Origin: an uncultured virus (IMG/VR IMGVR_UViG_3300027754_000050)
Taxonomy: Duplodnaviria > Heunggongvirae > Uroviricota > Caudoviricetes
DNA: 64,000 nucleotides
Direction: 5' to 3' (one strand)
Virus record (IMG/VR): IMGVR_UViG_3300027754_000050
Shown here: positions 1 to 64,000 of the stretch, piece after piece
How positions within the stretch are numbered: position 1 is the first letter of the stretch
Layout: each line of letters starts with the position of its first letter
Program-made: the position numbers and the translations under genes
Notes under the pieces: model-generated
Database searches by the model: none
What the model was told of the DNA's origin: nothing
Seen by the model: the letters and a program-made list of their open reading frames with translations, nothing else

Positions 1-520
1 TGAAGGCATACAAACTTGTATGTCTACTGTCACGGTTGGCACAGCACCAAAGCTAATCAATGTTGGTATGTTTAAAGGTACAGGTCCGAAACTAATCACC
101 GATGGTATGTTTATAGGACCGAAACTAATCACTGATGGTATATTTACAGGAGAGAATTCAATCTTTGAAGGCATACAAACTTGTATGTCTACCGTCACTG
201 TTGGTACAGGTCCAAAATTAATTAACGTTGGTATGTTTATAGGCACAGGACCGAAACTAATTAATGATGGCACATTTATAGGTCCAAAATTAATCAAAGA
301 CGGTATGTTTACAGGACCAAAACTAATCACTGATGGTATGTTTAGAGGTCCAAAATTAATAATCGATGGTATGTTTAGAGGAGAGAACTCAATCTTTGAA
401 GGCATACAAATTTGTATATCTACTGTAATTGTTGGCACAGGACCAAAAACAATTAACGTTGGTATTACACCAAAAGTAATTAATGTTGGTATGGATAAAG
501 GACCAAAACTAATAAAAGAA
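1..520. repeat. Intragenic tandem repeats (mostly ~33 bp units, GGTCCAAAATTAATC core)
   Basis: Repeated ggtcc/ggacc-aaa-ttaat/ctaat motifs. These also explain the repetitive antisense ORF 20..721. Confidence 0.85.
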
Positions 521-1680
521 GGAATTTCTGGAGTTAGAATAATAATTGAAGGAATAGGACCTATAGGTCCTATGTTAAGACAAGGAAAAACAATCGGAGG
601 CAGCACCGGTGGCGGTGGCGGTGTAATAGACGGAATAAAAAAAGGAGGAATTGGAGGTATATTAGGAATATTTATTTCAAAAATTGGATTGTCTTCTGGC
701 GGATTTATATCTGAATCATAAGTTCTTGCAGGAGGTGTTTGTACAACTGTACATTTTTCATTTCCTACTTTCACTACTGGATCTATTATAGAATTTGGTG
801 CATAAGTATGAGTTCCCGATGTGGAAGTTGTTGTAAATTCTCCGTCACCAAAGTCCAACCTATAATTTTGTGCACTTCCAACTATTATTATGTCGTATCT
901 AACTACAATTCCAGAAGAAGGGTCTTCGCTAATGACAATGAAGCTAAATGAAACATCTGGACACGTATAGTCATCAAAAATTATAGATAGATTTTGTAAG
1001 TGCCTAATTCTCCAATCTAAAGTTTCTTGCCTTTCATCAAAATTAATTCCTACGAAATCTTCTATATTAATTATAGCATCTGCGATTTGATTGTGATGCT
1101 CAGCTATTACAAATCCACGTACTTCCGATCCTATTGGATTATTTTTTGTGTGAGTTCCTCCAATGTTTCTTGAGCATCTTTTTAACCGTGTAACCTTTCC
1201 GCTAAAAGACAACTGAAAAGTTGACTGCGTGTATCCTCTACCTGCATTTATTATTGTAAAACTTGTTATGATTCCATTGGAAACGTTTGCTATTACGTCA
1301 GCACCACTTCCAGTACCGCCATTAGGAGATATAATTTTTATAGTAGGATAATAATAACCAGATCCTCCAGATGTAATAGGAATGCTTGTTACACCTCCGT
1401 TTTCATCAAAAAGCACTCTTCCAGTTTGTACTCCAGAACCTACTGGCTCGTTTTTTACAACTTCATCATAATAAAAAAGTTCACCTTCTATGCTTGCAAA
1501 TCCGTTATCTGCCCATATCTCCTTTTGATCGGAATTAACTGGAATTATAGCGATATCATCTGACCAAGGTTGATTAGTTTCTGTTGTGGTCGACTCCGAA
1601 GTATTATAAACCAAAAACAACGTGCTATCGTCATCATATCGTTTTGGGTAAACAGATTTTGGGGGGAAAAAATTAACCAC
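1..1680 (-). CDS. Virion structural protein (truncated at window edge), paralog of the next two genes, with Pro-rich ~11-aa repeats
   Basis: Not in the ORF track because it runs off the edge. GTG at 1680 after AGGAAATAAA reads MVNFFPPKSVYPKRYDDDSTLFLVY...IAEHHNQIADAIINIEDFVG; the C-terminal part has repeats like FGPVNIPSVIS and VTVDIQVCMPSKIEFSP. Confidence 0.8.
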   Translation of the reverse strand, partial: MVNFFPPKSVYPKRYDDDSTLFLVYNTSESTTTETNQPWSDDIAIIPVNSDQKEIWADNGFASIEGELFYYDEVVKNEPVGSGVQTGRVLFDENGGVTSIPITSGGSGYYYPTIKIISPNGGTGSGADVIANVSNGIITSFTIINAGRGYTQSTFQLSFSGKVTRLKRCSRNIGGTHTKNNPIGSEVRGFVIAEHHNQIADAIINIEDFVGINFDERQETLDWRIRHLQNLSIIFDDYTCPDVSFSFIVISEDPSSGIVVRYDIIIVGSAQNYRLDFGDGEFTTTSTSGTHTYAPNSIIDPVVKVGNEKCTVVQTPPARTYDSDINPPEDNPIFEINIPNIPPIPPFFIPSITPPPPPVLPPIVFPCLNIGPIGPIPSIIILTPEIPSFISFGPLSIPTLITFGVIPTLIVFGPVPTITVDIQICMPSKIEFSPLNIPSIINFGPLNIPSVISFGPVNIPSLINFGPINVPSLISFGPVPINIPTLINFGPVPTVTVDIQVCMPSKIEFSPVNIPSVISFGPINIPSVISFGPVPLNIPTLISFGAVPTVTVDIQVCMPS

Positions 1681-1689
1681 TTTATTTCC

Positions 1690-4080
1690 TTAAAATATTT
1701 TCATTTGCCACTGATATCCAGATGGTCTTGTAGAGACCGAACTGAATGTGGTATCTATTTCATTGAACTTAATAAAAGATCCACCTTTTTTCTCGCTTGT
1801 TCTATAATCAAAGCTTAAGTAAGCTATTTTATCTCCGTCTGATGTGGCCATAAGAGTTTGACTGGAATCATCAAATCCTATTATTGTTGTGTCCTGTAAT
1901 GATCTAAATGAGGAAGAAGTAGATCCTGGACCTCCTGTTGTCCATGTTCCGCTGACCTCGCTATATGCAGAGATTGAACCTGAGTTATTAAAGAAATACA
2001 GTCCTTGGCTTAAAGATACTAATTCTCCTTCTACTCTTGAAGGTCCAGTAATGTCTGTTAGTTTAGTTAAGTTTATGAATGGTTCGCTTACGGTTCCTAG
2101 TGTTTTATAGAAAGACTTTATTCTAAAAAAGGTATCCACCCCATCATTTCGTAATATGTACCCAGTGTCTTGATGCCAAGCCGATCTATATACACTCATG
2201 TGCCCTTGTTCTGGATCTCCGTTTATATCAAACGAAACAGTGTTTGATTGTAAATCATCCGAGCCATTTTTGTAGTTTAAATTCGATAGGTTTGTAGATG
2301 TAGAAGTAAGAGCAGAAAGGTTATATATACTTTTTACTTGATTGGTTGGAGAAAGGTTAGGCAATGCACCGCTTGTAACTCCGCCCAATATAAAGTATAT
2401 ATTATCGTCTGATGCAAGCCCTACCCAGTTCCAAGGTCTTGATATAGAGTTTACAGCAGGAGATGTGTATATGTCGGTAAATCCATTATATTCGCATAGA
2501 GATATTACTTCATCACTAGCGGTATCTTCTTCGGATCTTCCGCTAGCCCAATAAAGAAGAGCACTTCCGCCTTCTCCAGAAGATGGAGAACCACGCTTTG
2601 CGGCTCCATTGTTTTTTATAAATTCTTTCTTTTGCTGCGTCTCATTCTGAGATCCGTCTAAAAATGAGTCATTTATATTGAGAGTCAAATAATGTGGAGA
2701 ACTTTTTAATTTAAAAGTTTCACTCATTAATCCAAATTCAAATGTATATGCTGTCTCTTGTGCTTCATTGAAGTTCCATAACCATAAATTTACATTTTCT
2801 ACTATATCAAAAAAATTAATATGATTTGTAATTCTATAAGATCCAAAGCTTGTATCAGTTCTTAAAATTAAATCATAATACCCTCCTACCCCAAACAATG
2901 CTTTTGTACTTTTAGAATTAAAATGATTTAAATCGTCAGAAAATGACCATGTATATGAAATAATAGGGTCTATAGGAGATCCTGTTGTATCAACTACTTC
3001 GCCTGAATAGGATCTGTTTTCTCCTTTAGAATCCGTATAAGAACCTTTAATGCCAGATCTAGTTATTTCGTCTTTTATTTTAACGATTATTAGTGTGTTG
3101 TTTTTTGATCGTATTGTAGGAGTATTTGGTGGTGAAGGGTCAAATAAATATATTCCCTCACTATAATTTCCTTTATATGGATTGTTTATATCTGTAGCTG
3201 GAGTAACAACTTGATAAGACGCTCCTTGTTCTGGTTCTATTAACGCGTATTCTGGTGCCGGATATCTAACATTTATCATTTTTGGAAAAACAACAGTATC
3301 AGATCCGAAATCATTTGTTACTTTTAAAGACACATCGTATATTCCTGGCTTTGAATATGTTTTCTCTATAATACATGGTGTAGAGATAGCACAAATTGAA
3401 TCTACTAATATATTAGATATAGAAGATGGGACCACTACATTAGATATTGAAATAATATATGAAATATTTGAGATTGTATTATCACCAAAATTCCACAATC
3501 GTTCTATATCAAGAGAAGTGCCATCTGTTCCAAGGCGAAAACTTTGATCTGTAAAGCTGACCGTCAGTGGAGCCAAACCTACTTGCTTGTCTGCTTTAAA
3601 CCATGCTCGTGGAACAAGAACAATTTTTCTTAATAAATTAATTCTTTGTTCCATTGTGCCAACCATAGGCACAGTACCAATCTCTCCCTTTTTACCAGCA
3701 AAACTTTCTATTCGAATTAGTGCATTTTTTAAGTTGTTATGATGTAAAGAAACTACATTTTGAGTAATATTTGTTATACTTTTTGCTTTTATTACATCAA
3801 CAAAGCCAGGTAGTAGTTCTAGTCCCTCAAACGTTGTTAGCGTTCTAGATGAATAATAAAAAGATACGGCTCTCAACTCAGGTTCACTACACTGTTCTGT
3901 TAGCGTGATAATTCCTGTTTCATCAAAACTTCTTATTGTATCTTCATTTCCAAAAATTGTTATAAATTTGTCGCCAGGCAAATAATCTTCTGCCAGTTGA
4001 ACTCTTAGTCCATCACTAACTAAAAAAAGATTTTCATCTGTGTCTAAAATAATTGGATATGTTGAATTTGGTATTGTCAT
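1690..4080 (-). CDS. PKD-domain virion/tail protein
   Basis: APLTVSFTDQS...WNFGD...YSKPGIYDVSLKVTNDFG PKD motif; HHN motif shared with neighbours. Confidence 0.7.
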   Translation of the reverse strand: MTIPNSTYPIILDTDENLFLVSDGLRVQLAEDYLPGDKFITIFGNEDTIRSFDETGIITLTEQCSEPELRAVSFYYSSRTLTTFEGLELLPGFVDVIKAKSITNITQNVVSLHHNNLKNALIRIESFAGKKGEIGTVPMVGTMEQRINLLRKIVLVPRAWFKADKQVGLAPLTVSFTDQSFRLGTDGTSLDIERLWNFGDNTISNISYIISISNVVVPSSISNILVDSICAISTPCIIEKTYSKPGIYDVSLKVTNDFGSDTVVFPKMINVRYPAPEYALIEPEQGASYQVVTPATDINNPYKGNYSEGIYLFDPSPPNTPTIRSKNNTLIIVKIKDEITRSGIKGSYTDSKGENRSYSGEVVDTTGSPIDPIISYTWSFSDDLNHFNSKSTKALFGVGGYYDLILRTDTSFGSYRITNHINFFDIVENVNLWLWNFNEAQETAYTFEFGLMSETFKLKSSPHYLTLNINDSFLDGSQNETQQKKEFIKNNGAAKRGSPSSGEGGSALLYWASGRSEEDTASDEVISLCEYNGFTDIYTSPAVNSISRPWNWVGLASDDNIYFILGGVTSGALPNLSPTNQVKSIYNLSALTSTSTNLSNLNYKNGSDDLQSNTVSFDINGDPEQGHMSVYRSAWHQDTGYILRNDGVDTFFRIKSFYKTLGTVSEPFINLTKLTDITGPSRVEGELVSLSQGLYFFNNSGSISAYSEVSGTWTTGGPGSTSSSFRSLQDTTIIGFDDSSQTLMATSDGDKIAYLSFDYRTSEKKGGSFIKFNEIDTTFSSVSTRPSGYQWQMKIF

Positions 4081-5117
4081 GTGACTATTATTCCTAATCC
4101 TTTTGTATTATAAGGGTTTATATACGCTTTCTTTAATGCAAGACTTTCTAAAAGCACCAAAAGCGATGGATTGTACTCACCAGGTTCCGGAAAAATATAA
4201 CTTATTGTGTGAGTATTGGGATTTTTTACATTAATTGTAGTGTTCGCTCCATCCACATTCCACCAACGTTCCAGAATAGCTCCATCAGACTGATCAACAA
4301 ATTCAAAAGTTGTAGGACTTATATTCTGATCATCAGCAGTTTTTTGTGATACACCAAATAAAGGTGTAATGTAAAAAAATGGCTGTTTTATCTCTTTGTC
4401 TACTGTAATATAATTCGATTTAGTTGCATATCCTTGTGCTCCTAAAGAAGTTATAATATTTAATTTAACTGTATAAATTCCTTCATTATAATATGTGTGT
4501 ATTGGAGACTTTTCAACGGATGTTGTACCATCTCCAAAATCCCATAATGATCTTACAATTTGACCTGTGCTAAAATTTTGGAACCTCACCGAAAAAGGCG
4601 GAGATCCACGTGTAGGGAAAACTCGGAAAAGTGCTTTTGGACTAAGAAATTTTGTTTCTTGACTTTGTAGTATTTGATTTAGTGAGTTTGCAACAGGTAA
4701 AACTTTTTTACCAAGATTATGCTCTATTTGAAGTATGGCATCTTTTACAGAGTTGTGATGTTCTGCAAACACTGCATTGCTAACTGTACTGCCTGTTGGC
4801 CACACAGTGCTCTTAGAACCAGCAAACCCTCGTATTAGGTCTTTTAGTATTACTCCTGATTTTGATTGATAATAGACCATCTCAGAAGCTCCAGATTCTC
4901 CTGGCGGTGCACCAATCCTTAGTATTCCAGATTCTGGAAAAGTTGAGGCGTCCTCTAAAATTATATACTTTCCTACCAAAGTAAGGCTTTGTTTTAAGTA
5001 ACTAACGGAATTATTTGTTGCCTTATAAAGTTGATTGTTATCATCTAATGTAATAGGGTAAAAAGATAGCTGCCCTGTAAAATAGTCAGCATCTTTAGAG
5101 GATATTCTTATTGCCAT
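4077..5117 (-). CDS. PKD-domain virion/tail protein
   Basis: FQNFSTG...WDFGDGTTSVEKSPIHTY...GIYTVKL canonical PKD; AEHHNSVKDAILQIE motif. Confidence 0.8.
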   Translation of the reverse strand: MAIRISSKDADYFTGQLSFYPITLDDNNQLYKATNNSVSYLKQSLTLVGKYIILEDASTFPESGILRIGAPPGESGASEMVYYQSKSGVILKDLIRGFAGSKSTVWPTGSTVSNAVFAEHHNSVKDAILQIEHNLGKKVLPVANSLNQILQSQETKFLSPKALFRVFPTRGSPPFSVRFQNFSTGQIVRSLWDFGDGTTSVEKSPIHTYYNEGIYTVKLNIITSLGAQGYATKSNYITVDKEIKQPFFYITPLFGVSQKTADDQNISPTTFEFVDQSDGAILERWWNVDGANTTINVKNPNTHTISYIFPEPGEYNPSLLVLLESLALKKAYINPYNTKGLGIIVT

Positions 5118-5120
5118 TCA

Positions 5121-5813
5121 CTAGTCCTTTTTTTCTTTTATACTTTGTTCTATTGATTTCGCTATTTGGGAATGGCGAATATTTAATGTTTGTAAAATTT
5201 GTTGTTTAATATGCATATCGTCAGGTAAAGCGACAACAGTTTCTATTAGCTCTGTATCTAGTTGACTACCAGTCAACATCTTAAGATTTAGTTTTTGAGA
5301 CAATTTCTCCTGCCAATATTGTTTTTGAGCTTCAACATCATCAAAATCTCGTAATGGTTCTGTTTTTTGAAGCGTTTCAAACATTTCCAAAAAGAAGATT
5401 GACTCTTCTTCTATATATTTTTTTTTGTCTAAAAGTGTAGATAAAGAAGCTATAACAGCAGTCTTCTTTCTCGTTATTTTTCTTAAATTTAACGCTTTCT
5501 CTCTTAATACTAGAACTTTTATTGATTCTTGAGTGTTTGTGTCTTCTGCTGTTAATTGTATGGATTGTTCTTTTATCTCCAAAAACTCTAATTTATCTTT
5601 TTGTTCTTCATACTCTAATTCTAGCGAATCAAGGGAGTCCATCCTTAGCTTTAATTCTCTTAAACATTGCCACATTTTTGATTGATTTGTTGGTTCTTTA
5701 CCAATTAAAAAATATCTAAGTTGAAAATAACTATGCCTTTCTGGAAGTTTATGATCTAGTATTTTCGACATTTCTTTTTTAATTGATTCTAATGAAACTT
5801 CTTGATTTGACAT
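5121..5813 (-). CDS. Hypothetical coiled-coil protein
   Basis: 230-aa ORF with RBS (AAGGAAG), heptad-rich. Confidence 0.65.
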   Translation of the reverse strand: MSNQEVSLESIKKEMSKILDHKLPERHSYFQLRYFLIGKEPTNQSKMWQCLRELKLRMDSLDSLELEYEEQKDKLEFLEIKEQSIQLTAEDTNTQESIKVLVLREKALNLRKITRKKTAVIASLSTLLDKKKYIEEESIFFLEMFETLQKTEPLRDFDDVEAQKQYWQEKLSQKLNLKMLTGSQLDTELIETVVALPDDMHIKQQILQTLNIRHSQIAKSIEQSIKEKKD

Positions 5814-5878
5814 CGTTCTTCCTTTTCTATATGATGACTTGCAAGATCACATATTACTATAATAATTAGAGTTTGCAA

Positions 5879-6400
5879 ATGGCGGAAAAAATGAATTATC
5901 TTAAAAATAAAAAAGTTTATTTATCTGGACCTATTGAGTTTGGTACAAAACACAATTGGAGGGAAAAACCGATAGAATATTTAAAAAATAAATTGTTTTT
6001 AGACGTTTTTGACCCCTTCAGCGACCCAAAAGCACAGTGGGGAATTAAAATTAAAAATGCAAAAAAAGAAAAAGATTATAAAAAAATAATTAATATAGCA
6101 AAATCATTTGTAAGAAGAGATCTTGCAATGGTAGACAGAAGCGATTTATTAATTGCTTATATGCCGTATAAGGTTCAAACTGTTGGTACTGTTCATGAAA
6201 TAATTAATGGCATTAATTCAAAAAAACCCACACTAATAATATGCCCTGAAGGAAAAGAAAAAATTCCTGTTTGGATTTGGGGAATAGTTAAAGAAGAGTT
6301 TTTATTTGGTTCTTGGGAAAAAGTTTATTCTTACTTAAAAGAAGTATCAGTCGGAAAACATGCAAAGAACAATAAATGGCATTTTTGCGATTGGAATTAA
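5879..6400 (+). CDS. Nucleoside 2-deoxyribosyltransferase-like protein
   Basis: VYLSGPI...WRE...FDP...RDLAMVDRSDLLIAY...GTVHE pattern; start could be 5879 or 5891. Confidence 0.7.
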   Translation: MAEKMNYLKNKKVYLSGPIEFGTKHNWREKPIEYLKNKLFLDVFDPFSDPKAQWGIKIKNAKKEKDYKKIINIAKSFVRRDLAMVDRSDLLIAYMPYKVQTVGTVHEIINGINSKKPTLIICPEGKEKIPVWIWGIVKEEFLFGSWEKVYSYLKEVSVGKHAKNNKWHFCDWN

Positions 6401-6933
6401 CATATCTTTGTGTTGGAAACTGCTTTGAACCGGCATCCTTTTTCAATTGCCTTACAACACCATATCGTTTTAACAAAATCTAAATTTCCATCTTCTTCTA
6501 TATTGCCTACTTCCTTAAATGTTTCTTTATGAATTAATATTCCATTTAATGTTCCATTAATGAAATCGTACTTTTGCTCAGCAATAGGAAAAAGAATATC
6601 TTTATTGCTATCAATAAAAATTGAAAACTTATCGTCTAGTTTAGACCGTACTGTACTACCCGCAAAAACCACAAAATTCCAGTCTGGAACTGCGTTCTTG
6701 AATCCAACATTTATCAAAGAAGAAAAAGTGTTTTTGCCCTTAAAAGTAGGACAAATTTCTTGCATCTCTTTAATATCACATTTCTTTGCTCCGTTGTCTG
6801 TAGCACAAATATAAGGTATTCCAACATATCTGTTTTTAATAGAATATGCTGTTGATTGAAGTAATTTAACGGCTCTATCCGAACATAATATTATAAAGCC
6901 AAAATTTAATTTTTTTATTTTGTAGAGTTTCAT
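6397..6933 (-). CDS. Hypothetical protein, possibly degenerate GT-A glycosyltransferase fold
   Basis: FSSLINVG...WNFVV...GILIHKETFKEVG resembles GT2 segments. Confidence 0.45.
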   Translation of the reverse strand: MKLYKIKKLNFGFIILCSDRAVKLLQSTAYSIKNRYVGIPYICATDNGAKKCDIKEMQEICPTFKGKNTFSSLINVGFKNAVPDWNFVVFAGSTVRSKLDDKFSIFIDSNKDILFPIAEQKYDFINGTLNGILIHKETFKEVGNIEEDGNLDFVKTIWCCKAIEKGCRFKAVSNTKIC

Positions 6934-6941
6934 GTTAGATT

Positions 6942-7046
6942 ATGAACTACCCACCCGATAAGACGGGCTGGTTTCCGCTCCAACCAACAGACCACTAAAA
7001 GCGGTCGTGCATCAGGACAAGCGGCTAACCCGGTCGTTCTGACCGT
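6942..7046 (-). ncRNA. TnpB omega-RNA / IS200-IS605 right-end-like structured element, copy 1
   Basis: Minus strand ACGGTCAGAACGACCGGGTTAGCCGCTT...GAGCGGAAACCAGCCCGTCTTATCGGGTGGGTAGTTCAT; homologous to 55469-55573 and 56341-56444. Confidence 0.7.
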
Positions 7047-7086
7047 TTTGTTTTTCGATTAAAACGCTACATTTTCATGCTTAATT

Positions 7087-7113
7087 TAATATAGTGTATA
7101 ATTTTGATTTTTT
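7087..7113 (-). promoter_or_regulatory. 27-bp putative ncRNA promoter, repeated at 35012-35038
   Basis: 26/27 identical to the sequence upstream of tRNA-Thr. Confidence 0.6.
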
Positions 7114-7123
7114 AACTAATGGG

Positions 7124-8044
7124 CTAGATTAGATAAACATCAAAATCTATTCTAATAACGTCATTCTCCGTGATCGCATTGCTCAATATGAATGTTCCTA
7201 AATTGTTACTTGGTGTAAAATGGTTTGCAGACCACGATTCAACCGTAGAATCCCAATATAAAACATCATAATCACTGTTTAGTTTAATTCCATTTACATA
7301 TACTCTTAAACTTCCTTCTACATAATGCGTGTTAACACTTGTAACCTGATAATTTATATAATCTGTCGTGATTGGTTCTAGATCATAGTAATGTCTATGA
7401 GCAAAATCCACAGATATATTGAGTACTGGACGCACAATATTTGGACTTTCTACTTCCCAAGATATATGTTCCGATGGATGTAATTTAAGAGATGTGTTGT
7501 CAAAATTAACAACGTTAGAAAAACAAGCGTTAGAAGGTACGCTAGTGCATATTATACCTGATATACAGCTTATACCTGATATACAACTTACGCATGAAAT
7601 AGACAGTATATCAGTGCATACCTCCAAAGAAAGACTTGTGGCTCCTTCTGCCATGCCAGCTATTTTAGCTCTTTCCGCTTCAATCATTCTTACAAATGGA
7701 ACAGGATTAACAACTTCTGAATATCCTAATGTGTTAACATAATAGTCTAGGTCTTCGGTAGAAACCGTTGCGGTATCATCTGTGTGTTTTGCTATATTGT
7801 GTAAAGCATCATCTATAGCAAGTGTTTTTATATCGCCGTTTTGCTCTATGGAATTGTCTAATCTGCTTGCAATGCTGGCTTGCGACCCAGCAGAGTCAAG
7901 CAATATTTGTTCTTGTATGTTAACTGCATTGTTTATAGCAACATCTCGATCTGATAAGGCTTTTAACGGTAAGTTGTCATATTCCCAATGATAAGGCTGA
8001 TTTGCAGCATAAAGAGGGACCGGTAATTTAGTTAAGTCTGGCAT
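7124..8044 (-). CDS. Putative virion structural protein
   Basis: GSLRVYVNGIKL...DY...FIL beta-rich C-terminus seen in virion proteins; Cys-rich ISCVSCISGISC insert. Confidence 0.55.
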   Translation of the reverse strand: MPDLTKLPVPLYAANQPYHWEYDNLPLKALSDRDVAINNAVNIQEQILLDSAGSQASIASRLDNSIEQNGDIKTLAIDDALHNIAKHTDDTATVSTEDLDYYVNTLGYSEVVNPVPFVRMIEAERAKIAGMAEGATSLSLEVCTDILSISCVSCISGISCISGIICTSVPSNACFSNVVNFDNTSLKLHPSEHISWEVESPNIVRPVLNISVDFAHRHYYDLEPITTDYINYQVTSVNTHYVEGSLRVYVNGIKLNSDYDVLYWDSTVESWSANHFTPSNNLGTFILSNAITENDVIRIDFDVYLI

Positions 8045-8074
8045 TATATTCTTTCTGTTTTTTCTACTAAACTT

Positions 8075-8227
8075 TTAATTAACGACTTTTTTCTCGCCAT
8101 TATCGATAATTTTATTCGTTTTAATATAGCTTATATTTTTTTTCCTCATTAAAATATTAATTTCTTTCATTACTTCCTTAATGAAATCAAAATTATATTC
8201 TGATTTATCTAACCAGTAATTTTTCAA
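8075..8227 (-). CDS. Small hypothetical protein (50 aa)
   Basis: TTG start after GGAAGG; MKNYWLDKSEYNFDFIKEVMKE...; fills the operon gap. Confidence 0.4.
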   Translation of the reverse strand: MKNYWLDKSEYNFDFIKEVMKEINILMRKKNISYIKTNKIIDNGEKKVVN

Positions 8228-8249
8228 GTTTACCTTCCTTATTTACGAA

Positions 8250-8720
8250 CTAAACGAATGAAAGTCTCCAATTGAACGTTATTTGTATTTCGCTGGTTTT
8301 ATTTAAATCAGGGAAAGTTACCATGCTGTAATAGTCATCATTTGCCATTTGTAATCCCATTTCATTTAAAGCATATCCATTAGCTTCATCAAATTTCAAA
8401 ACTGATGTGAACATAGCTTGTGTTGGTATTTCACTATCAACCGATGACATGACAGGCTTGGATGCTCTTGTTGTGCCAAACAAACCATTTCTACTGGTGT
8501 CAACGTATCTTTTAGCACCTGCTTGGGTCCCGCCATCACCAAAAACCATTCTAGATATGAAAAAGTTATATTCTCCATTAAAACTATGAGTCAAAGAACG
8601 TGCCAAGGCTTGTCGCCCTTTAGATAACACTGTATTTTTATATTCAAAAAAAACTATGTTTCCATTTTTGTTTTCTATGAATCCATCGACACAACCTAAT
8701 GCTCTTAAATTATCATTCAT
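8250..8720 (-). CDS. Baseplate/tail-fibre attachment-like protein
   Basis: NTVL..GR..LA...FGDGG...EANG..LNEMGL...FP.LNKT motif typical of tail-collar/fibre N-terminal domains. Confidence 0.55.
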   Translation of the reverse strand: MNDNLRALGCVDGFIENKNGNIVFFEYKNTVLSKGRQALARSLTHSFNGEYNFFISRMVFGDGGTQAGAKRYVDTSRNGLFGTTRASKPVMSSVDSEIPTQAMFTSVLKFDEANGYALNEMGLQMANDDYYSMVTFPDLNKTSEIQITFNWRLSFV

Positions 8721-8756
8721 TTTTCTATGCTTTCTTATAGATTGTTTACTTTTACT

Positions 8757-11700
8757 TTATTTAGGAGGATTGTCTTTATAATCAATCTTAAAAGATACTT
8801 CTTCCTCTTGTTTTATAAAGTCATTCAATTCGTCTTTTTTGCTATTTAAACTTGATACTTGTGGCTCTTCATCCGAAAAAGATATGAAAGAAATTACTGA
8901 TGGGTTCTCAATGTTTGATGATATTACTCCATCTATCATTCCTGATCCATTCCGGTCTATTATTTGGAAAGTGTGTTCTGGCTGATGAAAACGTTGTCCA
9001 GGTATGGTAGCACCTTGCTTTTCATATTTAAAAAACTCAACAGAAACTTCCGAGCCTCCATCGGTTAAAGTTTTCCAATATGTATTAGCTCCTGACAATA
9101 TAATAGTAGTAAATCCAGCAGGATTATTACCATCTATTTCAGTTATCCAATAAGAAACGTCATCTATAAAAACAATAAAATTCTCTTGAAACAAGTTATT
9201 ATCTAATAAATTATTATCAGAATAACTTTGAAGACCTAAAATTGTTTTTATATTTCCTTCTAGTTTAAGTTTTAATCCTTTGTGGCTTAAATATCCTATC
9301 TTTTCTGTTACAATTTTATCCCAAATGTATATGGTTAGTCCGTTGGCATCGCCTTCATCATATCCTGAAATATAATATTGATCTGTTGTGCCTTCCACTA
9401 TACCAGAGATATGATATTCATAATCGCCTATCTTTTGATAACAATTTTTATATTCTAGAACTTCTGAGACAGGTGTCACATATGGGCTTAAAGCAGTTAC
9501 AATGGCTCTTAAAGACACAGTTAAAGTCCCCTCAGAAATTACAGAATGGTGATAACTGCTGTTTCCTAAAGGCTCCATTAGATCGTATTCTACAGTGTCG
9601 TTTGATTGAGGTAAAACAGCACTATGATCTAATAATAAACTTCCGTCTGATAAAATACTTCTAATTGGATAGGTAGTATATCCATATTCTGCAATACCGA
9701 TTCTCCAAGCCTCATCAGCAAGTCCTTTTTCTACATCATCAAGGGTTTTAATTCCTAATGCTGTAAAGTCTTTACTTGAATCAATTAGTTTATAAACATT
9801 ATTTTGACTTATATTGCATAATGTATTGTAAATAGGTTGTACAAAATTATTTAAATCGAATACAAATGCACATGTATTTAATTCTGAATCCTGAAAAATG
9901 GAGTCGCAATTGGACCCAGAGATATCCTCATCTATAGGGGAATCAATTCTAACCGTGTTGCCGTCCGATTTACTTACTGTATAATCTCCAGATATCGGAG
10001 ATGGAGATTTTATACTGATAAAAGACTCGCCAGTAGAATTAACTCCAATAGTAGAAAGAACAACAGACGGGCAAAACATTAGTATTTCATTATTGTAAGC
10101 TATTCCATCCATTACTAAAACAGAACTTGAAACAGCCAGCATATCTCTTAGTATGCCTCCTATCAACTCTCGAGGGTAACCCCGCTCTACACCCATCATA
10201 AGTCTGTTGAAATAATTATGCGATCCAGAAGCAACAACAAAATCATGACCAGAGTATGTTGTTAAAAATTCTAAATTTTCTGTTGGGGACTCAACAAATT
10301 CATTAAATCCACCAGTAAAATTAAATGTGTGTAAAACAGCGTGAAAAGGGCTATTTTCTTGAATTATTTCTTTTGCTTCTTCTATTTTATAGCCCGATAA
10401 CTCTTCTATTTCCAACATAATATTATAGCTACTACTAACACAAGCTGTGCATGGATCTATAAAATTTTTGTCAATATCACAAGGATTTTTTGAATTTCTT
10501 ATGCTTCCATTGTATTCATCCATGTGATAAATATTTTCACTATAAGGAAACTCTGTTCTTATTTTTCCATATACAAGATATTCATGAAAAGGATTTCTAT
10601 TTGGTATTACAATATTAAACATAACGTCGTCTTCTGGTATGACTCTAACATTCCAGTTTTTGGGTGGATAAGTCTGATCTCTTTCTTCTCTATTGTCCAT
10701 AAGAGGCAATAAGCGAATGTAGCTTTCAATAGTTTGAGCCGTCTCATTAGGAATGTTCTCATAAAGATACAACACTTTAAGTTCATCTCCGTCCATCAAA
10801 GTAATTGGAAGCCAGCCGTCTATACCGTCTAATCCTTCTCCTTCCCAAGACATAGTTGTTACGTTGTCAACAGTGCTAAACGAAACATAGGAAGAACTAA
10901 GAGAAACCCAATCTTCTTCTGTGGTACGAAGCCAAATTTCGAAGTTGTTTTCATCCAATTCAAGAGCGACTTTTTCTAATATGAAGTCATTGCTTTCATC
11001 ATAAAAAAAAGATTCCTGCCAAGTGTAGGAAGATATTACTTGCCAAAGTTGCGTAATCTTATTTAAAACAATTCCACTATGTTCTAGAGCTTCATGTAGT
11101 CCATTTTTTGTTCCCTTTTTTTTGTATAAAGGAACTGCTCTTTTAATTTGACCGCGCCATCGAGTCGGATCATCCGTTCTTAATTTAAGACCAAAGTAAT
11201 TTGATAAATATGGCAATAAGAACTCATTTAAAGCATTGGGATCATGTAGATCAACGAGTTGATTGGTTAAATTTTCTAAAACATTAAAGCCCATGGCTAT
11301 TGTTTTATTCGTTCTGTCTATGACATCAGCACTAACATCAGAATCAGCCAAAGAAGATTTAAAAACTTCTGGAGTGTATCTTTCTAATAGAGTCGTATAT
11401 TTCTTTGGATCCGTGTAGTGCGTTGGTATGCTTGTAGTGGTTTCGGTGCTACCAGATAAACTGAATTTATAGTGCTGTGATAAAGTGCTTCCTGCAATTA
11501 ATGGGGTCCAAGTCCAACAAATAAAATAATCGCCTTCTCGCATTCCTTTCGGTTCCCACCTATATTTAAATTTTCCATATACCAGTTCTTCTTCTTCATT
11601 CATTTCTACTCTTCCTAGAAAAGAATTATCTAAGTCAGTAGAAAGCCAAGCCGGATACTCTTCGTTTCCTACAATGTGAACTGGTATAGCTTCTTTGAAA

Positions 11701-12014
11701 AAAAATGTGTTTATGCTTTTATTTTTGTTAAGATCTTGTCTTTTTTTAGAAGCTATTTTTATATTTTCTTCTGTGGGATCTGCACACGCTAAAGCTTCTG
11801 CCACTAACACTAACTTTAATTGTTCTGCGTCGAAGTCTGTACTTTCATATTTTTGTAAATTACCACTAGAAAAATCTCTTCCAACATAATAAATCGTTAA
11901 GTTGTTCACCTTGTATGGATTAGATTCAAAGCACCCGTCTGCTCCGGGAGCATCTATATCAAATACAACTGTATCGACAACAGAAGGATTTTCTTTTATT
12001 GTAAGTATTGCCAT
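8757..12014 (-). CDS. Large baseplate wedge protein (tail protein I / gp7-like)
   Basis: DPNALNEFLLPYLSNYFGLKL...WRGQIKRAVPLYKKKGTK motif; follows the baseplate J/gp6 gene. Confidence 0.7.
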   Translation of the reverse strand: MAILTIKENPSVVDTVVFDIDAPGADGCFESNPYKVNNLTIYYVGRDFSSGNLQKYESTDFDAEQLKLVLVAEALACADPTEENIKIASKKRQDLNKNKSINTFFFKEAIPVHIVGNEEYPAWLSTDLDNSFLGRVEMNEEEELVYGKFKYRWEPKGMREGDYFICWTWTPLIAGSTLSQHYKFSLSGSTETTTSIPTHYTDPKKYTTLLERYTPEVFKSSLADSDVSADVIDRTNKTIAMGFNVLENLTNQLVDLHDPNALNEFLLPYLSNYFGLKLRTDDPTRWRGQIKRAVPLYKKKGTKNGLHEALEHSGIVLNKITQLWQVISSYTWQESFFYDESNDFILEKVALELDENNFEIWLRTTEEDWVSLSSSYVSFSTVDNVTTMSWEGEGLDGIDGWLPITLMDGDELKVLYLYENIPNETAQTIESYIRLLPLMDNREERDQTYPPKNWNVRVIPEDDVMFNIVIPNRNPFHEYLVYGKIRTEFPYSENIYHMDEYNGSIRNSKNPCDIDKNFIDPCTACVSSSYNIMLEIEELSGYKIEEAKEIIQENSPFHAVLHTFNFTGGFNEFVESPTENLEFLTTYSGHDFVVASGSHNYFNRLMMGVERGYPRELIGGILRDMLAVSSSVLVMDGIAYNNEILMFCPSVVLSTIGVNSTGESFISIKSPSPISGDYTVSKSDGNTVRIDSPIDEDISGSNCDSIFQDSELNTCAFVFDLNNFVQPIYNTLCNISQNNVYKLIDSSKDFTALGIKTLDDVEKGLADEAWRIGIAEYGYTTYPIRSILSDGSLLLDHSAVLPQSNDTVEYDLMEPLGNSSYHHSVISEGTLTVSLRAIVTALSPYVTPVSEVLEYKNCYQKIGDYEYHISGIVEGTTDQYYISGYDEGDANGLTIYIWDKIVTEKIGYLSHKGLKLKLEGNIKTILGLQSYSDNNLLDNNLFQENFIVFIDDVSYWITEIDGNNPAGFTTIILSGANTYWKTLTDGGSEVSVEFFKYEKQGATIPGQRFHQPEHTFQIIDRNGSGMIDGVISSNIENPSVISFISFSDEEPQVSSLNSKKDELNDFIKQEEEVSFKIDYKDNPPK

Positions 12015-12024
12015 TTATTTCCTG

Positions 12025-13584
12025 TTATTCGTATGTGAAGCTTATCTGTATGGTATCTGGTCGTATTATTTCATAGAATTTTGTTGTAACATGTGCTCCG
12101 CTATTTGAATCAGAGTTGGTTATAAGATTTATTTCTGTTCTTGTAATTTCTTTTAAATCTGATAAAGAAGTGGATATATTGCTACTTCTTAAGTCTTGTT
12201 TAAACTCCCAATTAACCAAAGAAAAAAATTGGTTCAATCTTTGTTCTATCTTAACTCTTAATTCGTTCTCAAATTTCTTGTAAAATCTGTTAATTACGAT
12301 ATCTATTACAACATCTACCTCCACTACAACACCATTTTTTATACAAATAAAATCTGTAAACATTTTTAATTCATTGATTCTATTGTTTAATTCTAATTTT
12401 AACTCCTCTGAAGCTTCTACAAGATGATCTTGTCCATCTAAAGCTAATACGTAAATATCTACTATATTACCGGAGCAACCATAGTTTCTTAATACTGCTG
12501 TAGACTTTCCTATTTTCCCTTGATAAGGAGTAACAAACTGATCCGATATGGTTTTGTAGTCAAGACCTGTTACTGCTCTTTGCTGTGCTCTAATCCACTT
12601 AGGAAGTTTATCTCTAATATCTTCTATTGTATCGCCATCATATCCATATTGTAATTTAGTGTAGTTAGAAAAGGATACTGGTATTGGGAATAACAAGCCT
12701 TTTGAGTTTGCTATAATTTGTTTTTTCATCGCATTATTAACAAGATTACCAATTATGCCGCCACCAACTCGGTACTCAACTGTAGCAAGACTTCCAGATT
12801 GAGGAATTAGACCAGCTCTATTATTACCAAAAACAATATAACCTTTATATTCTGAGTCAAATTCTAGTCGATACTCTCTTCTTGGTTGTGAATCTGTAAA
12901 GTAACTTACTTGATTCCACAGAACACCGTCAACATACACTCGCACAGAATCGTATATAACTGGATACTCTGCTAATGATATACTTTGCCCGACAGCTCCT
13001 GTGGCAATATATGTTTGACTTCTAGAAACTCCTTCTATTCCTATTAAGCTAGCATTTACAAGAGATCCCGCCGGAATTATTATATTTTCATCAAAAATAG
13101 GATTGTTATTCGCATCAGCCGGAAAAATTTCTATTTCAATATTTCCTTTGCCAGATCCTGCTCCAACTTCTAAGCTTACAGGTGTTGGAATTTCAAGATC
13201 TGTGGTTAAAATGTTAGTAATAGTCCCAGACCATAAAGAACTTGCTGCTATAGGTGGCTGTGGGTTAAAACCTACCAGTTTGGCTAGCCTAAATGCATTT
13301 TCTGTTTCTGTTACAGTATCTATGAACACCTCGTTGGCTATTTGATCCATTTTAAAACTTAATGTATCTGCAAGAAACGCCCAATTTTCTATTAACATAA
13401 GGCCTAAAGAAGATTCTACAAAATCTGAAAAGTCCTTATCAAAGTTTTGCTTTGTGAAATCTATCAACCTGCTTTTCATAGACCAATAGTCTTGATTCGT
13501 ATAGTTAAGATTGAAAATATTTGGTGTTGTTATATTGTTGGATTGAGAATATGGAGTAACATCAAATGGGCAATTGTTTATCAT
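12025..13584 (-). CDS. Baseplate wedge subunit (T4 gp6 / baseplate J-like)
   Basis: NYTNQDY...DFVESSLGLMLIE...LSFKMD...E.FIDT; FGNN..G.IP; GDTIEDIR...QQRAVTGLDY. Confidence 0.88.
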   Translation of the reverse strand: MINNCPFDVTPYSQSNNITTPNIFNLNYTNQDYWSMKSRLIDFTKQNFDKDFSDFVESSLGLMLIENWAFLADTLSFKMDQIANEVFIDTVTETENAFRLAKLVGFNPQPPIAASSLWSGTITNILTTDLEIPTPVSLEVGAGSGKGNIEIEIFPADANNNPIFDENIIIPAGSLVNASLIGIEGVSRSQTYIATGAVGQSISLAEYPVIYDSVRVYVDGVLWNQVSYFTDSQPRREYRLEFDSEYKGYIVFGNNRAGLIPQSGSLATVEYRVGGGIIGNLVNNAMKKQIIANSKGLLFPIPVSFSNYTKLQYGYDGDTIEDIRDKLPKWIRAQQRAVTGLDYKTISDQFVTPYQGKIGKSTAVLRNYGCSGNIVDIYVLALDGQDHLVEASEELKLELNNRINELKMFTDFICIKNGVVVEVDVVIDIVINRFYKKFENELRVKIEQRLNQFFSLVNWEFKQDLRSSNISTSLSDLKEITRTEINLITNSDSNSGAHVTTKFYEIIRPDTIQISFTYE

Positions 13585-13600
13585 AAATTCCTTGTTTTTT

Positions 13601-14026
13601 CTATGCTTGTCCTGAAATTGGCATTTTTAACAATAACTCTTCTACTTGCTTTATGTTCTGCGGGTCAATAAAAAGTATCCTGATCTGCAAAATATGAGCG
13701 GCTTCTGACAAGTTATCATCTACATTAAGTGAGTCTATATCTATGCTTTTTAAAACTTCTATTTGTGACACAGCAACACGAGGTTCCCATCTTGCAAGGG
13801 ATCTTGCTATTACCGCTTTTGCGGCTTGCTGAAGAACTGAGTCATTCGGCTCAAACATTAACTTTTTCAATGGAGTGCCATATTCTGGATTCATACACCT
13901 TTCTCCAGGATTTGTTAAAAGCAAAATTAACATATCCGCTTTTATTTGTTCGATTCCATCTTGAGAATAGAAATATCCTTTATGCGTTTTTTCTATTGGA
14001 TAGGGGAAGCCTAAAAAAGTTAACAT
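13601..14026 (-). CDS. Baseplate gp25-like protein
   Basis: LLTNPGERCMNPEYGTPLKKLMFEP...WEPRV. Confidence 0.92.
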   Translation of the reverse strand: MLTFLGFPYPIEKTHKGYFYSQDGIEQIKADMLILLLTNPGERCMNPEYGTPLKKLMFEPNDSVLQQAAKAVIARSLARWEPRVAVSQIEVLKSIDIDSLNVDDNLSEAAHILQIRILFIDPQNIKQVEELLLKMPISGQA

Positions 14027-14042
14027 TATAATTCCTTTTTCT

Positions 14043-16316
14043 CTAGCATGGAGGAGATGGCTTCCTAAATGGAGACATCATGAAAATAGATGCTAGTGGT
14101 GCACTTGGACTTGTACTAGCATATACACGGTCACTTATTTTTATTGTTCCGTCACACAGGTCATATACCAAAACAGGAGCTATACAAGGTTGTGACGTAC
14201 CACAACAACCAGCACCGCCTGGCGGATCGCAGTCTCGCCCAGCTAATAACAAAATTAACTCTTTTGCCAAGAATAAATGCATCTTATCGGATATGTTTAT
14301 ATATACATCTTTTATATACAAAAGTTTAATACGGCTAATAATCTCAATCTTATCTGCGGGATTTTCCTCAGGATCTCCAATAATTGATATCTGGTTGTCG
14401 TATGTGCTAACAACATAGTTGCCACCAACTCTTAAAAAAACTAGTCCAGGACCGCTAGGAACTTCTTGGTACCTATGGATATGTGGTCCACGAACTGTAT
14501 TGTCATAATGAGGACAGTATATTTGTATATATTGTTGCTGAGTTATTGTCTGATCATAGTCATCATGAAATTTCATTTCCAATCCATAGCCAGTTCTTAT
14601 TTTAACAAAAGCTCTATTGGCCTTGTTGATTGGAACGCCACCATCTTTTCTGCACGGACTTCCTTGTAAGTTTGTGTAATCCACCATATCTATGGTGTGT
14701 TTACTTGTTGAATGTATATGAATGCCTCGTTCTTGCCCAGCCATATTAGGAGGATAACCGGGACAGTCTTTTTGAAAAACTGTATGATCGTTTAATTCAA
14801 TCTTGTTTCCACTTGCAGTTAGTATTCTTATATAATTATCTTTACCTCTTAGTTTTGAACCAGGTCCTGAATGAGGGTTTGGTGGAAATTCATTGTAAAC
14901 AGCATCTCCTTGTGGACTTTCTACATCACTCATTTCTATTCGGTGACCAGTTGCTGATTGCCAAAAAGTTCTACCTACATAATGATTATTACAACCAAAG
15001 TCAAACTCCTTTAGCGATCTTTCCCATATCGGATCTCCAAAAGGTTCCTCTACAGAGTCATCCATAACAAAAGTGTGACCTGAGATTGACATAAATTGAA
15101 TGCCAGATTGAGGAAGTTCTACTACTGGATTTTGTGGCGTACCAGGACCCTTATAAGGTCTACACTCTTGTTTTTGTTTAAAATATGGGTTGTCTCCAAC
15201 CTGCGATTTAACATATTTTGTTTTTGGGTGTCCGGTACTTGGATGCCCTCCTATAATTAAATTTTTAGGGGCGAATCCCGTCCAATTATCATTGCACTTT
15301 GTTGTTTCTTTTTTTATTCCGAGAATTGGTTCTATTCTATTTGTCTCCCCTTCCTGTTCTGAGTCTGCCTGCGAAATAATGTCCGTATCTTGTCCAAAAA
15401 TTTTGTCCGGATCCTCCATTTGTGTTGGTTCTGGAAACTTGTTTGGGTGCCCATGCCCGATACCCAAATCAGAACCGGAGGCCGCTCCTTCCACACAGCT
15501 TGTATCTCCCGATGACACACCACAGTCTTTGTGTGCCCATTGACCTGCATAATGCAAATGATCATCTTTTAGCATGATCCAATTGCCACAGCTTGACATG
15601 ATTTCAAATCTTTTCCATTTTCTGTTACATTTTGGATCTCCATCCACCATTTTTATTGTGTGCTTTTCAGGAGTTTTGAATCCATATATATTTGGATAAG
15701 TAATAAGTCTTTGTGCTGCTTCGCCTGATCCGTCTGCAAAATCAGTAATACTACTTGGATCAAAACCATTATAATTTTCTGTGTTCCAAGGAGGCAATGA
15801 TTGTGACTCATCATCAGGTCCAACCATGTATCCTTTTCTGTGACCTTTAGAAACTGCCTCCCACTCAGGCATTTTTAGTCCAAATTTGTCGCCACCAGGA
15901 CCTCTGTCTCTACCCCATGTTGTTCCAATATAATATGGAGATCCTCTAGATCCATGTGCAAATAAAATGCACAATTTACTTCCTGCCGGGGGTACCCAAG
16001 TCATTCCACAATCATCAAAACCACCCATATTACTAACAGGAAGAGCCCAAGGAAAAGAACGAAACGGCTTATTTGGGTCATGAAAAATAGGACTAAACCA
16101 TCTTACTCTATTTTGCTTCCAAAAATCTATAGTTTCTAAACACAACGCAGTATATAAACCGAATTGCATCTGATTAGGCTCTAGAACAGAAGCAGAAGCA
16201 ACTAGTTCAGACTTTACAACACCTTTCATTTCATAATTAACATTACCAAGCCTATTTTCTAGAGATTCTATTCTGCTTTTTAGGCTATTTACTTCTTCTT
16301 GCTGTGCTAGTGACAT
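14043..16316 (-). CDS. Baseplate hub/spike (gp5/VgrG-like OB fold plus beta repeats)
   Basis: WALP...GG...G..WVPPAGSKLCILFAHG..GSPYYIG OB-fold motif; repeated SGH.F.MDD / SGNKIELND beta-helix motifs. Confidence 0.8.
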   Translation of the reverse strand: MSLAQQEEVNSLKSRIESLENRLGNVNYEMKGVVKSELVASASVLEPNQMQFGLYTALCLETIDFWKQNRVRWFSPIFHDPNKPFRSFPWALPVSNMGGFDDCGMTWVPPAGSKLCILFAHGSRGSPYYIGTTWGRDRGPGGDKFGLKMPEWEAVSKGHRKGYMVGPDDESQSLPPWNTENYNGFDPSSITDFADGSGEAAQRLITYPNIYGFKTPEKHTIKMVDGDPKCNRKWKRFEIMSSCGNWIMLKDDHLHYAGQWAHKDCGVSSGDTSCVEGAASGSDLGIGHGHPNKFPEPTQMEDPDKIFGQDTDIISQADSEQEGETNRIEPILGIKKETTKCNDNWTGFAPKNLIIGGHPSTGHPKTKYVKSQVGDNPYFKQKQECRPYKGPGTPQNPVVELPQSGIQFMSISGHTFVMDDSVEEPFGDPIWERSLKEFDFGCNNHYVGRTFWQSATGHRIEMSDVESPQGDAVYNEFPPNPHSGPGSKLRGKDNYIRILTASGNKIELNDHTVFQKDCPGYPPNMAGQERGIHIHSTSKHTIDMVDYTNLQGSPCRKDGGVPINKANRAFVKIRTGYGLEMKFHDDYDQTITQQQYIQIYCPHYDNTVRGPHIHRYQEVPSGPGLVFLRVGGNYVVSTYDNQISIIGDPEENPADKIEIISRIKLLYIKDVYINISDKMHLFLAKELILLLAGRDCDPPGGAGCCGTSQPCIAPVLVYDLCDGTIKISDRVYASTSPSAPLASIFMMSPFRKPSPPC

Positions 16317-16325
16317 TATTTTCCC

Positions 16326-17906
16326 TTATTTTTGTGGCTTTTCCGAGCCTGCATTCGTCATTTCTTTACCACACTTACCACCAAGCGGTTCATTGGCTTT
16401 AACTTCTTCGTTTGGTGCTGGTAGGAACACACTTATTGTAGTAACATAAGAACCAGAAGTAATTTGATGGTCTACTCCCTTAATCATCCACTTTTTGTTA
16501 GATAAAGTCACATTGCAGTTTGTTTCCGACACCCATTCACAGGGCCAGTCACCGAGTCCTTTACCAACCTTTGTGTCTTGATCAATATAACGTGGTTCTA
16601 AAACAACTATGCTAATCCACTTAGTAGTAAGATAAACCGGATTAACAAATCTAGGGTTCCCAAACACCTTAATCTCAGCACTTATTGATGTTTGTACTGT
16701 GTAGTTTTTTTCAGCTCTTACGTTTTCTGCGAATGTTTTTTGTGTTCTTGCTGGTTGGTCTTCTTTGTTTCTCCATACATCTTGACTAATGTGTATTGGT
16801 GGAGAAGTTTGTCCGCCAGTTGATTGTAGCCCGTCTTTTTCTTTTGCTTTCATAGATCGCCCGTTATCATCTCCATGCTCATCAGTACTGCCTGAACTAT
16901 CGATCCCACCACTGCCATCATGACCTCCTAGCGGCCATGTTATGCTTGGAGTGAATGAAATAACCGCTGACTTGTTTCCTCCATTTACAACATATGTTGC
17001 TATACCTTTACATTCTGGGTCTTCAGGATCTTCTAAGATTACTATTCCTGCATTTTGTGGATTGTAAAGTATCAAACAACCTTTATCATTCGAAGTTGTC
17101 GTATCGTTTAGCCATCTTCTTGTGCACGTAACATTACTTTCTTGCTCAGATTGATGAGTGGCCCTATAGCCATCTGAGAAGCCATCTTTTGGACTGTATT
17201 TGAATTCAGTGCCTGTTTTATCATGAAATACAACTTCTTTAAATTTTGGATCTTTTTTTGTATAAACTGCTTTTATAGCATCTTTTAATGATTTTTTTTC
17301 TTCATCTGTACCTTCTGCTGTTTCATGAGGGTTTTCTACAGATCGAATAAACCCATCTGTTCCCTCAAGGATAAACTTAATGGATCCACCATCAAAATTT
17401 GTTTGCAGTGTTAGTGGAACCACCTTTATCGTTGCACCTCCTGGCTGTCCTGGAGGCCAAGGCTCTCCATGTGTTAGATTTGTAATTTTCTTTTTAATAT
17501 TATCGCAATCTTGCATTCTCCATCCAAATTCTATTTCACAGCCACCCGTACCCTGTTCTACTGAATCAACTTTTGTCATATCTTTATTCAGTGCGTGTAC
17601 AATTGCTTTATATGTTTCTCCATCAGTGTCTATTCCTTCAATTTTAAAGCCACAACCTCCTGTTCCCGTTGAAGTTCCATACTGAAAACTTGTTATGCAC
17701 GCACGATTATCTGTTGGCGGAGAAGACTCGTTTCCCTCTAGAAGTATTTTTTCTCCACCAATTGTAAGCTCGACCATTGGTGTAAATACTGCATAATCTG
17801 AATTCTCTATTATATTGTCATATCCAGACTCACTGCCAGCGGTACTTGCGTAGGCAGGTTGTGATAGGTACTCAGCAATGCATGTTGGTGGTGATGGTTT
17901 AGCCAT
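16326..17906 (-). CDS. Baseplate hub (gp27/gpD-like) protein
   Basis: Position before gp5; AEIKVFGNP and WMIKGVDHQITSGSYVTTI C-terminal motifs. Confidence 0.6.
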   Translation of the reverse strand: MAKPSPPTCIAEYLSQPAYASTAGSESGYDNIIENSDYAVFTPMVELTIGGEKILLEGNESSPPTDNRACITSFQYGTSTGTGGCGFKIEGIDTDGETYKAIVHALNKDMTKVDSVEQGTGGCEIEFGWRMQDCDNIKKKITNLTHGEPWPPGQPGGATIKVVPLTLQTNFDGGSIKFILEGTDGFIRSVENPHETAEGTDEEKKSLKDAIKAVYTKKDPKFKEVVFHDKTGTEFKYSPKDGFSDGYRATHQSEQESNVTCTRRWLNDTTTSNDKGCLILYNPQNAGIVILEDPEDPECKGIATYVVNGGNKSAVISFTPSITWPLGGHDGSGGIDSSGSTDEHGDDNGRSMKAKEKDGLQSTGGQTSPPIHISQDVWRNKEDQPARTQKTFAENVRAEKNYTVQTSISAEIKVFGNPRFVNPVYLTTKWISIVVLEPRYIDQDTKVGKGLGDWPCEWVSETNCNVTLSNKKWMIKGVDHQITSGSYVTTISVFLPAPNEEVKANEPLGGKCGKEMTNAGSEKPQK

Positions 17907-18242
17907 TTATCTTAAAGTTTCTTTTGGAATTACTATATTTCTTCCTGTTTTGAATTCAAATATATCTTTTATTTTGTTGGCTTCCATAATTCTCCACCAA
18001 AAATCAACAGTTCCATACGCAGAATAAGAAACTAAATCTGGCCTATATTCTGTTCCAGGCGTTATTACATAATACTTATCATTTACAGAAGATTTATATA
18101 TAGACTTTTTGTATAGAGTAAAACTTATTAGCTTATTTTCTGTATAAAAAACTATTTTAGACTCTCTGTATCTGCTAGATACTATTGTAAACCTTCCAAT
18201 AGGCATCTCGGATTCTTTAGGTATTGTTATGTAATTGGCCAT
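17907..18242 (-). CDS. Baseplate wedge gp53/LysM-like protein
   Basis: EYRPDLVSYSAYGTVDFWWRIMEANKIKD; likely start MANYIT at 18242. Confidence 0.75.
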   Translation of the reverse strand: MANYITIPKESEMPIGRFTIVSSRYRESKIVFYTENKLISFTLYKKSIYKSSVNDKYYVITPGTEYRPDLVSYSAYGTVDFWWRIMEANKIKDIFEFKTGRNIVIPKETLR

Positions 18243-18243
18243 A

Positions 18244-18810
18244 TTAATATCCAGTCTTGAATATTCTGCTGTCAGTTGGTAATTGTAATGCGTTATACGC
18301 CACATCAAATGTTAAATCTATATCTACCTTATATGGAACAAAAATGCCCTCTTTGTGAGTATTCCATGGCACAGTTGTATCGTATTTTACAGTATAGCTT
18401 CTTAATACAGCACAAATTCCTTCCTCTTCGTTGCTTAATAGATCTCCACACCGTAATTTACAAATAGGAGGAGGATATCCATTATCGTCTTGTGGATAAC
18501 AAGCAGACTGAAGCAGTCTAATATTTGACATTATTTTTTCTGCTGACTTTGAGTTTTCATTTTTTACGCTTTGTATAACAAAATGGCAAGTCCATCCTAT
18601 TGATCTTACCTCTGAGTACGAATAAATATTATATGGAGACGCTTTGCCAATACCAGTTTCATTCGCATAGTTGGCACTTTTACTATCGGATATATCAGGC
18701 AAAATATCCATGTCAATTTGGGTGTCGTGTATTTTTATCCAGCATAGACATTCACCTTTTTTGTCTTTTTTAAGAAGATCCAGTTCTCCGCTTTCTACCG
18801 TTGCCTTCAT
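18244..18810 (-). CDS. Tail tube-initiator-like protein
   Basis: ISDSKSANY...G+..P...YS.SE.R...PPPICKLRCG; start MKATV at 18810 after AAGGAAAAT. Confidence 0.6.
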   Translation of the reverse strand: MKATVESGELDLLKKDKKGECLCWIKIHDTQIDMDILPDISDSKSANYANETGIGKASPYNIYSYSEVRSIGWTCHFVIQSVKNENSKSAEKIMSNIRLLQSACYPQDDNGYPPPICKLRCGDLLSNEEEGICAVLRSYTVKYDTTVPWNTHKEGIFVPYKVDIDLTFDVAYNALQLPTDSRIFKTGY

Positions 18811-18823
18811 ATTTTCCTTATTT

Positions 18824-21800
18824 TTAAGATATTGCCTTGGCACCTAGTCCAATTATCGCTTTGCCTGGTGTTTGTCCCACATTGCCAGCAACTCTTCTAA
18901 AGTAGTTGGCTGGCTTTTGAGCAACTCTATTCAACGCCGTGCTTCCTGGTTCTCCGCCTGTGGAAGAAGAAATTGGTGCTTTTGGCTTCAATAATTCAAT
19001 AAATTTCTCAAATAGTTCTTTCATTTCGTATAATATTTCAGTTTGTTCTTCGTTTTCAGCTACTATTTCGCCTAATTCTGGAGACATTATCTCAGACTTA
19101 CTTGGTGCTGCCGATGCCCTATCCTTCATTATAGTTTGTTCTATATCTTTTGCCCCGCCCATATTGGATAAAGTTTCTACAGAAGCTCCATCGAAATTCA
19201 GAGACTTACGCAGCCCTTCATTATTTTCTATGGAACTTTGGCCACCTTGCCCGCTTTGCCCGCTTTGTACCCACGCTTCCCGATTCGATTCGACAAAGCA
19301 GCGGCACAATGCCGCACCATCTATTGCAGCAGACTTAATTCCTTCACCGCCGGTAAAGGCACTGGCAGAATTAGCACCACTTATTGCAGAGCCAACTTCA
19401 TTTACGCCAGACCATATCGCAGAGCCAACTCCCTTTACGCCAGACCATAGTGCAGATCCAGCACTGCTTATTGCAGAGTCAACTCCTTCTACACCGGACC
19501 ATAGTGCAGATCCAGCACTGCTTATTGCAGATCCAAATGCAGATCCAGCGCCGCTTATTGCAGAGCCAACTCCCTCTACACCGGACCATATTGCAGATCC
19601 AGTAGCACTGATTGCAGAGCCAACCATTTTAAATGGTGCCGTTACAATATTTGTTAGCGTTTGAAGCATTGTTTTTGGTGCTTCTGATTTTGCTAAAAAG
19701 CCTGATTTTTTTGGTATGGTACTTTCTTTTGTTTTTGTTAAAGAACTCTTTAAAAATGCACTAGGAAGGCGTATCGGTTCTTTAATTTCTTGTATATTCG
19801 TACCACTAGAAGTTGAAATTTTCAAAAATTTCTTTAGTGATAATGATGATTTTCTACTAAATTCCGCCTGTCTTTCTTCGCTTCTTAAATTAATTTTTTT
19901 GTCGTTACTAGCTCTGCTTCCTAAGGCTCCAGCAGACAGTTTCTCGTCCAGTTGTCCTCCCGACATAGTAGCGGATCCCCTTGAAACAGCGATAGAGCTT
20001 CCGTTTACGTTTTGGACATTTGTTTTCATTGGAACTCGAGAAGCCAAAAGATTCATTTCTTCGATTTCGTCTGCGATCTCCTCCGCATCCAAGTCAAAAG
20101 TTTTCTTTAAATTGATCTGATTTTTACTCGCTCTGCTTCCTACTGGACCTGTCTCGTCAGCAGGCTTCATACGACGCAATGCTTCGTCAGCCTTGTCTGC
20201 ACTATTCTTGTCTTCTGGACTTACTTTTACGGCATTGCCCTGTGCGTCTTTTCTTCGTATACCACCGGAGTACTCGCCAGGCAGTTTCTCCTTTAATGCC
20301 CGCCGCTGCTGGGCCATCAGGCTCTTTTTTCCAAATACTTGTTGAAACCTGCTTTTTGGAGCTGCACCACCGCTGCTTCCTACTGGACCTGTCTCGTCAG
20401 CAGGCTTCATACGACGCAAGGATTCATCTGAACCGACTTTATTTTCTAAAGGTGCAACTTTCTTTAAATTGCCTTGATTTTTAATTGAGTCATTTATATC
20501 GGTTAGTTTTCCAGTGGTTGATAGCAATCCTCCTAGGTTCATATCCAAAGGTTTGATGCTATTGAAAGACTCACCCAACAAGTCCATTGTTAAACCAACT
20601 TGATCTACGATAATAACCATACTGTCAAGTTGTTTTATAACTTCTTCTAATTCTCCAGAAGATGAAAAGTTTTCTTGTATTGGTTTAATAATATCTTCAT
20701 TTACAATTTTTGACATATATGCAAAAGACTTTGCCATTTTGCCGACTTTATATCCAGCGATCATTCTCCAAAAGAATCCTTTTGAGAAGCCACCAACGCT
20801 TAGTGCAATTTCATCTAACCACGGAGAAATGGAGGACACGATATAAGATGTGCTAGCAAGCTTTTGTTCTGCCTCAGCGAATTCAGAGGCATCTGGCATT
20901 GTCATTATTGGTAGAATAATTCCATATCTAAAGAATCCTGTTATGCTCCAAAACCAATCAGAAAAAATATTTGTTTTAGCTGCCAATTCTTGTGCTGGAC
21001 TATCCGAAAATATATCTCCATTTAAATCGCCAAAAGCGGAGGACAGGTTTTTAAATATACTTGGTATATTTGATATAACACTATTCATAGAAGAAAGTGT
21101 TTTGCCAGCACCGGATAGAATTTGAGGATCTGGAAATTCTGATATAACAGGAGCAACGATTCCATCTCTTATAAACACTGCTATATTTTCAAAATAGCCA
21201 GCAAAAATATCTTTATATTGAATAATTTTATCCATAGGAAAATCTGAGTCCAAATCTTTTAGGGCAGCACCACTCATTAAGCCCATGGCTTTAGCGAGAT
21301 TGGTGATCAATGGTGTTATATTTCCTGCAATAGAAGTCATGGACGATATAATTTTAGACGCCTCAGAAACTTTTACTCCTTCCATTTCTTTAATAACAGG
21401 ATTAACAATTCCATCTCGCATGAATATTGTTATAGATTTAAGGTAGCCTGCAAATATATCTTTTGAAGCCAGTATTTTTTCCATAGGAGCTTCGCCAACC
21501 CAAGAATCATCTACTGCTAATGCCACTGCTTTTCCTAGATTTACCATCATTGGATTTATGTTGGAAGCTATAGACGACATTGACGATATGATTTTAGACG
21601 CCTCAGAAACGTTCACTCCTTCCATTTCTTTAATAACAGGAGTAACAATTCCATCTCTCATGAATATTGTTATAGATTTAAGGTAACTTGCAAATATATC
21701 TTTTGATCGTAGTATTTTTACCATAGGAGCTTCATCAAAAAAGCTGTCATCAACAGCGAGAGAGATGGCTTTTCCTAAGTTCGTCATCATAGGATTTATT

Positions 21801-24800
21801 TTAGCTGATATTGATGACATAGCGTCAACAGCCTTCGCAGCAAGAAGTAAGCTGTCTATTTTTGGGAATGTTTTTAGTACAGGATTCACTATTCCGCTGT
21901 TTACGAAGGAAGCTATTGAGCTAAACCACGCTGCAAACTTTTCTTTATTCTTCATGATTTTACCCATCGGAGAAGTACTAAAGAAAGAATCATCCATTAA
22001 TCCCATAACCTGAGATAGCCCATATATTGCCATGCCTGCTCCACATAACATTCCACCTAATGCCATCATAACTTTCTTTGCCTGTTCCAGTCCCTGTGCA
22101 TTACCAACTTTACTTATAGGCTGTATTATTCCGCTATTCACAAAATCTGCTATGGAACTAAACCACCCTGCAAATTGTGTTTTATTCTTCATGATTTTTT
22201 CCATTGGGGAATCATAAAAGAATGAGCTATCCATGAGACCCACAACAGAAGACAAAGAAGTTATAGAAATTGCTGCTGATTGTAACATTTTTGCAATTGC
22301 ATTCATTTTTTTAGCAGCACTATTTATTTCGCCTAAGTTTGATGCTTTTTCTGCTATTGGCTTTACTATTCCGTTATTTACAAAATCCGCAATAGAATGT
22401 ATAAAACCACTAAAGCTAGGAATCGCAGCTTTTATTTTCTTCATGGGAGAATCTGTAAAAAATCCATCTTGTGTGAATGGGACCATAACGCCTCCCAGAA
22501 CGTTAAGTGATGGTGCTAATTCCTGAAGTAAATTAGACATATAACGTAAACTTTTGCCAGCAGACTTTATTTTGCCAACGTCGCCTAATGCAGAATTTAC
22601 TTTATCAGCTATTGCTTTTACAAAATCAATTATTACTGGAAAGAATTTCTCAATTTTTACTTTTGCCTCAGTTATTTGATCGATAGGAGATTTTGTGAAA
22701 AACCCGCCTTGTGTTAAAGGCACCAATCCCTTAGCCATATTGTTTAGTGCAAAACTTGTTAGAGACATAAGATTAGAAATCATAGCAACTGTACCTGATA
22801 GCTTTTTACCTTCACCTGGACTTATTTCTTTTCCTAAATTTCTTGCAAACGATATAACTGTTTTAACGTACCCAAGTAAAGAAGGCTGCATCTCATTTAA
22901 TGCTTTTACTCCGTTTGTCATAGCCTTAATAATGTCTGTACTAAAAATCCAAAATCCTTCGCTAGATTTTATAGAAATTAATTTATCTTTGGCGGACATA
23001 ATTCTATCTGTTACATAGCCAACTGCTCCAAGTATGCTTGCCACTCCGTTCGCCATGCTGGCGACTAATCTTGGTTCAACTATAGCTCCAACTCTTTGTG
23101 AAAAAGTTTTAATTGCCTTAACATATTCAATCGTTGGATCCAACATTGAATTCAACGCTTTAATCCCAGAGTACATTGGATCGCTTAATCCAAAAAACCA
23201 AGCAAAAAAAGATTGTTTTTTAAGACCAGCTAATTTATCTTTGACTTGAATGATTCTATCTGTTACAAAACCAACCGCTCCGAGTATGCCTGCAACGCCG
23301 TTCGCCATTTCAGAGGCTAATCTTGGTGCTACTACAGCACCAACTCTTTGTGAAAAAGTTTTAATTGCCGTAATATAAGCAATTGTTGGATTCAGCATTG
23401 AGTTCAACGCTTTAATCCCAGAGTACATTGGATCGCTTAATCCAAAAAACCAAGCAAAAAAAGATTGTTTTTTAAGACCAGCTAATTTATCTTTGACCTC
23501 AACGATTCTATCTGTTACAAAACCAACTGCTCCAAGTACATTTGCCACTCCGTTAGCCATTTCCGCCGCTAGTCTTGGTTCTACTACAGCACCGACTCTT
23601 TTTGAAAAAGTTTTAATTGCCGTAACATAAGCAATTGTTGGATTCAACATTGAGTTCAATGCACTAACTCCGCCGTACATTGTTCCGCTTAAGCTAAAAA
23701 ACCAAGCAAAAAAAGATTGTTTTTTAAGACCAGCTAATTTATCTTTGACTTCAACGATTCTATCTGTTACATAACCAACTGCTCCAAGTACATTTGCAAC
23801 GCCGTTCGCCATTTCCGCCGCTAGTCTTGGTTCTACTACAGCACCAACTCTTTGTGAAAAAGTTTTAATCGCCTTAACATATTCAATTGTTGGATTCAAC
23901 ATGGAGTTCAATGCTTTAACTCCAGAATACATTGGATCACTTAATCCAAAAAACCAAGCAAAAAAAGATTGTTTTCTAAGACCAGCTAATTTGTCTTTAA
24001 CCTCAACAATTCTATCTGTTACATAGCCAACCGCTCCAAGTACATTTGCAACGCCGTTCGCCATTTCAGTGGCTTTTGATGGAGATATTATTCCTCCTAT
24101 AGATTTCGAAGCATTTACTATAGATTCAACAAGGGCAAGCACTGGAGGCACAATAATATCAAAGGCTCTTTTCCCCAACCACATTAAAGGAACTGCAAAA
24201 ATAGCAATAGGATATAAAATACCTAGTATGCTCATTCCTGCAACTGCTTTTATAATTGAGAATGCTATGTTGCTTGCACTTTCTATTATTGACCCCAAGT
24301 TTTTTGCTGCTTGCTCAGAAGCGGATGGTTCGAGCCCTAGTCCATTCATTTCCTTTGCCATTCCAATTATGGAATTTGCCAAACTAATCACAGCAGGAGT
24401 TAGCATTAAAAGTGCTAGTGCACCTAAAGCCATTAAAGGAACAATTATAATAGCGGCGGGTGACAACCATCCCAAAATACTTAGAGCGGCAACAGATGCC
24501 AATACAGATAAAGCAATGCTTGAAGCAGCGTTCAGGACAGAATCTAATTTTTCAATTGTATTTTTAACGTCTACATTAATTCCACCAAAAGCACTTGCCA
24601 TTCCAACTAGGGCAGATGATAGAGCAAGTACAGCAGGAACCATCACAAGTAATGCCGCTGCTCCTAAAGCCATTAAAGGGGCTGCTGCCCACGCAATAGG
24701 AGACAATATACCCAATATAGTTAATGCCGCTCCCGCACCAATTACAGCCAAGGCAATCACACTCGTACTAGCAAAGAGTGCGGCGACATCGAATGCAGTT

Positions 24801-27800
24801 CTAGCTGCTTGTTTTGCATTTATTCCAGCAACTGATAAAATACTATTTATTATGAAGTTTAGACCAGCGGCTAAAGCCACAATCGGAGTTGCTATTGCAA
24901 GTAGTGCCGCTGCGCCTAATAGCATGAAAGGGGCTGCTGCCCACGCAACAGAAGCGAATGCTCCTAATATCGTTAATGCTGTTCCTGCCGCCATTACAGC
25001 CAAGGCGATCACGCCAGTGCTAGCAATAAGCATCGCTACATCAAATGCCGTTTTAGCTGCTTGTTTTGCATTTATTCCAGCAATTGATAAAATGCTACTT
25101 ATTATGAAATTTAGACCAGCGGCTAAAGCCACAATTGCGGGTGCCACTAAAAGTAGTGCCGCTGCTCCTGCTAGCATATAAGGAATCATAGCTGATGCAC
25201 CATTTGCAAATACACCTAACGCCTGCAAACCGAATGAAGCGGCTAAAACGGCTAGAGCAATTGCTCCCGCACCAGCTATTAGTGCAGCAACAGAGGAAAC
25301 TGTTTTAACTATTGATGCTGGATTAATGTTAAATCCATTTAGTATCCAGTCACACATTTTTACTACGGCTGCACTAAGCAACACGAGTGATGGAGCTATT
25401 ATAACTAAGGCAAATGCAGCTTTCCCTATTTTAGTGAGCATTGCTGTATCTATTTCTGGGAAACCACTCAATGCTTCGATTGCTTCATTCGCTGCCCAGG
25501 CAAGAGCACCAGCGGCACCAACAATTGCTGCAACAACTCCTGCTGTTTCTGCAACCGTTGAAAGGTCTAATCCTAAAGATCCTATTATTAAGCTACACAT
25601 TTTTACAACAGCCGCACCAAGAAGCACTAAAACTGGTCCTATCAATGCAATAGCTGCAACTTGCATTAACAATTCTTTATTAAATTCAGGCATTTTTTTA
25701 GAGAAGTCATTTGCTCCATCTGACTCAAGTGCTTTAAGTGCAAGAATTCCAGCAACAGCTATGGCTCCTCCTGCAACGGCTAAAGCTGCAATAGCACCTG
25801 CTGTTTGCAATATTGTGGACATATCAAGATTAAAAGATCCCAATATTTTTTTAGACAAGAAAACAATAGCTGCTCCTAAAGCAATTGCTCCTAATCCTAA
25901 AATGGCAATTGCGGCAGCACTTTTTGCCATTTCTTTTCCACTAGACAAGATCTTACCTAAGTCTAATCCGCCTACATCTGGTGCTTCTGGTATAGCTGGT
26001 CCTTTGGAAGCTTGTTGTTCTCTTCTAATAATGGTGCTTGTCTTTTTTCCATTTTGTATATCTGATATTAAATTTTTTCTTTGACCTTTGTTAATTGTAG
26101 TGTCCATTTTTACGTTCTTAACTTCTTGCCTTTTAATAGACTTTGCAACTGACGGACTAATTCCAGATGCAGTAGCACGTTCTTTCATAGCTTGACCAGA
26201 TGCTTTTTTTGCTGCAATTTCTTCTGGAGACATTCTTGCTTTTTTATTTTGTTGTTTAATTCCTTCTGCCGCCTTCTCGGCAGGTGGTTGTGCAGCAGCC
26301 TTATCTGCTGACTCTGTTAATCCTTTGGTCGAAGACTTTGGAGTCAGACCTTCTTTCCTTAGATCTTCGGTGGACTTTGGCAACGCTTTTTGTTCTAAGT
26401 TTTCGACAGTTGAAGAGGCAACTTTACAAACACATTCCTGTATAGACTTTAAAACGTCTAACATAGACTGATTAACTCCAAGCAATTTATCACAGCAGTT
26501 GCCTTCTAAAGGTCTTTTGTTTTTCTCCTCTTTTACAACTGCTGTTTCTACTGCTTCTGTTTCTGTTTTTCTTCCAAGAAGTTTATCAAATGCTTGTTTT
26601 GCACCACCAAGAATATCAAAAGAAGCTCCAGGACCGTCTGCACTTTTTTGTCTAAAAAACTTTCCTATAGAACTTACTACTCTAAGTATTCCTCCCTCTA
26701 AAGAAGCTAATGCTCCGACTATAATTCCTCCTAACGCAATAACAGCTATTAGGATTTTCCCTAGCATGCTATTAAAAATTCCTGATATAAGTCCTTGGCT
26801 TAAAGACCTAACAGAATCATTAAGTTCTGTTAACTTTTGATCCATGCTTGTTAGCGGATCTAGTTGTGATTTTTGTGCTGTTGATAGGGCTTGTTCTCCC
26901 TCTGTTATTTTTGCTGTTAACTCTCTTAATGCTGTTGGATCTTTTAAAGCCTTTTCAATTTCAGAAGAATTTATTGAAATCTCGGATTTGCCAGACTTTT
27001 TTAATCCAGCATTAATATTATCTAAGGAACCTTTAATTGCTGCTCGTGCAACATCTGTTTCGTTTGTCCAAGACTGCCCTAAAGCCTGCATATCTCCTTC
27101 AAAGTCACCACGCTTCTTGCCGAATTTGCTTAGAGCCTCGCTCATACTGTCAGCATTTTTTGCAGACTCAGATAGTGCTCCTAGAACACTAAGACTTGCG
27201 TTAAGCTTTATATTTCTTTCTTTTTCTGCAATAGTCGCTTTCTCTTCAAGAGTTAAGTTTTGCGCTTTCATTTTATTAAGATCAGCAAGTTTTTCTGCGG
27301 TGCTTTTTGACTGATTCTCAAATCCTTCTAGCATTGATGTTAACTCTCCAGACTCTACTCCGAATGCTGTTTTGAGCCGTAAGTTTAAACGCATTTTGGC
27401 ATCATCTGAAAGCTCTTCTAGATTTTTTCTCATCTCTTCTGAGCTAGCTCCTGCTAGACCCATTTTGTTTGCCAATGTAACCATATTATTTGATAGCTTT
27501 TTAATTCCTGCAGGACCTTTTAGAGCTACGCCTCGTAGGGCATCACCAGCTAAATCTAGGTTGGCAATTAAAGCTTTTGTCTGTGCGTTTGCGTCCATGA
27601 AACCTGTACTGGAAGATAGTGCTGTTAATAGGGAACTTGCATCTACGCCTAATTTTGTGAACTCTGCTTGTAGACCAATTATGTTTTTTGCACTTCCGGC
27701 AGTAGCTGTTCCTGCCTTCCGCATCATATCCATGTATTTTTGGCTTTCCGCTACAACTGTTTTTAGTTTGTCTCCAATTAGACCTGTGCTTCTGCTTGCT

Positions 27801-29152
27801 TCTTTAATCCCTCTGCCCACTTGTGCAATTTGATCATTATTAAATTGAAGTTCATTGCTCATTTTTACAAATGTATCGCCAAGTTCTCCTGCTGCTAGTC
27901 CGACTTGTTTTTCGGTGTTAAGTTGTGATGTTACTAATGATTGCACTTTCTTTTGATCTTTAACTCCGCTTCTTAGTGTTTTTAAATATTCTTTCTGAAA
28001 GTCTGATCGGTTCATTCCAGTAAGACGAGTAGTTGTTCCTATGTTTTCAAAAGACTTTTGTAGTTTGCCTGACTCTGCTGTTACTCCTGCTGTTTCATAG
28101 GCAGCTTGTCTTATTTCTTTTGTAAAATCTCTTTCCGCTGATATTACACCTTTAAAAATTTTGTCTAAACTATTAAATCCAAGAAAAAGTGTTTCTATGT
28201 CTTTAACATCTGTTTTTATGCTGTTCCATAGTTCTTCTTGATGCTTTATGTTCTTTAAAGTATTAGCTGAATATGCAACCTGCTTTCTAATTATAGATTC
28301 TGCTTCTTTTAAAGAGCTAACAATCCTTTTGCCGGATGCGTCTTTCTTATAATATAATTTTATTATTTCGTTTTGTATTTCTGTTTCTGAAAGCCCCGCA
28401 TGCATTTTAAGTGCTCTTAGCTCTTTAGTGCCTTTTAAGACTCTAAAAATACTTGACAATTCTACTTCGTAGTAGTCGTCAGCAACTAATTGATCTTTCT
28501 TCTTCTTCTTCTTCTTCTTATTGACGGGAGCCAGTATTTCCGGTGTCTCCGGTGAACCTGTACCGGCAACGGCACTACGTTTTTTCTGAGGTTTCGCAGT
28601 CGGTGTTGTAGATTTAACACAACAATCTTGTACTGCCTGTAGTATAGATTTTAGCACTGCCTCACAATGAATGTCGTGTGTGTATCCTGATCCTTTTTTG
28701 CCGAAAATATTTTCTAAAGACTTTGTAGCAGTAGCTGTTATTTTTTCATACTTACTTGGTTTGTCTTTACTGCCGGTGCCTAATTTTGAAACCTTATCTG
28801 AAAATGATGTTTTGTCCTTTTTTTTAACAGGCTCTTTTTCTTTGTTCTCTTGTTTTCTTGATTCTTTCATTCCGGACATTTGTTTTAATGTGTCCACTAC
28901 TTGTTGCAAAAGACTTCTTTGTGCACTTACTTCTTCTTTAAAGTTTTTTATATAATTTTCAAATAACTTTGTTAATTCTTTAGACCCACTGCCAGGATTG
29001 GCAGCAGATTCTTCTTTTTTAGTGTTGCGAACTGGCTTGGCTTGCCCAACCTTATTGTTCATTAGCGTTCCGATTAGACCCTTTAGCGCACCAATAGACA
29101 TATTTGCTGTGTCTATTTTTCTTCCTAAGTTGTCTAATGTGCTATCTGCCAT
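18824..29152 (-). CDS. Tape measure protein (3442 aa) with hydrophobic segments and long internal repeats
   Basis: Giant Ala/Gly/Lys-rich helical ORF directly upstream of the baseplate genes; 78-84-aa repeats. Confidence 0.85.
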   Translation of the reverse strand: MADSTLDNLGRKIDTANMSIGALKGLIGTLMNNKVGQAKPVRNTKKEESAANPGSGSKELTKLFENYIKNFKEEVSAQRSLLQQVVDTLKQMSGMKESRKQENKEKEPVKKKDKTSFSDKVSKLGTGSKDKPSKYEKITATATKSLENIFGKKGSGYTHDIHCEAVLKSILQAVQDCCVKSTTPTAKPQKKRSAVAGTGSPETPEILAPVNKKKKKKKKDQLVADDYYEVELSSIFRVLKGTKELRALKMHAGLSETEIQNEIIKLYYKKDASGKRIVSSLKEAESIIRKQVAYSANTLKNIKHQEELWNSIKTDVKDIETLFLGFNSLDKIFKGVISAERDFTKEIRQAAYETAGVTAESGKLQKSFENIGTTTRLTGMNRSDFQKEYLKTLRSGVKDQKKVQSLVTSQLNTEKQVGLAAGELGDTFVKMSNELQFNNDQIAQVGRGIKEASRSTGLIGDKLKTVVAESQKYMDMMRKAGTATAGSAKNIIGLQAEFTKLGVDASSLLTALSSSTGFMDANAQTKALIANLDLAGDALRGVALKGPAGIKKLSNNMVTLANKMGLAGASSEEMRKNLEELSDDAKMRLNLRLKTAFGVESGELTSMLEGFENQSKSTAEKLADLNKMKAQNLTLEEKATIAEKERNIKLNASLSVLGALSESAKNADSMSEALSKFGKKRGDFEGDMQALGQSWTNETDVARAAIKGSLDNINAGLKKSGKSEISINSSEIEKALKDPTALRELTAKITEGEQALSTAQKSQLDPLTSMDQKLTELNDSVRSLSQGLISGIFNSMLGKILIAVIALGGIIVGALASLEGGILRVVSSIGKFFRQKSADGPGASFDILGGAKQAFDKLLGRKTETEAVETAVVKEEKNKRPLEGNCCDKLLGVNQSMLDVLKSIQECVCKVASSTVENLEQKALPKSTEDLRKEGLTPKSSTKGLTESADKAAAQPPAEKAAEGIKQQNKKARMSPEEIAAKKASGQAMKERATASGISPSVAKSIKRQEVKNVKMDTTINKGQRKNLISDIQNGKKTSTIIRREQQASKGPAIPEAPDVGGLDLGKILSSGKEMAKSAAAIAILGLGAIALGAAIVFLSKKILGSFNLDMSTILQTAGAIAALAVAGGAIAVAGILALKALESDGANDFSKKMPEFNKELLMQVAAIALIGPVLVLLGAAVVKMCSLIIGSLGLDLSTVAETAGVVAAIVGAAGALAWAANEAIEALSGFPEIDTAMLTKIGKAAFALVIIAPSLVLLSAAVVKMCDWILNGFNINPASIVKTVSSVAALIAGAGAIALAVLAASFGLQALGVFANGASAMIPYMLAGAAALLLVAPAIVALAAGLNFIISSILSIAGINAKQAAKTAFDVAMLIASTGVIALAVMAAGTALTILGAFASVAWAAAPFMLLGAAALLAIATPIVALAAGLNFIINSILSVAGINAKQAARTAFDVAALFASTSVIALAVIGAGAALTILGILSPIAWAAAPLMALGAAALLVMVPAVLALSSALVGMASAFGGINVDVKNTIEKLDSVLNAASSIALSVLASVAALSILGWLSPAAIIIVPLMALGALALLMLTPAVISLANSIIGMAKEMNGLGLEPSASEQAAKNLGSIIESASNIAFSIIKAVAGMSILGILYPIAIFAVPLMWLGKRAFDIIVPPVLALVESIVNASKSIGGIISPSKATEMANGVANVLGAVGYVTDRIVEVKDKLAGLRKQSFFAWFFGLSDPMYSGVKALNSMLNPTIEYVKAIKTFSQRVGAVVEPRLAAEMANGVANVLGAVGYVTDRIVEVKDKLAGLKKQSFFAWFFSLSGTMYGGVSALNSMLNPTIAYVTAIKTFSKRVGAVVEPRLAAEMANGVANVLGAVGFVTDRIVEVKDKLAGLKKQSFFAWFFGLSDPMYSGIKALNSMLNPTIAYITAIKTFSQRVGAVVAPRLASEMANGVAGILGAVGFVTDRIIQVKDKLAGLKKQSFFAWFFGLSDPMYSGIKALNSMLDPTIEYVKAIKTFSQRVGAIVEPRLVASMANGVASILGAVGYVTDRIMSAKDKLISIKSSEGFWIFSTDIIKAMTNGVKALNEMQPSLLGYVKTVISFARNLGKEISPGEGKKLSGTVAMISNLMSLTSFALNNMAKGLVPLTQGGFFTKSPIDQITEAKVKIEKFFPVIIDFVKAIADKVNSALGDVGKIKSAGKSLRYMSNLLQELAPSLNVLGGVMVPFTQDGFFTDSPMKKIKAAIPSFSGFIHSIADFVNNGIVKPIAEKASNLGEINSAAKKMNAIAKMLQSAAISITSLSSVVGLMDSSFFYDSPMEKIMKNKTQFAGWFSSIADFVNSGIIQPISKVGNAQGLEQAKKVMMALGGMLCGAGMAIYGLSQVMGLMDDSFFSTSPMGKIMKNKEKFAAWFSSIASFVNSGIVNPVLKTFPKIDSLLLAAKAVDAMSSISAKINPMMTNLGKAISLAVDDSFFDEAPMVKILRSKDIFASYLKSITIFMRDGIVTPVIKEMEGVNVSEASKIISSMSSIASNINPMMVNLGKAVALAVDDSWVGEAPMEKILASKDIFAGYLKSITIFMRDGIVNPVIKEMEGVKVSEASKIISSMTSIAGNITPLITNLAKAMGLMSGAALKDLDSDFPMDKIIQYKDIFAGYFENIAVFIRDGIVAPVISEFPDPQILSGAGKTLSSMNSVISNIPSIFKNLSSAFGDLNGDIFSDSPAQELAAKTNIFSDWFWSITGFFRYGIILPIMTMPDASEFAEAEQKLASTSYIVSSISPWLDEIALSVGGFSKGFFWRMIAGYKVGKMAKSFAYMSKIVNEDIIKPIQENFSSSGELEEVIKQLDSMVIIVDQVGLTMDLLGESFNSIKPLDMNLGGLLSTTGKLTDINDSIKNQGNLKKVAPLENKVGSDESLRRMKPADETGPVGSSGGAAPKSRFQQVFGKKSLMAQQRRALKEKLPGEYSGGIRRKDAQGNAVKVSPEDKNSADKADEALRRMKPADETGPVGSRASKNQINLKKTFDLDAEEIADEIEEMNLLASRVPMKTNVQNVNGSSIAVSRGSATMSGGQLDEKLSAGALGSRASNDKKINLRSEERQAEFSRKSSLSLKKFLKISTSSGTNIQEIKEPIRLPSAFLKSSLTKTKESTIPKKSGFLAKSEAPKTMLQTLTNIVTAPFKMVGSAISATGSAIWSGVEGVGSAISGAGSAFGSAISSAGSALWSGVEGVDSAISSAGSALWSGVKGVGSAIWSGVNEVGSAISGANSASAFTGGEGIKSAAIDGAALCRCFVESNREAWVQSGQSGQGGQSSIENNEGLRKSLNFDGASVETLSNMGGAKDIEQTIMKDRASAAPSKSEIMSPELGEIVAENEEQTEILYEMKELFEKFIELLKPKAPISSSTGGEPGSTALNRVAQKPANYFRRVAGNVGQTPGKAIIGLGAKAIS
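23000..24070 (-). repeat. 252-bp (84-aa) tandem repeats in the tape measure gene
   Basis: ACCAAGCAAAAAAAGATTG recurs at 23197, 23449, 23701 and 23953. Confidence 0.92.
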
Positions 29153-29170
29153 ATTTTCCTATTAAATAAA

Positions 29171-29680
29171 TCATAGAGGCACCTCACCAGTTGGAGCAGC
29201 TTGTTGGTTAGTCATGCGACTTATTTGTTCCCTAACAGATTTTCGTATTGCCTCTATCTCATTAGGGTCAAAGGAGCGAGAAATTCCAATTGTGTTCACA
29301 ACGAACTGACAATCGAGTTTTTTTATATTCTCTATGCCACTTCGTTTATACTGTCGAAAAGCCGAAATTATATAGTTATTATTTTTAATATATTGATATG
29401 TAAAATTAGGATTTTCACACACTGATTCTTTTTTGTTCGGGAAGATTAACTTTTTAATAGCTGGGAAAGTCAGGTAGTGTAAATTTATTCCTCTAAGGTA
29501 CTTTTGAGGTGATCCCGCAGGCATATAATCTGTATCTGTTACTAATACCAATGGAAAAGAATCTGATTTGTGGAATGCATAATTAAATGTTATTAAACTG
29601 CCCCTTGTCACTATTGGACTTTTGGTCCGAACACTACTAGACGGAAGTACAGCATCTAAAAATGGAATCATGTAGCCCAA
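29171..29680 (-). CDS. DNA end protector (T4 gp2)-like protein
   Basis: D.FPLVLV...GINLHYL...FRQYK motif. Confidence 0.6.
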   Translation of the reverse strand: MGYMIPFLDAVLPSSSVRTKSPIVTRGSLITFNYAFHKSDSFPLVLVTDTDYMPAGSPQKYLRGINLHYLTFPAIKKLIFPNKKESVCENPNFTYQYIKNNNYIISAFRQYKRSGIENIKKLDCQFVVNTIGISRSFDPNEIEAIRKSVREQISRMTNQQAAPTGEVPL

Positions 29681-29736
29681 ACCTTACTGTCCAAGTATCA
29701 ATTACTGCACTATTTAGAGTGTAAAACGATAATTTC

Positions 29737-29764
29737 TTGACAAGTTTAAAATTGGTTCTATAAT
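29737..29764 (+). promoter_or_regulatory. Sigma70-type promoter
   Basis: TTGACA-N16-TATAAT upstream of 29814. Confidence 0.8.
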
Positions 29765-29813
29765 TGGCTTGTAGGCGTTAAACTTGTAGTTATTAAAATA
29801 AGAAAGATAAAAG

Positions 29814-30344
29814 ATGCATATTTCTTGCCCCAACTGCTCCCAGATTCAAAATGTAAAGAATTACAACTTATTTTCCATACGATTCTGCGAAAGATGCAAA
29901 TGGCATTTTCGAGGAGTTCACGCAGACAAACCTTGTGGTCTAAATTTTTTGTATGAATTCGCTTTGCCAATGTATCACGGTCCACACATAAACGATATAT
30001 CCGATTGTCCCTATTGTGGCACAATGATAGAACTTAATTGGATATACTCTACAAGTGCACCAAGACCATTTGGTCCATATGCCAACAAAGGATATAATGG
30101 TCCTTATGTATGCAAAGGTTGCACTGAAGACCTTCCTTGGGATTATCCATCACAATACAAAGTTGCTCAAGATTCTTATTTCAAGCAACATGGTTTTCCA
30201 TCCCACTGCGAGACGCAAGATGGTATGAATGGATATGAAACATGGGAACCGAGTGTTTCTGATAAACACACAATTGAAGAAAAATTCGAAAGAGCATTTG
30301 AAGGTTTAGGAAAAAAACTACAAAAATGGTTAGGGACCAGCTAA
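29814..30344 (+). CDS. Cys-rich multi-zinc-ribbon protein
   Basis: CPNC, CERC, CPYC and CKGC pairs. Confidence 0.65.
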   Translation: MHISCPNCSQIQNVKNYNLFSIRFCERCKWHFRGVHADKPCGLNFLYEFALPMYHGPHINDISDCPYCGTMIELNWIYSTSAPRPFGPYANKGYNGPYVCKGCTEDLPWDYPSQYKVAQDSYFKQHGFPSHCETQDGMNGYETWEPSVSDKHTIEEKFERAFEGLGKKLQKWLGTS

Positions 30345-30357
30345 AGATGGCTTGCCA

Positions 30358-30672
30358 CTAAAAATCGCAGCCTTGGTCTTCTTGATCTCTAATTTGATTC
30401 ATATATGCATGAGTAACATCCGACATATAGGTTCTTGCAATTGTTATCTTGCTTTCCATCCATTCTTCTAGTTCGGAATTTGAGTCTACAAGTCCTAAAA
30501 GATTTGTTGCATAATCCAATATATCATTAAGATTATTTTTTAGCATTTCGTTATCATCATTTGAAACTTCTTTTTTAATAGTCAGAGATTCATTAGGGTT
30601 TTCACATCCTTGACCTTCAAGTTGAATTTTGTTCGTTGAAATCCATTTTTCAAATGATGTTAATTTTTTCAT
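30358..30672 (-). CDS. Hypothetical phage protein with CTS-like N-terminus
   Basis: MKKLTSFEKWI...LE; LEEWMESKITIA motif. Confidence 0.6.
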   Translation of the reverse strand: MKKLTSFEKWISTNKIQLEGQGCENPNESLTIKKEVSNDDNEMLKNNLNDILDYATNLLGLVDSNSELEEWMESKITIARTYMSDVTHAYMNQIRDQEDQGCDF

Positions 30673-30860
30673 TTATCTTTCCTTAAAATTATGTAAAGTG
30701 CGTGTATGATTCCAGGTATATATCCGAAAAGTGTTAATATTATATTAATTAGAAGCTGTATTCCAAAACCTTCCTTTAATAGAACACCGAGCGGAGGTAT
30801 CAGTATAGACAATATTAACGCCAATAAGTTTTCATCATATTTTTCCATGTTTCCTTTCAA
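30669..30860 (-). CDS. YqaE/Pmp3 family membrane protein
   Basis: ILSILIPPLGV...INIILTLFGYIPGIIHALYII. Confidence 0.92.
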   Translation of the reverse strand: MKGNMEKYDENLLALILSILIPPLGVLLKEGFGIQLLINIILTLFGYIPGIIHALYIILRKDK

Positions 30861-31330
30861 AGCTTACTTGTGACCGTTCCGGAATAATCCGTTCCACCTG
30901 TTTTCAATATAACAACTTTTTCTTTTTCGGTGCCATCTATTGCCGTTTGAGCTTTTGTACTACGAGCAAAAAATTCACTTATTTCCTCAGACAAGCTTTT
31001 AATTACTTTTCTTCCAGCTTTCTCTTTGTTCATGTTTTCGCTCATGAAATCATTAAACATTTCTTCTAAATCTATAAGATAAGCTTTTCCATAAGGTTGT
31101 GTTCCTTGTTCTTTTTGAACTCGATAAGCTAAAGCGTCACCTACTTCATATATTCTGATTCCTTCGAATGGAGCAGAATCAGAGTTGTTCCTTACGAATA
31201 TATGTGAGTCGTCTTGATTGATATAATTTACAACATCAAATTCTGCAGAAGCCAATGCCTTCGATATAATGTGTAAGTGATGTTTTGATTCTCTATTTTT
31301 TCTATCTACAAACTCTAAGAATTGTTTCAT
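30857..31330 (-). CDS. Hypothetical protein with CTS-like N-terminus
   Basis: MKQFLEFVDRKNRE; tightly packed in the operon. Confidence 0.6.
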   Translation of the reverse strand: MKQFLEFVDRKNRESKHHLHIISKALASAEFDVVNYINQDDSHIFVRNNSDSAPFEGIRIYEVGDALAYRVQKEQGTQPYGKAYLIDLEEMFNDFMSENMNKEKAGRKVIKSLSEEISEFFARSTKAQTAIDGTEKEKVVILKTGGTDYSGTVTSKL

Positions 31331-31333
31331 ATT

Positions 31334-32632
31334 TCATCCTTTTTGATATGCTACCATTTTCATCCAATCTTTTATTTTTGATTTTGTTAAACCAATATTG
31401 GAGTTTTTAATTTCATGTGAATCCTTTGGATCAAAGTTATTCTTTGATAACCAATTATAAATTCTCACTAAGTAAGCAATATCTCGTGCTTCTTGGCTTG
31501 TCCAACCGCCAGAAGAAAGTAGATCGTAAACCATTTCTGGATCGTTATCTTTTAATACCCAAGCGGTACTCATCCATCTGTCTCCTTTGAAATTATCAGG
31601 CATTTCATTTGGATCAAATTCTATATTTGGGAAAAGAACAGAGAGAAGATCGATAGAATGAGCCATTTTCATAAATTTTCTAGGATCTGAATCGGGATGC
31701 TCCAGACCTTTAACAAATTCTTTCTTAACCAATTCCCTTGGAAGTTCTGCTACCTTATTCATGTTGTTTTGAAAAGTTTTTTGGTATTCTTCAGGCATAG
31801 TGTCCGGATTGCCATATCTTGAATTTATTCTTAGAAAACGTAATGCCATATTTGGATCTTCTTTTACTCTGTCTGCTATATTATCTCCAACAAACTTCAT
31901 CTCATTGTTTTTTAAGTCCGTTGCTCCTCCGTATGGGTCTATAAGTTCATTGTTGTCCCCATCTGGATTTGTCAAAGGGATATACAGAGAGTTGATGGTA
32001 AGATCTCTGTTGGCTGCGTCTTCTTCTATAGAGGCAGCGGTTTGTTTATCTTCTGGTTCTACGTTTCTACTTTTTGTGTTTTTAGAAAGAGTTGCTAAGT
32101 GGAATTCTTCATTATTAATTTCTATAGTAAACTCTAATTCTTTTCCTTGCTTGTCCCATTTAGAAAAATAGAATACTTTGTGTCCAGCACTATTTTCTGG
32201 AAGTTTTTCGTAACGACTTTCGTGATTGTGCTTCAAATCTTTAGGCTTTATTTCTACAAAATTTTCTTCTGATTTAGAGAGAATCATTTTTATTTCGCTC
32301 ACAGTAGCATCTGTTACTATGTCATAGTTTTTTGGAGTCTTACCTTTTAGGTGGTCTCGAACCGCCCCTCCGGTTAAATAAAGTATTTTTTTCTTGAGCT
32401 GTGGCTCGACTTCACCTTTAGACTTATCTATTGTTGTATATCCAACACCAACCTGATTTGATGAAGCAAATGCTTTTATTAATGGTCGTAAATTTGAATG
32501 AGAATTTTTATTTACATAGAATGGAGCAAACTCCTTAGATCCTGTATTTTTTTGCAATTTTATTTTAGAAGTTATAAAACTTTTTTCTTTAGATTCTTCT
32601 TCTTTAATCTGAGCGTATTGTGAAAATTTCAT
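31334..32632 (-). CDS. Class II tRNA nucleotidyltransferase (CCA/poly(A) polymerase family), divergent active site
   Basis: LYLTGGAVRDHLKGKTPKNYDIVT; EEDAANRDLTINSLY; IDPYGGATDL; RVKEDPNMALRFLR. Confidence 0.85.
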   Translation of the reverse strand: MKFSQYAQIKEEESKEKSFITSKIKLQKNTGSKEFAPFYVNKNSHSNLRPLIKAFASSNQVGVGYTTIDKSKGEVEPQLKKKILYLTGGAVRDHLKGKTPKNYDIVTDATVSEIKMILSKSEENFVEIKPKDLKHNHESRYEKLPENSAGHKVFYFSKWDKQGKELEFTIEINNEEFHLATLSKNTKSRNVEPEDKQTAASIEEDAANRDLTINSLYIPLTNPDGDNNELIDPYGGATDLKNNEMKFVGDNIADRVKEDPNMALRFLRINSRYGNPDTMPEEYQKTFQNNMNKVAELPRELVKKEFVKGLEHPDSDPRKFMKMAHSIDLLSVLFPNIEFDPNEMPDNFKGDRWMSTAWVLKDNDPEMVYDLLSSGGWTSQEARDIAYLVRIYNWLSKNNFDPKDSHEIKNSNIGLTKSKIKDWMKMVAYQKG

Positions 32633-32689
32633 TAATTTTTCCTGTTCTGCAATAATCGATAAATTATTTAGTTTTTAAAACTTAATTTT

Positions 32690-32989
32690 TCAAGGAGGAG
32701 ATTGTATTCCTAAAATATAAAGTATATATCCAGCAAGTATCATTATCGCTATTTTCCAGAAAAAATCAAATATGCCAGACCATCTCACATCATGATTGCC
32801 AAGTCTAATCTTTGTGTTCTCTAGTTTAAGTTCTATTTCTTGAACTTTAGATTCAATGTATTTTATATTTGATTCTATTGATTCTTGATTTTCTCCGAGT
32901 ATTTTTACTCTTTCATCAATCCTAGAAACTAAATTCGTTACTATAGTAATGTGGTCAGACATCAGAATATTAGGTGTTTGTTTTGCCAT
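32690..32989 (-). CDS. Small coiled-coil protein with C-terminal TM helix (holin/XhlA-like)
   Basis: SRIDERV...coiled coil, then WKIAIMILAGYILYILG. Confidence 0.5.
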   Translation of the reverse strand: MAKQTPNILMSDHITIVTNLVSRIDERVKILGENQESIESNIKYIESKVQEIELKLENTKIRLGNHDVRWSGIFDFFWKIAIMILAGYILYILGIQSPP

Positions 32990-33030
32990 GTTCTTCCATT
33001 TATATAACCCTACATTCTATATATTAAGCT

Positions 33031-33603
33031 ATGACAAAACAACAAAAAGAAGAAAAAGTAGAAATTCAGGAAATAGATCCGATGCAGGAGCAATCCGCAG
33101 AAGAATCTAATACTGATATTTCTAATGCAGCCCGTAATGATATAGATTATACAGAAATCAGGCAAGAAGATATTGAAGATATGGTTCCAAAAATGAACGT
33201 CTCAATACAAGGCCCACCACAAAAAGATGCAACAATGTTGATATCTGATGATCAATACCTAGAGATTCTTGGGGATATACTGACAAATATAAAAGAAGAT
33301 AGAAAACAAGTAAGTGATTATATAGATAACTTCGCCAATATGGTTATGAATGACGGCGATGCTACCACTTCTACAAAAGAATCTCTTGTAAACTTGGTGA
33401 AAATAAAGACTGATTTACAAGACAAAATGCTAAAAGCAGCAGATTTAATGACAAGGCTAAAAATCAAAAACACATACGCATATTCAGGGCAGCATTTAAA
33501 TGCAATGCAACAGAATAATTTCAATATCGGCTCAGACACAGACTTTAGTAGAAGAGAACTAATAAAAGCAATAAACCAAGCAAAGAAGAATAAAAAGGAA
33601 TAA
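33031..33603 (+). CDS. Hypothetical protein
   Basis: 190-aa ORF coupled to the next gene. Confidence 0.65.
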   Translation: MTKQQKEEKVEIQEIDPMQEQSAEESNTDISNAARNDIDYTEIRQEDIEDMVPKMNVSIQGPPQKDATMLISDDQYLEILGDILTNIKEDRKQVSDYIDNFANMVMNDGDATTSTKESLVNLVKIKTDLQDKMLKAADLMTRLKIKNTYAYSGQHLNAMQQNNFNIGSDTDFSRRELIKAINQAKKNKKE

Positions 33604-33604
33604 A

Positions 33605-34894
33605 ATGAAACATGCATTAGAAGAATGGCTCCAAGAAGCTAGTGGAGACGTAGCTTCAGGACAATCTCCAATGGTAGCACCAGATAACATGGCTGCACCG
33701 GACATGGCTGCACCAGATATGGCAGCACCCGATATGGCAGCACCAGACAACATGGCTGCACCAGATATGGCTGCTTCAACAGGAGCAACGGATGTTACAC
33801 AAGATCCAGACGCACCAGATATGCCAACAGAAATCAATGAACAAGATTTTGAACAATGGAAAAGCACTTTTTTCAAAGAATCTGTTAAAGGTGATGCAAA
33901 TAAACTTATAGAGTTAATACAACAAGTAAGAGATCTGCCATTGGACTCTTATCCAAGAAAATTTGTAGAAGATAATCTACAAGTATGCTTTTTACGTCAA
34001 CATGCAAATATAGACAAAGCTAGTAAAGAAATAAGAAAACGTATTAAAAATGACCTCGATAGAAACAATCCATCTGTATCTCTTGTTAATCATATGGACA
34101 GCACATTACAAACTATGCCAGAGCTAAACAGTGTTTTTATAAAACTAAAAGGTCTTTTAGGAATGAAAGGGGACTTGCACAGGAAATTTATTTCATCTCT
34201 TTTCGGTGGAATACAAGTAGGTACAGGCGGCAATAATGAGGACGTAATCTATAATGAACGCGACTATTCAATTCGTTTATCAACACGATATAATGATAAA
34301 TGGGGCAAACTAGATATTGGCAAATGGTGTTTAAAAGAAGACGACGCAGACAGATACCTCACAGATCCTGAGCAAAAAAGACTAGAAGAAGGATCGCCAG
34401 AAGAAAAAGATGTTCTTAGACGTAGGATCGTTATTGAAAGTATTTCTGACGTATTCAAAAAAAGAGGGTTCATAATCAATGTAGTCGGATCAGATGGAAC
34501 AATTTACACATTAGGGTGGGATATTTCTGGTAGCATCTCGAATGCTTATACAGAGGGAAAACTAGTTGTAAAAACAAGTCAAAACGAAAATTCAGAAGCT
34601 ATGATAAACGATGAAGGCAACATAGTTCCGTATGTAGATATTAAAATAAAGTACTCCAAAGAAACCGGCGATATGGATGAAGACGGAAAGCCACTAAAAG
34701 AAGAACATGATTTTATAGAGAGAATAGATGGAATTCTTTTTTTAACAGCACAATTCAATATCATACAGGAAGCAGCATCTTCTTTCACAGGAATGGTTTT
34801 AAAAGAGCTTCCATATAACGGAAACCCAAGTGATTTAATGATAATACAAAGGTGTGTACCATCATCTGTTGAGCTAATGATGCGGAGTTGCTAG
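33605..34894 (+). CDS. Hypothetical protein with CTS-like N-terminus and MAAPD repeats
   Basis: MKHALEEWLQE; ~6 MAAPD units. Confidence 0.7.
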   Translation: MKHALEEWLQEASGDVASGQSPMVAPDNMAAPDMAAPDMAAPDMAAPDNMAAPDMAASTGATDVTQDPDAPDMPTEINEQDFEQWKSTFFKESVKGDANKLIELIQQVRDLPLDSYPRKFVEDNLQVCFLRQHANIDKASKEIRKRIKNDLDRNNPSVSLVNHMDSTLQTMPELNSVFIKLKGLLGMKGDLHRKFISSLFGGIQVGTGGNNEDVIYNERDYSIRLSTRYNDKWGKLDIGKWCLKEDDADRYLTDPEQKRLEEGSPEEKDVLRRRIVIESISDVFKKRGFIINVVGSDGTIYTLGWDISGSISNAYTEGKLVVKTSQNENSEAMINDEGNIVPYVDIKIKYSKETGDMDEDGKPLKEEHDFIERIDGILFLTAQFNIIQEAASSFTGMVLKELPYNGNPSDLMIIQRCVPSSVELMMRSC

Positions 34895-34921
34895 TTGCAG
34901 TCAATTACGCTGCCAGATAAA

Positions 34922-34994
34922 GGCCCACAGAGGGAATTGAACCCACAACCTACTAATTACAAATCAGTTGCTCTGCCAATTGAGCTATGCGGGC
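34922..34994 (-). tRNA. tRNA-Thr(TGT), no encoded CCA
   Basis: GCCCGCA acceptor pairs with TGTGGGC; D loop AGCTCAATTGGCAGAGC; anticodon loop TTTGTAA; GGTTCAATTCC T arm. Confidence 0.9.
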
Positions 34995-35011
34995 GGTAAC
35001 AAAGTACTAAC

Positions 35012-35038
35012 TAATGTAGTGTATAATTTTGATTTTTT
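35012..35038 (-). promoter_or_regulatory. Putative ncRNA promoter (copy of 7087-7113)
   Basis: AAAAAATCAAAATTATACACTACATTA on the minus strand, ending 17 bp before tRNA-Thr. Confidence 0.6.
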
Positions 35039-35301
35039 CCAATCTAATAAAACATATAATTTTAATAAAAGTGGTTTAAAATCCATTCTTTAAACCTATT
35101 TTACGTTCAATTGCACCTTGATCTACCAATCCGCTAAAAATGTGTGCTAAATGATAATAGTTTTGGGTCAAATTGTATTTTTTTGTTATTAAGCAGAAAT
35201 AATGCGAATTTAACGCATATTAAACAAAATATATCTTTCTAATTCATTAAGTGAGGTCTTGAAACCGTATATAAGGTATCAAGAAATGAAAGGAAGCATT
35301 T

Positions 35302-35715
35302 ATGTGTAAATTACAAAATTATAGAAAATTGGTTAACATACTGAAGAAAAAATGCCCACTAGCGTATCCAGTAAGCGTTAGGAGGGTCAAGCTAAAAGAT
35401 TTGGAAGGAGACTGTGGGCTTGAATCAAAACGGTTCTATATTCGAATCAGCCGGTCATTAAAAGAATCTGGGGCTATTGATACGTTAATACACGAATGGG
35501 CACATGCTAGAGCCTGGAATCACCTACATGATAAACTTAGTGTAAAAGAATTAGAAGATAGGTCTCATGATGCTTCGTGGGGTGTTGCATATAGTGAAGT
35601 TTATATGATATTTGAGCAAAATTTCTTTTTAGAAAATGACGATCCTGTTTGTAAAACAGTTTGTAAAAAATGCTGCAATTCTACAAAACAAAAAAATGAC
35701 AGAAAAAAGATTTAA
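35302..35715 (+). CDS. Zincin-like HExxH protein
   Basis: DTLIHEWAHARAW...HDASWG. Confidence 0.65.
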   Translation: MCKLQNYRKLVNILKKKCPLAYPVSVRRVKLKDLEGDCGLESKRFYIRISRSLKESGAIDTLIHEWAHARAWNHLHDKLSVKELEDRSHDASWGVAYSEVYMIFEQNFFLENDDPVCKTVCKKCCNSTKQKNDRKKI

Positions 35716-35736
35716 AAATTACACTATATTGTTAGT

Positions 35737-36606
35737 ATGGACTACCTTGTTAACATAGAAAATACACCTTATTATCAATGGCAAATTGAGCTTCTTATAG
35801 AAAGCTTTAATGAAAAAAATGTCGCCGGAAATCTTTGCGTAGTTTTGCCAGTGCTCAATAATAATGATGTAATAAACAAGTATTTTTATAGAAATATTGC
35901 CAAGCACAACAGAAAAGTTCAATTCCATAATTTTGGAGAGAAAAAAGGTTGTGTATTATTAAACAAAATATATGCATTGCAATTAGCTTTATCTAACAAC
36001 CTAATTTCTCAGCCATTTGCTTTAATCGAGGCAGATTTAGTTCTGAAAAATCATGTTCCACTTACTAGCAACTCAGGGTTTCCTGAATTTTCTTTTTCTA
36101 TGGACCCATTTTTCACATTAGACTTAGCAGAAGAGTCTATGGGTCCATTTTGGTCTTGGTTTGGTAAAGATAAAACAGACATACAAACAAAATGGCTTTC
36201 AATTGGAGAATGTTATGCCTTTAATGGTTTCCCTCCACATTTCTTTTACAAAGTGGTAGCAGATGCAGAGGAACTAGCACTACGACAGATGTTAGAAGGG
36301 AAAAAAGTATGGGAGCACACCGTAAAAATAGCATTTATACTTAATATTATTGATAACTTCCAGAATATACGATGCCAAGGAGATTATGGCATAGTAATGC
36401 CACTCATGTCATCTGGAGAAACTTCTTTTATAAGTTATAAAACAGGATTCTTGCCAAGCTTTCATAAGAATATGTTTCAATATGTTGGTAATCTATCAGT
36501 CTCTTTAGGAGATCCTATAGAGGTTTTATCTCAAATACACTCTTCGCCAAATGCTGAGTATGTTTCACATATCGCAGCTCAAAGCATTTCAAAAAGAACG
36601 GGCTAA
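35737..36606 (+). CDS. Putative glycosyltransferase (HPAT/SERGT-like)
   Basis: YYQWQIELLIESF, LNKIYAL and LIEADLV resemble motifs of hydroxyproline/serine O-glycosyltransferases. Confidence 0.4.
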   Translation: MDYLVNIENTPYYQWQIELLIESFNEKNVAGNLCVVLPVLNNNDVINKYFYRNIAKHNRKVQFHNFGEKKGCVLLNKIYALQLALSNNLISQPFALIEADLVLKNHVPLTSNSGFPEFSFSMDPFFTLDLAEESMGPFWSWFGKDKTDIQTKWLSIGECYAFNGFPPHFFYKVVADAEELALRQMLEGKKVWEHTVKIAFILNIIDNFQNIRCQGDYGIVMPLMSSGETSFISYKTGFLPSFHKNMFQYVGNLSVSLGDPIEVLSQIHSSPNAEYVSHIAAQSISKRTG

Positions 36607-36607
36607 A

Positions 36608-37426
36608 ATGGGTAAAATAGGATTTTGTTTTACAGGAGAAGGAGCACGTGGTTCTATTCAATCTGGAATAGCACTCGGTTTATATAATAATGGAATTAAG
36701 GCAGACTATACAATTGGAGTATCTTCTGGTTCTATTTGTTCTGCTGCCTATTCTTATCTTGGTGCACAAGGTCTTACAGAAATGTGGCGGGATATAGATA
36801 ATATTTTTAGTGTATTCTCATTAAATTTTAATTTAAATTCCACAGGACTTTTAAATCAAAAGCCAATGGAAAAAATAGTTAAAAAAGCATTAAAAAATAA
36901 ACCAATTTGTGAAACAACTGTCTGCCGAATGAATATAGAAACGGGAGAGATGCAGTATGTTTCAAATCAGGCTTGCTCAATAGAAGAATTTGAAGAAGCT
37001 GTATTAGGAAGTGTAGCTATTACAGCACTTGTAAATGATAGAAATGGATGGGTAGATGCAGGAAGCAGACAATTAGCCCCATTAGAACAATGTATTCAGG
37101 CTGGTTGTGATGAAATCTATGTTGTAATGGGTCGTCCATTAGCTATGGTACATTGGAAAAAACCATCCGGATTTTTAAAGCCAATAAAAATGGCTTTTAG
37201 AGCATTTGATATTAACCTTCATGAAATAATGGTTAGAGACATTTCGTCTTGCATAAGAAATGAAGATGACCCAAAATATAAAAATGTTAATATACATTTA
37301 GTAGAACCAAACGAACTCCTTTTTGAAAGTATATATTTTAGCAAATGTAAACTTGGAGTTGAATACGGGTTAAACAATTATTCGATTAGTGACAAAAAAG
37401 GAATAGCTGCAATGACTGTAAAATAA
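36608..37426 (+). CDS. Patatin-like phospholipase
   Basis: GEGARG glycine loop, GVSSG nucleophile, DAG motif. Confidence 0.85.
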   Translation: MGKIGFCFTGEGARGSIQSGIALGLYNNGIKADYTIGVSSGSICSAAYSYLGAQGLTEMWRDIDNIFSVFSLNFNLNSTGLLNQKPMEKIVKKALKNKPICETTVCRMNIETGEMQYVSNQACSIEEFEEAVLGSVAITALVNDRNGWVDAGSRQLAPLEQCIQAGCDEIYVVMGRPLAMVHWKKPSGFLKPIKMAFRAFDINLHEIMVRDISSCIRNEDDPKYKNVNIHLVEPNELLFESIYFSKCKLGVEYGLNNYSISDKKGIAAMTVK

Positions 37427-37469
37427 CAGTCAATTAATCCAGTTTGAAAATCCCACCTTCGTCCACTGT

Positions 37470-37679
37470 TCACCAATGACGAATGATGCTTGCAATTACA
37501 AATGCACAAGTTACGAAATTAACCAAAACTATAAAGAATTTTATAGCAAAACTAATCAATGCTTCTTGCATTGTTAATATTGGAATATCCGGTAAGTCAG
37601 TATCTGTTTTTCCAACTCTGTGATCTATTGTTCTAGCAAGCACCAAGAAAAATCTGTATATTACACCTAATTTGTTCAT
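37470..37679 (-). CDS. Small membrane protein
   Basis: Hydrophobic C-terminus ending IASIIRHW. Confidence 0.6.
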   Translation of the reverse strand: MNKLGVIYRFFLVLARTIDHRVGKTDTDLPDIPILTMQEALISFAIKFFIVLVNFVTCAFVIASIIRHW

Positions 37680-37847
37680 ACTTTATATAATATTTGGAAT
37701 GCTAAAATTTTTAGCGATAGGTGCGGGACTAGCTTAAGATGCTTTTTTTGGCGGATAGGCAGGAAAAAATTGTCCTTGAATGATAGAGCTTATTGTGGTA
37801 AGTTTTAGCACGACAGAACCTATTCAAAAAACAGATCCAATAATACC

Positions 37848-38222
37848 ATGTTCATTTTGAAAAGAAATAGCAAAAAAAAGTATTGTGATTTATGTGGTCA
37901 AGTTTTGGATTTATTTACAAGCTCTCACAAAACACAACCATTTGTCGACGGGAGGATGTATGAAAAAATGTGTTTAACATGTTTTTTTGTTCCTAAAACT
38001 ATTGTGCAAACGTATGACTCTAAGGGACTTGTAAAGGATGAAACTAACGTCCCATATTCATGCAGTAGCTTGCATACACCAAAAGAGATATTTAATCAGG
38101 GAAGCTCCGATAGTTTAAAACAAGCAAAAATATCTGTTAGTAAAATTATTGCCGCTTGTTCCCGTGGGAAAAAACTAAAAGAATCAGCTCGCCCAAAACC
38201 TGATTGGAGACTAATCGAATGA
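37848..38222 (+). CDS. Hypothetical Zn-binding protein
   Basis: CDLC and CLTC. Confidence 0.6.
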   Translation: MFILKRNSKKKYCDLCGQVLDLFTSSHKTQPFVDGRMYEKMCLTCFFVPKTIVQTYDSKGLVKDETNVPYSCSSLHTPKEIFNQGSSDSLKQAKISVSKIIAACSRGKKLKESARPKPDWRLIE

Positions 38223-38662
38223 GCGATATAAATTACTGTTGGAGCGATTTAAAAAATGATTTGCTTTCTATTGTAGCACAAATCAATACAACAGAATGGA
38301 TGCCTGATGTTATTGTTGGAATTAAAAGAGGTGGATTAATCCCAGCAGTAAGTATAAGTCATTATATGAACAGACCTTTGTACGTTGTTTCATGTCAATT
38401 GCGAGATGGCGAAAACAGTGTAGATCTTTTAGATTCAATAAAAATACAGAAAGACAAGAGAATACTTGTTGTAGATGATATTTGTGATAGTGGAGATACT
38501 TTTGAAAAAGTGTTAGATACAATGAAAAAATTTGGACAAAACGATATAAAAACATGTTGTATTTTTCAAAATATTAGACAAAATTTTATTGCCGATTTCA
38601 AAGCAAAAAAAATAGACAGAGAGATAGACAGAAGGTGGATAGTATTTCCATGGGAACGTTAA
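38219..38662 (+). CDS. Purine phosphoribosyltransferase (Gpt/Hpt-like)
   Basis: VGIKRGGLIPA; ILVVDDICDSGDT PRPP motif; WIVFPWE. Confidence 0.9.
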   Translation: MSDINYCWSDLKNDLLSIVAQINTTEWMPDVIVGIKRGGLIPAVSISHYMNRPLYVVSCQLRDGENSVDLLDSIKIQKDKRILVVDDICDSGDTFEKVLDTMKKFGQNDIKTCCIFQNIRQNFIADFKAKKIDREIDRRWIVFPWER

Positions 38663-38680
38663 TATCGTTATTGGATGAAG

Positions 38681-39442
38681 CTAATCAATTAAATTCTTCA
38701 TAATGTTTTTTATCCATTTGTTATGCTTCATTACTCTTGTATGAGCACTTTCGTCTCCATAACTAGAATCAGGTTTTTTATCAGCAGCTAAAACAAACGA
38801 GTTAATTCCGGCAAGTTTTCCATCAATAAATAATCCTCCTCCACTGTCCCCGTGAGCAATACAAAATTCTAATGAAGTGAAATTTTGTTTGCTCATTGTG
38901 CAAAAAATAATGTCTCCTGTGACGGAGTCTACTTTGTTGCTACCAGCACGCCTTAAATTGTCAATTTTATTTTCTCCTGTGTACCCTGTTCCTGTGGACC
39001 CAAAACCAGCTATTCCACAGATTTTTCCAGTTTCATCATCGTTTTCATAAAGAGCAGGATAAAAAGGAATGTCTATTTCTTTCTTTGCATAACAAATAGC
39101 AATATCATTTTCACTAATTTTACCCAAAATGAAATCAGGATGTTTCACTATTTTGTCTAACAATATAACTTTGTCATCCACTACTATATGAGCATGCATC
39201 GCATCTTCGACAACATGAGCTGCGGTTAAAACCCAATGTGCATCAATGACAACAGCAGATCCGAAAGAGAATGTTGTGCTGTTTTTTTCATCATTTGTTA
39301 CACAATAAATTTTTACTACACTGTGATAATCTTTTGCATACTCTAAATATTTTGAATCTTCTACGTTATGACGTATGGTTCCGCCATTAGACACGATTGA
39401 CATACTTGAAAGTATGGCAAAAGCAAAAATCTTTAAGAGCAT
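38681..39442 (-). CDS. Secreted trypsin-like serine protease
   Basis: Signal peptide; WVLTAAHV, NDIAI, GDSGGGL. Confidence 0.9.
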   Translation of the reverse strand: MLLKIFAFAILSSMSIVSNGGTIRHNVEDSKYLEYAKDYHSVVKIYCVTNDEKNSTTFSFGSAVVIDAHWVLTAAHVVEDAMHAHIVVDDKVILLDKIVKHPDFILGKISENDIAICYAKKEIDIPFYPALYENDDETGKICGIAGFGSTGTGYTGENKIDNLRRAGSNKVDSVTGDIIFCTMSKQNFTSLEFCIAHGDSGGGLFIDGKLAGINSFVLAADKKPDSSYGDESAHTRVMKHNKWIKNIMKNLID

Positions 39443-39456
39443 TATGCTCCTTTCAT

Positions 39457-40317
39457 CTAGTGATTAGTGTCTTCTATCTTTGCTTGAAGTTCCGTAGGCA
39501 TTTTTTCTATTTCTTCAAAAGATGGTGCTTCTATAGAAGAATTTAAAACCCACATAACTTTCTCTTGCGTTGCCCAAGAAACCATTCTTCTCATTGGTAC
39601 AATTAAATTAAACGTTTCACCTGAGCCACGAACTAACATTCCAATATACTGACCATCCAAAAGATATACGCCACCGCCACTGCTTCCAGGAAAAGCAGTA
39701 ACAGTGGTCTGATCGAATATTGTTTTCGGACCATTATTTATAGAGACAGTTCTACCAATTTGACTCATAATGCCTGTTGTCATGCTGTTGCTGCCCATTT
39801 CGCCTAATAACGAGCCTACATGATAAAGTTGTGTTCCAATTGGAACTCCAACTCCGTCTTTATCCGTAAAAACCTTTCCACTAACATCTACGAATCCAAC
39901 TTTTCTGATCATGAGAATAGCGATGTCTTCGCCTTCTTTAGCGTCACTGTACTTTAATACTTTTGCATCAACGGATAGCTGTCCAACGGTTCTGCCGTTC
40001 TCTACAAGTTTTTTTACAATCTCAGCATCCTGAAACTCTACGATTTTTTTTATGGAGCCAGTTGGATCTACAATGCTTCTTGTAGAACGAAGCCCATCAA
40101 TAACGTGTGCGGCTGTTAAAACAAAATTAACTTTTTTGCTACCACCACTAAATTTTATATCTCGGGTGAATATTACTCCGCTTCCTTCAGAGGAAGCAAA
40201 CCCGCTCTTTGCCTTTACTGTGACGCTAATGTCTTGAAGGTACTTTGATACATCCTCAGAGAAACAGTCACTAGATAAAAAAACTACAGCAAAAATAGAC
40301 AAAAAAACTTTTTTCAT
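39457..40317 (-). CDS. Secreted trypsin-like (HtrA-type, no PDZ) serine protease
   Basis: Signal peptide; GSGV, LTAAHV, EDIAIL, PGSSGGGV. Confidence 0.88.
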   Translation of the reverse strand: MKKVFLSIFAVVFLSSDCFSEDVSKYLQDISVTVKAKSGFASSEGSGVIFTRDIKFSGGSKKVNFVLTAAHVIDGLRSTRSIVDPTGSIKKIVEFQDAEIVKKLVENGRTVGQLSVDAKVLKYSDAKEGEDIAILMIRKVGFVDVSGKVFTDKDGVGVPIGTQLYHVGSLLGEMGSNSMTTGIMSQIGRTVSINNGPKTIFDQTTVTAFPGSSGGGVYLLDGQYIGMLVRGSGETFNLIVPMRRMVSWATQEKVMWVLNSSIEAPSFEEIEKMPTELQAKIEDTNH

Positions 40318-40450
40318 TTGACTCCTTTTTAAATTACTTATAGTCTATTGACGAGAACTTTATAATAATATCGAAATAGGATGTGATTAGTTTTATGTTA
40401 TATGTATGCTGGTTGTTTATTTTTTTTAATTTAACTTAACTACATATTGC

Positions 40451-41410
40451 ATGATTTCAATTAAAGCTTTAAAAGTATGTTTGTGCATTTTTTTAACATT
40501 TGCTATTTTTATTACTAGAAATGTTATATTAGATTCTGGCAATATAAAAGTATTTAACGCTTCTCTACCATTTGACGTTAAAAACCCCAATAATATAGCC
40601 GTTCTTTTTACTATGACAGATGAAGGTGGGAGAATTGAAAATCTAAATATGATGAAAAGCACTTTTGAAGATGGGTCTTTGGGCTTTCATTGTGAAAAAT
40701 ATCACAATGTTTCATCTAAGACAATTTATGAGAAAATAAAGCAGGTGTCTTCTGAGTTGGACGAGGAAGGAACACTACTTTTATACTTTAATAGCCATGG
40801 TGGTGGAAGCGGCAAAAATTTTGCAATGCAAGCTAATGGAGCTAGCCTTAAATTCAGCAAAGTAATACGGTCTATATTAGAAGGTAAAAAAGTAAAAAGA
40901 CTTATAATTCTAGTAGATACATGCCATGCAGAAGGAGCAATAAACGAAGGCTTTCAAGGAGGCGGAAAGCTTATACGAAACATAAAAACCGATTCAATAG
41001 AATTGCCTAAACACTATAGTGGCAATAAATTGCCTCGTTTCCTACAGTTCTTTACAGATGAAGATAATCTTTTATATTATGGAGAAAATAGTGGAGCATA
41101 TGAAGAATTGCTAGTTATAAGCTCTTCTAGTAGTGAAGACTTGTCTATGAGAGGAGCGTTTGCAGAAAGGTTTAAGCGTTCTTTTAATGAAATAAAAAAT
41201 GATGAAAATCCAACTGTTGCGAGTTTCTTAAAAAAGTTTGCAGCTATGCACAATAATACTAAACAGCAGCCATATTATAAAGCTATACCAGAAGAAATAC
41301 TTAGTGAGCCTTTGTTCAAAAATTTACCATCAAGAGATATTGCAATAAAATCAAATGATGGAAAAACTTACAAGAAAAGTTATATACTGATGCCATTAAA
41401 AACGAAATGA
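40451..41410 (+). CDS. Caspase-like (clan CD) cysteine peptidase with N-terminal hydrophobic anchor
   Basis: LLLYFNSHGGG and LIILVDTCHA His/Cys dyad motifs. Confidence 0.75.
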   Translation: MISIKALKVCLCIFLTFAIFITRNVILDSGNIKVFNASLPFDVKNPNNIAVLFTMTDEGGRIENLNMMKSTFEDGSLGFHCEKYHNVSSKTIYEKIKQVSSELDEEGTLLLYFNSHGGGSGKNFAMQANGASLKFSKVIRSILEGKKVKRLIILVDTCHAEGAINEGFQGGGKLIRNIKTDSIELPKHYSGNKLPRFLQFFTDEDNLLYYGENSGAYEELLVISSSSSEDLSMRGAFAERFKRSFNEIKNDENPTVASFLKKFAAMHNNTKQQPYYKAIPEEILSEPLFKNLPSRDIAIKSNDGKTYKKSYILMPLKTK

Positions 41411-41414
41411 CCGC

Positions 41415-42215
41415 ATGAAAAACTTGTTAATGTGTGATCCTTCTTTTTATCAAATAGATTATGAAATTAATCCGTGGATGAGTGTACTTAAAAAAGCAAA
41501 CTCCAATTTAGCTATACAACAATGGAACGATTTAGTTTCTCTTATTGAAAAAGTTGGAGCTAAGGTACACAAAATGAATCCCATACCGGGTTTTCCAGAT
41601 ATTGTTTTTACGGCTAATGCAGCAATAGTTTTTCAAGATATTGTATTACTGTCAAACTTTAAATACGCTGAAAGAAAAGGAGAGAAAAAACACTATAAGG
41701 AATGGTTTGATGCACATAGTTACAGAACTTTTGAACTTCCTGAGTCGCTTATCTTTGAAGGTGCTGGGGACGTTTTATTAGGAGAGGAAGGATATATCTT
41801 TTTTGGAAGTGGATTCAGAAGCGAAGAAAATGCATATCAATATAACATATGGGATGCCATATTTAATCTGAAATTCAAATCTATCCCTTTGAAATTAGTT
41901 GATCCATATTTTTATCATTTAGATACTTGCTTTTGCCCACTAAAAGGCAAACAAATTCTTATACATTCTCCAGCTTTTGAAAAAGAAAGTCTAGATATGC
42001 TAAAAAGCAGGTTTGATCTTATAGAAGTTCCAAAAAATGATGCTGCGAATTTTGCTTGCAACGCTGTTCTAATAGAAAACAATATAATAATACCATCAAA
42101 CTGCGAAGAAACAAAAAACTTGTTGCAAGGTAATGGATACGAGGTACATGAAACAAATATGAGCGAATTTATTTTAGCTGGCGGGGCATGTCGTTGTTTA
42201 ACATTGGTAATTTAG
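41415..42215 (+). CDS. Amidinotransferase / DDAH family protein
   Basis: YEINPWM, PDIVFTAN, FEGAGD, FYHLDTCF, GGACRCLTL. Confidence 0.92.
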   Translation: MKNLLMCDPSFYQIDYEINPWMSVLKKANSNLAIQQWNDLVSLIEKVGAKVHKMNPIPGFPDIVFTANAAIVFQDIVLLSNFKYAERKGEKKHYKEWFDAHSYRTFELPESLIFEGAGDVLLGEEGYIFFGSGFRSEENAYQYNIWDAIFNLKFKSIPLKLVDPYFYHLDTCFCPLKGKQILIHSPAFEKESLDMLKSRFDLIEVPKNDAANFACNAVLIENNIIIPSNCEETKNLLQGNGYEVHETNMSEFILAGGACRCLTLVI

Positions 42216-42575
42216 ATGGAAGACAAAAATTTTGTTGGAGAAAAAGAACTTAAGCAATACAAAGACTTTGCATTCAAGACAGATATGATCAAAATGTCTG
42301 TTGCTTTTATACTAGGATCATCTTTCAATAAGGTGGTAACAGGTGTCTCAGAACTCATACTGATGCCGATTGTTAACTTTGTAGCATATCAAGCAGGAGG
42401 ATCTTGGAGAAAATGGCACGTTGAGCCACTTAAAGGACTCAATTTTGAGGTTGGAGAGTTTCTTGGAATAATGTTAGAATTTTTCTTAATATCTTTGATA
42501 CTCTATATTGTCTATAAACGCTTTAACTGCAATGAGCCGAACAACATATGTCAAGTTCCCAAAAAGGACCGCTAG
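42216..42575 (+). CDS. mscL: MscL-like large-conductance mechanosensitive channel
   Basis: KQYKDFAFKTDMIKMSVAFILGSSFNKVV...ILMP; second TM helix. Confidence 0.8.
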   Translation: MEDKNFVGEKELKQYKDFAFKTDMIKMSVAFILGSSFNKVVTGVSELILMPIVNFVAYQAGGSWRKWHVEPLKGLNFEVGEFLGIMLEFFLISLILYIVYKRFNCNEPNNICQVPKKDR

Positions 42576-43222
42576 GATTTGGAGAGTACGAAAGTGTTGC
42601 AATCGACCTTATAAAAACTACCGTATCATTACTTGACAATCTAAAGATTATAAACACATTGATATCAGGTACTTTATTGGGGTATGTGAGACACAATGGT
42701 TTCATTCCTTGGGATGATGATATTGATATGTTGGTAGAAAAATCTCTCCTGACTCATTTGTCAAGTCTGAGAAAAAATAATCCCAATATTAGCTTTATTT
42801 GTGCAGACTATAATACTTATGTCAAAGTTGCGTTTAAGGATAGGGGGTTTCAAATAGATGGTGAATTTAGTGTTAAATACGATCACGATTTGAAAATAGA
42901 TGTTCCAAATTATTGGCCATTCATAGATTTATTTTTATATGAAAAAAGCTCACAAAATAAAATCAAGTTTTTTAACAAAGAATGGTTGGCGAACCAATTC
43001 TTCCCACTTAAAAAAACAAATTTTATGGGTGTCGATGTATCAGTTCCAAGGAGACCAAATTACTTCCTTAAATTAAACTACGGGAATTACATGAAGCCGA
43101 TTGATAAAGGATATTCACACAAACATGAGCACTATTCTGATGTTGTCGAACGTGCTATAAACTTACAAACGTTTCATAATGGAATACAAAATGAAGGAAA
43201 TAATTTATACCAAAGCGAATAA
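42548..43222 (+). CDS. LicD/fukutin family phosphotransferase
   Basis: GTLLGYVRHNGFIPWDDDID; IDLF; P...L...YG.YM. Confidence 0.9.
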   Translation: MSSSQKGPLGFGEYESVAIDLIKTTVSLLDNLKIINTLISGTLLGYVRHNGFIPWDDDIDMLVEKSLLTHLSSLRKNNPNISFICADYNTYVKVAFKDRGFQIDGEFSVKYDHDLKIDVPNYWPFIDLFLYEKSSQNKIKFFNKEWLANQFFPLKKTNFMGVDVSVPRRPNYFLKLNYGNYMKPIDKGYSHKHEHYSDVVERAINLQTFHNGIQNEGNNLYQSE

Positions 43223-43883
43223 TACCAATATTGGTATTATTTTAGCAGCAGGCAACAGCAATAGATTTAATAGCAAAACATCAAAAATACTATATAAAAT
43301 CAATAATAAGCCAATTATAAAACACTCTATTGACTTGCTGTCAAAATATTTAAATAAAATTATTGTTGTTGTAAACAGTAAAGATTATAAAAGCGTAAAG
43401 AAACTATTAAATAAATCTGTTGTTCTGGTTGTTAACAATGTTGACAACCGATTAGACTCTATCAAAACAGGACTTGATTGTATTAAATGCACAGACGAAA
43501 TATCAAATGTTTTAATACACGACGCTGCTAGACCATATATCACTCCAGAAATGATTAAATGCCTAATACACAACTCTGAGAAATATCAATACTCCCAATA
43601 TTATTTAAATCTGGTCGATGGTCTTGTTAAAAAGACCACGACAGGATTTGACGTTGTAGATAGAAATAATTATTTGCAGTTATGCACACCACAAATGATT
43701 GACTATCATTTGTTCGGTTTTTTATTCCGAAAGTACGTCTACCCTAAGAACAGACTATCATGTGAGATACTTCCTCTTTTGAATAAGTTTAATATATCTT
43801 ATAATTTAATAGAAGGTAATCACACATATTTAAGAAAAGTAACTAATTTAGATGATATATTATCAATTAAAAAAACAACATGA
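43191..43883 (+). CDS. IspD/TarI-like cytidylyltransferase
   Basis: IILAAGNSNRF, VLIHDAARP, TPQ, KVT..DD. Confidence 0.85.
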   Translation: MKEIIYTKANNTNIGIILAAGNSNRFNSKTSKILYKINNKPIIKHSIDLLSKYLNKIIVVVNSKDYKSVKKLLNKSVVLVVNNVDNRLDSIKTGLDCIKCTDEISNVLIHDAARPYITPEMIKCLIHNSEKYQYSQYYLNLVDGLVKKTTTGFDVVDRNNYLQLCTPQMIDYHLFGFLFRKYVYPKNRLSCEILPLLNKFNISYNLIEGNHTYLRKVTNLDDILSIKKTT

Positions 43884-44575
43884 AAATACCAATTATTTTC
43901 TGGCTTTACTACTTAGACCTATATGAAGAATTCTTGCCATTCTTAAAACAAGAAGAAGTATATCCTATATTTGGATTATGTAATGATAATGATAATTCTC
44001 AAATAATAAAATCTATTGAGAATCACTTTAGTGAATACGAGATACAATTTTTTGAAAACATAGGGGCAGATATATTTCCATTCATACAACAATTGAAAAG
44101 TATAAAAGAACCATATTTTATAAAAATACATACGAAAAGAGACAGTAAATGTAGAAGCTTTCTTTATAATAATGTTTTAAATAATATTAAAGCATGCACA
44201 GAAACGCTAAATCAAAAAGAGGTTGTTCATCCGTGGGGTAAGAAAAGTAAAAACGATATTGGAATGATTGCCAGCAAAAACTGTCTCGTTAGCAATCATG
44301 AATATACCAACTCCAATCAGATAATAGAACTATGCAATATATTGAATATAGACTATAGCAAGGTAAAGCTTACAAGATATGTTAGCGGAACAATGTTCAT
44401 GTCTAGGACAGATATATTCAAAAAATATTTCACCCCAGAAATAATTTTAAAAATATCTTCTTTGATAGAACATGGGAAAGTAGAAGATAAAAATTCTGGA
44501 ACCTATACTCATGCTCTAGAAAGAATTTTTGGCTATATTATAACAAATGAAAGAATGAGAATTAAATCAATATGA
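43880..44575 (+). CDS. RgpF/rhamnan-synthesis-like glycosyltransferase
   Basis: ENIGADIFPF, KIHTK, GTMF, THALERIFG. Confidence 0.75.
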   Translation: MKIPIIFWLYYLDLYEEFLPFLKQEEVYPIFGLCNDNDNSQIIKSIENHFSEYEIQFFENIGADIFPFIQQLKSIKEPYFIKIHTKRDSKCRSFLYNNVLNNIKACTETLNQKEVVHPWGKKSKNDIGMIASKNCLVSNHEYTNSNQIIELCNILNIDYSKVKLTRYVSGTMFMSRTDIFKKYFTPEIILKISSLIEHGKVEDKNSGTYTHALERIFGYIITNERMRIKSI

Positions 44576-44576
44576 A

Positions 44577-46355
44577 TTAAACGTCAATTAATTCTTGGTT
44601 ATTCAGGAATGTTGTTATGAGTTGAAGTCTATCGCTTCTTATTTCTACTCCATTTAATTTATTGTTTAATTTATCTAAATTATAAATGAATTTATCTAAA
44701 TTATTAGAATTATCTTTATGGTCAAATATAGCAAGTCCATAATCTATAAATGTAATTTTATTGTCTTTTACTAAAATATTTTGTAATTTAAACTCTGGAT
44801 AAAATATTCCACAACTGTTTAATTTTGTAAATATATCTTTTATTTGTTGCTTCCAATCAACTGGTAATTTAAAGTTATCCCATAAAGATTCACCACAATA
44901 GTTCATAACTAAATTCAGTTTATCTTCATCACATGAAATTAATTTAATATTTAAATCATGAAATTGAATACGTTTTAATATATCTAGTTCTTTTTTAAAT
45001 ATATCTTTGCTGTTGTCATGGTTGTGAGTAATCCATCGCAATTTATCATTATACTGCTTAATAATATTGTCACCACATATGTATGTGTGTGCTGTTGTGC
45101 CGAAAGAGTATGCTTTTATATCTTTATCATGTAAATTAAATTTTTCTAATGTCCACAATAAGGCTTTAATGAGATACATTGCCTCAGTTTCATCTTTTAT
45201 ACCTTTTTTTGAACACTGCAATACAAATCGCATACCATTCATTAGTCTGTCGAAATCAGGATAATCACTATATGCTTCTAAATCAATTGAATAAGATTCG
45301 ACATTATCATTAATTATTGGATTGTCATAGGGATTAAAATGTAAAATATAATGCCAAAAAACATCGTACAATAAATTTTGAGAAATAATTTTATTTCTAT
45401 CTTCATTATTTTCCAGCATAATATTGGTTAAATTTAATAAGCTGTCCTCAATAGTGACAATGATATCTCTAACACCATCATAATGAGGGGAATTAAAAAT
45501 AACATATAGATTGTTTTGTGTATTGGTAGAGATGTTTTTTTGGTATACTGTCCCTTGAATATTATAAATGTTTAATTGATTTCTTAGGTTTGAAAGAAGA
45601 ACATCAACCTGATCTGTTATTGGATACATTCCTTTAAAAATACTTGGTAGGGCTTTGTTCTTTATAATATAGAAATGAGTGGAATGAAAATCCTCATCGA
45701 ACTTGTACAGCACACTATCATAAATCTTGTTTTTAGAACAAGCATTCATTGTTAGTATGTCCCAATCATCTGGAACTTTTTGGATATATTCTTCTATTGT
45801 TTCTGTGTTGGCGATACTAATATCGTCCTCACATATTATTGTGTAATCCTTAAAGTTGTTATACCCATAAATCATTGATCTTAAATGCGAGATATAGCAA
45901 GCCAATGGACCGTCTTGTATGTGAATGTTATCATCGTTTAAAAAAGAAAACTCATCCATTTTTATTTCTTTAGATTCTATAATTGGATTAAAATCCTTCA
46001 GGAAATTTAATACAAATGTTAAATCTTCACACGTTTTATTCTTTTCTTTCCAATAAGTTCCTTTCAAGTGTGCAAAATTATCAATGTTTATTTTTTTAAA
46101 TTCCTCTATAGTATTATTATATCTTTGAGTATCTTTCTCAAGATTAATCATAATACAATTCATTGCTATGTTACAATTATTAAACAAATATTTTTGTATT
46201 AAATCTTTAATATCTATTTTTTTATTTGAGGTGGTTTCTATATATTCTTCATATTGAAACCTTTTTACATCTACTCCATGAAATATTCTTTTTGCTGGCG
46301 ATTCTAAATTTGCTGAGCACGAAATATCTTCTGTTATATCAATTGTTTTTTTCAT
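44577..46355 (-). CDS. GT25-like glycosyltransferase fused to a kinase-like domain
   Basis: INLEKDTQR, ACYISH and ICEDD (GT25); C-terminal KKELDIL...YCGESL...FKLQNILVKD..ITFIDYG kinase motifs. Confidence 0.75.
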   Translation of the reverse strand: MKKTIDITEDISCSANLESPAKRIFHGVDVKRFQYEEYIETTSNKKIDIKDLIQKYLFNNCNIAMNCIMINLEKDTQRYNNTIEEFKKINIDNFAHLKGTYWKEKNKTCEDLTFVLNFLKDFNPIIESKEIKMDEFSFLNDDNIHIQDGPLACYISHLRSMIYGYNNFKDYTIICEDDISIANTETIEEYIQKVPDDWDILTMNACSKNKIYDSVLYKFDEDFHSTHFYIIKNKALPSIFKGMYPITDQVDVLLSNLRNQLNIYNIQGTVYQKNISTNTQNNLYVIFNSPHYDGVRDIIVTIEDSLLNLTNIMLENNEDRNKIISQNLLYDVFWHYILHFNPYDNPIINDNVESYSIDLEAYSDYPDFDRLMNGMRFVLQCSKKGIKDETEAMYLIKALLWTLEKFNLHDKDIKAYSFGTTAHTYICGDNIIKQYNDKLRWITHNHDNSKDIFKKELDILKRIQFHDLNIKLISCDEDKLNLVMNYCGESLWDNFKLPVDWKQQIKDIFTKLNSCGIFYPEFKLQNILVKDNKITFIDYGLAIFDHKDNSNNLDKFIYNLDKLNNKLNGVEIRSDRLQLITTFLNNQELIDV

Positions 46356-46878
46356 TTTGATTCAGCATATTACATGCGTATTCTGCATCCTTTTTTACAT
46401 TAATATTATTTTTTGTCCAATTTTTTAAATGACCAAAAAACAAGTGGCAATTAAAACTTTTGTTTTCGCACAAACTAACCAAATTGTCTAAGTCTAATTC
46501 TTTTTCAGGATGGGAATGAACAGGAAAAATATGATGCGGAACGACATTGTATAAACTACCGCAAACAACGCAACTCGGATTTTTTTCAAGATGTAGTATT
46601 CTAATTTTTCTCCATTTAGAACTTCTTGGAGAAGATAAAATTGAAACATCAACTTTAAGCCTGCTGCGCAAAGTCAAAATCCCAAAAAACAAAATGATCA
46701 GACCTATTCCGGGAATTGGTAAAAATAAAAAATAAACTCCAAAAACAATCAAAAACAATCCGATTGAATAAACCAGAAATTTAGGAACCCATTTAAAACA
46801 ACAGAACAGGTAACATATTGGTCCAATGAAAAGAGCAGTCAATATAACTAAAGATGCTAAAATAGCTAAGCTCGCCAT
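46339..46878 (-). CDS. HNH endonuclease with N-terminal membrane segments
   Basis: RSSKWRKIR...CVVCG...HHIFP...NLVSLCE...CHL..GH. Confidence 0.75.
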   Translation of the reverse strand: MASLAILASLVILTALFIGPICYLFCCFKWVPKFLVYSIGLFLIVFGVYFLFLPIPGIGLIILFFGILTLRSRLKVDVSILSSPRSSKWRKIRILHLEKNPSCVVCGSLYNVVPHHIFPVHSHPEKELDLDNLVSLCENKSFNCHLFFGHLKNWTKNNINVKKDAEYACNMLNQNEKNN

Positions 46879-47927
46879 TAATTAACCTCTGTCGCCAATT
46901 GCGACAAAACGCCTCGAGCAACATTTACAAAAGCTTCTTTTGAAGAATAATCAGGAATAGAAACAGTCCATTTTCCACTTGCAATCATATTGGCAAGCTC
47001 TTTCAAGTTGTAAATCTCTTCGTTAGAGGCTTTTATTGTTGTTATGTCAACACCATCGCCCCTTCTATCAAACAAGTCAGAAACCAACTGATATTTTGAT
47101 GAGATGAATCTTCGGAAAATATTGTAAGTTGCATAAGTCAGTTTTACAGGAACGATATATGACTTTGAAAGATTTGACTGTGACAAGGACGGACGTATTA
47201 AACTTTTTCTCAAAGTAGGAATTTCACCAGTTGCAGATATTTCTTTATAAAGTTTTTGATCCTGCAAGAATGATTCATATCTTATATAATCATATTCTTT
47301 TTCAATTGCCACCTTGATCATGTTTTCTAAAGTGCTAATGTATCTTTCAATTTGGTCTATGCTCGTACCAAAATCTAACCAGTTATCACCTTGGGTGCTT
47401 TTTCTTGTAGAGTTTTTCTTCATGAAATCATTTACCATAGAAAGTTTAATTGAAAGATCTCTAACGCTAATCTTGCCGTGTAGATTTAAGCTGTCAATAT
47501 TGAGCATATTTAAAAAGTCTCGAGCAGCAACGTTGTTCACGTTTAATTCAGGATGTTTTGGAACTTCATCCACCTCAACTCCAATTCGATATACACGCCC
47601 TCTATTCGTATTAGATGTGTCTAAACGAGGATCACTCGTTATAGTTCCTCCTAAATCAACAAAATAATACAGCATCGCCTGTAATACTTTTTTAACGAGA
47701 TCCTCCCGTAAACCATCAATATAAAAATTAACTATTCCACGGTGAATGCCAACATCAAGTCCATCAACAGCAATAATTTCATGAATATCTTTATTGGCGA
47801 AATCATTTCTGAATTGGTTCAGTACCTTAGAAGCAACACTCCATGTTAAATTCAAAAGATCTTGTGGCTGATCAAGACCGTCAATTTTGAATGTAACAGA
47901 CTCATTTATCCATTTTTTAAAATTCAT
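46878..47927 (-). CDS. Hypothetical protein with CTS-like N-terminus
   Basis: MNFKKWINES. Confidence 0.7.
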   Translation of the reverse strand: MNFKKWINESVTFKIDGLDQPQDLLNLTWSVASKVLNQFRNDFANKDIHEIIAVDGLDVGIHRGIVNFYIDGLREDLVKKVLQAMLYYFVDLGGTITSDPRLDTSNTNRGRVYRIGVEVDEVPKHPELNVNNVAARDFLNMLNIDSLNLHGKISVRDLSIKLSMVNDFMKKNSTRKSTQGDNWLDFGTSIDQIERYISTLENMIKVAIEKEYDYIRYESFLQDQKLYKEISATGEIPTLRKSLIRPSLSQSNLSKSYIVPVKLTYATYNIFRRFISSKYQLVSDLFDRRGDGVDITTIKASNEEIYNLKELANMIASGKWTVSIPDYSSKEAFVNVARGVLSQLATEVN

Positions 47928-47929
47928 GT

Positions 47930-49171
47930 TTATACCGCCATGTTATTAAGAGGTATGTATCTTATTTTTGGATTTAATCTGATAACTTGATTTTGATAAA
48001 CAAAAACATTCCTTACATCTTGTATGCTAGGTTTATTCGTAGAACGATTTTCTATAGGCTTGCGAAAAATATTTGCTGGCATTACGTCATCCTCTTCTTC
48101 CTCATCACTATTTTTTAGTATGTATGCTCCTTCAATTAGGTCATCAATACTTAAAATTGATCTGGAATCTGAGTAGTACTCTTTTCCGTTTTTAAAAATT
48201 ATTTTATAATAATCATCTTCTTTTGATATTTTTTCCACAGATAAAAACTTATCCCTTAGTATGGACTTTATCTTTAAAAGTTTACTTTTTGTCTGTTCTG
48301 TATCAAAAGTAACTCCTAAAAAGTTTGCAAGATCAAGAACGTAGTCCCCGTATTTTTCTTTAACCTCGGTTCCAGCTAGTCCCTGATCACCACTTATTCT
48401 TTTTTGATTAGGACTATATGTAACTACAGCGTGGGGCTTATTTCCTTTGTCAAAAAGAGCTATCATGGTTCTATCATTGTCCAAACTCATAACACCAGCA
48501 CTGCCACAATTTTTCATCATCTTACCAAGCAAATTGCACTTTTTGCCAACATTAATCCATTTCCAACCATTGCTGTAGATCTTCAATGGATCAGACAAAC
48601 TAAACATATTTTTTTTATCATACTTATCTTGTGCTGCATCAAACGATAAATTTTTGTACGGAGATAAATCTAATAGCTTTTTATTCATAATATCTTGTAT
48701 TATGCTATGAGTAAAAAATCCTTTATCTAAATAATCTGACTCTATTCTTTTTCTATAAAAGTCTCTATTTTCTTTTAAAACATATTCATCTATTGGATCA
48801 TCTGACTCATCGTATTCTTCACCATTAACATGCTTGTAGGCTTTTAGATAAGATTCCCTATCTGTAGTTGAATTGTAAAGTAATACAAAGTCTGTTAAAG
48901 AGTGTCCCTGTTTATAAGAATTCGTGTGAGAGTGAGTCCACCAGGTCCACGAACCACCAGATCTATTTGGGTTAGATTTAATAAAGGTTTCTGTATCCTC
49001 GCCATGGAAATAATCTTTCTCCCATTTTGCTATTTGAAACGATACGTTACCAAATTTTTCATATAAAATATCTGCTATTACCTTTGGAGTGCCAAGACCT
49101 ACAATTTCCTGCTTGTTCTCTGATAGCAAGTAGTCATTGCCTGCTTTTAACCACTCCTTAAAAAAAATCAT
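47930..49171 (-). CDS. CTS-bearing protein with PcfJ-like segment
   Basis: MIFFKEWLK; GKMMKNCG...IALFDKGNKPHAVV resembles the PcfJ domain. Confidence 0.55.
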   Translation of the reverse strand: MIFFKEWLKAGNDYLLSENKQEIVGLGTPKVIADILYEKFGNVSFQIAKWEKDYFHGEDTETFIKSNPNRSGGSWTWWTHSHTNSYKQGHSLTDFVLLYNSTTDRESYLKAYKHVNGEEYDESDDPIDEYVLKENRDFYRKRIESDYLDKGFFTHSIIQDIMNKKLLDLSPYKNLSFDAAQDKYDKKNMFSLSDPLKIYSNGWKWINVGKKCNLLGKMMKNCGSAGVMSLDNDRTMIALFDKGNKPHAVVTYSPNQKRISGDQGLAGTEVKEKYGDYVLDLANFLGVTFDTEQTKSKLLKIKSILRDKFLSVEKISKEDDYYKIIFKNGKEYYSDSRSILSIDDLIEGAYILKNSDEEEEDDVMPANIFRKPIENRSTNKPSIQDVRNVFVYQNQVIRLNPKIRYIPLNNMAV

Positions 49172-49620
49172 AAACCAGCCTGTTTTAGCTTCGTATAATA
49201 TTTAGGATCTTCTCTCAAATGTGCGACACAAATTTTCAAAACATCACCCAAATTATGAGCTACAGCAGTGTCGCCTAACGTATGCTCTTTTTCTGCTGTC
49301 ATTCCCATTTCCAACTCATTAATATCCAAGCTTAATATTTTAACATTGTACTTTTTGGAAAGATGGTCCAAGCGTGAAGCAAATGAAGACATACTGTCTT
49401 TTCCTGCCTGTACATCTGATGAGACTTCTTTTAGTCTTAGCCAATGCGGTTGCCGTTCCAATGGAATAGGATTTTGACTACTCTCAGGTTCGTGTCTAAG
49501 CTTAGGTTTAGATCGTGGTTTCTTTCGAACCGGTGGATTCAATACCGCACCACTTAAATAAGGCCCCTCATCAAGGCTGTTTGCAGCTTTATTTTTAAGC
49601 CATTCTTTGAATTTATTCAT
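49168..49620 (-). CDS. CTS-bearing protein, DUF5661-like
   Basis: MNKFKEWLK; GMTAEKEHT...AHLREDPKYYTKL. Confidence 0.65.
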   Translation of the reverse strand: MNKFKEWLKNKAANSLDEGPYLSGAVLNPPVRKKPRSKPKLRHEPESSQNPIPLERQPHWLRLKEVSSDVQAGKDSMSSFASRLDHLSKKYNVKILSLDINELEMGMTAEKEHTLGDTAVAHNLGDVLKICVAHLREDPKYYTKLKQAGL

Positions 49621-49677
49621 ATTTACACTCACTTATTGGTATGACAATAGAAATATATATAGGGAATAGGGTCTATT

Positions 49678-50334
49678 TTGATTAAAATTAAATACAAGAT
49701 AAAAGAGGTTTTTCCAAATGTATTTGCTGTTGTTGTTAAAAATGACTATCAAAGAGGTATGCTTTTTTGCAAAGTACAGGAATTTTACGAGTGCAGTAAC
49801 AAAAAATTCATTAACAAAAGATTTTCTATCTGGGAATTTCAACAATGGTACGCAAAAAAAAATAAAGGAGTATTCTCATACCCTAGTGACTATGAAGGAT
49901 TTAATATTCCTCTAGAAATAGCCGTAAAATTTCAAAGAATTAATGCTATAGAAACACCATATGATAAAAAAATAAAAGAAATAACCGACACTATTTCCAG
50001 TACTAGAAAAAAAGCATATATCATAGGAGTTAAAAGCCTGCGAAGTAGAGTTTTTAAACATGAATTATGTCATGCTTTGTATTTTTTAAATAAAGACTAT
50101 AAAAAAGATACGGATAAAATAACCAATTCATTAAACAAAAAAGAATATAAAAGATTTGTTGCAAATCTTAAAAAATTAGGATACAATAAAAATGTTATCA
50201 AAGATGAAATACAAGCCTATATGGCTACAGATATTGATGAAAGAGTTTTAAAAAATATTTGCAATAAAAATAGTTTGCATAAAAGATACAAATCAGTGCT
50301 ATCAAAATATTCCAAAAAAAGGAAAAAAAAATGA
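49678..50334 (+). CDS. HExxH metalloprotease-like protein
   Basis: KHELCHAL...DEIQAY. Confidence 0.6.
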   Translation: MIKIKYKIKEVFPNVFAVVVKNDYQRGMLFCKVQEFYECSNKKFINKRFSIWEFQQWYAKKNKGVFSYPSDYEGFNIPLEIAVKFQRINAIETPYDKKIKEITDTISSTRKKAYIIGVKSLRSRVFKHELCHALYFLNKDYKKDTDKITNSLNKKEYKRFVANLKKLGYNKNVIKDEIQAYMATDIDERVLKNICNKNSLHKRYKSVLSKYSKKRKKK

Positions 50335-51590
50335 AACCAGAAAGCTTGATGATGACATACGGATATAAACCGTCCCTGTCAGAAGGTGCTTTGAAATGCC
50401 CAATATTTCAAACTTCAACTTTTGTTTTTAATTCCGCAATGGAAGGTAAAAGATTTTTTGAACTAGCATATGGAATAAGAGAAAAAGACAAAGGAGAAGA
50501 ATTAGGATTAATATACAGCAGATTAAATAATCCAGATTTAGAAATACTTGAAAACCGGCTGTGCTTATGGGACGAAGCAGAAGATTGTGCGGTTTTTGAA
50601 AGCGGAATGTCTGCTCTCTCTACAGCTTTTTTAGAATTCACAACTCCAGGTGATTTATTTGTTTACTCCCGACCAGTATACGGAGGAACAGACCATTTCA
50701 TTAATCACTTCTTAAAGAAAATACAAGTCGAAGCAGTAGGTTTCTATGCCACAGACTCTAAAGAACAAATTATTAAAAGAATTGAGGAAACAGGAAAAGC
50801 AAATCGACTGACAATGATCCATATAGAAACTCCTGCAAACCCCACTAATGTTTTAATTGATATTGAAATGTGTGCGGAAATTAAAAAACACTTCTCTACA
50901 CAAGAAAAACCAGTTATTCTTTCTGTGGATAATACTTATATGGGACCTATTTGGCAGCACCCTTTGAAACATGGAGCAGATTTGGTTGTTTATTCTGCAA
51001 CAAAATATATCGGTGGACATTCTGACGTTATTGCCGGTGCATGCTTGGGATCAAAAAATCTTATCGGAAAAGTAAAATCATTAAGAACATTCTTGGGAAA
51101 CATGGCAGGACCATGGACAGGATGGCTACTCATGAGAAGCTTGGAAACATTAAAAGTCAGAATGGAACAACAAGATAAAAACGCACAAAAAGTAGCACTT
51201 TATTTGAAAAATCATCCAAAAATAGAAAAAGTTTACTACTTAGGATTTATAAATGACGGAAACGATCAAAAAGAAAAAAATATTTATGAAAAACAATGCA
51301 CATCAGCAGGTGCAATGATCTCTTTCGATATTAAAGGCGGCGAAAAAGAAGCATTCCAATTCTTAGACGCTTTAAAACTAATCAAACTAGCAGTGAGTTT
51401 AGGAGGAACAGAAAGCTTGGCAGAACACCCGCAAACAATGACGCATGCAGATGTATCAGAAAAAGATAAGCAATTAATGAATATATCCGAGAAATTAGTA
51501 AGACTATCTGTCGGAGTCGAACATTATAGCGACATAATAGAAGATATAGAACAAGCACTTTCTTGCGTTGACACAATAATTACATTCTGA
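50331..51590 (+). CDS. Methionine gamma-lyase / cystathionine gamma-synthase family PLP enzyme
   Basis: PIFQTSTF, YSRLNNP, ETPANP, VDNT, SATKYIGGHSD, AVSLGGTESL, VRLSVGVE. Confidence 0.93.
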   Translation: MKPESLMMTYGYKPSLSEGALKCPIFQTSTFVFNSAMEGKRFFELAYGIREKDKGEELGLIYSRLNNPDLEILENRLCLWDEAEDCAVFESGMSALSTAFLEFTTPGDLFVYSRPVYGGTDHFINHFLKKIQVEAVGFYATDSKEQIIKRIEETGKANRLTMIHIETPANPTNVLIDIEMCAEIKKHFSTQEKPVILSVDNTYMGPIWQHPLKHGADLVVYSATKYIGGHSDVIAGACLGSKNLIGKVKSLRTFLGNMAGPWTGWLLMRSLETLKVRMEQQDKNAQKVALYLKNHPKIEKVYYLGFINDGNDQKEKNIYEKQCTSAGAMISFDIKGGEKEAFQFLDALKLIKLAVSLGGTESLAEHPQTMTHADVSEKDKQLMNISEKLVRLSVGVEHYSDIIEDIEQALSCVDTIITF

Positions 51591-51603
51591 TACAATTACA
51601 GAT

Positions 51604-52287
51604 ATGAAAATTTTATTGGTTCTATTGATACTACTGCTTTGCACTGCCTTTGCTGTGCCTGTCTGCTTTACTTACCATATCGCAAGCACACAAGATACTA
51701 CGTTTTTTATAATAGAAAAGCCATTTATAGAAATATTCAAAAAATTAGCAAATAAAAATTCATTAGAAAAAATTATACAACAAAACAACGACACACTCGT
51801 TGATAAAAATTGGGAATATCTCAATGTTGAAATAATACGAATCCTAAAGCCAAAATCATGGACGATAAATGGCAAAATGAACTTTACTGTTGATACTAAT
51901 AATGACTTCAAAACAAGACTACACTTCAATCAGTTCGTAGATTACTCACAAGGAATACTACAAATAATAACAAAACTAGAAACACCTGATAAAAATATAC
52001 TAATTTGTGAAAAAACAATACAAATAATAGACCAAATAAATAATACCAAGGTAAACGTAAAAACAACACTAGTTGTTAAAAAATATATACCAAAATACTT
52101 TGTTAAACTTATGGATGATAAAGTAAAAGAACACAACTTAAAAGATATTCAAAAAATAAAAGATAATTTAATCAATATAACCAAGAATAAAGACGCACTC
52201 TTTAGCATTCCAATACAAAAAATTAACTACGAATTACAACATGTAAGCCCAGTCACAGGATTATACATAATCGAACCAACTTGGTGA
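51604..52287 (+). CDS. Hypothetical protein with signal/anchor
   Basis: Hydrophobic N-terminus; operon context. Confidence 0.6.
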   Translation: MKILLVLLILLLCTAFAVPVCFTYHIASTQDTTFFIIEKPFIEIFKKLANKNSLEKIIQQNNDTLVDKNWEYLNVEIIRILKPKSWTINGKMNFTVDTNNDFKTRLHFNQFVDYSQGILQIITKLETPDKNILICEKTIQIIDQINNTKVNVKTTLVVKKYIPKYFVKLMDDKVKEHNLKDIQKIKDNLINITKNKDALFSIPIQKINYELQHVSPVTGLYIIEPTW

Positions 52288-52300
52288 AACTAGGAAATAT

Positions 52301-52567
52301 ATGCCATACATCACTACAGAAAATAGAAAAAAATATGATGTGCAAATCAATCAATTAATTGATCAAATAGCAAGTAACAATGCCACAGATGGAGATTTAA
52401 ATTATATTATCACAAAACTACTGCACTCAGCATTTAATCTAAAAGACCCAAAGTATACAAGAATAAATACGGCAATTGGAGTGCTTGAATGTTGTAAACA
52501 AGAACTCTATAGAAAAATTGCAGCACCATATGAAATTGAAAAATGCACAATTAACGGCGATGTATGA
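52301..52567 (+). CDS. Conserved phage protein (DUF6899-like)
   Basis: MPYI...GDLNY.IT...GVLECCKQELYR....PYE..K...NGDV. Confidence 0.75.
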   Translation: MPYITTENRKKYDVQINQLIDQIASNNATDGDLNYIITKLLHSAFNLKDPKYTRINTAIGVLECCKQELYRKIAAPYEIEKCTINGDV

Positions 52568-54075
52568 ATAATTATGACGTTATTATCGTAGGAGCAGGTC
52601 ACAACGGGCTAATAGCTGCTTGCTACTTGGCAAAAGAAGGAAAAAAAGTCCTAATTTTAGAAGCTAATAACGAAGTAGGAGGTGCAACAAAATCAAATAT
52701 GCCCTTTAAAGGATTGAAAGCAATAATTTCTAGCTACTCATACTTGGTTTCATTAATGCCAAGTCAAATCATATCAGACCTAAAGTTAAATTTTGAAACA
52801 ATACCAAGACGAATATTATCGTATACGCCATACCTAAAAAACAACGAATACAATGGACTATTAGTTCATCGAAACTCAAACGAAAACACAGAATCATTCC
52901 AAAAACTAACAGGATCAAATAAAGAATCAGAAAATTGGAGTAAATTCTACGAAAGAATAAATGAATTCGCAAGCATCGTACAACCTACTCTTTTAAAACC
53001 ACTTCCTACAAAAAGTGAATTAAAAAATAAAATGCCTGCCGATACTTGGAATATGCTCGTTGAACAACCTATCGGAAAAACACTAGATGAACAGTTCAGT
53101 GATGATATAATAAAAGGACTGATCCTTACAGATGGACTCATAGGAACATTCTGCTCAGCATATGAAATGCAAGCAAACATATGCTTTCTATACCACATAA
53201 TAGGAGGTGAATGGAAAGTACCAAAAGGAGGAATGGGATCATTAGTAGAGGAACTGTATCAACTCGCCATAAAATCAGGTGTTGATATTAGGGTAAACTC
53301 TAAAGTTAAAGCAATAACACAAAATGAAGACTTTGTAACAGCAACCCTAGAAAATAACGAAACATTAAAAGGAAAATTCCTGCTGTCGAATGCAGCACCA
53401 CAAATATTGGAACGATTACTCGGAGAAAATATACAAGAAACTCTCGAGGGATCTCAAGTAAAAATCAATATGCTACTTAAAAAATTACCAGAGTTTAAGT
53501 CAGGAATTAATCCAAAAGATGCATTTGTAGGAACACTGCACATCAATGAAAGCTTCTCACAACTCCAAAAAGCATACACCGAAGCAAAAAATGGAGTGAT
53601 ACCAGAAGAACTACCTCTTGAATTATATTGCCACTCACTATCTGACCCCTCTGTTATAAACAATGACACAAACCAGTCTTTAACAGCATTCATTCTGCAC
53701 ACACCTGCTAAACTATTTGATGAAAACAACGAAGAAACTAAAAGAATAATCAAAAATAAGGCTCTTGATGCAATAAATCAATACTTAGTAGAACCAATTG
53801 AAAATTGCTTTGAAATAGATCAAAACGGAAACCAGTGCTTAGAAATTAAATCCCCTATCGATTTACAAAAAGAAATTGCACTGCCTCGTGGAAATATATT
53901 CCATAAAAATTTATCTTTTCCTTTTAAAGACGATGATTCAAATGCAAAATGGGGCGTCGAAACAAAACATCCAAGAATATTCATATGCGGTGCAGGAGCA
54001 ATTCGAGGAGGAGGAGTAAGCGGAATACCAGGACACAATGCAGCAATGGCAATACTAGAACAAGAACAAATCTAG
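52564..54075 (+). CDS. Phytoene dehydrogenase-like FAD oxidoreductase (PYROXD2-type)
   Basis: YDVIIVGAGHNGLIAACYLA, PKGGMG, GNIFH, GGGVSGIPGHNAA. Confidence 0.9.
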   Translation: MNNYDVIIVGAGHNGLIAACYLAKEGKKVLILEANNEVGGATKSNMPFKGLKAIISSYSYLVSLMPSQIISDLKLNFETIPRRILSYTPYLKNNEYNGLLVHRNSNENTESFQKLTGSNKESENWSKFYERINEFASIVQPTLLKPLPTKSELKNKMPADTWNMLVEQPIGKTLDEQFSDDIIKGLILTDGLIGTFCSAYEMQANICFLYHIIGGEWKVPKGGMGSLVEELYQLAIKSGVDIRVNSKVKAITQNEDFVTATLENNETLKGKFLLSNAAPQILERLLGENIQETLEGSQVKINMLLKKLPEFKSGINPKDAFVGTLHINESFSQLQKAYTEAKNGVIPEELPLELYCHSLSDPSVINNDTNQSLTAFILHTPAKLFDENNEETKRIIKNKALDAINQYLVEPIENCFEIDQNGNQCLEIKSPIDLQKEIALPRGNIFHKNLSFPFKDDDSNAKWGVETKHPRIFICGAGAIRGGGVSGIPGHNAAMAILEQEQI

Positions 54076-54077
54076 CA

Positions 54078-54106
54078 TTGACAATACATACTAAAAGGAA
54101 TAAATT
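54078..54106 (+). promoter_or_regulatory. Sigma70-type promoter
   Basis: TTGACA-N17-TAAATT. Confidence 0.55.
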
Positions 54107-54112
54107 AATCAA

Positions 54113-54547
54113 ATGAGCGAAACTTATAACATACTGAATTTAAAGAAATATGCCGAAAGCATCAGAAAAAATGCATCAATATCAATATTTCAAAATGAAA
54201 AAATACTAAACATTGAAGGCTTAACACTACCAAACACAATAAATGGTTATATTACGATAAAACAAGTATGCTTTATAATTAAAAATCATGTAGTAGGATA
54301 TAGTAGTGAAAATAAACCAATCATCGATGAACATGGCTACAATAACGCTTTTGAAGAAGTTAGAGGCTGGATCGCTAATTGTATTTTTTCTAAACTAGCA
54401 GCAAATAATATTCTTGAGTGCAACTGGGATAATGAAAAAGAAGAAATGATGTTTTGGATAGAGAAAGAAAAAGAAGAATTTTTGCCGCTACTTCCCAAAT
54501 GGATAGTGAAATGGCTCCAATCAAACGATGTTGACAATTCTGCTTAA
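54113..54547 (+). CDS. Hypothetical protein
   Basis: 144-aa ORF behind a promoter. Confidence 0.6.
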   Translation: MSETYNILNLKKYAESIRKNASISIFQNEKILNIEGLTLPNTINGYITIKQVCFIIKNHVVGYSSENKPIIDEHGYNNAFEEVRGWIANCIFSKLAANNILECNWDNEKEEMMFWIEKEKEEFLPLLPKWIVKWLQSNDVDNSA

Positions 54548-54559
54548 ATATGGTATGTT
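54531..54559 (+). promoter_or_regulatory. Sigma70-type promoter for uvsE (near-leaderless)
   Basis: TTGACA-N17-TATGTT with extended TG; ATG follows at 54566. Confidence 0.55.
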
Positions 54560-54565
54560 GTGGGA

Positions 54566-55555
54566 ATGGGAATTAGATTCGGACTTTGCTGTATATTTCG
54601 TGATGAACCAATTAAGTTTAGGACGACCACAGCATCTTACGTTTTAAAAATGGATCGTTCCGATGGTCTTCTTAAAATAAGCGATTTATGCAAAACTAAC
54701 GCAAGCAGCCTGCAAGAAGCATTACAGTACTGCCATAAGAATGATATTAATAACTTCAGAGTAAGCAGTAACATTCTTCCATTAAAAACACATCCTGTTC
54801 TAGGATATAATGTTGAAGATCTGCCCGATGGGGAAAATATTATCAACCTTTTTAAGGGTGCTGGAGAATATGCCAAATCCAAAAATATAAGAACCTCTTT
54901 TCATCCTAGTCAATTCGTGGTTTTAAACTCTCAAAAGCCACAAGTTGTTGTGCAATCGCTACAGGAAATTGAGTATCAAGCCGAAGTTTCTGAGTGGATT
55001 AATGCTGATGTTGTTAATGTTCATGGAGGAGGGGCATACGGCGATAAAATAAAGGCACTATCTGATTTCTCACATGCCGTAGATAGACTTTCTGAAAGAG
55101 CCAGAAGTAAATTAACAATAGAAAATGACGATAAAACATATACTCCATCTGATATTCTTCCATTATGTAAAGATCTAGGAATACCATTAGTATACGATGT
55201 GCATCACCATAGATGTAATAAAGATGGAATTTCAATCGAACAGGCGACACAAGCAGCATTAGCAACTTGGAATAGGGAACCTATGTTTCATATTTCCAGT
55301 CCAATTGAAGGATGGAGTGGAAAAAAACAGAACAGCCATCATGACTTCATCAATATAGAAGACTTTCCAGAGTGCTGGCTTGATCTAAACATTACTGTTG
55401 AGGTAGAAGCTAAAGCTAAGGAAGTTGCCATATTGCAACTCATGGCACAGTATGGCACAATAAAAAGAACGGTCGGAACGACCGGATTAGCCGCTTGCCA
55501 TGATGTAAGACCCGCTTTTAGTGGGCTGTACTTCGGAGCGGAAACTCACCTTTAA
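54566..55555 (+). CDS. uvsE: UV damage endonuclease UvsE, C-terminus extended through the omega-like element
   Basis: FRVSSNILP, HPSQFVVLNS, HGGG, IENDD, YDVHHH, HISS, EVEAKAKE. Confidence 0.92.
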   Translation: MGIRFGLCCIFRDEPIKFRTTTASYVLKMDRSDGLLKISDLCKTNASSLQEALQYCHKNDINNFRVSSNILPLKTHPVLGYNVEDLPDGENIINLFKGAGEYAKSKNIRTSFHPSQFVVLNSQKPQVVVQSLQEIEYQAEVSEWINADVVNVHGGGAYGDKIKALSDFSHAVDRLSERARSKLTIENDDKTYTPSDILPLCKDLGIPLVYDVHHHRCNKDGISIEQATQAALATWNREPMFHISSPIEGWSGKKQNSHHDFINIEDFPECWLDLNITVEVEAKAKEVAILQLMAQYGTIKRTVGTTGLAACHDVRPAFSGLYFGAETHL

Positions 55556-55573
55556 CAGGGGTTGGTAGTTCAT
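55469..55573 (+). ncRNA. TnpB omega-RNA-like element, copy 2
   Basis: ACGGTCGGAACGACCGGATTAGCCGCTT...GAGCGGAAACTCACC...GGTAGTTCAT; encodes TVGTTGLA, like TnpB C-termini. Confidence 0.7.
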
Positions 55574-55611
55574 AATTTGAAGCACCTTTTTTCGTCCACT
55601 CTGAAGCCAGA

Positions 55612-56217
55612 CTACATCCTATCGATCTGATTCTGGAACTTCTCCCACTCGGCGTCGGACAAACCCTCCGGCCTCTTGACATCCTTGCCGACCCTCTTGA
55701 CATAAGTGTCCACGGTCTCGCCCGGCAAGGACGAGGCTCTCGTATTCGCATCCGAGCTATCTAGTGGTTTTGGGTAGTCCAGTGCTTTCCAGAGAGCTTT
55801 CTGATAGCCTACGATCCTCTTCCCTCTGCTATTTCTTACGGGTACGGTTCTCTTGAATCTGGCCTCTCTCAGTATCTCTTCGAATTCATGGAAGTTCATA
55901 GCACTATTTAAATTTTCGGCTCTTCGTTGTTCCCCAAATGGCGATGGAGAATTCATATCTTTTTCGGCTGCTTTTTGTGCTTCAGGTGGAAGATCTTCCC
56001 AATCCATTATGTGCAGTCCCAGTTGTTTGGCATTTGGCATGCTAGACAAGTAAGAGAGTCTTGCTAAAGGCGAATTTGCCTGCCACAGTCCTGCAGCCGC
56101 TGCGTTCGGTTTTTTTAGATAATGAATAGGCGGTGTAATTTGCCTGCCTGTAGCGACAGGTGATTGTCCAGTTGTCATGTTTTCTTTTAAAGACAACCAA
56201 TCTTGAAATGTTTTCAT
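55612..56217 (-). CDS. Hypothetical protein with CTS-like N-terminus
   Basis: MKTFQDWLSLKE after AGAGG RBS; 3' part is GC-rich. Confidence 0.7.
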   Translation of the reverse strand: MKTFQDWLSLKENMTTGQSPVATGRQITPPIHYLKKPNAAAAGLWQANSPLARLSYLSSMPNAKQLGLHIMDWEDLPPEAQKAAEKDMNSPSPFGEQRRAENLNSAMNFHEFEEILREARFKRTVPVRNSRGKRIVGYQKALWKALDYPKPLDSSDANTRASSLPGETVDTYVKRVGKDVKRPEGLSDAEWEKFQNQIDRM

Positions 56218-56304
56218 AATTTTTCCTCTTTTTATATATAGCATCTTATGCGAAAAAACCCAGAAGATAAAAATTCTGCACCTAAGTCTACGGATCGCAT
56301 CCTA

Positions 56305-56333
56305 TTGCAGCTTATGGCACAGTATAGTACAAT
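56305..56333 (+). promoter_or_regulatory. Sigma70-like promoter for omega copy 3 and the tRNA cluster
   Basis: TTGCAG-N17-TACAAT; paralogous TTGCAA-N17-CACAAT at 55433-55461. Confidence 0.55.
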
Positions 56334-56340
56334 AAAAAGA

Positions 56341-56444
56341 ACGGTCGGAATGACCGGGTTAGCCGCTTGCCCTGATGTAAGACCCGATTTTATCGGGCTG
56401 TACGTTAAAGCGGAAACGCACCTTACACAAGGTGAGCAATTCAT
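56341..56444 (+). ncRNA. TnpB omega-RNA-like element, copy 3, abutting tRNA-Asn
   Basis: Same scaffold, ending CAATTCAT immediately before tRNA base 1. Confidence 0.7.
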
Positions 56445-56516
56445 TCCGAGATAGCTCAACGGTAGAGCGAGGCGCTGTTAACGCTTAGGTTGGGGGTTCA
56501 AATCCCTCTCTCGGAG
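56445..56516 (+). tRNA. tRNA-Asn(GTT), no encoded CCA
   Basis: TCCGAGA/TCTCGGA acceptor; anticodon loop CTGTTAA; GGTTCAAATCC. Confidence 0.9.
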
Positions 56517-56580
56517 CTTTTTATTAATATTTCGTATCGTCTCCAAAGCGGCACGTTGCAATTCCATATTTCCATGTTTT

Positions 56581-56663
56581 GGTGAGTTTCCCGAGCGGTC
56601 AAAGGGGTCAGACTGTAAATCTGATGGCTTATGCCTTCGCAGGTTCGAATCCTGCACTCACCA
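56581..56663 (+). tRNA. tRNA-Tyr(GTA), no encoded CCA
   Basis: GGTGAGT/ACTCACC acceptor; CTGTAAA loop; long variable arm; GGTTCGAATCC. Confidence 0.93.
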
Positions 56664-56680
56664 CTTAAGAGGAGATTAGT

Positions 56681-56872
56681 ATCTGTACACAAGATGAACC
56701 AGACGATTATCGCAATACAAAAGAAAAGAAAGATTTCTTCGTAGAGAATGGATTGATTGTCTTTACAGAGGATTATCATCTAAAACGAGGCTATTGCTGC
56801 GGCAGCGGATGCAGGTTTTGCCCTTATACGCCTAAACACAAAAAAGGCAACACAGTTAGAAAAGAAATCTAA
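56681..56872 (+). CDS. DUF5522-like small Cys-rich protein, non-ATG start
   Basis: ENGLIVFTEDYHLKRGYCCGSGCRFCPY; GAGGAG followed 6 nt later by in-frame ATC. Confidence 0.65.
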   Translation: MCTQDEPDDYRNTKEKKDFFVENGLIVFTEDYHLKRGYCCGSGCRFCPYTPKHKKGNTVRKEI

Positions 56873-57483
56873 CCGGGATCGTATCCCCATTCATGAACGC
56901 TATTACCGTCTGTAAATAGTTCTTTAGCTCGTACAGTTTTAGATAAAATCTTATAATTACCATCTAAACTAGCCGCTCCATGAAGTACCGCATATTGTCG
57001 ATTGATTGTAACCCAATCACCCGGATTGATTGTAATTTTATTTTCTCTTTTACTTTCAAGCTGCGTTATTTCTTTTTCTAGGTGTTCAATGAATTTGTTC
57101 TTATCCCGCCCCAGCTTTGCATACAATTCACTTGCAAACTTATCCTTTGAATAAATTGGTGCATAGCCAAATTTATTCGCATAATAGATTAAGCTCGCAT
57201 AGTACTTAATTTTTTTATTAGTTTCCTTATTAGCATCTGGAACTGCTCTAAATATCTTAACGGATAAATTTGGTTTGCCTTTTGCAGATCTTATAATGCT
57301 TATTGATTCGCCATCGAACGGTGAGCCATCGCCATAGTACAGTACGCCTTTATCAGAATAGATATCATCGGGATAAGTGTTCGTTAAGTCGTGAAGCGGA
57401 GCATCTTCTTTGTTAGGAGCCGTGTGAGTTCCTTTGTAATCGTCGTTCTCTAGCCAAATTAACATTTCGTAAAAATTTTTCAT
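56869..57483 (-). CDS. ADP-ribosyltransferase-fold-like protein with CTS-like N-terminus
   Basis: KIFRAVP...INPGDWVT...YA..HG...EWGY, an R-S/T-E-type pattern; MKNFYEMLIWLE. Confidence 0.55.
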   Translation of the reverse strand: MKNFYEMLIWLENDDYKGTHTAPNKEDAPLHDLTNTYPDDIYSDKGVLYYGDGSPFDGESISIIRSAKGKPNLSVKIFRAVPDANKETNKKIKYYASLIYYANKFGYAPIYSKDKFASELYAKLGRDKNKFIEHLEKEITQLESKRENKITINPGDWVTINRQYAVLHGAASLDGNYKILSKTVRAKELFTDGNSVHEWGYDPG

Positions 57484-57488
57484 GCATA

Positions 57489-58229
57489 TTATATACGAGA
57501 CAATGCAGATTTTAGTATTGTGTTGTGATGTGCAAAAGCCAAATTTGGTAGCTCATTAACCGAATACCACCCCTTAAGACCCTTTTCGATCATAGAGGGA
57601 CTACCAGTTGCTTGAGAAGCATCATCTCCAAACTTAAAGTTCTGCACCTCGCCATCAGGAACTTCATAGATATAAGCCCAAGTTTTAACATTCTTCTCTC
57701 TACGATCAGAGTTGCTTGCATCAAATTCACCCGTGTAAACCAAGCTGGAAATATTAACAGCAGCACGGGTTTCTTCGCCTAATTCCCTAGCGGCTGCTTT
57801 TGGAGCAACTGTTGTTGGGTCTGGAGGATTGTTTGCCGAGAATCCATCTTCCTTATTATCAAAAAAACCTCCAGGTATCGCAAGTCCTTTAGGATCTTTA
57901 TTGCGATTTATCAAGTAAACAGCATTATTGCTTCTGCTATAAGGCACACAGTCAACGGCTCTGTTTTCTGCGTATGTGATTATATTTTTGTCTCCTTGTT
58001 TAGCGTATTCAAAGTACTTTACCCAAGGAGGATTTAGTTTTTGGTTTATAGGTCCGTTTCCAATATTAGTAACATTGTTTTGCATAGAAACGTAGAGTGG
58101 CTCGCTAAGATCATCGGCGGTCACCTTAATAAAATCACCTTCAATTGTTACAAGGCTATAAGGACCCCAATACACTTTTGACGAAGCGGTGTTTTCGCTC
58201 ATTAATTTGTAAAATTTATAAAAATTCAT
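57489..58229 (-). CDS. Nudix hydrolase (ADP-ribose pyrophosphatase-like) with CTS-like N-terminus
   Basis: AIPGGF...AAARELGEET Nudix box; GDDA; LAFAH; MNFYKFYKLMSE. Confidence 0.85.
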   Translation of the reverse strand: MNFYKFYKLMSENTASSKVYWGPYSLVTIEGDFIKVTADDLSEPLYVSMQNNVTNIGNGPINQKLNPPWVKYFEYAKQGDKNIITYAENRAVDCVPYSRSNNAVYLINRNKDPKGLAIPGGFFDNKEDGFSANNPPDPTTVAPKAAARELGEETRAAVNISSLVYTGEFDASNSDRREKNVKTWAYIYEVPDGEVQNFKFGDDASQATGSPSMIEKGLKGWYSVNELPNLAFAHHNTILKSALSRI

Positions 58230-58382
58230 AACAAGATATATATACTCTGAAACGCTAAAGTAAGTGGGGCGATAATTTGAAATGAAATGGCCGATTTTAT
58301 CTATAAGTAATGGCAGGACTAGTATTGTTTAGTATATTAGGTTATTTGGCTAGTATAAGAATTTATTATTGGTGGAATAGAT

Positions 58383-58709
58383 ATGGGAAAGAAGGAGGCG
58401 GCGAACATGAACGATGCGAATGAGAGGTCTGTTGCATCGGCTGGTTCTATTGCGATGCTGGTGATGGTTCTCGCTCTCGCACTCGCACTGATCGCCGGGT
58501 GTGCTGCCCACTCGCCGCCGCAGCCAACGCCAGACATTCGCACTTGCGAAGGCTGCGGGACACGGTGGGATACGCCGAATCCAGAGCCGAATCCGAAGCC
58601 GATCAAACAATGCCCGAACTGCCCGATGACGCCGGAAGAATTTGAGCGGTTGAAGGAACAGTTGCGGAAATCCAATAACACTTCTGAAATAGAAAAAATA
58701 AGGATATGA
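58383..58709 (+). CDS. GC-rich putative lipoprotein with CxxC pairs
   Basis: Hydrophobic stretch, lipobox LIAGC, CEGC and CPNC. Confidence 0.65.
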   Translation: MGKKEAANMNDANERSVASAGSIAMLVMVLALALALIAGCAAHSPPQPTPDIRTCEGCGTRWDTPNPEPNPKPIKQCPNCPMTPEEFERLKEQLRKSNNTSEIEKIRI

Positions 58710-58710
58710 A

Positions 58711-58989
58711 ATGAAAAAATTCCACGAATGGCTGAAAATAAGAGAAAGCACAAGTTGGTCGCCCGATAGAAAAAAAATAAAAAGAAAAAGTGGACTTCAA
58801 GCTCAATGCCGCAGATGCAATAAAATTTACAATGTAGCAAATTTGGGTGATTTTTTTGCTGGACAATCAAAATGCCCCGACTGTGGTGGACAGGGAGACA
58901 TAACCGGAAACAGTAAGCCGGAAGGAGTAAAGAACGATTCGTATCCGCACTGGCACAGACTGTCTCGCCTGCCGGGACAAAGAGGTTGA
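58711..58989 (+). CDS. Zinc-ribbon protein with CTS-like N-terminus
   Basis: MKKFHEWLKIRE; CRRC...CPDC. Confidence 0.7.
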   Translation: MKKFHEWLKIRESTSWSPDRKKIKRKSGLQAQCRRCNKIYNVANLGDFFAGQSKCPDCGGQGDITGNSKPEGVKNDSYPHWHRLSRLPGQRG

Positions 58990-58993
58990 TCGT

Positions 58994-59092
58994 TTAAACG
59001 CCTTTTAAATGCCTCGCCCACAAGATAATAATTGTCGGGACCAGTATCTCTATGGCAATTATTCCACCCAATATTATTTTCAATTCAAACAT
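58994..59092 (-). CDS. 32-aa single-TM peptide
   Basis: MFELKIILGGIIAIEILVPTIIILWARHLKGV. Confidence 0.45.
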   Translation of the reverse strand: MFELKIILGGIIAIEILVPTIIILWARHLKGV

Positions 59093-59152
59093 GAGATCCC
59101 CAGAAATACAGATGAAAGGAATCGAACCTTCTGATTCTAAAGACATACCAAA

Positions 59153-59281
59153 TCAAGATGCAGCATTAACCTCTGGATGAGATATTATCAACCAATCTTT
59201 AAAACCAATTAAAACAGGCTGTCCACTAATGTTTAAAGCCATTCTAATGCCACTTTTCTTCTTTTTCTTCTTCTTTTTCAT
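59153..59281 (-). CDS. 42-aa poly-Lys peptide
   Basis: MKKKKKKKKSGIRMALNISGQPVLIGFKDWLIISHPEVNAAS after AAAGGA RBS. Confidence 0.45.
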   Translation of the reverse strand: MKKKKKKKKSGIRMALNISGQPVLIGFKDWLIISHPEVNAAS

Positions 59282-59317
59282 TTTTTTCCTTTTAAAAATA
59301 ATCAATCTTATCTATCC

Positions 59318-59345
59318 TTGACAATAAATTTAAATACTATAAAAT
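59318..59345 (+). promoter_or_regulatory. Sigma70-type promoter
   Basis: TTGACA-N16-TAAAAT upstream of the HD gene. Confidence 0.55.
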
Positions 59346-59399
59346 ATTCTTTCAAAATAATACATAATCTATTACAGACGCTAAAAAATGAGTAAAATC

Positions 59400-60002
59400 A
59401 TGAAAAGTTTTAAAGAATGGAGAATGATAAAAGAAAGTATTTCTAATTATTCCGGAGATGGATCGGATGAACACGTACATGATTTTGCCAAAGAAAAACA
59501 TGACCAAACAGGTAAAAAAAGAAAACTATCTGGACTTCCTTATTTCACACATCCAAACAATGTTGCGAATCTATTGAGAACCGCAGGTGCAAGCCCAGAA
59601 GTGGTAATGGCTGGATACCTACATGATACAACAGAAGACGCAGGAGTTGATCCGCAGGAAATTGAAGCCCAGTTTGGATTAAGAGTGTCCCAATTAGTGG
59701 CTGGATCTTCAGAACCAGATAAAGGAGCAAGTTGGGATGAACGAAAACAACACACTATTGATTATTTAAGTTCAATTGACGATCCAGAAATATTACAAGT
59801 TGTAGTTGCTGATAAACTCGATAATGTAACAGATACACATATTAATGGCGGAGAAGGGATCTGGTCTAAATTCAACGCACCATACGAAAAACAAAAATGG
59901 TACTACTCTACATTAGCCGATATATTCCTGGACAAAATACCAGAATTCAGCCTCTCGAGAAGATATAAAAATATGGTCGATAAGGTTTTTATAAATCGAT
60001 AG
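59400..60002 (+). CDS. HD-domain small alarmone hydrolase (Mesh1/SAH-like) with CTS-like N-terminus
   Basis: FA..KH...RK.SG.PY..HP..VA; LHDTTED; ADKLDN; W..F....KQ.WYY; MKSFKEWRMIKE. Confidence 0.9.
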   Translation: MKSFKEWRMIKESISNYSGDGSDEHVHDFAKEKHDQTGKKRKLSGLPYFTHPNNVANLLRTAGASPEVVMAGYLHDTTEDAGVDPQEIEAQFGLRVSQLVAGSSEPDKGASWDERKQHTIDYLSSIDDPEILQVVVADKLDNVTDTHINGGEGIWSKFNAPYEKQKWYYSTLADIFLDKIPEFSLSRRYKNMVDKVFINR

Positions 60003-60112
60003 CATTTTACATATCTACACCATGATGCCACACACTATAGAATATTTACTGTGGACCTGTATTGGTTTTTGGTACCTTACATTTTTATATCTATTTTATA
60101 TCGAGAACTATT

Positions 60113-60325
60113 ATGAAAGACAAGATTCCACTGAAGTATGACACTCTAATATCTATTGAGGATGTTATGGCTAAAAGCCCTGACGCCTTAATTGTAGATT
60201 ATATCAAAGAACTACACGCTCTCATACTATATCAGAGAACACTCATAAAAGAACAAAGAAGCGAAATTGTAGCTACGAAACATAAAAGTGCTTGGACTCA
60301 TTATTCAACTAAAGATTATCCGTGA
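60113..60325 (+). CDS. Hypothetical protein
   Basis: MKDKIPLKY..., short coiled coil. Confidence 0.5.
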   Translation: MKDKIPLKYDTLISIEDVMAKSPDALIVDYIKELHALILYQRTLIKEQRSEIVATKHKSAWTHYSTKDYP

Positions 60326-60581
60326 AGCATCCCTTTTTGTAGTCCCAATGTCTGTTGTCATGTATTGTCATTACAACACTAAATCCCAAAAGTCCACACC
60401 CCACGTTTAGTCCAGCATGATCACCGCTAGTAGTAAAACGTAGTGATGCCTCAAATATTGTATTCGTTTTCATTATTTGGAATTCCCAACTCTTGTGCTG
60501 TGTTATACGACCACCAGTGTTGTATATGTTACCCCACCGATTACTGAATGGATGCCACAGGTGAAAGTTTAAATTAATCAT
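60309..60581 (-). CDS. Hypothetical phage protein
   Basis: DHAG...LLG...IHDNRHWD. Confidence 0.6.
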   Translation of the reverse strand: MINLNFHLWHPFSNRWGNIYNTGGRITQHKSWEFQIMKTNTIFEASLRFTTSGDHAGLNVGCGLLGFSVVMTIHDNRHWDYKKGCFTDNL

Positions 60582-60619
60582 TGCGGTTCCAAAGAAAAAA
60601 AGTTAATAAGATCCATGAA

Positions 60620-60874
60620 CTACGGTAAATTCTTTATTGCCACTTCTATTTCACTATAGTGATAATTAAGCTCTGCTTCTTTAAGATGTTTATTCGTAGG
60701 GTGATCACTGTATAGTTCTTTTAACTGAATGTACCTTTCTAGATTATAATTCCTAATTAGCTCTGCTTTTTGTAGTTCTAACTGTTTCAATTCATTAGAA
60801 CCATATTGTATCTTATAGAAATAACAAAAACAGAGCATCATGTTCAAAAAGAAGATTATCAGTATTCCTTTCAC
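60620..60874 (-). CDS. Hypothetical membrane-anchored protein
   Basis: N-terminal TM helix then coiled coil. Confidence 0.5.
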   Translation of the reverse strand: MKGILIIFFLNMMLCFCYFYKIQYGSNELKQLELQKAELIRNYNLERYIQLKELYSDHPTNKHLKEAELNYHYSEIEVAIKNLP

Positions 60875-61045
60875 ATTTCACCCTTATTCTATGAAAATCA
60901 TGCCCGTATGTCCACTGCACGGAAGATTGCATCCATGTATACCTAATTATTAGACCTTTAACTAAAAATAAAACAAAATTTTGAGCAGTTGATGCGAACT
61001 CCAGAATCTGGTACAGTCGTCTTTCCTTTAACACCCTAAAAGAGC

Positions 61046-61273
61046 ATGAAAAGAACACTAACATTCGATGAATTGGTGAAATTTGGACAATCTCATAATT
61101 ATACTGTTGTAAAAGACGCATCAAATGGTATCAATTGGCATTATAATCGAAAGTGTAGTGTACTTAGTGTTTGCGATACTATTAATGAGGTTTTTGATGC
61201 AATTTCATGTGATATTAATCTTAAGAAGAATCCAAGCGGCGAAAGGATCAAAGTAATTTTTAATAATGGATAA
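61046..61273 (+). CDS. Hypothetical protein
   Basis: Overlaps the start of the sigma gene. Confidence 0.5.
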   Translation: MKRTLTFDELVKFGQSHNYTVVKDASNGINWHYNRKCSVLSVCDTINEVFDAISCDINLKKNPSGERIKVIFNNG

Positions 61274-61760
61274 TAATGATCTTCTGTCCTATTGGATAAA
61301 AACACACTCTTATAGCCTGCACCAAATTGCTTATAAATTAGTGGGGAACCGACATAGCACAGAAGACATCGTGCAGGAAACGTTTAAATCCGCGTGGTAT
61401 AGCATAGATTCTTACGATAAGACTTTAAATGAAAAAGGATGGTTAACCACTATCCTAAAAAGAAGAGTGGTGGATTATTGGAGAAAGAAAAAATCTAGGG
61501 GCAATAATATCCCGAATGGTTTAGGATACACAATAGTTGCTAAGGATATAAAAGACAGTAGTAGCTTAGAATACTCCCAAAAAATAAACGACAGTTTAAA
61601 TAGCATCCATCCACGACTCAAAGAAACATTCTTATGTGTCGCAATAGAAGGATTAACTCACAAAGAAACCGCATCTAAACTCGGAATTCCTGTTGGAACT
61701 GTATTAAGCAGAGTGTACCGTGCCAAAGAACAGTTGAGAGAATGCCTAAATTCAATATGA
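61266..61760 (+). CDS. ECF-family RNA polymerase sigma factor
   Basis: TEDIVQETFKSAW...WLTTI...DYWRK (region 2); GLTHKETASKLGIPVGTVLSRVYRAK (region 4). Confidence 0.92.
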   Translation: MDNNDLLSYWIKTHSYSLHQIAYKLVGNRHSTEDIVQETFKSAWYSIDSYDKTLNEKGWLTTILKRRVVDYWRKKKSRGNNIPNGLGYTIVAKDIKDSSSLEYSQKINDSLNSIHPRLKETFLCVAIEGLTHKETASKLGIPVGTVLSRVYRAKEQLRECLNSI

Positions 61761-61927
61761 TGCGAATAAAAAAAATAACCCAGAATTTTTTTCTGGTCTA
61801 TACCGTTTTATAATTTTAAGATGGTATACCAATAACAATAAGAAAAACATTAAAAATCTTTGAAACAGTATAGTAAAAAATAAATCACAAGACAATCAAA
61901 AATAAGACAGTCATTGCGGTGGGGGTT

Positions 61928-62110
61928 AGGTACAATTAAAAAATATATTTTAATTGTACCTACCATAATTTTTGTATTATTATTTTTGTTACTATTTTTT
62001 TGTTACTATTTGTTACTATTTTTTTTGTTACTATTTTAGTAACAACAATAGTAACAACAATAGTAACAACCGCAGTGTACCCTGTTACTATTTTTAGTAA
62101 CAGGGTACAC
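61928..62110. repeat. Iteron-like GTTACTA repeats and two palindromes
   Basis: 14-bp inverted repeat at 61928-61961; TGTTACTATT x4; TAGTAACA x3; perfect 16-bp-arm palindrome at 62075-62110. Confidence 0.85.
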
Positions 62111-62118
62111 ACTAGCGA

Positions 62119-62550
62119 TCATTCTACTTCAAATACAAGATGATCTTCCCGCACAACGAAACAAGGGGGTGCAGACTTAGTAGCAGCCGATGGAGACTGG
62201 TGAGCCAGCCACTCCTCTTTCGTAGCCACCACTCCATCCACAAACCGCTCGACCACTAGCTTGCCCCCCTCGACCGGATACAGTCTGTAGTACCTTGCCC
62301 CATTGTGAGTGATCGTGTACGGGAAGTGTTCCCATTCGCCCCATGATAGGGGCTGGACTTCGCCACGTTCACCGCTGGCGATTCCTTCCTTGACACTTGC
62401 GAGGTTGGCAAAGTCTATGCCAGCCCGAAACACGCCTACCGTAGCCTTCTCCAGTACAGTGCCCTTGCTTGCCTTGCAAGGAGTCTGAACCGTCCGGAAG
62501 GATGCCTTAATGAATTGTCCTTTGCAGGACAGGAACGTAGACAACTTCAT
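62119..62550 (-). CDS. Hypothetical GC-rich cassette gene
   Basis: GGAG RBS within the repeated leader. Confidence 0.75.
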   Translation of the reverse strand: MKLSTFLSCKGQFIKASFRTVQTPCKASKGTVLEKATVGVFRAGIDFANLASVKEGIASGERGEVQPLSWGEWEHFPYTITHNGARYYRLYPVEGGKLVVERFVDGVVATKEEWLAHQSPSAATKSAPPCFVVREDHLVFEVE

Positions 62551-62559
62551 GGTTTCATT

Positions 62560-62618
62560 CTCCGGTGATACCAGTGGCAGTAACCGCTGCCACTACACCC
62601 TATAAGGTACAATTAAAT
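62560..62618 (-). promoter_or_regulatory. Cassette leader repeat 1 (AATTGTACC box, hairpin, RBS)
   Basis: TTAATTGTACCTTATAG...AGTGGCAG-CGGTTA-CTGCCACT-GGTATCACCGGAG. Confidence 0.8.
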
Positions 62619-62658
62619 CATAACAATAAATATAATTGTACCTAACCCATACCGCCGG

Positions 62659-62689
62659 TAACGGAAGGGTTTGTGTTCCCCTTCCGTTG
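62659..62689 (-). terminator. Post-stop hairpin repeat
   Basis: AACGGAAGGG-N9-CCCTTCCGTT, without a U-tract. Confidence 0.5.
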
Positions 62690-62694
62690 TCCGA

Positions 62695-63093
62695 TCAGCC
62701 GCACCTCACGGCCCCAGTGCCGTGGCACTCATCGCACATGCTATCGTTCCCACTGCAATAGCACTGACTCCATGCATTCGCATTCGCAGCCGGAGCGTGG
62801 TACTCCGGAATCCAATTGTATCCATTGCAGTCCTCGTTGGTTTCCCAACGACCGCAATCGGCAGGGGCTGGAGAGCGGTAGGCCGCTCCGTTCCATTCCA
62901 CGCTTGCAGCGTCATCGCAGGCATCGTCATCGCAGGCATCGTCGCACGGTGCGGCGACTCTGGCCGCAAGTTCTTCAACGTTATCATTCCAGTCTGCGGG
63001 CTCGCCGCAGTCAACGCACACCTCTCTAAAAGTGTCTTTCATGTCGACACTAGCGCCGCAACTTCGACAGATACTGAAATTGAAATTATTCAT
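62695..63093 (-). CDS. GC-rich Cys-rich cassette gene (DDAC repeats, CxxCxGxG)
   Basis: CRSC, CVDC, CDDACDDDACDDA, CDECHGTG; GGAG RBS. Confidence 0.7.
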   Translation of the reverse strand: MNNFNFSICRSCGASVDMKDTFREVCVDCGEPADWNDNVEELAARVAAPCDDACDDDACDDAASVEWNGAAYRSPAPADCGRWETNEDCNGYNWIPEYHAPAANANAWSQCYCSGNDSMCDECHGTGAVRCG

Positions 63094-63100
63094 CATATAG

Positions 63101-63157
63101 CTCCGGTGATACCAGTGGCAGTGTCTGCTGCCACTACCCTATAAGGTACAATTAAAT
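63101..63157 (-). promoter_or_regulatory. Cassette leader repeat 2
   Basis: Near-identical to 62560-62618 with a different hairpin loop. Confidence 0.8.
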
Positions 63158-63192
63158 TAAATTATAATAACTGGAAGGTTTGGTGTTCCCTT

Positions 63193-63531
63193 TTACAGAC
63201 CGCCGCCGGAGGTTTTCAGCCCATTGTATCCGATGGGCATTCCAATATCGTCGGCAATTATTTCTCCTGGTGCAACAACATCGTCCCTATCGAGAACCCG
63301 ATCAGCCACGACCGGATCGACGATAAATATTGTATCTTCGACTGGATCAGGCAAGCCAAATATTTCGTATACGGTTTCTACCAGCAGGAATGGTCCCAGT
63401 CCCCCGGCCATTTCAATGCTCGTGGTGACCACGTGAGCCACTGTGCCATCAGGAGGCAGCGGCCACATCTCTCCCAGCCCACCCCGAATTTTAAGAGTGG
63501 CTCCAGTTAGGTTCACAAACTTCAATTTCAT
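63193..63531 (-). CDS. Hypothetical phage cassette gene
   Basis: VNLT...GLPDP..DTIFIV...RDDVVAP...G..IG pattern; GAGGA RBS. Confidence 0.7.
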   Translation of the reverse strand: MKLKFVNLTGATLKIRGGLGEMWPLPPDGTVAHVVTTSIEMAGGLGPFLLVETVYEIFGLPDPVEDTIFIVDPVVADRVLDRDDVVAPGEIIADDIGMPIGYNGLKTSGGGL

Positions 63532-63540
63532 GAGATTTAT

Positions 63541-63630
63541 CCTCGATAACAGGTGGCAGGTACCGCTGCCACAACATAAGGTACAATTAAATTATAGTAA
63601 CCGGAAGGGTCTGGCGTTCCCCTTCCGTTG
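63541..63630 (-). promoter_or_regulatory. Cassette leader repeat 3 plus upstream post-stop hairpin
   Basis: GGAAGGG-N10-CCCTTCC, then TATAATTTAATTGTACC, then GTGGCAG-CGGTAC-CTGCCAC. Confidence 0.8.
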
Positions 63631-63634
63631 TGAA

Positions 63635-63871
63635 TCATGCCTGCTGGGGCAAGGGCAGCAGGGCGTAAGCCTCAGGCAGGCTGTACTCACCGCTAATAGC
63701 CTCGGAGATGCTGTCGATGTTGCCGTGGAGACTTACGGCATATCCGCCGTTCGTCTTCACAATGTTCAAGAGGTCATTCGCCTCTTGAACGTCGTACGCG
63801 ACACCGATGTGGCAATCGCCACTAACTCCCGCCTCCAGCTTGCCGCCGATACCGTAAATCATGATTTTCAT
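63635..63871 (-). CDS. Hypothetical GC-rich cassette gene
   Basis: GGAG RBS in leader repeat 4. Confidence 0.7.
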   Translation of the reverse strand: MKIMIYGIGGKLEAGVSGDCHIGVAYDVQEANDLLNIVKTNGGYAVSLHGNIDSISEAISGEYSLPEAYALLPLPQQA

Positions 63872-63878
63872 CGTTCTT

Positions 63879-63929
63879 CTCCGTTGATAACAGGGGACAG
63901 TATCCTATGCCACTATAAGGTACAATTAA
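63879..63929 (-). promoter_or_regulatory. Cassette leader repeat 4 (degenerate hairpin)
   Basis: TTAATTGTACCTTATAGTGGCA...CTGTTATCAACGGAG. Confidence 0.7.
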
Positions 63930-64000
63930 TTCCTCAAGCCCCTCTGGACAAGATAATATGTTCTGAGAACTGTTCTAGCAGTTCCCGTTTGAGTCGTGCC

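Follow-up and report, generated by a model that had tools for sequence, protein, structure and literature searches.

Do three copies of one short element, lying in phage DNA where no tnpB gene accompanies them, encode guide RNAs that can still be used, or are they the remains of transposons? The question is raised by the window, the whole stretch of 64,000 nt analysed here, which derives from an uncultured member of the Caudoviricetes (IMG/VR record IMGVR_UViG_3300027754_000050). In the original prediction the copies were maintained, separately promoted guide or decoy RNAs, acting in trans with a phage or host TnpB, TldR or Cas12f.

Identity of the repeated element

Three copies of ~110 nt are present, at 6942–7052 (minus strand), 55463–55573 (plus strand) and 56335–56444 (plus strand). 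As judged from sequence, they are ISDra2-type omega-RNA scaffolds, i.e. right ends of IS200/IS605 elements without tnpB. The 18-nt core GACCGGNTTAGCCGCTTG occurs three times in the window (0.03 expected from 100 shuffles). Covariance model R1 was trained on the 3' ends of 12 intact tnpB genes, the window copies being left out; its search of the window returned exactly three matches (81–90 bits, E 1e-15 to 2e-17), each covering model positions 1–113. Among tnpB loci, the same model matched the gene's 3' end in 66 of 80 from IMG/VR and in 59 of 80 from bacteria. The predicted TnpB omega-RNA identity is thus borne out by a model built from tnpB-linked sequences alone, and the predicted positions were recovered, though homology begins ~6 nt further 5' (at 7052, 55463 and 56335). 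Copy 2 is 81% identical over 118 nt to the tnpB 3' end of contig L087 (blastn). All 16 aligned sequences share the end GTAGTTCA(T/C) or GCAATTCAT and diverge beyond it. The TnpB tail TVGTTG(L/I)A, also predicted, is found in many TnpB homologs, which end in ...RTVGTTG(I/L)AACPDVRPAFSGLLVGAETH.... Against 4227 Rfam models, three tRNAs alone reached the gathering threshold, the scaffolds scoring below it. Their best non-tRNA match was RF02841 Ref70 (Enterococcus sRNA 70), with a common 5' AAGAAC-hairpin-GG..AGCC...GGAAA layout; the match is full-length yet weak (26.4 bits, E 0.045; gathering score 115), and copy 1 gave none.

Architecture of the scaffold

Four covarying stems, P1–P4, are present. 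In an alignment fitted to the model, 94.8% of stem cells are paired (68.5% in shuffles) and compensatory change is seen at 35 of 37 pairs. The predicted elements were all found: the hairpin CGGTC-N5-GACCG (P1), the stem formed by CCGCTT and AGCGG, an inner hairpin that covaries, a last hairpin that varies in sequence and the common TTCAT end. The proposed TGA/TCA pseudoknot gave way to another, in which covariation backs pairing of the P1 loop GAAC with the tail GUUC (nucleotides −6 to −3). This helix was left out of the covariance model; it is 98% paired, with three of four pairs compensatory, and can form in all three window copies. The 150 nt upstream of P1 hold no conserved structure, so the orphans contain the whole structured scaffold. 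Each copy is a complete omega-RNA scaffold of four stems and a pseudoknot, closed by the transposon end TTCAT.

Copy 1

Copy 1 (6942–7052, minus strand) is enclosed by two minus-strand tail-region ORFs and preceded by a 70-nt AT-rich spacer. It comprises P1–P4 and the tail, without tnpB, and matches R1 over model positions 1–113 (89.6 bits, E 1.8e-17). P1 is formed by 7045–7041 with 7035–7031, the pseudoknot by GAAC (7039–7036) with GTTC (6947–6944). The scaffold is identical in the ortholog on contig L003. The would-be guide, the 16 nt 3' of the copy (6926–6941, minus strand), spans the ribosome-binding region and the ATG (6933) of ORF 6397–6933.

Copies 2 and 3 and the uvdE locus

Copy 2 (55463–55573, plus strand; 88.6 bits) is a complete scaffold that forms, in frame, the last ~30 codons of uvdE, a UV-damage endonuclease gene (54560–55555, plus strand; Pfam UvdE E 9.8e-60, residues 22–272), with uvdE coding sequence upstream of it. 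The C-terminal ~30 residues of UvdE are copy 2 sequence; tblastn alignment with phage UvdE genes extends to residues 293–298 of 331. P1 is formed by 55470–55474 with 55480–55484, the pseudoknot by 55476–55479 with 55568–55571.

Copies 2 and 3 are separated by a strain-variable cassette (55574–56302), in whose place a sister strain carries tnpB. The cassette ORF 55612–56244 (minus strand) matches no family and reaches 51% GC. One RNA run gave a single contig (55952–56224), inside this ORF and uninformative on the scaffolds. Among strains, three different flanks follow the TTCAT ending at 55573, the third from run X3.

Copy 3 (56335–56444, plus strand; 81.3 bits) is likewise a complete scaffold. 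Its pseudoknot is compensated, the loop GAAT (56348–56351) pairing with the tail ATTC (56439–56442). Alignment of the copies with their flanks places a duplicated 3'-end fragment of uvdE (56303–56334, plus strand) directly 5' of it, so copies 2 and 3 are duplicates and not independent. The stretch 56303–56424 is 89% identical to positions 3115–2994 of sister-strain contig L002 (blastn). At the next base after copy 3 begins tRNA-Asn (GTT) (56445–56517, plus strand; ARAGORN, Rfam tRNA 69.9 bits), so the third putative guide of the original prediction is simply the tRNA 5' end (first 16–18 nt). A tRNA-Tyr (GTA) follows at 56581–56664 (plus strand; ARAGORN and Rfam). If RNase P processes tRNA-Asn, its cut would part the scaffold of copy 3 from the guide precisely at their junction, a point against the reading preferred below.

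tnpB in the sister strain

The window lacks tnpB, as had been predicted: no TnpB family was found among the 32 ORFs scanned (Pfam), and tblastn detected the last ~28 codons only, at the three sites. The metagenomic sister strain L002, with flanks 98.3% identical to the window, carries an intact tnpB of 413 aa exactly between copy 2 and tRNA-Asn, its omega-RNA overlapping the tnpB 3' end; homology with the window stops exactly at 55573. The protein contains HTH_OrfB_IS605, OrfB_IS605 and Cas12f1-like_TNB domains (Pfam) and aligns over its full length with ISDra2 TnpB (E 5e-60). An alignment of 26 homologs shows no variation at the columns of its residues D187, E276 and D371, presumably the RuvC catalytic triad. 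Another contig (P0001) encodes a TnpB that is 98% identical. The phage population thus possesses, at the copy 2/3 locus of a sister strain, a tnpB predicted to be intact and RuvC-complete. Nested at the L002 locus are also right-end fragments of decreasing length, from a full copy through a partial one of 75 nt down to a relic of 15 nt. Other phage contigs carry decayed copies together with tnpB remnants (L102:958–1044 and L085:1259–1410).

Promoters, targets and left ends

Separate promotion was not borne out: counts of sigma-70-like sites around the copies (2 and 1) are in line with chance expectation (1.8 and 2.2, respectively). None of the three flanks has a second match in the 64-kb window beyond chance, IMG/VR yielded no match to guides 1 and 3, and no TAM-adjacent target was found in the same searches (all flanks in the window; guides 1 and 3 in IMG/VR). 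These results speak against guides or decoys directed at host or phage targets. The TAM of the clade is inferred to be TTTAT, which stands at 10 of 10 recognisable left ends; the screen covered 21 loci, 10 with a recognisable left end, 10 without a left-end-like motif and one doubtful. No left end (TAM plus subterminal hairpin) was found upstream of the window copies. A loose left-end pattern gave seven chance-like matches in the window; the match near copy 3 (56223) lies in the promoter region of the cassette ORF and has a weak hairpin (−6.2 kcal/mol).

Constraint and decay

The claim that the copies are maintained holds in part. Copies 2 and 3 have diverged in a way that preserves pairing: their 20 substitutions include three compensatory pairs (pseudoknot included) and two broken pairs, for which simulation gave P(≥3 compensatory) = 0.0066 and P(≤2 broken) = 0.0014. 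Both independent lineages begin within ~10 nt of P1. At 17 positions conserved to at least 95%, the window copies show 0, 1 and 2 departures.

The copies are nevertheless mildly decayed. Their R1 scores (81–90 bits) are below those of close tnpB-linked copies (96–127 bits) and of the orthologous orphan in L002 (114 bits). Of 34 pairs, 3, 5 and 6 are mispaired, whereas most close tnpB-linked copies have 0–2 mispairs. Between copy 2 and its L002 ortholog, 12 of ~110 columns differ, with a net loss of ~3 pairs in copy 2; the flanks diverge by 1.7%. The view that the copies are simply decaying IS ends, named in the original prediction as a refutation, gains partial support from a sister strain in which this locus carries tnpB along with nested fragments of the right end. 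Compensatory changes could also arise by gene conversion from tnpB-linked right ends, which would weigh against the reading preferred below.

Interpretation

The best reading, with a chance of being right that falls slightly short of even, is that the copies are stand-alone omega-RNAs, still loadable in trans by the TnpB of this phage population. At least two events would lie at their origin, one giving copy 1 and the other the ancestor of copies 2 and 3, the latter probably fused to the uvdE 3' end before duplication; each event would have removed everything 5' of the scaffold. Oriented as they are with local transcription, all three copies would be transcribed by read-through. The 16 nt after each TTCAT would serve as the guide. 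The complex of scaffold and TnpB would then cut genomes carrying TTTAT beside the same flank without the insert. Such cutting would help the allele with the scaffold to be kept or copied (homing), and would not amount to an attack on host genes. In the tnpB-less window strain the scaffolds are probably starting to drift.

It is quite possible, with a probability moderately below even, that the copies are inert scars: solo right ends that remained when tnpB elements were deleted or replaced at recombination-prone sites, incidentally transcribed and without function, their good folds being due to recent origin and gene conversion from active copies. The nested fragments of the sister strain, the remnants on L102 and L085, the lower scores and greater number of mispairs of the window copies, the pairs lost from copy 2 and the failure to find either a promoter or a target (window; guides 1 and 3 in IMG/VR) all agree with this. 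Against it, copies 2 and 3 diverged in a structure-preserving manner after fusion to uvdE (P = 0.007 and 0.001) with the pseudoknot compensated, both lineages retain the entire scaffold, trimmed at its 5' edge, and departures at the most conserved positions are few. Exaptation without TnpB is unlikely; it would make the copies a bidirectional terminator or insulator, an RNA-stability or processing element beside tRNA genes, or a recombination site for cassette shuffling. On the opposite strand of all three copies, P1 with a T-run is terminator-like (scored by consensus only), at copy 2 just downstream of the convergent ORF 55612–56244; copy 3 adjoins a tRNA, and the flank at 55573 varies among strains. 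Termination or recombination, however, needs only P1 or sequence identity, and conservation of P2–P4 and of the pseudoknot is left unexplained. No such case was seen in whole-record scans of four IMG/VR records (7 of 7 matches tnpB-linked) and of GenBank record LR756511.1 (no match).

Least probable, and very improbable in itself, is the earlier view of separately promoted RNAs that aim a phage or host TnpB, TldR or Cas12f at genes of the host or of rival phages. The scaffolds are complete, and guided TnpB-derived repressors of prophages are described in the relevant parts of PMC10705468 and bioRxiv 10.64898/2026.09.22.753285. Each flank, however, belongs to the phage itself (the first part of a tail-region gene, a cassette edge, tRNA-Asn), no promoter above chance was found near the copies, matches elsewhere are lacking (second matches in the window; guides 1 and 3 in IMG/VR), and the sole linked TnpB has D187, E276 and D371 intact.

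A broader proposal, unlikely as a whole, is that a huge phage harbours a natural multi-guide TnpB system: scaffolds with different 3' flanks at a strain-hypervariable locus, tnpB being present or absent by strain. During co-infection the nuclease would act in trans, cutting rival genomes without inserts, and scaffold-linked cassettes would spread by repair. The repeated scaffold ends and short spacers of the sister strain would then mark an early stage in a transition from transposon guide to CRISPR-like array.

Complete TnpB guide scaffolds without an effector are now placed in a huge freshwater (lake) phage, with the nuclease gene polymorphic in the phage population at the same locus. Two such strains, one with tnpB and one without, form a natural comparison in which selection on stand-alone omega-RNAs and possible TnpB-driven homing between co-infecting phages could be examined. 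A well-supported covariance model is available for a phage-associated ISDra2-like omega-RNA clade, with pseudoknot covariation and the inferred TAM TTTAT.

Comparison with known systems

The omega-RNA (reRNA) of ISDra2 TnpB from Deinococcus radiodurans (PDB 8EXA, 8H1J) resembles the window scaffolds in length (~105–116 nt) and in having four stems. The sections of PMC10097598 that concern it describe a scaffold of 116 nt with four stems, a pseudoknot of nucleotides −5 to −3 with the stem-1 region and a UUUA loop. In both, a pseudoknot joins nucleotides −6 to −3 to the loop region of the first stem, the last stem bears a UUUA-type loop and the guide begins directly after the transposon end. The window scaffolds differ in lacking an adjacent tnpB. 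The TAM is TTGAT in ISDra2 and, as inferred, TTTAT in the phage clade; the closest relatives are in viral contigs (up to 54% identity), not in bacteria.

TldR guide RNAs, which serve nuclease-dead TnpB repressors (some of them prophage-borne), share with the window copies a TnpB-type scaffold, a fixed guide and a mobile-element or phage setting. Here no tldR gene was seen, nor does any flank correspond to a promoter at another site in the window. Assignment as TldR guide RNAs was rejected on the linked TnpB, which keeps D187/E276/D371, and on the lack of a second flank match. Assignment as PATEs, gene-less IS200/IS605 derivatives that keep both ends, was likewise rejected: no left end was found, the upstream DNA being spacer or uvdE coding sequence instead, so the copies are not PATEs and not obviously mobilisable.

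Stand-alone omega-RNAs of OMEGA systems (Altae-Tran et al., in the summary of PMC10691335) and PATEs encoding omega-RNAs (Meers et al., PMC10055086) function in trans, according to the pertinent parts of these reports. Like them, the window copies are scaffolds that lack an effector and would take their guides from the flanking DNA, and a presumably compatible TnpB is encoded elsewhere, here in the sister strain. Stand-alone TnpB guides are already known from bacteria, and the window copies are not a new kind of system; they differ from the known cases in belonging to a huge phage, where the 3' end of a repair gene is fused to one copy and another copy adjoins a tRNA.

Identity of the three copies

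Three copies of a scaffold of about 110 nt are present, at 6942–7052 (minus strand; copy 1), 55463–55573 (plus strand; copy 2) and 56335–56444 (plus strand; copy 3). An 18-nt core occurs three times in the window against 0.03 expected, and the copies are alignable over about 110 nt with the hairpins of the original prediction, so the repeats exist as described. The exact core pattern has no match in IMG/VR.

Identification of the copies as omega-RNA scaffolds is firmly supported. The covariance model R1 was built from the 3' ends of 12 tnpB genes (11 on IMG/VR contigs, one on L002, a sister-strain metagenome contig spanning the copy 2/3 locus), with the window copies excluded. Trained on tnpB-linked ends alone, it finds exactly three matches in the window, at 89.6, 88.6 and 81.3 bits, each covering model positions 1–113. 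Across 82 sources (80 IMG/VR tnpB loci, L002, and L003, the sister-strain contig spanning the copy 1 locus) 72 matches are found, 67 of them overlapping a tnpB 3' end by coordinates (66 of the 80 IMG/VR loci, and L002). The remaining five are an orphan in L002 (a scaffold that is not at the 3' end of tnpB), a partial copy in L002, the L003 ortholog and two copies beside tnpB remnants. Among 80 bacterial tnpB loci, mostly of cyanobacteria and Firmicutes, 59 have a match, at 25–76 bits; these scores lie below those of the window copies, which places the orphans in a phage-associated subclade. On whole records, four from IMG/VR hold seven matches, all tnpB-linked, and GenBank record LR756511.1 has none. 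Since every whole-record match is tnpB-linked, three clean orphans in 64 kb are unusual, but they are not a new kind of element.

Phage and genomic setting

The window has a G + C content of 35% and is part of a large phage genome. It codes for tail and baseplate proteins, includes an ORF of 3442 aa and has genes for three tRNAs. Auxiliary genes, at 31334–32632, 36551–37426, 38681–41410, 41415–42215, 50331–51590 and 61266–61760 jointly, are those for a PolyA_pol/CCA-adding-type nucleotidyltransferase, a patatin-like phospholipase, two trypsin-like proteases, a caspase-domain protein, a DDAH-like enzyme, a Cys/Met PLP enzyme and an ECF-type sigma factor. In GenBank the phage is closest to an uncultured phage of 595 kb; a tail-region protein of 1085 aa shares only 34.5% identity with it, across 54% of its length. 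A blastn search of GenBank phages with the copy 2/3 region returned tRNA-Tyr matches and nothing else. Sequencing runs containing the locus come from freshwater and lake metagenomes.

The ORFs flanking copy 1 belong to no PHROGs or Pfam family. Copy 2 forms, in frame, the final 30 or so codons of uvdE, a repair endonuclease gene. Pfam assigns residues 22–272 of the product to UvdE, and homology to other phage UvdE genes extends to residues 293–298 of 331. A duplicate of part of the uvdE 3' end lies just before copy 3, so copies 2 and 3 derive from one element already fused to uvdE.

Sister strain and its TnpB

Scanning of metagenomes with a two-part pattern yielded the two sister-strain contigs and a third locus, L001, whose match lies in GC-rich DNA and was put down to chance. 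L003, orthologous to the copy 1 locus, is 98.8% identical over a 6-kb alignment and has an identical scaffold; given 1.2% overall divergence, zero changes in 111 nt are unremarkable alone. The spacer upstream of copy 1 (7053–7123) differs at many positions from L003 2900–2983, next to the identical 111-nt scaffold. L002 and the window share 98.3% identity on either side of the copy 2/3 locus.

Between these window-like flanks L002 carries a 413-aa ORF with Pfam matches to HTH_OrfB_IS605, OrfB_IS605 and Cas12f1-like_TNB and an NCBIfam match to 'RNA-guided endonuclease TnpB family' (286 bits; cutoff 100). The protein aligns end-to-end with ISDra2 TnpB of known structure (E 5e-60). D187, E276 and D371, invariant columns in a 26-sequence alignment, are presumably its RuvC triad. 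Its C-terminus, ...AACPDVRPAFSGLLIGAETHL, equals the translation of the orphan copies, and ...RTVGTTG(I/L)AACPDVRPAFSGLLVGAETH... ends many of the 120 best homologs listed. In tblastn with six TnpB proteins, the window aligns to the last 28 or so residues only, at the three copy sites. A candidate tnpB remnant at 63894–63995 (TnpB residues 360–391, E 0.048) was rejected, having no tnpB-like frame. Used as query in a word-based protein search at longer lengths, the 52-aa frame encoded by copy 3 found nothing; the method has limited reach, and the tails emerged later via full-length TnpB.

Upstream of tnpB (L085–L094 compared with L095–L099) many phage contigs have a small ORF ending ...RDFM..YIKEDK directly before the gene, which may resemble ribbon-helix-helix proteins; in other phage contigs tnpB comes after the 3' end of a putative Y1 transposase gene, tnpA. 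The two arrangements appear to be distinct operon types within one TnpB clade.

Transposon ends and the hot-spot locus

Of 21 loci screened, ten had a recognisable left end, each time after TTTAT; the search pattern, TT[TC]A[TC], did not force this motif. The right end of relatives is TTCA(T/C). In the terms of Meers et al. (PMC10055086), TTTAT is likely the TAM of the clade and TTCAY the transposon-encoded motif; TTCAT as TAM was rejected on the same ten left ends. No left end lies near any copy in the window, so the copies are solo right ends and not PATEs, the gene-less IS200/IS605 derivatives with both ends. The tnpB segment of L002 lies exactly after TTCAT, and the 60 nt upstream of its tnpB contain no LE-like hairpin.

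The copy 2/3 locus is a hot spot. Homology between window and L002 ends exactly at the T of the copy 2 TTCAT (55573) and restarts 17 nt before tRNA-Asn. Between these breakpoints lies, in the window, a cassette of higher G + C than elsewhere in the phage, which contains a single ORF (no family by PHROGs or Pfam); the uvdE fragment and copy 3 come after it. In L002 the interval is occupied by tnpB and its right end, together with a 75-nt partial right end and a 15-nt relic. In contigs of another run the copy 2 TTCAT leads into a third sequence, unlike either of these, and the L002-type joint is present in one run. The three L002 pieces (1530–1764, minus strand, downstream of tnpB) each end in TTCAT, are spaced about 37–41 nt apart before tRNA-Asn, and look like a repeat-spacer-repeat layout. 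G + C reaches 51% at 55574–56302 and 56% at 58350–58710, against 35% for the phage; both stretches look like imported cassettes, with small ORFs of no matching family and similar N-termini (MKTFQDWLSLKEN... and MKKFHEWLKIRES...). A contig of run X2, leaving the window at 56383, continues into a further scaffold variant with a compensated inner hairpin, GACAGCT-TTT-AGCTGTC.

Expression and flanks

Around the copies, promoter-like sites are no more frequent than expected by chance, which does not bear out the proposal that the copies are separately promoted. Each of the three has the orientation of its neighbouring genes and could therefore plausibly be transcribed by read-through. The sequencing runs all consist of contigs, so missing cover over the scaffolds has no bearing on their expression; RNA run X24 matches exactly at 55952–56224 only, within the cassette, together with tRNA-like pieces of other organisms. 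The opposite strand of each scaffold has the first hairpin, P1, followed by a T-run and scored as intrinsic-terminator-like (55470–55484 and 56342–56356, minus strand; 7031–7045, plus strand); the one at copy 2 is located just past the end of the convergent cassette ORF.

The flanks directly 3' of TTCAT had been put forward as putative guides. For none of them does the window contain a further match above chance level, and those of copies 1 and 3, as exact 18-mers, have no match in IMG/VR. That of copy 3 is the 5' end of tRNA-Asn (56445–56517), which starts one base past the scaffold and had been read as a guide; RNase P cleavage of the tRNA would part copy 3 from it.

Maintenance or decay

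The preferred reading, held tentatively at a little under even probability, is that the copies are stand-alone omega-RNAs which the TnpB of the population can still use in trans. Both independent lineages retain the whole scaffold, starting within about 10 nt of P1, and of the 17 positions with a conservation of 95% or more among 25 tnpB-linked copies the orphans depart at 1, 0 and 2. Since the uvdE fusion, copies 2 and 3 have come to differ by 20 substitutions over 110 aligned columns. In three pairs, including one of the pseudoknot (C:G to U:A), both partners changed and pairing was kept; two pairs are broken. In 20,000 random-substitution simulations the probability of at least three compensatory pairs is 0.0066 and of at most two broken pairs 0.0014, under uniform substitution; gene conversion from active right ends is compatible with the same pattern.

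That the copies are inert scars is a serious possibility. Of 34 pairs, 3, 5 and 6 are mispaired in the window copies, compared with 0–2 in most close tnpB-linked copies, and the window copies score below the L002 orphan (114 bits, R1). Copy 2 is unlike its L002 ortholog in 12 columns and has on balance lost about three pairs, the flanks differing by 1.7%; in this single comparison it looks like the start of decay in a strain without tnpB at the locus. That the copies are maintained is half supported: the compensatory divergence and the retained scaffold speak for it, the extra mispairs and the pair loss of copy 2 against it. The original proposal of a maintained, separately promoted guide or decoy is not established. 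Another exapted role is improbable. Host targeting, as originally predicted, is very improbable, with no second flank match in the window beyond chance and two flanks without an exact IMG/VR match.

Structure and comparison with known systems

Pair counts refer to the 72-match alignment (51 distinct rows), which was fitted to the model and so favours nested helices. Paired cells make up 94.8%, compared with 68.5% after shuffling; both sides change in 35 of 37 pairs, and pairing falls to 33–45% when partners are slid. The proposed TGA/TCA pseudoknot gives way to another, absent from the model, between the P1 loop GAAC and the tail GUUC at -6 to -3. It is 98% paired, covaries (GAAU:AUUC, GGCU:AGUC, GGAU:GUCC) and has three of four pairs compensatory. 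In the 150 nt upstream of P1 of 14 tnpB genes no conserved structure is predicted, so the orphans hold the whole structured scaffold.

A hammerhead ribozyme (CUGAUG...GAAAC motif) was rejected, the spacing being wrong for the consensus and Rfam giving no match. At gathering thresholds Rfam reports tRNAs only; by E-value, copy 1 has chance-level rows, and copies 2 and 3 have weak full-length matches (55464–55577 and 56336–56445) to Ref70 (Enterococcus sRNA 70), with the 5' hairpin and the GCC...GGAAA layout in common. Possibly Ref70 is itself a guide scaffold, either of the TnpB type or of TldR, the nuclease-dead TnpB repressor. Omega-RNAs that lack an effector and function in trans have been described before, as have gene-less IS200/IS605 derivatives that encode omega-RNAs (PMC10691335 and PMC10055086). 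The architecture of the copies is that reported for the ISDra2 omega-RNA in PMC10097598: a 116-nt scaffold with four stems, a UUUA loop at -20 to -17, a dispensable 5' region, and a pseudoknot of -5 to -3 with the stem-1 region.

Follow-up and report, generated by a model that had tools for sequence, protein, structure and literature searches.

The window analysed here, a 64,000-nt stretch of DNA from an uncultured virus of the Caudoviricetes, carries on its plus strand a promoter-like site, an RNA scaffold and genes for tRNA-Asn and tRNA-Tyr, in that order (Table 1). The gap between the scaffold and tRNA-Asn is 0 nt, as the TTCAT that closes the scaffold is followed directly by base 1 of the tRNA. 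All four elements had been described in the original prediction, and inspection of the sequence together with ARAGORN and Rfam confirms the promoter-like TTGCAG-N17-TACAAT, the scaffold, the exact junction with tRNA-Asn and the tRNA-Tyr behind it, with small corrections. Of the 12 consensus positions of a sigma-70 promoter the promoter-like site matches 8, although the phage has its own sigma factor and these rules may not apply. Because the threshold of our promoter scan was 9 of 12, the site is absent from the list produced by that scan. The phage-encoded protein, of the sigma-70 family, has regions 2 and 4 only (61266-61760, plus strand), and its presence means that sigma-70 consensus calls may not fit all genes of the phage. 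BLAST comparison shows that the promoter-like site is common to the scaffold described above, hereafter copy A, and to a second scaffold, copy B, which lies 870 bp upstream. The copy B site in the close relative L003 (TTGCAA-N17-TACAAT, with TG before the -10 element) passes the sigma-70 scan at 9 of 12. Transcription of copy A would start at about 56339-56341.

Two further observations concern the surroundings. Directly 3' of tRNA-Tyr is a frame with a DUF5522 domain (56678-56869, plus strand; Pfam 4.9e-18), which has no ATG, GTG or TTG ahead of the domain and shows instead an AGGAG with an ATC 6 nt later; this arrangement suggests that the frame uses a non-canonical start and is co-transcribed with the tRNAs. 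Elsewhere in the window, a 3442-aa ORF on the minus strand (18824-29152) has no Pfam match at all and adjoins baseplate and tail genes (gp25, Tail_P2_I, Phage_base_V).

Table 1. Features of the locus and of the two further scaffold copies in the window; R1 and R2 are the covariance models described in the text.
Feature	Position	Strand	Remarks
Promoter-like site of orphan copy A	56305-56333	+	TTGCAG 56305-56310, 17-nt spacer, TACAAT 56328-56333
Copy A, complete omegaRNA scaffold, 107 nt, without tnpB and without left end	56338-56444	+	R1 112.8 bits, R2 81.4 bits
Loop GAAU of stem-loop 1 in copy A, 5' strand of the pseudoknot	56348-56351	+	Pairs with AUUC 56439-56442
TTCAT, right-end boundary motif of the transposon, directly abutting tRNA-Asn base 1	56440-56444	+	
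tRNA-Asn (GTT), occupying the omegaRNA guide position	56445-56517	+	ARAGORN; Rfam tRNA 69.9 bits
tRNA-Tyr (GTA), second gene of the presumed transcript	56581-56664	+	ARAGORN; Rfam tRNA 58.6 bits
Copy B, promoter-like site and scaffold	55433-55573	+	TTGCAA-N17-CACAAT (55433-55461), scaffold 55466-55573; R1 113 bits, R2 88.5 bits
Copy C, scaffold between two minus-strand ORFs, without a convincing promoter of its own	6942-7049	-	R1 99.9 bits, R2 92.5 bits
Polymorphic segment	55574-56426	.	ORF 55612-56244 (ORF210), promoter and most of copy A; in L003, 1443 bp with tnpB and right-end fragments

BLAST and the covariance model R1 both find exactly three copies of the scaffold in the window, the next match scoring 12 bits. 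A second model, R2, was built from five tnpB-linked copies on other phage contigs and contains no window sequence. Since R2 gives high scores to copies A, B and C, with copy A the lowest of the three, the label 'omega-like' that the scaffold had been given from its sequence was correct. In L003, L006, L008, L029 and L030, bona fide tnpB genes end in the same RNA at their 3' side. Among the TnpB proteins recovered by IMG/VR pattern scans with the scaffold at the 3' end of the gene, those of L006 and L008 are 54% and 51% identical to the L003 protein, and those of L015 and L016 about 44.5%. Both L015 and L016 are complete IS605 elements with tnpA and tnpB; L008 lies on a contig of 458.8 kb and L016 on one of 279 kb. 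In L018 only the last 78 tnpB codons are retained, and L012, on a 458.8-kb phage contig, encodes no protein but has a left-end-like hairpin, resembling the PATEs discussed below. The scaffold is a genuine TnpB omegaRNA and the right end of an IS200/IS605 element, and its parent is an ISDra2-like member of that family.

The absence of any Rfam family for this stretch, at the gathering score or up to an E of 10, is what one would expect if it had no tie to transposons and were a small RNA or a structured leader of the tRNA whose likeness to omegaRNA arose by chance. That reading can practically be dismissed, however, as copy A reaches an E of 2.3e-15 against a model made from tnpB-linked copies only, and the same sequence is the 3' end of five tnpB genes. 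It is refuted by the tnpB-linked copies in L003, L006 and L008 together with the R2 score.

Several searches for further copies returned nothing. In GenBank phages, the blastn matches of 56200-56700 were confined to the tRNA part and megablast of 44000-64000 gave no match; no scaffold copy is present in the 595-kb phage genome LR756511.1. In IMG/VR, a first pattern that included stem-loop 1 had 0 matches, and a protein-seeded search with the L003 TnpB gave 0 confirmed relatives. Some candidates were rejected: none of eight loci from a pattern scan of genome contigs is a real member (the best, L024, scored 15 bits), three of five IMG/VR pattern matches (L005, L007 and L009) are chance matches without a TnpB, and L019, another IMG/VR pattern match, is likewise due to chance.

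Two side observations were made on the flanks of these copies. Copy C ends 8 nt ahead of the ATG of the ORF at 6397-6933 (6933-6949, minus strand), and the PATE-like copy L012 ends 4 nt ahead of an ATG (1600-1620); a start codon thus falls within the guide position of both, which may be due to chance or to mere tolerance of such sites. In L018 (1-1600 as stored), the flank that follows the TTCAT of the truncated element on the minus strand has by eye a tnpB-type coding look, which would suggest that one element is nested within another.

The region 56330-56444 is predicted to fold at -37.5 kcal/mol (z -3.48), and 0 of 200 shuffled sequences fold as well. Pairs were counted in an alignment of 10 sequences against a 35-pair structure that includes a pseudoknot helix, placed by analogy with ISDra2, where the last bases of the scaffold are described as pairing near its 5' end (PMC10097598). 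In this alignment 96% of the paired cells can form their pair, a share that falls to 28-46% once the partner is displaced by 1-3 columns, and the covariation score was reached by 0 of 500 shuffles. The pseudoknot helix (columns 11-14 with 109-112), in which the loop GAAC of stem-loop 1 meets the GUUC of ...AGUUCAU, is paired in 10 of 10 sequences. Its sole change on both sides occurs in copy A, where a C-G pair has become U-A. This compensatory double change indicates that the 5' and 3' ends of copy A belong together, and that copy A either is still a foldable omegaRNA or was one until recently. The change is a single event, whose probability of arising by chance is, by our own rough estimate, low, in the order of a few per cent. 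Copy A also stands apart from all nine other sequences at three bases just before TTCAT, reading GAGCAA where they read GGGTAG, and two of these private bases break basal pairs of the last hairpin (82-107 and 84-105).

Read from the minus strand, stem-loop 1 scores in both copy A and copy B, together with the A-run ahead of it, as an intrinsic terminator (56342-56356 and 55470-55484) with the sequence CGGTC.TTCCGACCG and then TTCTTTTTAT. The two terminator-like sites flank the minus-strand ORF at 55612-56244, and may insulate minus-strand transcription. In L006 and L008 the tail of the tnpB-linked copies is less rich in T.

The boundaries of the element could be read from L029 and L030, which are two insertions of one tnpA+tnpB IS605. 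We see similarity between them from a TTTAT and the left-end hairpin through GGGTAGTTCAT, and unrelated sequence beyond. As similarity is lost exactly after GGGTAGTTCAT, TTCAT is the right-end motif encoded by the transposon itself. It ends every aligned copy, including copy A, which closes with ...AATTCAT. An alternative in which TTCAT is the insertion target (TAM) had been suggested by L003, where a tnpB unit starts directly after the TTCAT of copy B; it was dropped because both insertions of the related full-length IS605 have TTTAT ahead of the left end, and TTCAT as the motif of the right end.

None of the copies in the window is accompanied by the rest of an element. A tblastn search of the window with four TnpB proteins gave matches at A, B and C alone, all of them confined to the last 28-41 codons; a TnpB domain was found in 0 of the 57 window ORFs scanned (64 kb); and short-word BLAST with the left ends of L029 and L030 found no left-end hairpin near 56200-56300, 55350-55430 or 7050-7120. 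A cognate tnpB overlapping or preceding the scaffold is thus absent at all three copies, whereas it is intact in L003 at the same locus, where it also has no recognisable left-end hairpin. As they lack a left-end hairpin, the window copies are right-end-only remnants and probably immobile. Beside copy B, a frame for a UvdE UV damage endonuclease (54560-55555, plus strand; Pfam 9.8e-60) continues through the scaffold; its last ~30 residues are a tnpB-derived frame (...AACHDVRPAFSGLYFGAETHL), so that the element seems to have taken the place of the gene's natural end.

A metagenome scan gave two contigs, L003 and L004, that are 98-99% identical to the window. L003 matches the window over 52482-55573 and 56427-57956, and the intervening 853 bp are replaced by 1443 bp. 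Directly after the TTCAT of copy B, L003 carries an ORF of 413 aa, and the same scaffold makes up the last codons of this ORF. This ORF encodes a TnpB (HTH_OrfB_IS605 7e-18, OrfB_IS605 4e-17, Cas12f1-like_TNB 4e-17) that aligns end to end with ISDra2 TnpB (8bf8/8h1j; E 5e-60). Its tRNA-Asn is directly preceded by AGGTGAGCAATTCAT, which is the last 15 nt of copy A, the three private bases included. The rest of copy A, its promoter and the minus-strand ORF210 are missing from L003; upstream of the 15-nt remnant lie instead a spacer of 41 nt, an incomplete right end (28-34.5 bits) and the tnpB unit. In the alignment with ISDra2, the L003 protein shows D, E and D at the positions that we take to be the catalytic residues. 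The 210-aa product of ORF210 itself has homologs that are unnamed or called 'hypothetical protein', and no match in Pfam or PHROGs.

Within L003, the partial right end and then the 41-nt spacer (1569-1655 and 1513-1568, minus strand) lie between the tnpB unit and tRNA-Asn. The right-end units of L003 each finish in TTCAT, and the sequences past each TTCAT are mutually unrelated. These stacks of right-end fragments possibly reflect tandem insertion after the right-end motif, or recombination.

The original prediction had made much depend on whether the junction varies among related phages. In the one relative found, L003, its position is the same, but the scaffold that adjoins it has been reduced to 15 nt; the junction is fixed and the scaffold body is dispensable.

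Contigs from three lake or freshwater DNA runs give further evidence of rearrangement. One run, X4, bridges the window-type arrangement over 55480-56325, and joints between scaffold copies were seen at 55575>56437 and 55560>55929 (X2 and X3) and at 56379>55520 (X4). The joint 55575>56437 fits the L003 arrangement, with 41 nt, 46 nt unaligned and then the rest, as we infer from the record lengths and from record 21 of X3. Copy B in the window is 93.2% identical to its counterpart in L003, compared with 98.5-98.6% in the flanks, and carries A-like patches that suggest gene conversion between copies. Copy C is identical in L004, where only 1-2 differences would be expected. The locus is best explained as a graveyard and recombination-prone hot spot of IS605-type elements. 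This agrees with a proposal that the original prediction had made in passing, that of an IS605 insertion scar at a tRNA gene, which proves to be the best fit: there is no tnpB and no left end, and the locus varies between near-identical phages. The scar reading is supported by a genuine omegaRNA and right end, by the lack of a tnpB in 64 kb and by the intact tnpB at this locus in the relative.

Our preferred reading, which we hold with moderate confidence, is that copy A is the remnant of an IS605 right end abutting tRNA-Asn, that its promoter drives the tRNA pair, and that RNase P frees the scaffold as a by-product leader. The nuclease gene and the left end are gone, and the right end with its promoter-like site is retained. 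TTCAT abuts base 1 of tRNA-Asn because the right end of the element came to lie there, and for the same reason the tRNA occupies the position in which any omegaRNA has its guide, namely the flanking DNA. As 0 nt leave no space for another promoter, tRNA-Asn would have to be transcribed through the scaffold, most simply from the promoter of the remnant, which would produce one transcript of scaffold, tRNA-Asn and tRNA-Tyr. RNase P has an established specificity for cleavage at tRNA base 1, and on this basis would be expected to cut at 56444/56445, giving the tRNA and a guide-less leader of ~105 nt. The tRNA-Asn is canonical by ARAGORN and Rfam, and base -1 is U. The leader would be mainly a by-product that still looks foldable as an omegaRNA and could bind a TnpB, and the remnant probably now serves mainly as the promoter and leader of the tRNA genes.

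The phage also encodes an enzyme of the CCA-adding type (PolyA_pol head domain). Its matched genes in Xanthomonas and Brevundimonas phages are annotated as tRNA nucleotidyltransferase, and its best phage match is in LR756511.1, at 39% identity. Such an enzyme fits the tRNA genes of the window, which have no encoded CCA. In the one metatranscriptome run considered (X24, contigs), a contig lies on 55952-56224, inside ORF210; the scaffold and tRNA-Asn are uncovered, which is no evidence either way. The depth on tRNA-Tyr in X24 comes from pieces of 37-53 letters with 2-6 differing letters and loose ends, and most likely stems from the tRNAs of other organisms.

On present evidence the element itself is an ordinary IS remnant. 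The promoter-like site kept in copies A and B, the pseudoknot double change in copy A and the identity of copy C in L004 nevertheless speak against passive decay alone. In a second reading, copy A would be retained, like B and C, as an extra guide-RNA gene for a TnpB encoded elsewhere in the phage or in co-infecting relatives. We regard this as unlikely. TnpB would have to load before RNase P acts, so that the first ~16 nt of tRNA-Asn serve as guide. Relatives with a TAM directly before tRNA-Asn, i.e. with an empty site, would then be cut, leading to homing of the element, and the 5' end of a tRNA would be hard to mutate away. An intact TnpB does exist at the same locus in a 98.5% identical phage, and yet no empty-site allele was seen, as every readable arrangement has a right-end remnant before the tRNA. 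The scaffold of copy A is complete, with a pseudoknot kept through a compensatory change, and both A and B have the promoter-like site; on the other hand, copy A departs from the consensus at three otherwise invariant bases beside the guide, and RNase P would take the guide off. The use in trans of protein-less omegaRNA elements has been proposed (Meers et al. 2023, 10.1101/2023.03.14.532601). Searches for targets gave no support for such a use here: at up to 3 mismatches in 16 nt, the window and the loci contain no second target for the tRNA-Asn guide, the locus itself being the sole match, and no guide has a second target in either. In IMG/VR the first 20 nt of tRNA-Asn had 0 matches and the first 16 nt had three, none of them in a tRNA.

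The guide-less leader is also the starting point of the decoy that the original prediction put forward by analogy with RNA anti-CRISPRs: once freed by RNase P, the scaffold would soak up the TnpB of competing elements or that of IS copies belonging to the phage itself. A complete scaffold and a junction so exact that cleavage would yield a clean guide-less 3' end are consistent with the idea, solitary CRISPR repeats do act as RNA anti-CRISPRs in phages (PMC10651486), and a decoy role has been speculated upon for circular archaeal omegaRNAs (PMC12558985). We nonetheless think it very improbable. The near-identical L003 has lost the scaffold body at this site, and as no more than 15 nt are left there, a decoy role conserved together with an intact scaffold is unsupported. 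Copies B and C, moreover, would not be trimmed by RNase P, because no tRNA follows them. A full-text literature search, covering main texts outside subscription journals, found no paper that reports an omegaRNA decoy or describes an omegaRNA-tRNA fusion.

A bolder version joins these ideas, and we consider it improbable. It holds that TnpB elements of phages preferentially settle and persist with their guide position on tRNA 5' ends, that the transcript at this locus has two fates, and that A, B and C form a working set of guides. If it were true, the tRNA end would offer a target that sister phages could not mutate, and hence a stable homing site, as well as a safe harbour, since RNase P tolerates any leader. 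Where RNase P came first, the transcript would give tRNAs and a TnpB-titrating scaffold; where TnpB came first, it would give a nuclease directed against competing phages whose tRNA-Asn alleles are flanked by a TAM. On this view the three orphan copies would make up the small set of guides used by a TnpB for which the phage population is polymorphic.

Several known systems help to place the preferred reading, that of a right-end remnant in front of a tRNA pair. Among the closest is the omegaRNA (or reRNA) of ISDra2 TnpB from Deinococcus radiodurans (Karvelis 2021, PMC8612924; Nakagawa 2023, PMC10097598; PDB 8bf8, 8exa, 8h1j). As in ISDra2, the last bases of the scaffold form a pseudoknot with the 5' stem-loop, and the end of the scaffold is the right boundary of the transposon; the length is ~107 nt, compared with 116 nt in ISDra2. 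Whereas the ISDra2 TAM is TTGAT, the boundary motif here reads TTCAT, and the left end of a related IS605 is preceded by TTTAT in two insertions. Copy A further differs from ISDra2 in that it has neither tnpB nor left end and that a tRNA gene takes the place of the ordinary flanking DNA behind it. PATEs are reported to 'often encode' omegaRNAs that require TnpB in trans (Meers et al. 2023, 10.1101/2023.03.14.532601). Copy A resembles them as a gene-less, complete omegaRNA that would depend on TnpB in trans; PATEs, however, keep both hairpin ends, whereas none is found at the left of A, B or C, and L012 has one.

Racrs are solitary repeat units in phages that mimic CRISPR repeats and inhibit Cas complexes (PMC10651486). 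Copy A resembles them in that a phage carries, on its own and behind a predicted promoter, the part of a guide RNA to which the effector binds. Inhibition is known for Racrs, whereas copy A is characterised from its sequence, derives from an IS of the phage population itself and is not conserved in a close relative. TldR proteins are nuclease-dead, TnpB-derived transcription factors with guide RNAs, found in part in prophages (PMC10705468), and TnpB itself has been reported as frequent in phages (PMC12607003). With TldR, copy A would share the exaptation of a TnpB-type guide RNA away from transposition, but TldR guide RNAs adjoin a protein gene and target promoters, and no protein gene is adjacent here. 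Unlike the nuclease-dead TldR, the L003 TnpB keeps the D, E and D that are presumably catalytic in ISDra2.

Orphan omegaRNAs are already known, and copy A is a clear and fairly ordinary example of one with an unusual junction. It provides a documented phage case of promoter-like, nuclease-less genes for TnpB guide RNA. Since the same locus holds an intact tnpB in a near-identical phage, gain, loss and recombination can be traced within one natural population. Engineered tRNA-guide RNA arrays exist, and the junction between scaffold and tRNA is their natural counterpart. The exact junction would allow the competition of RNase P and TnpB for one transcript to be tested.
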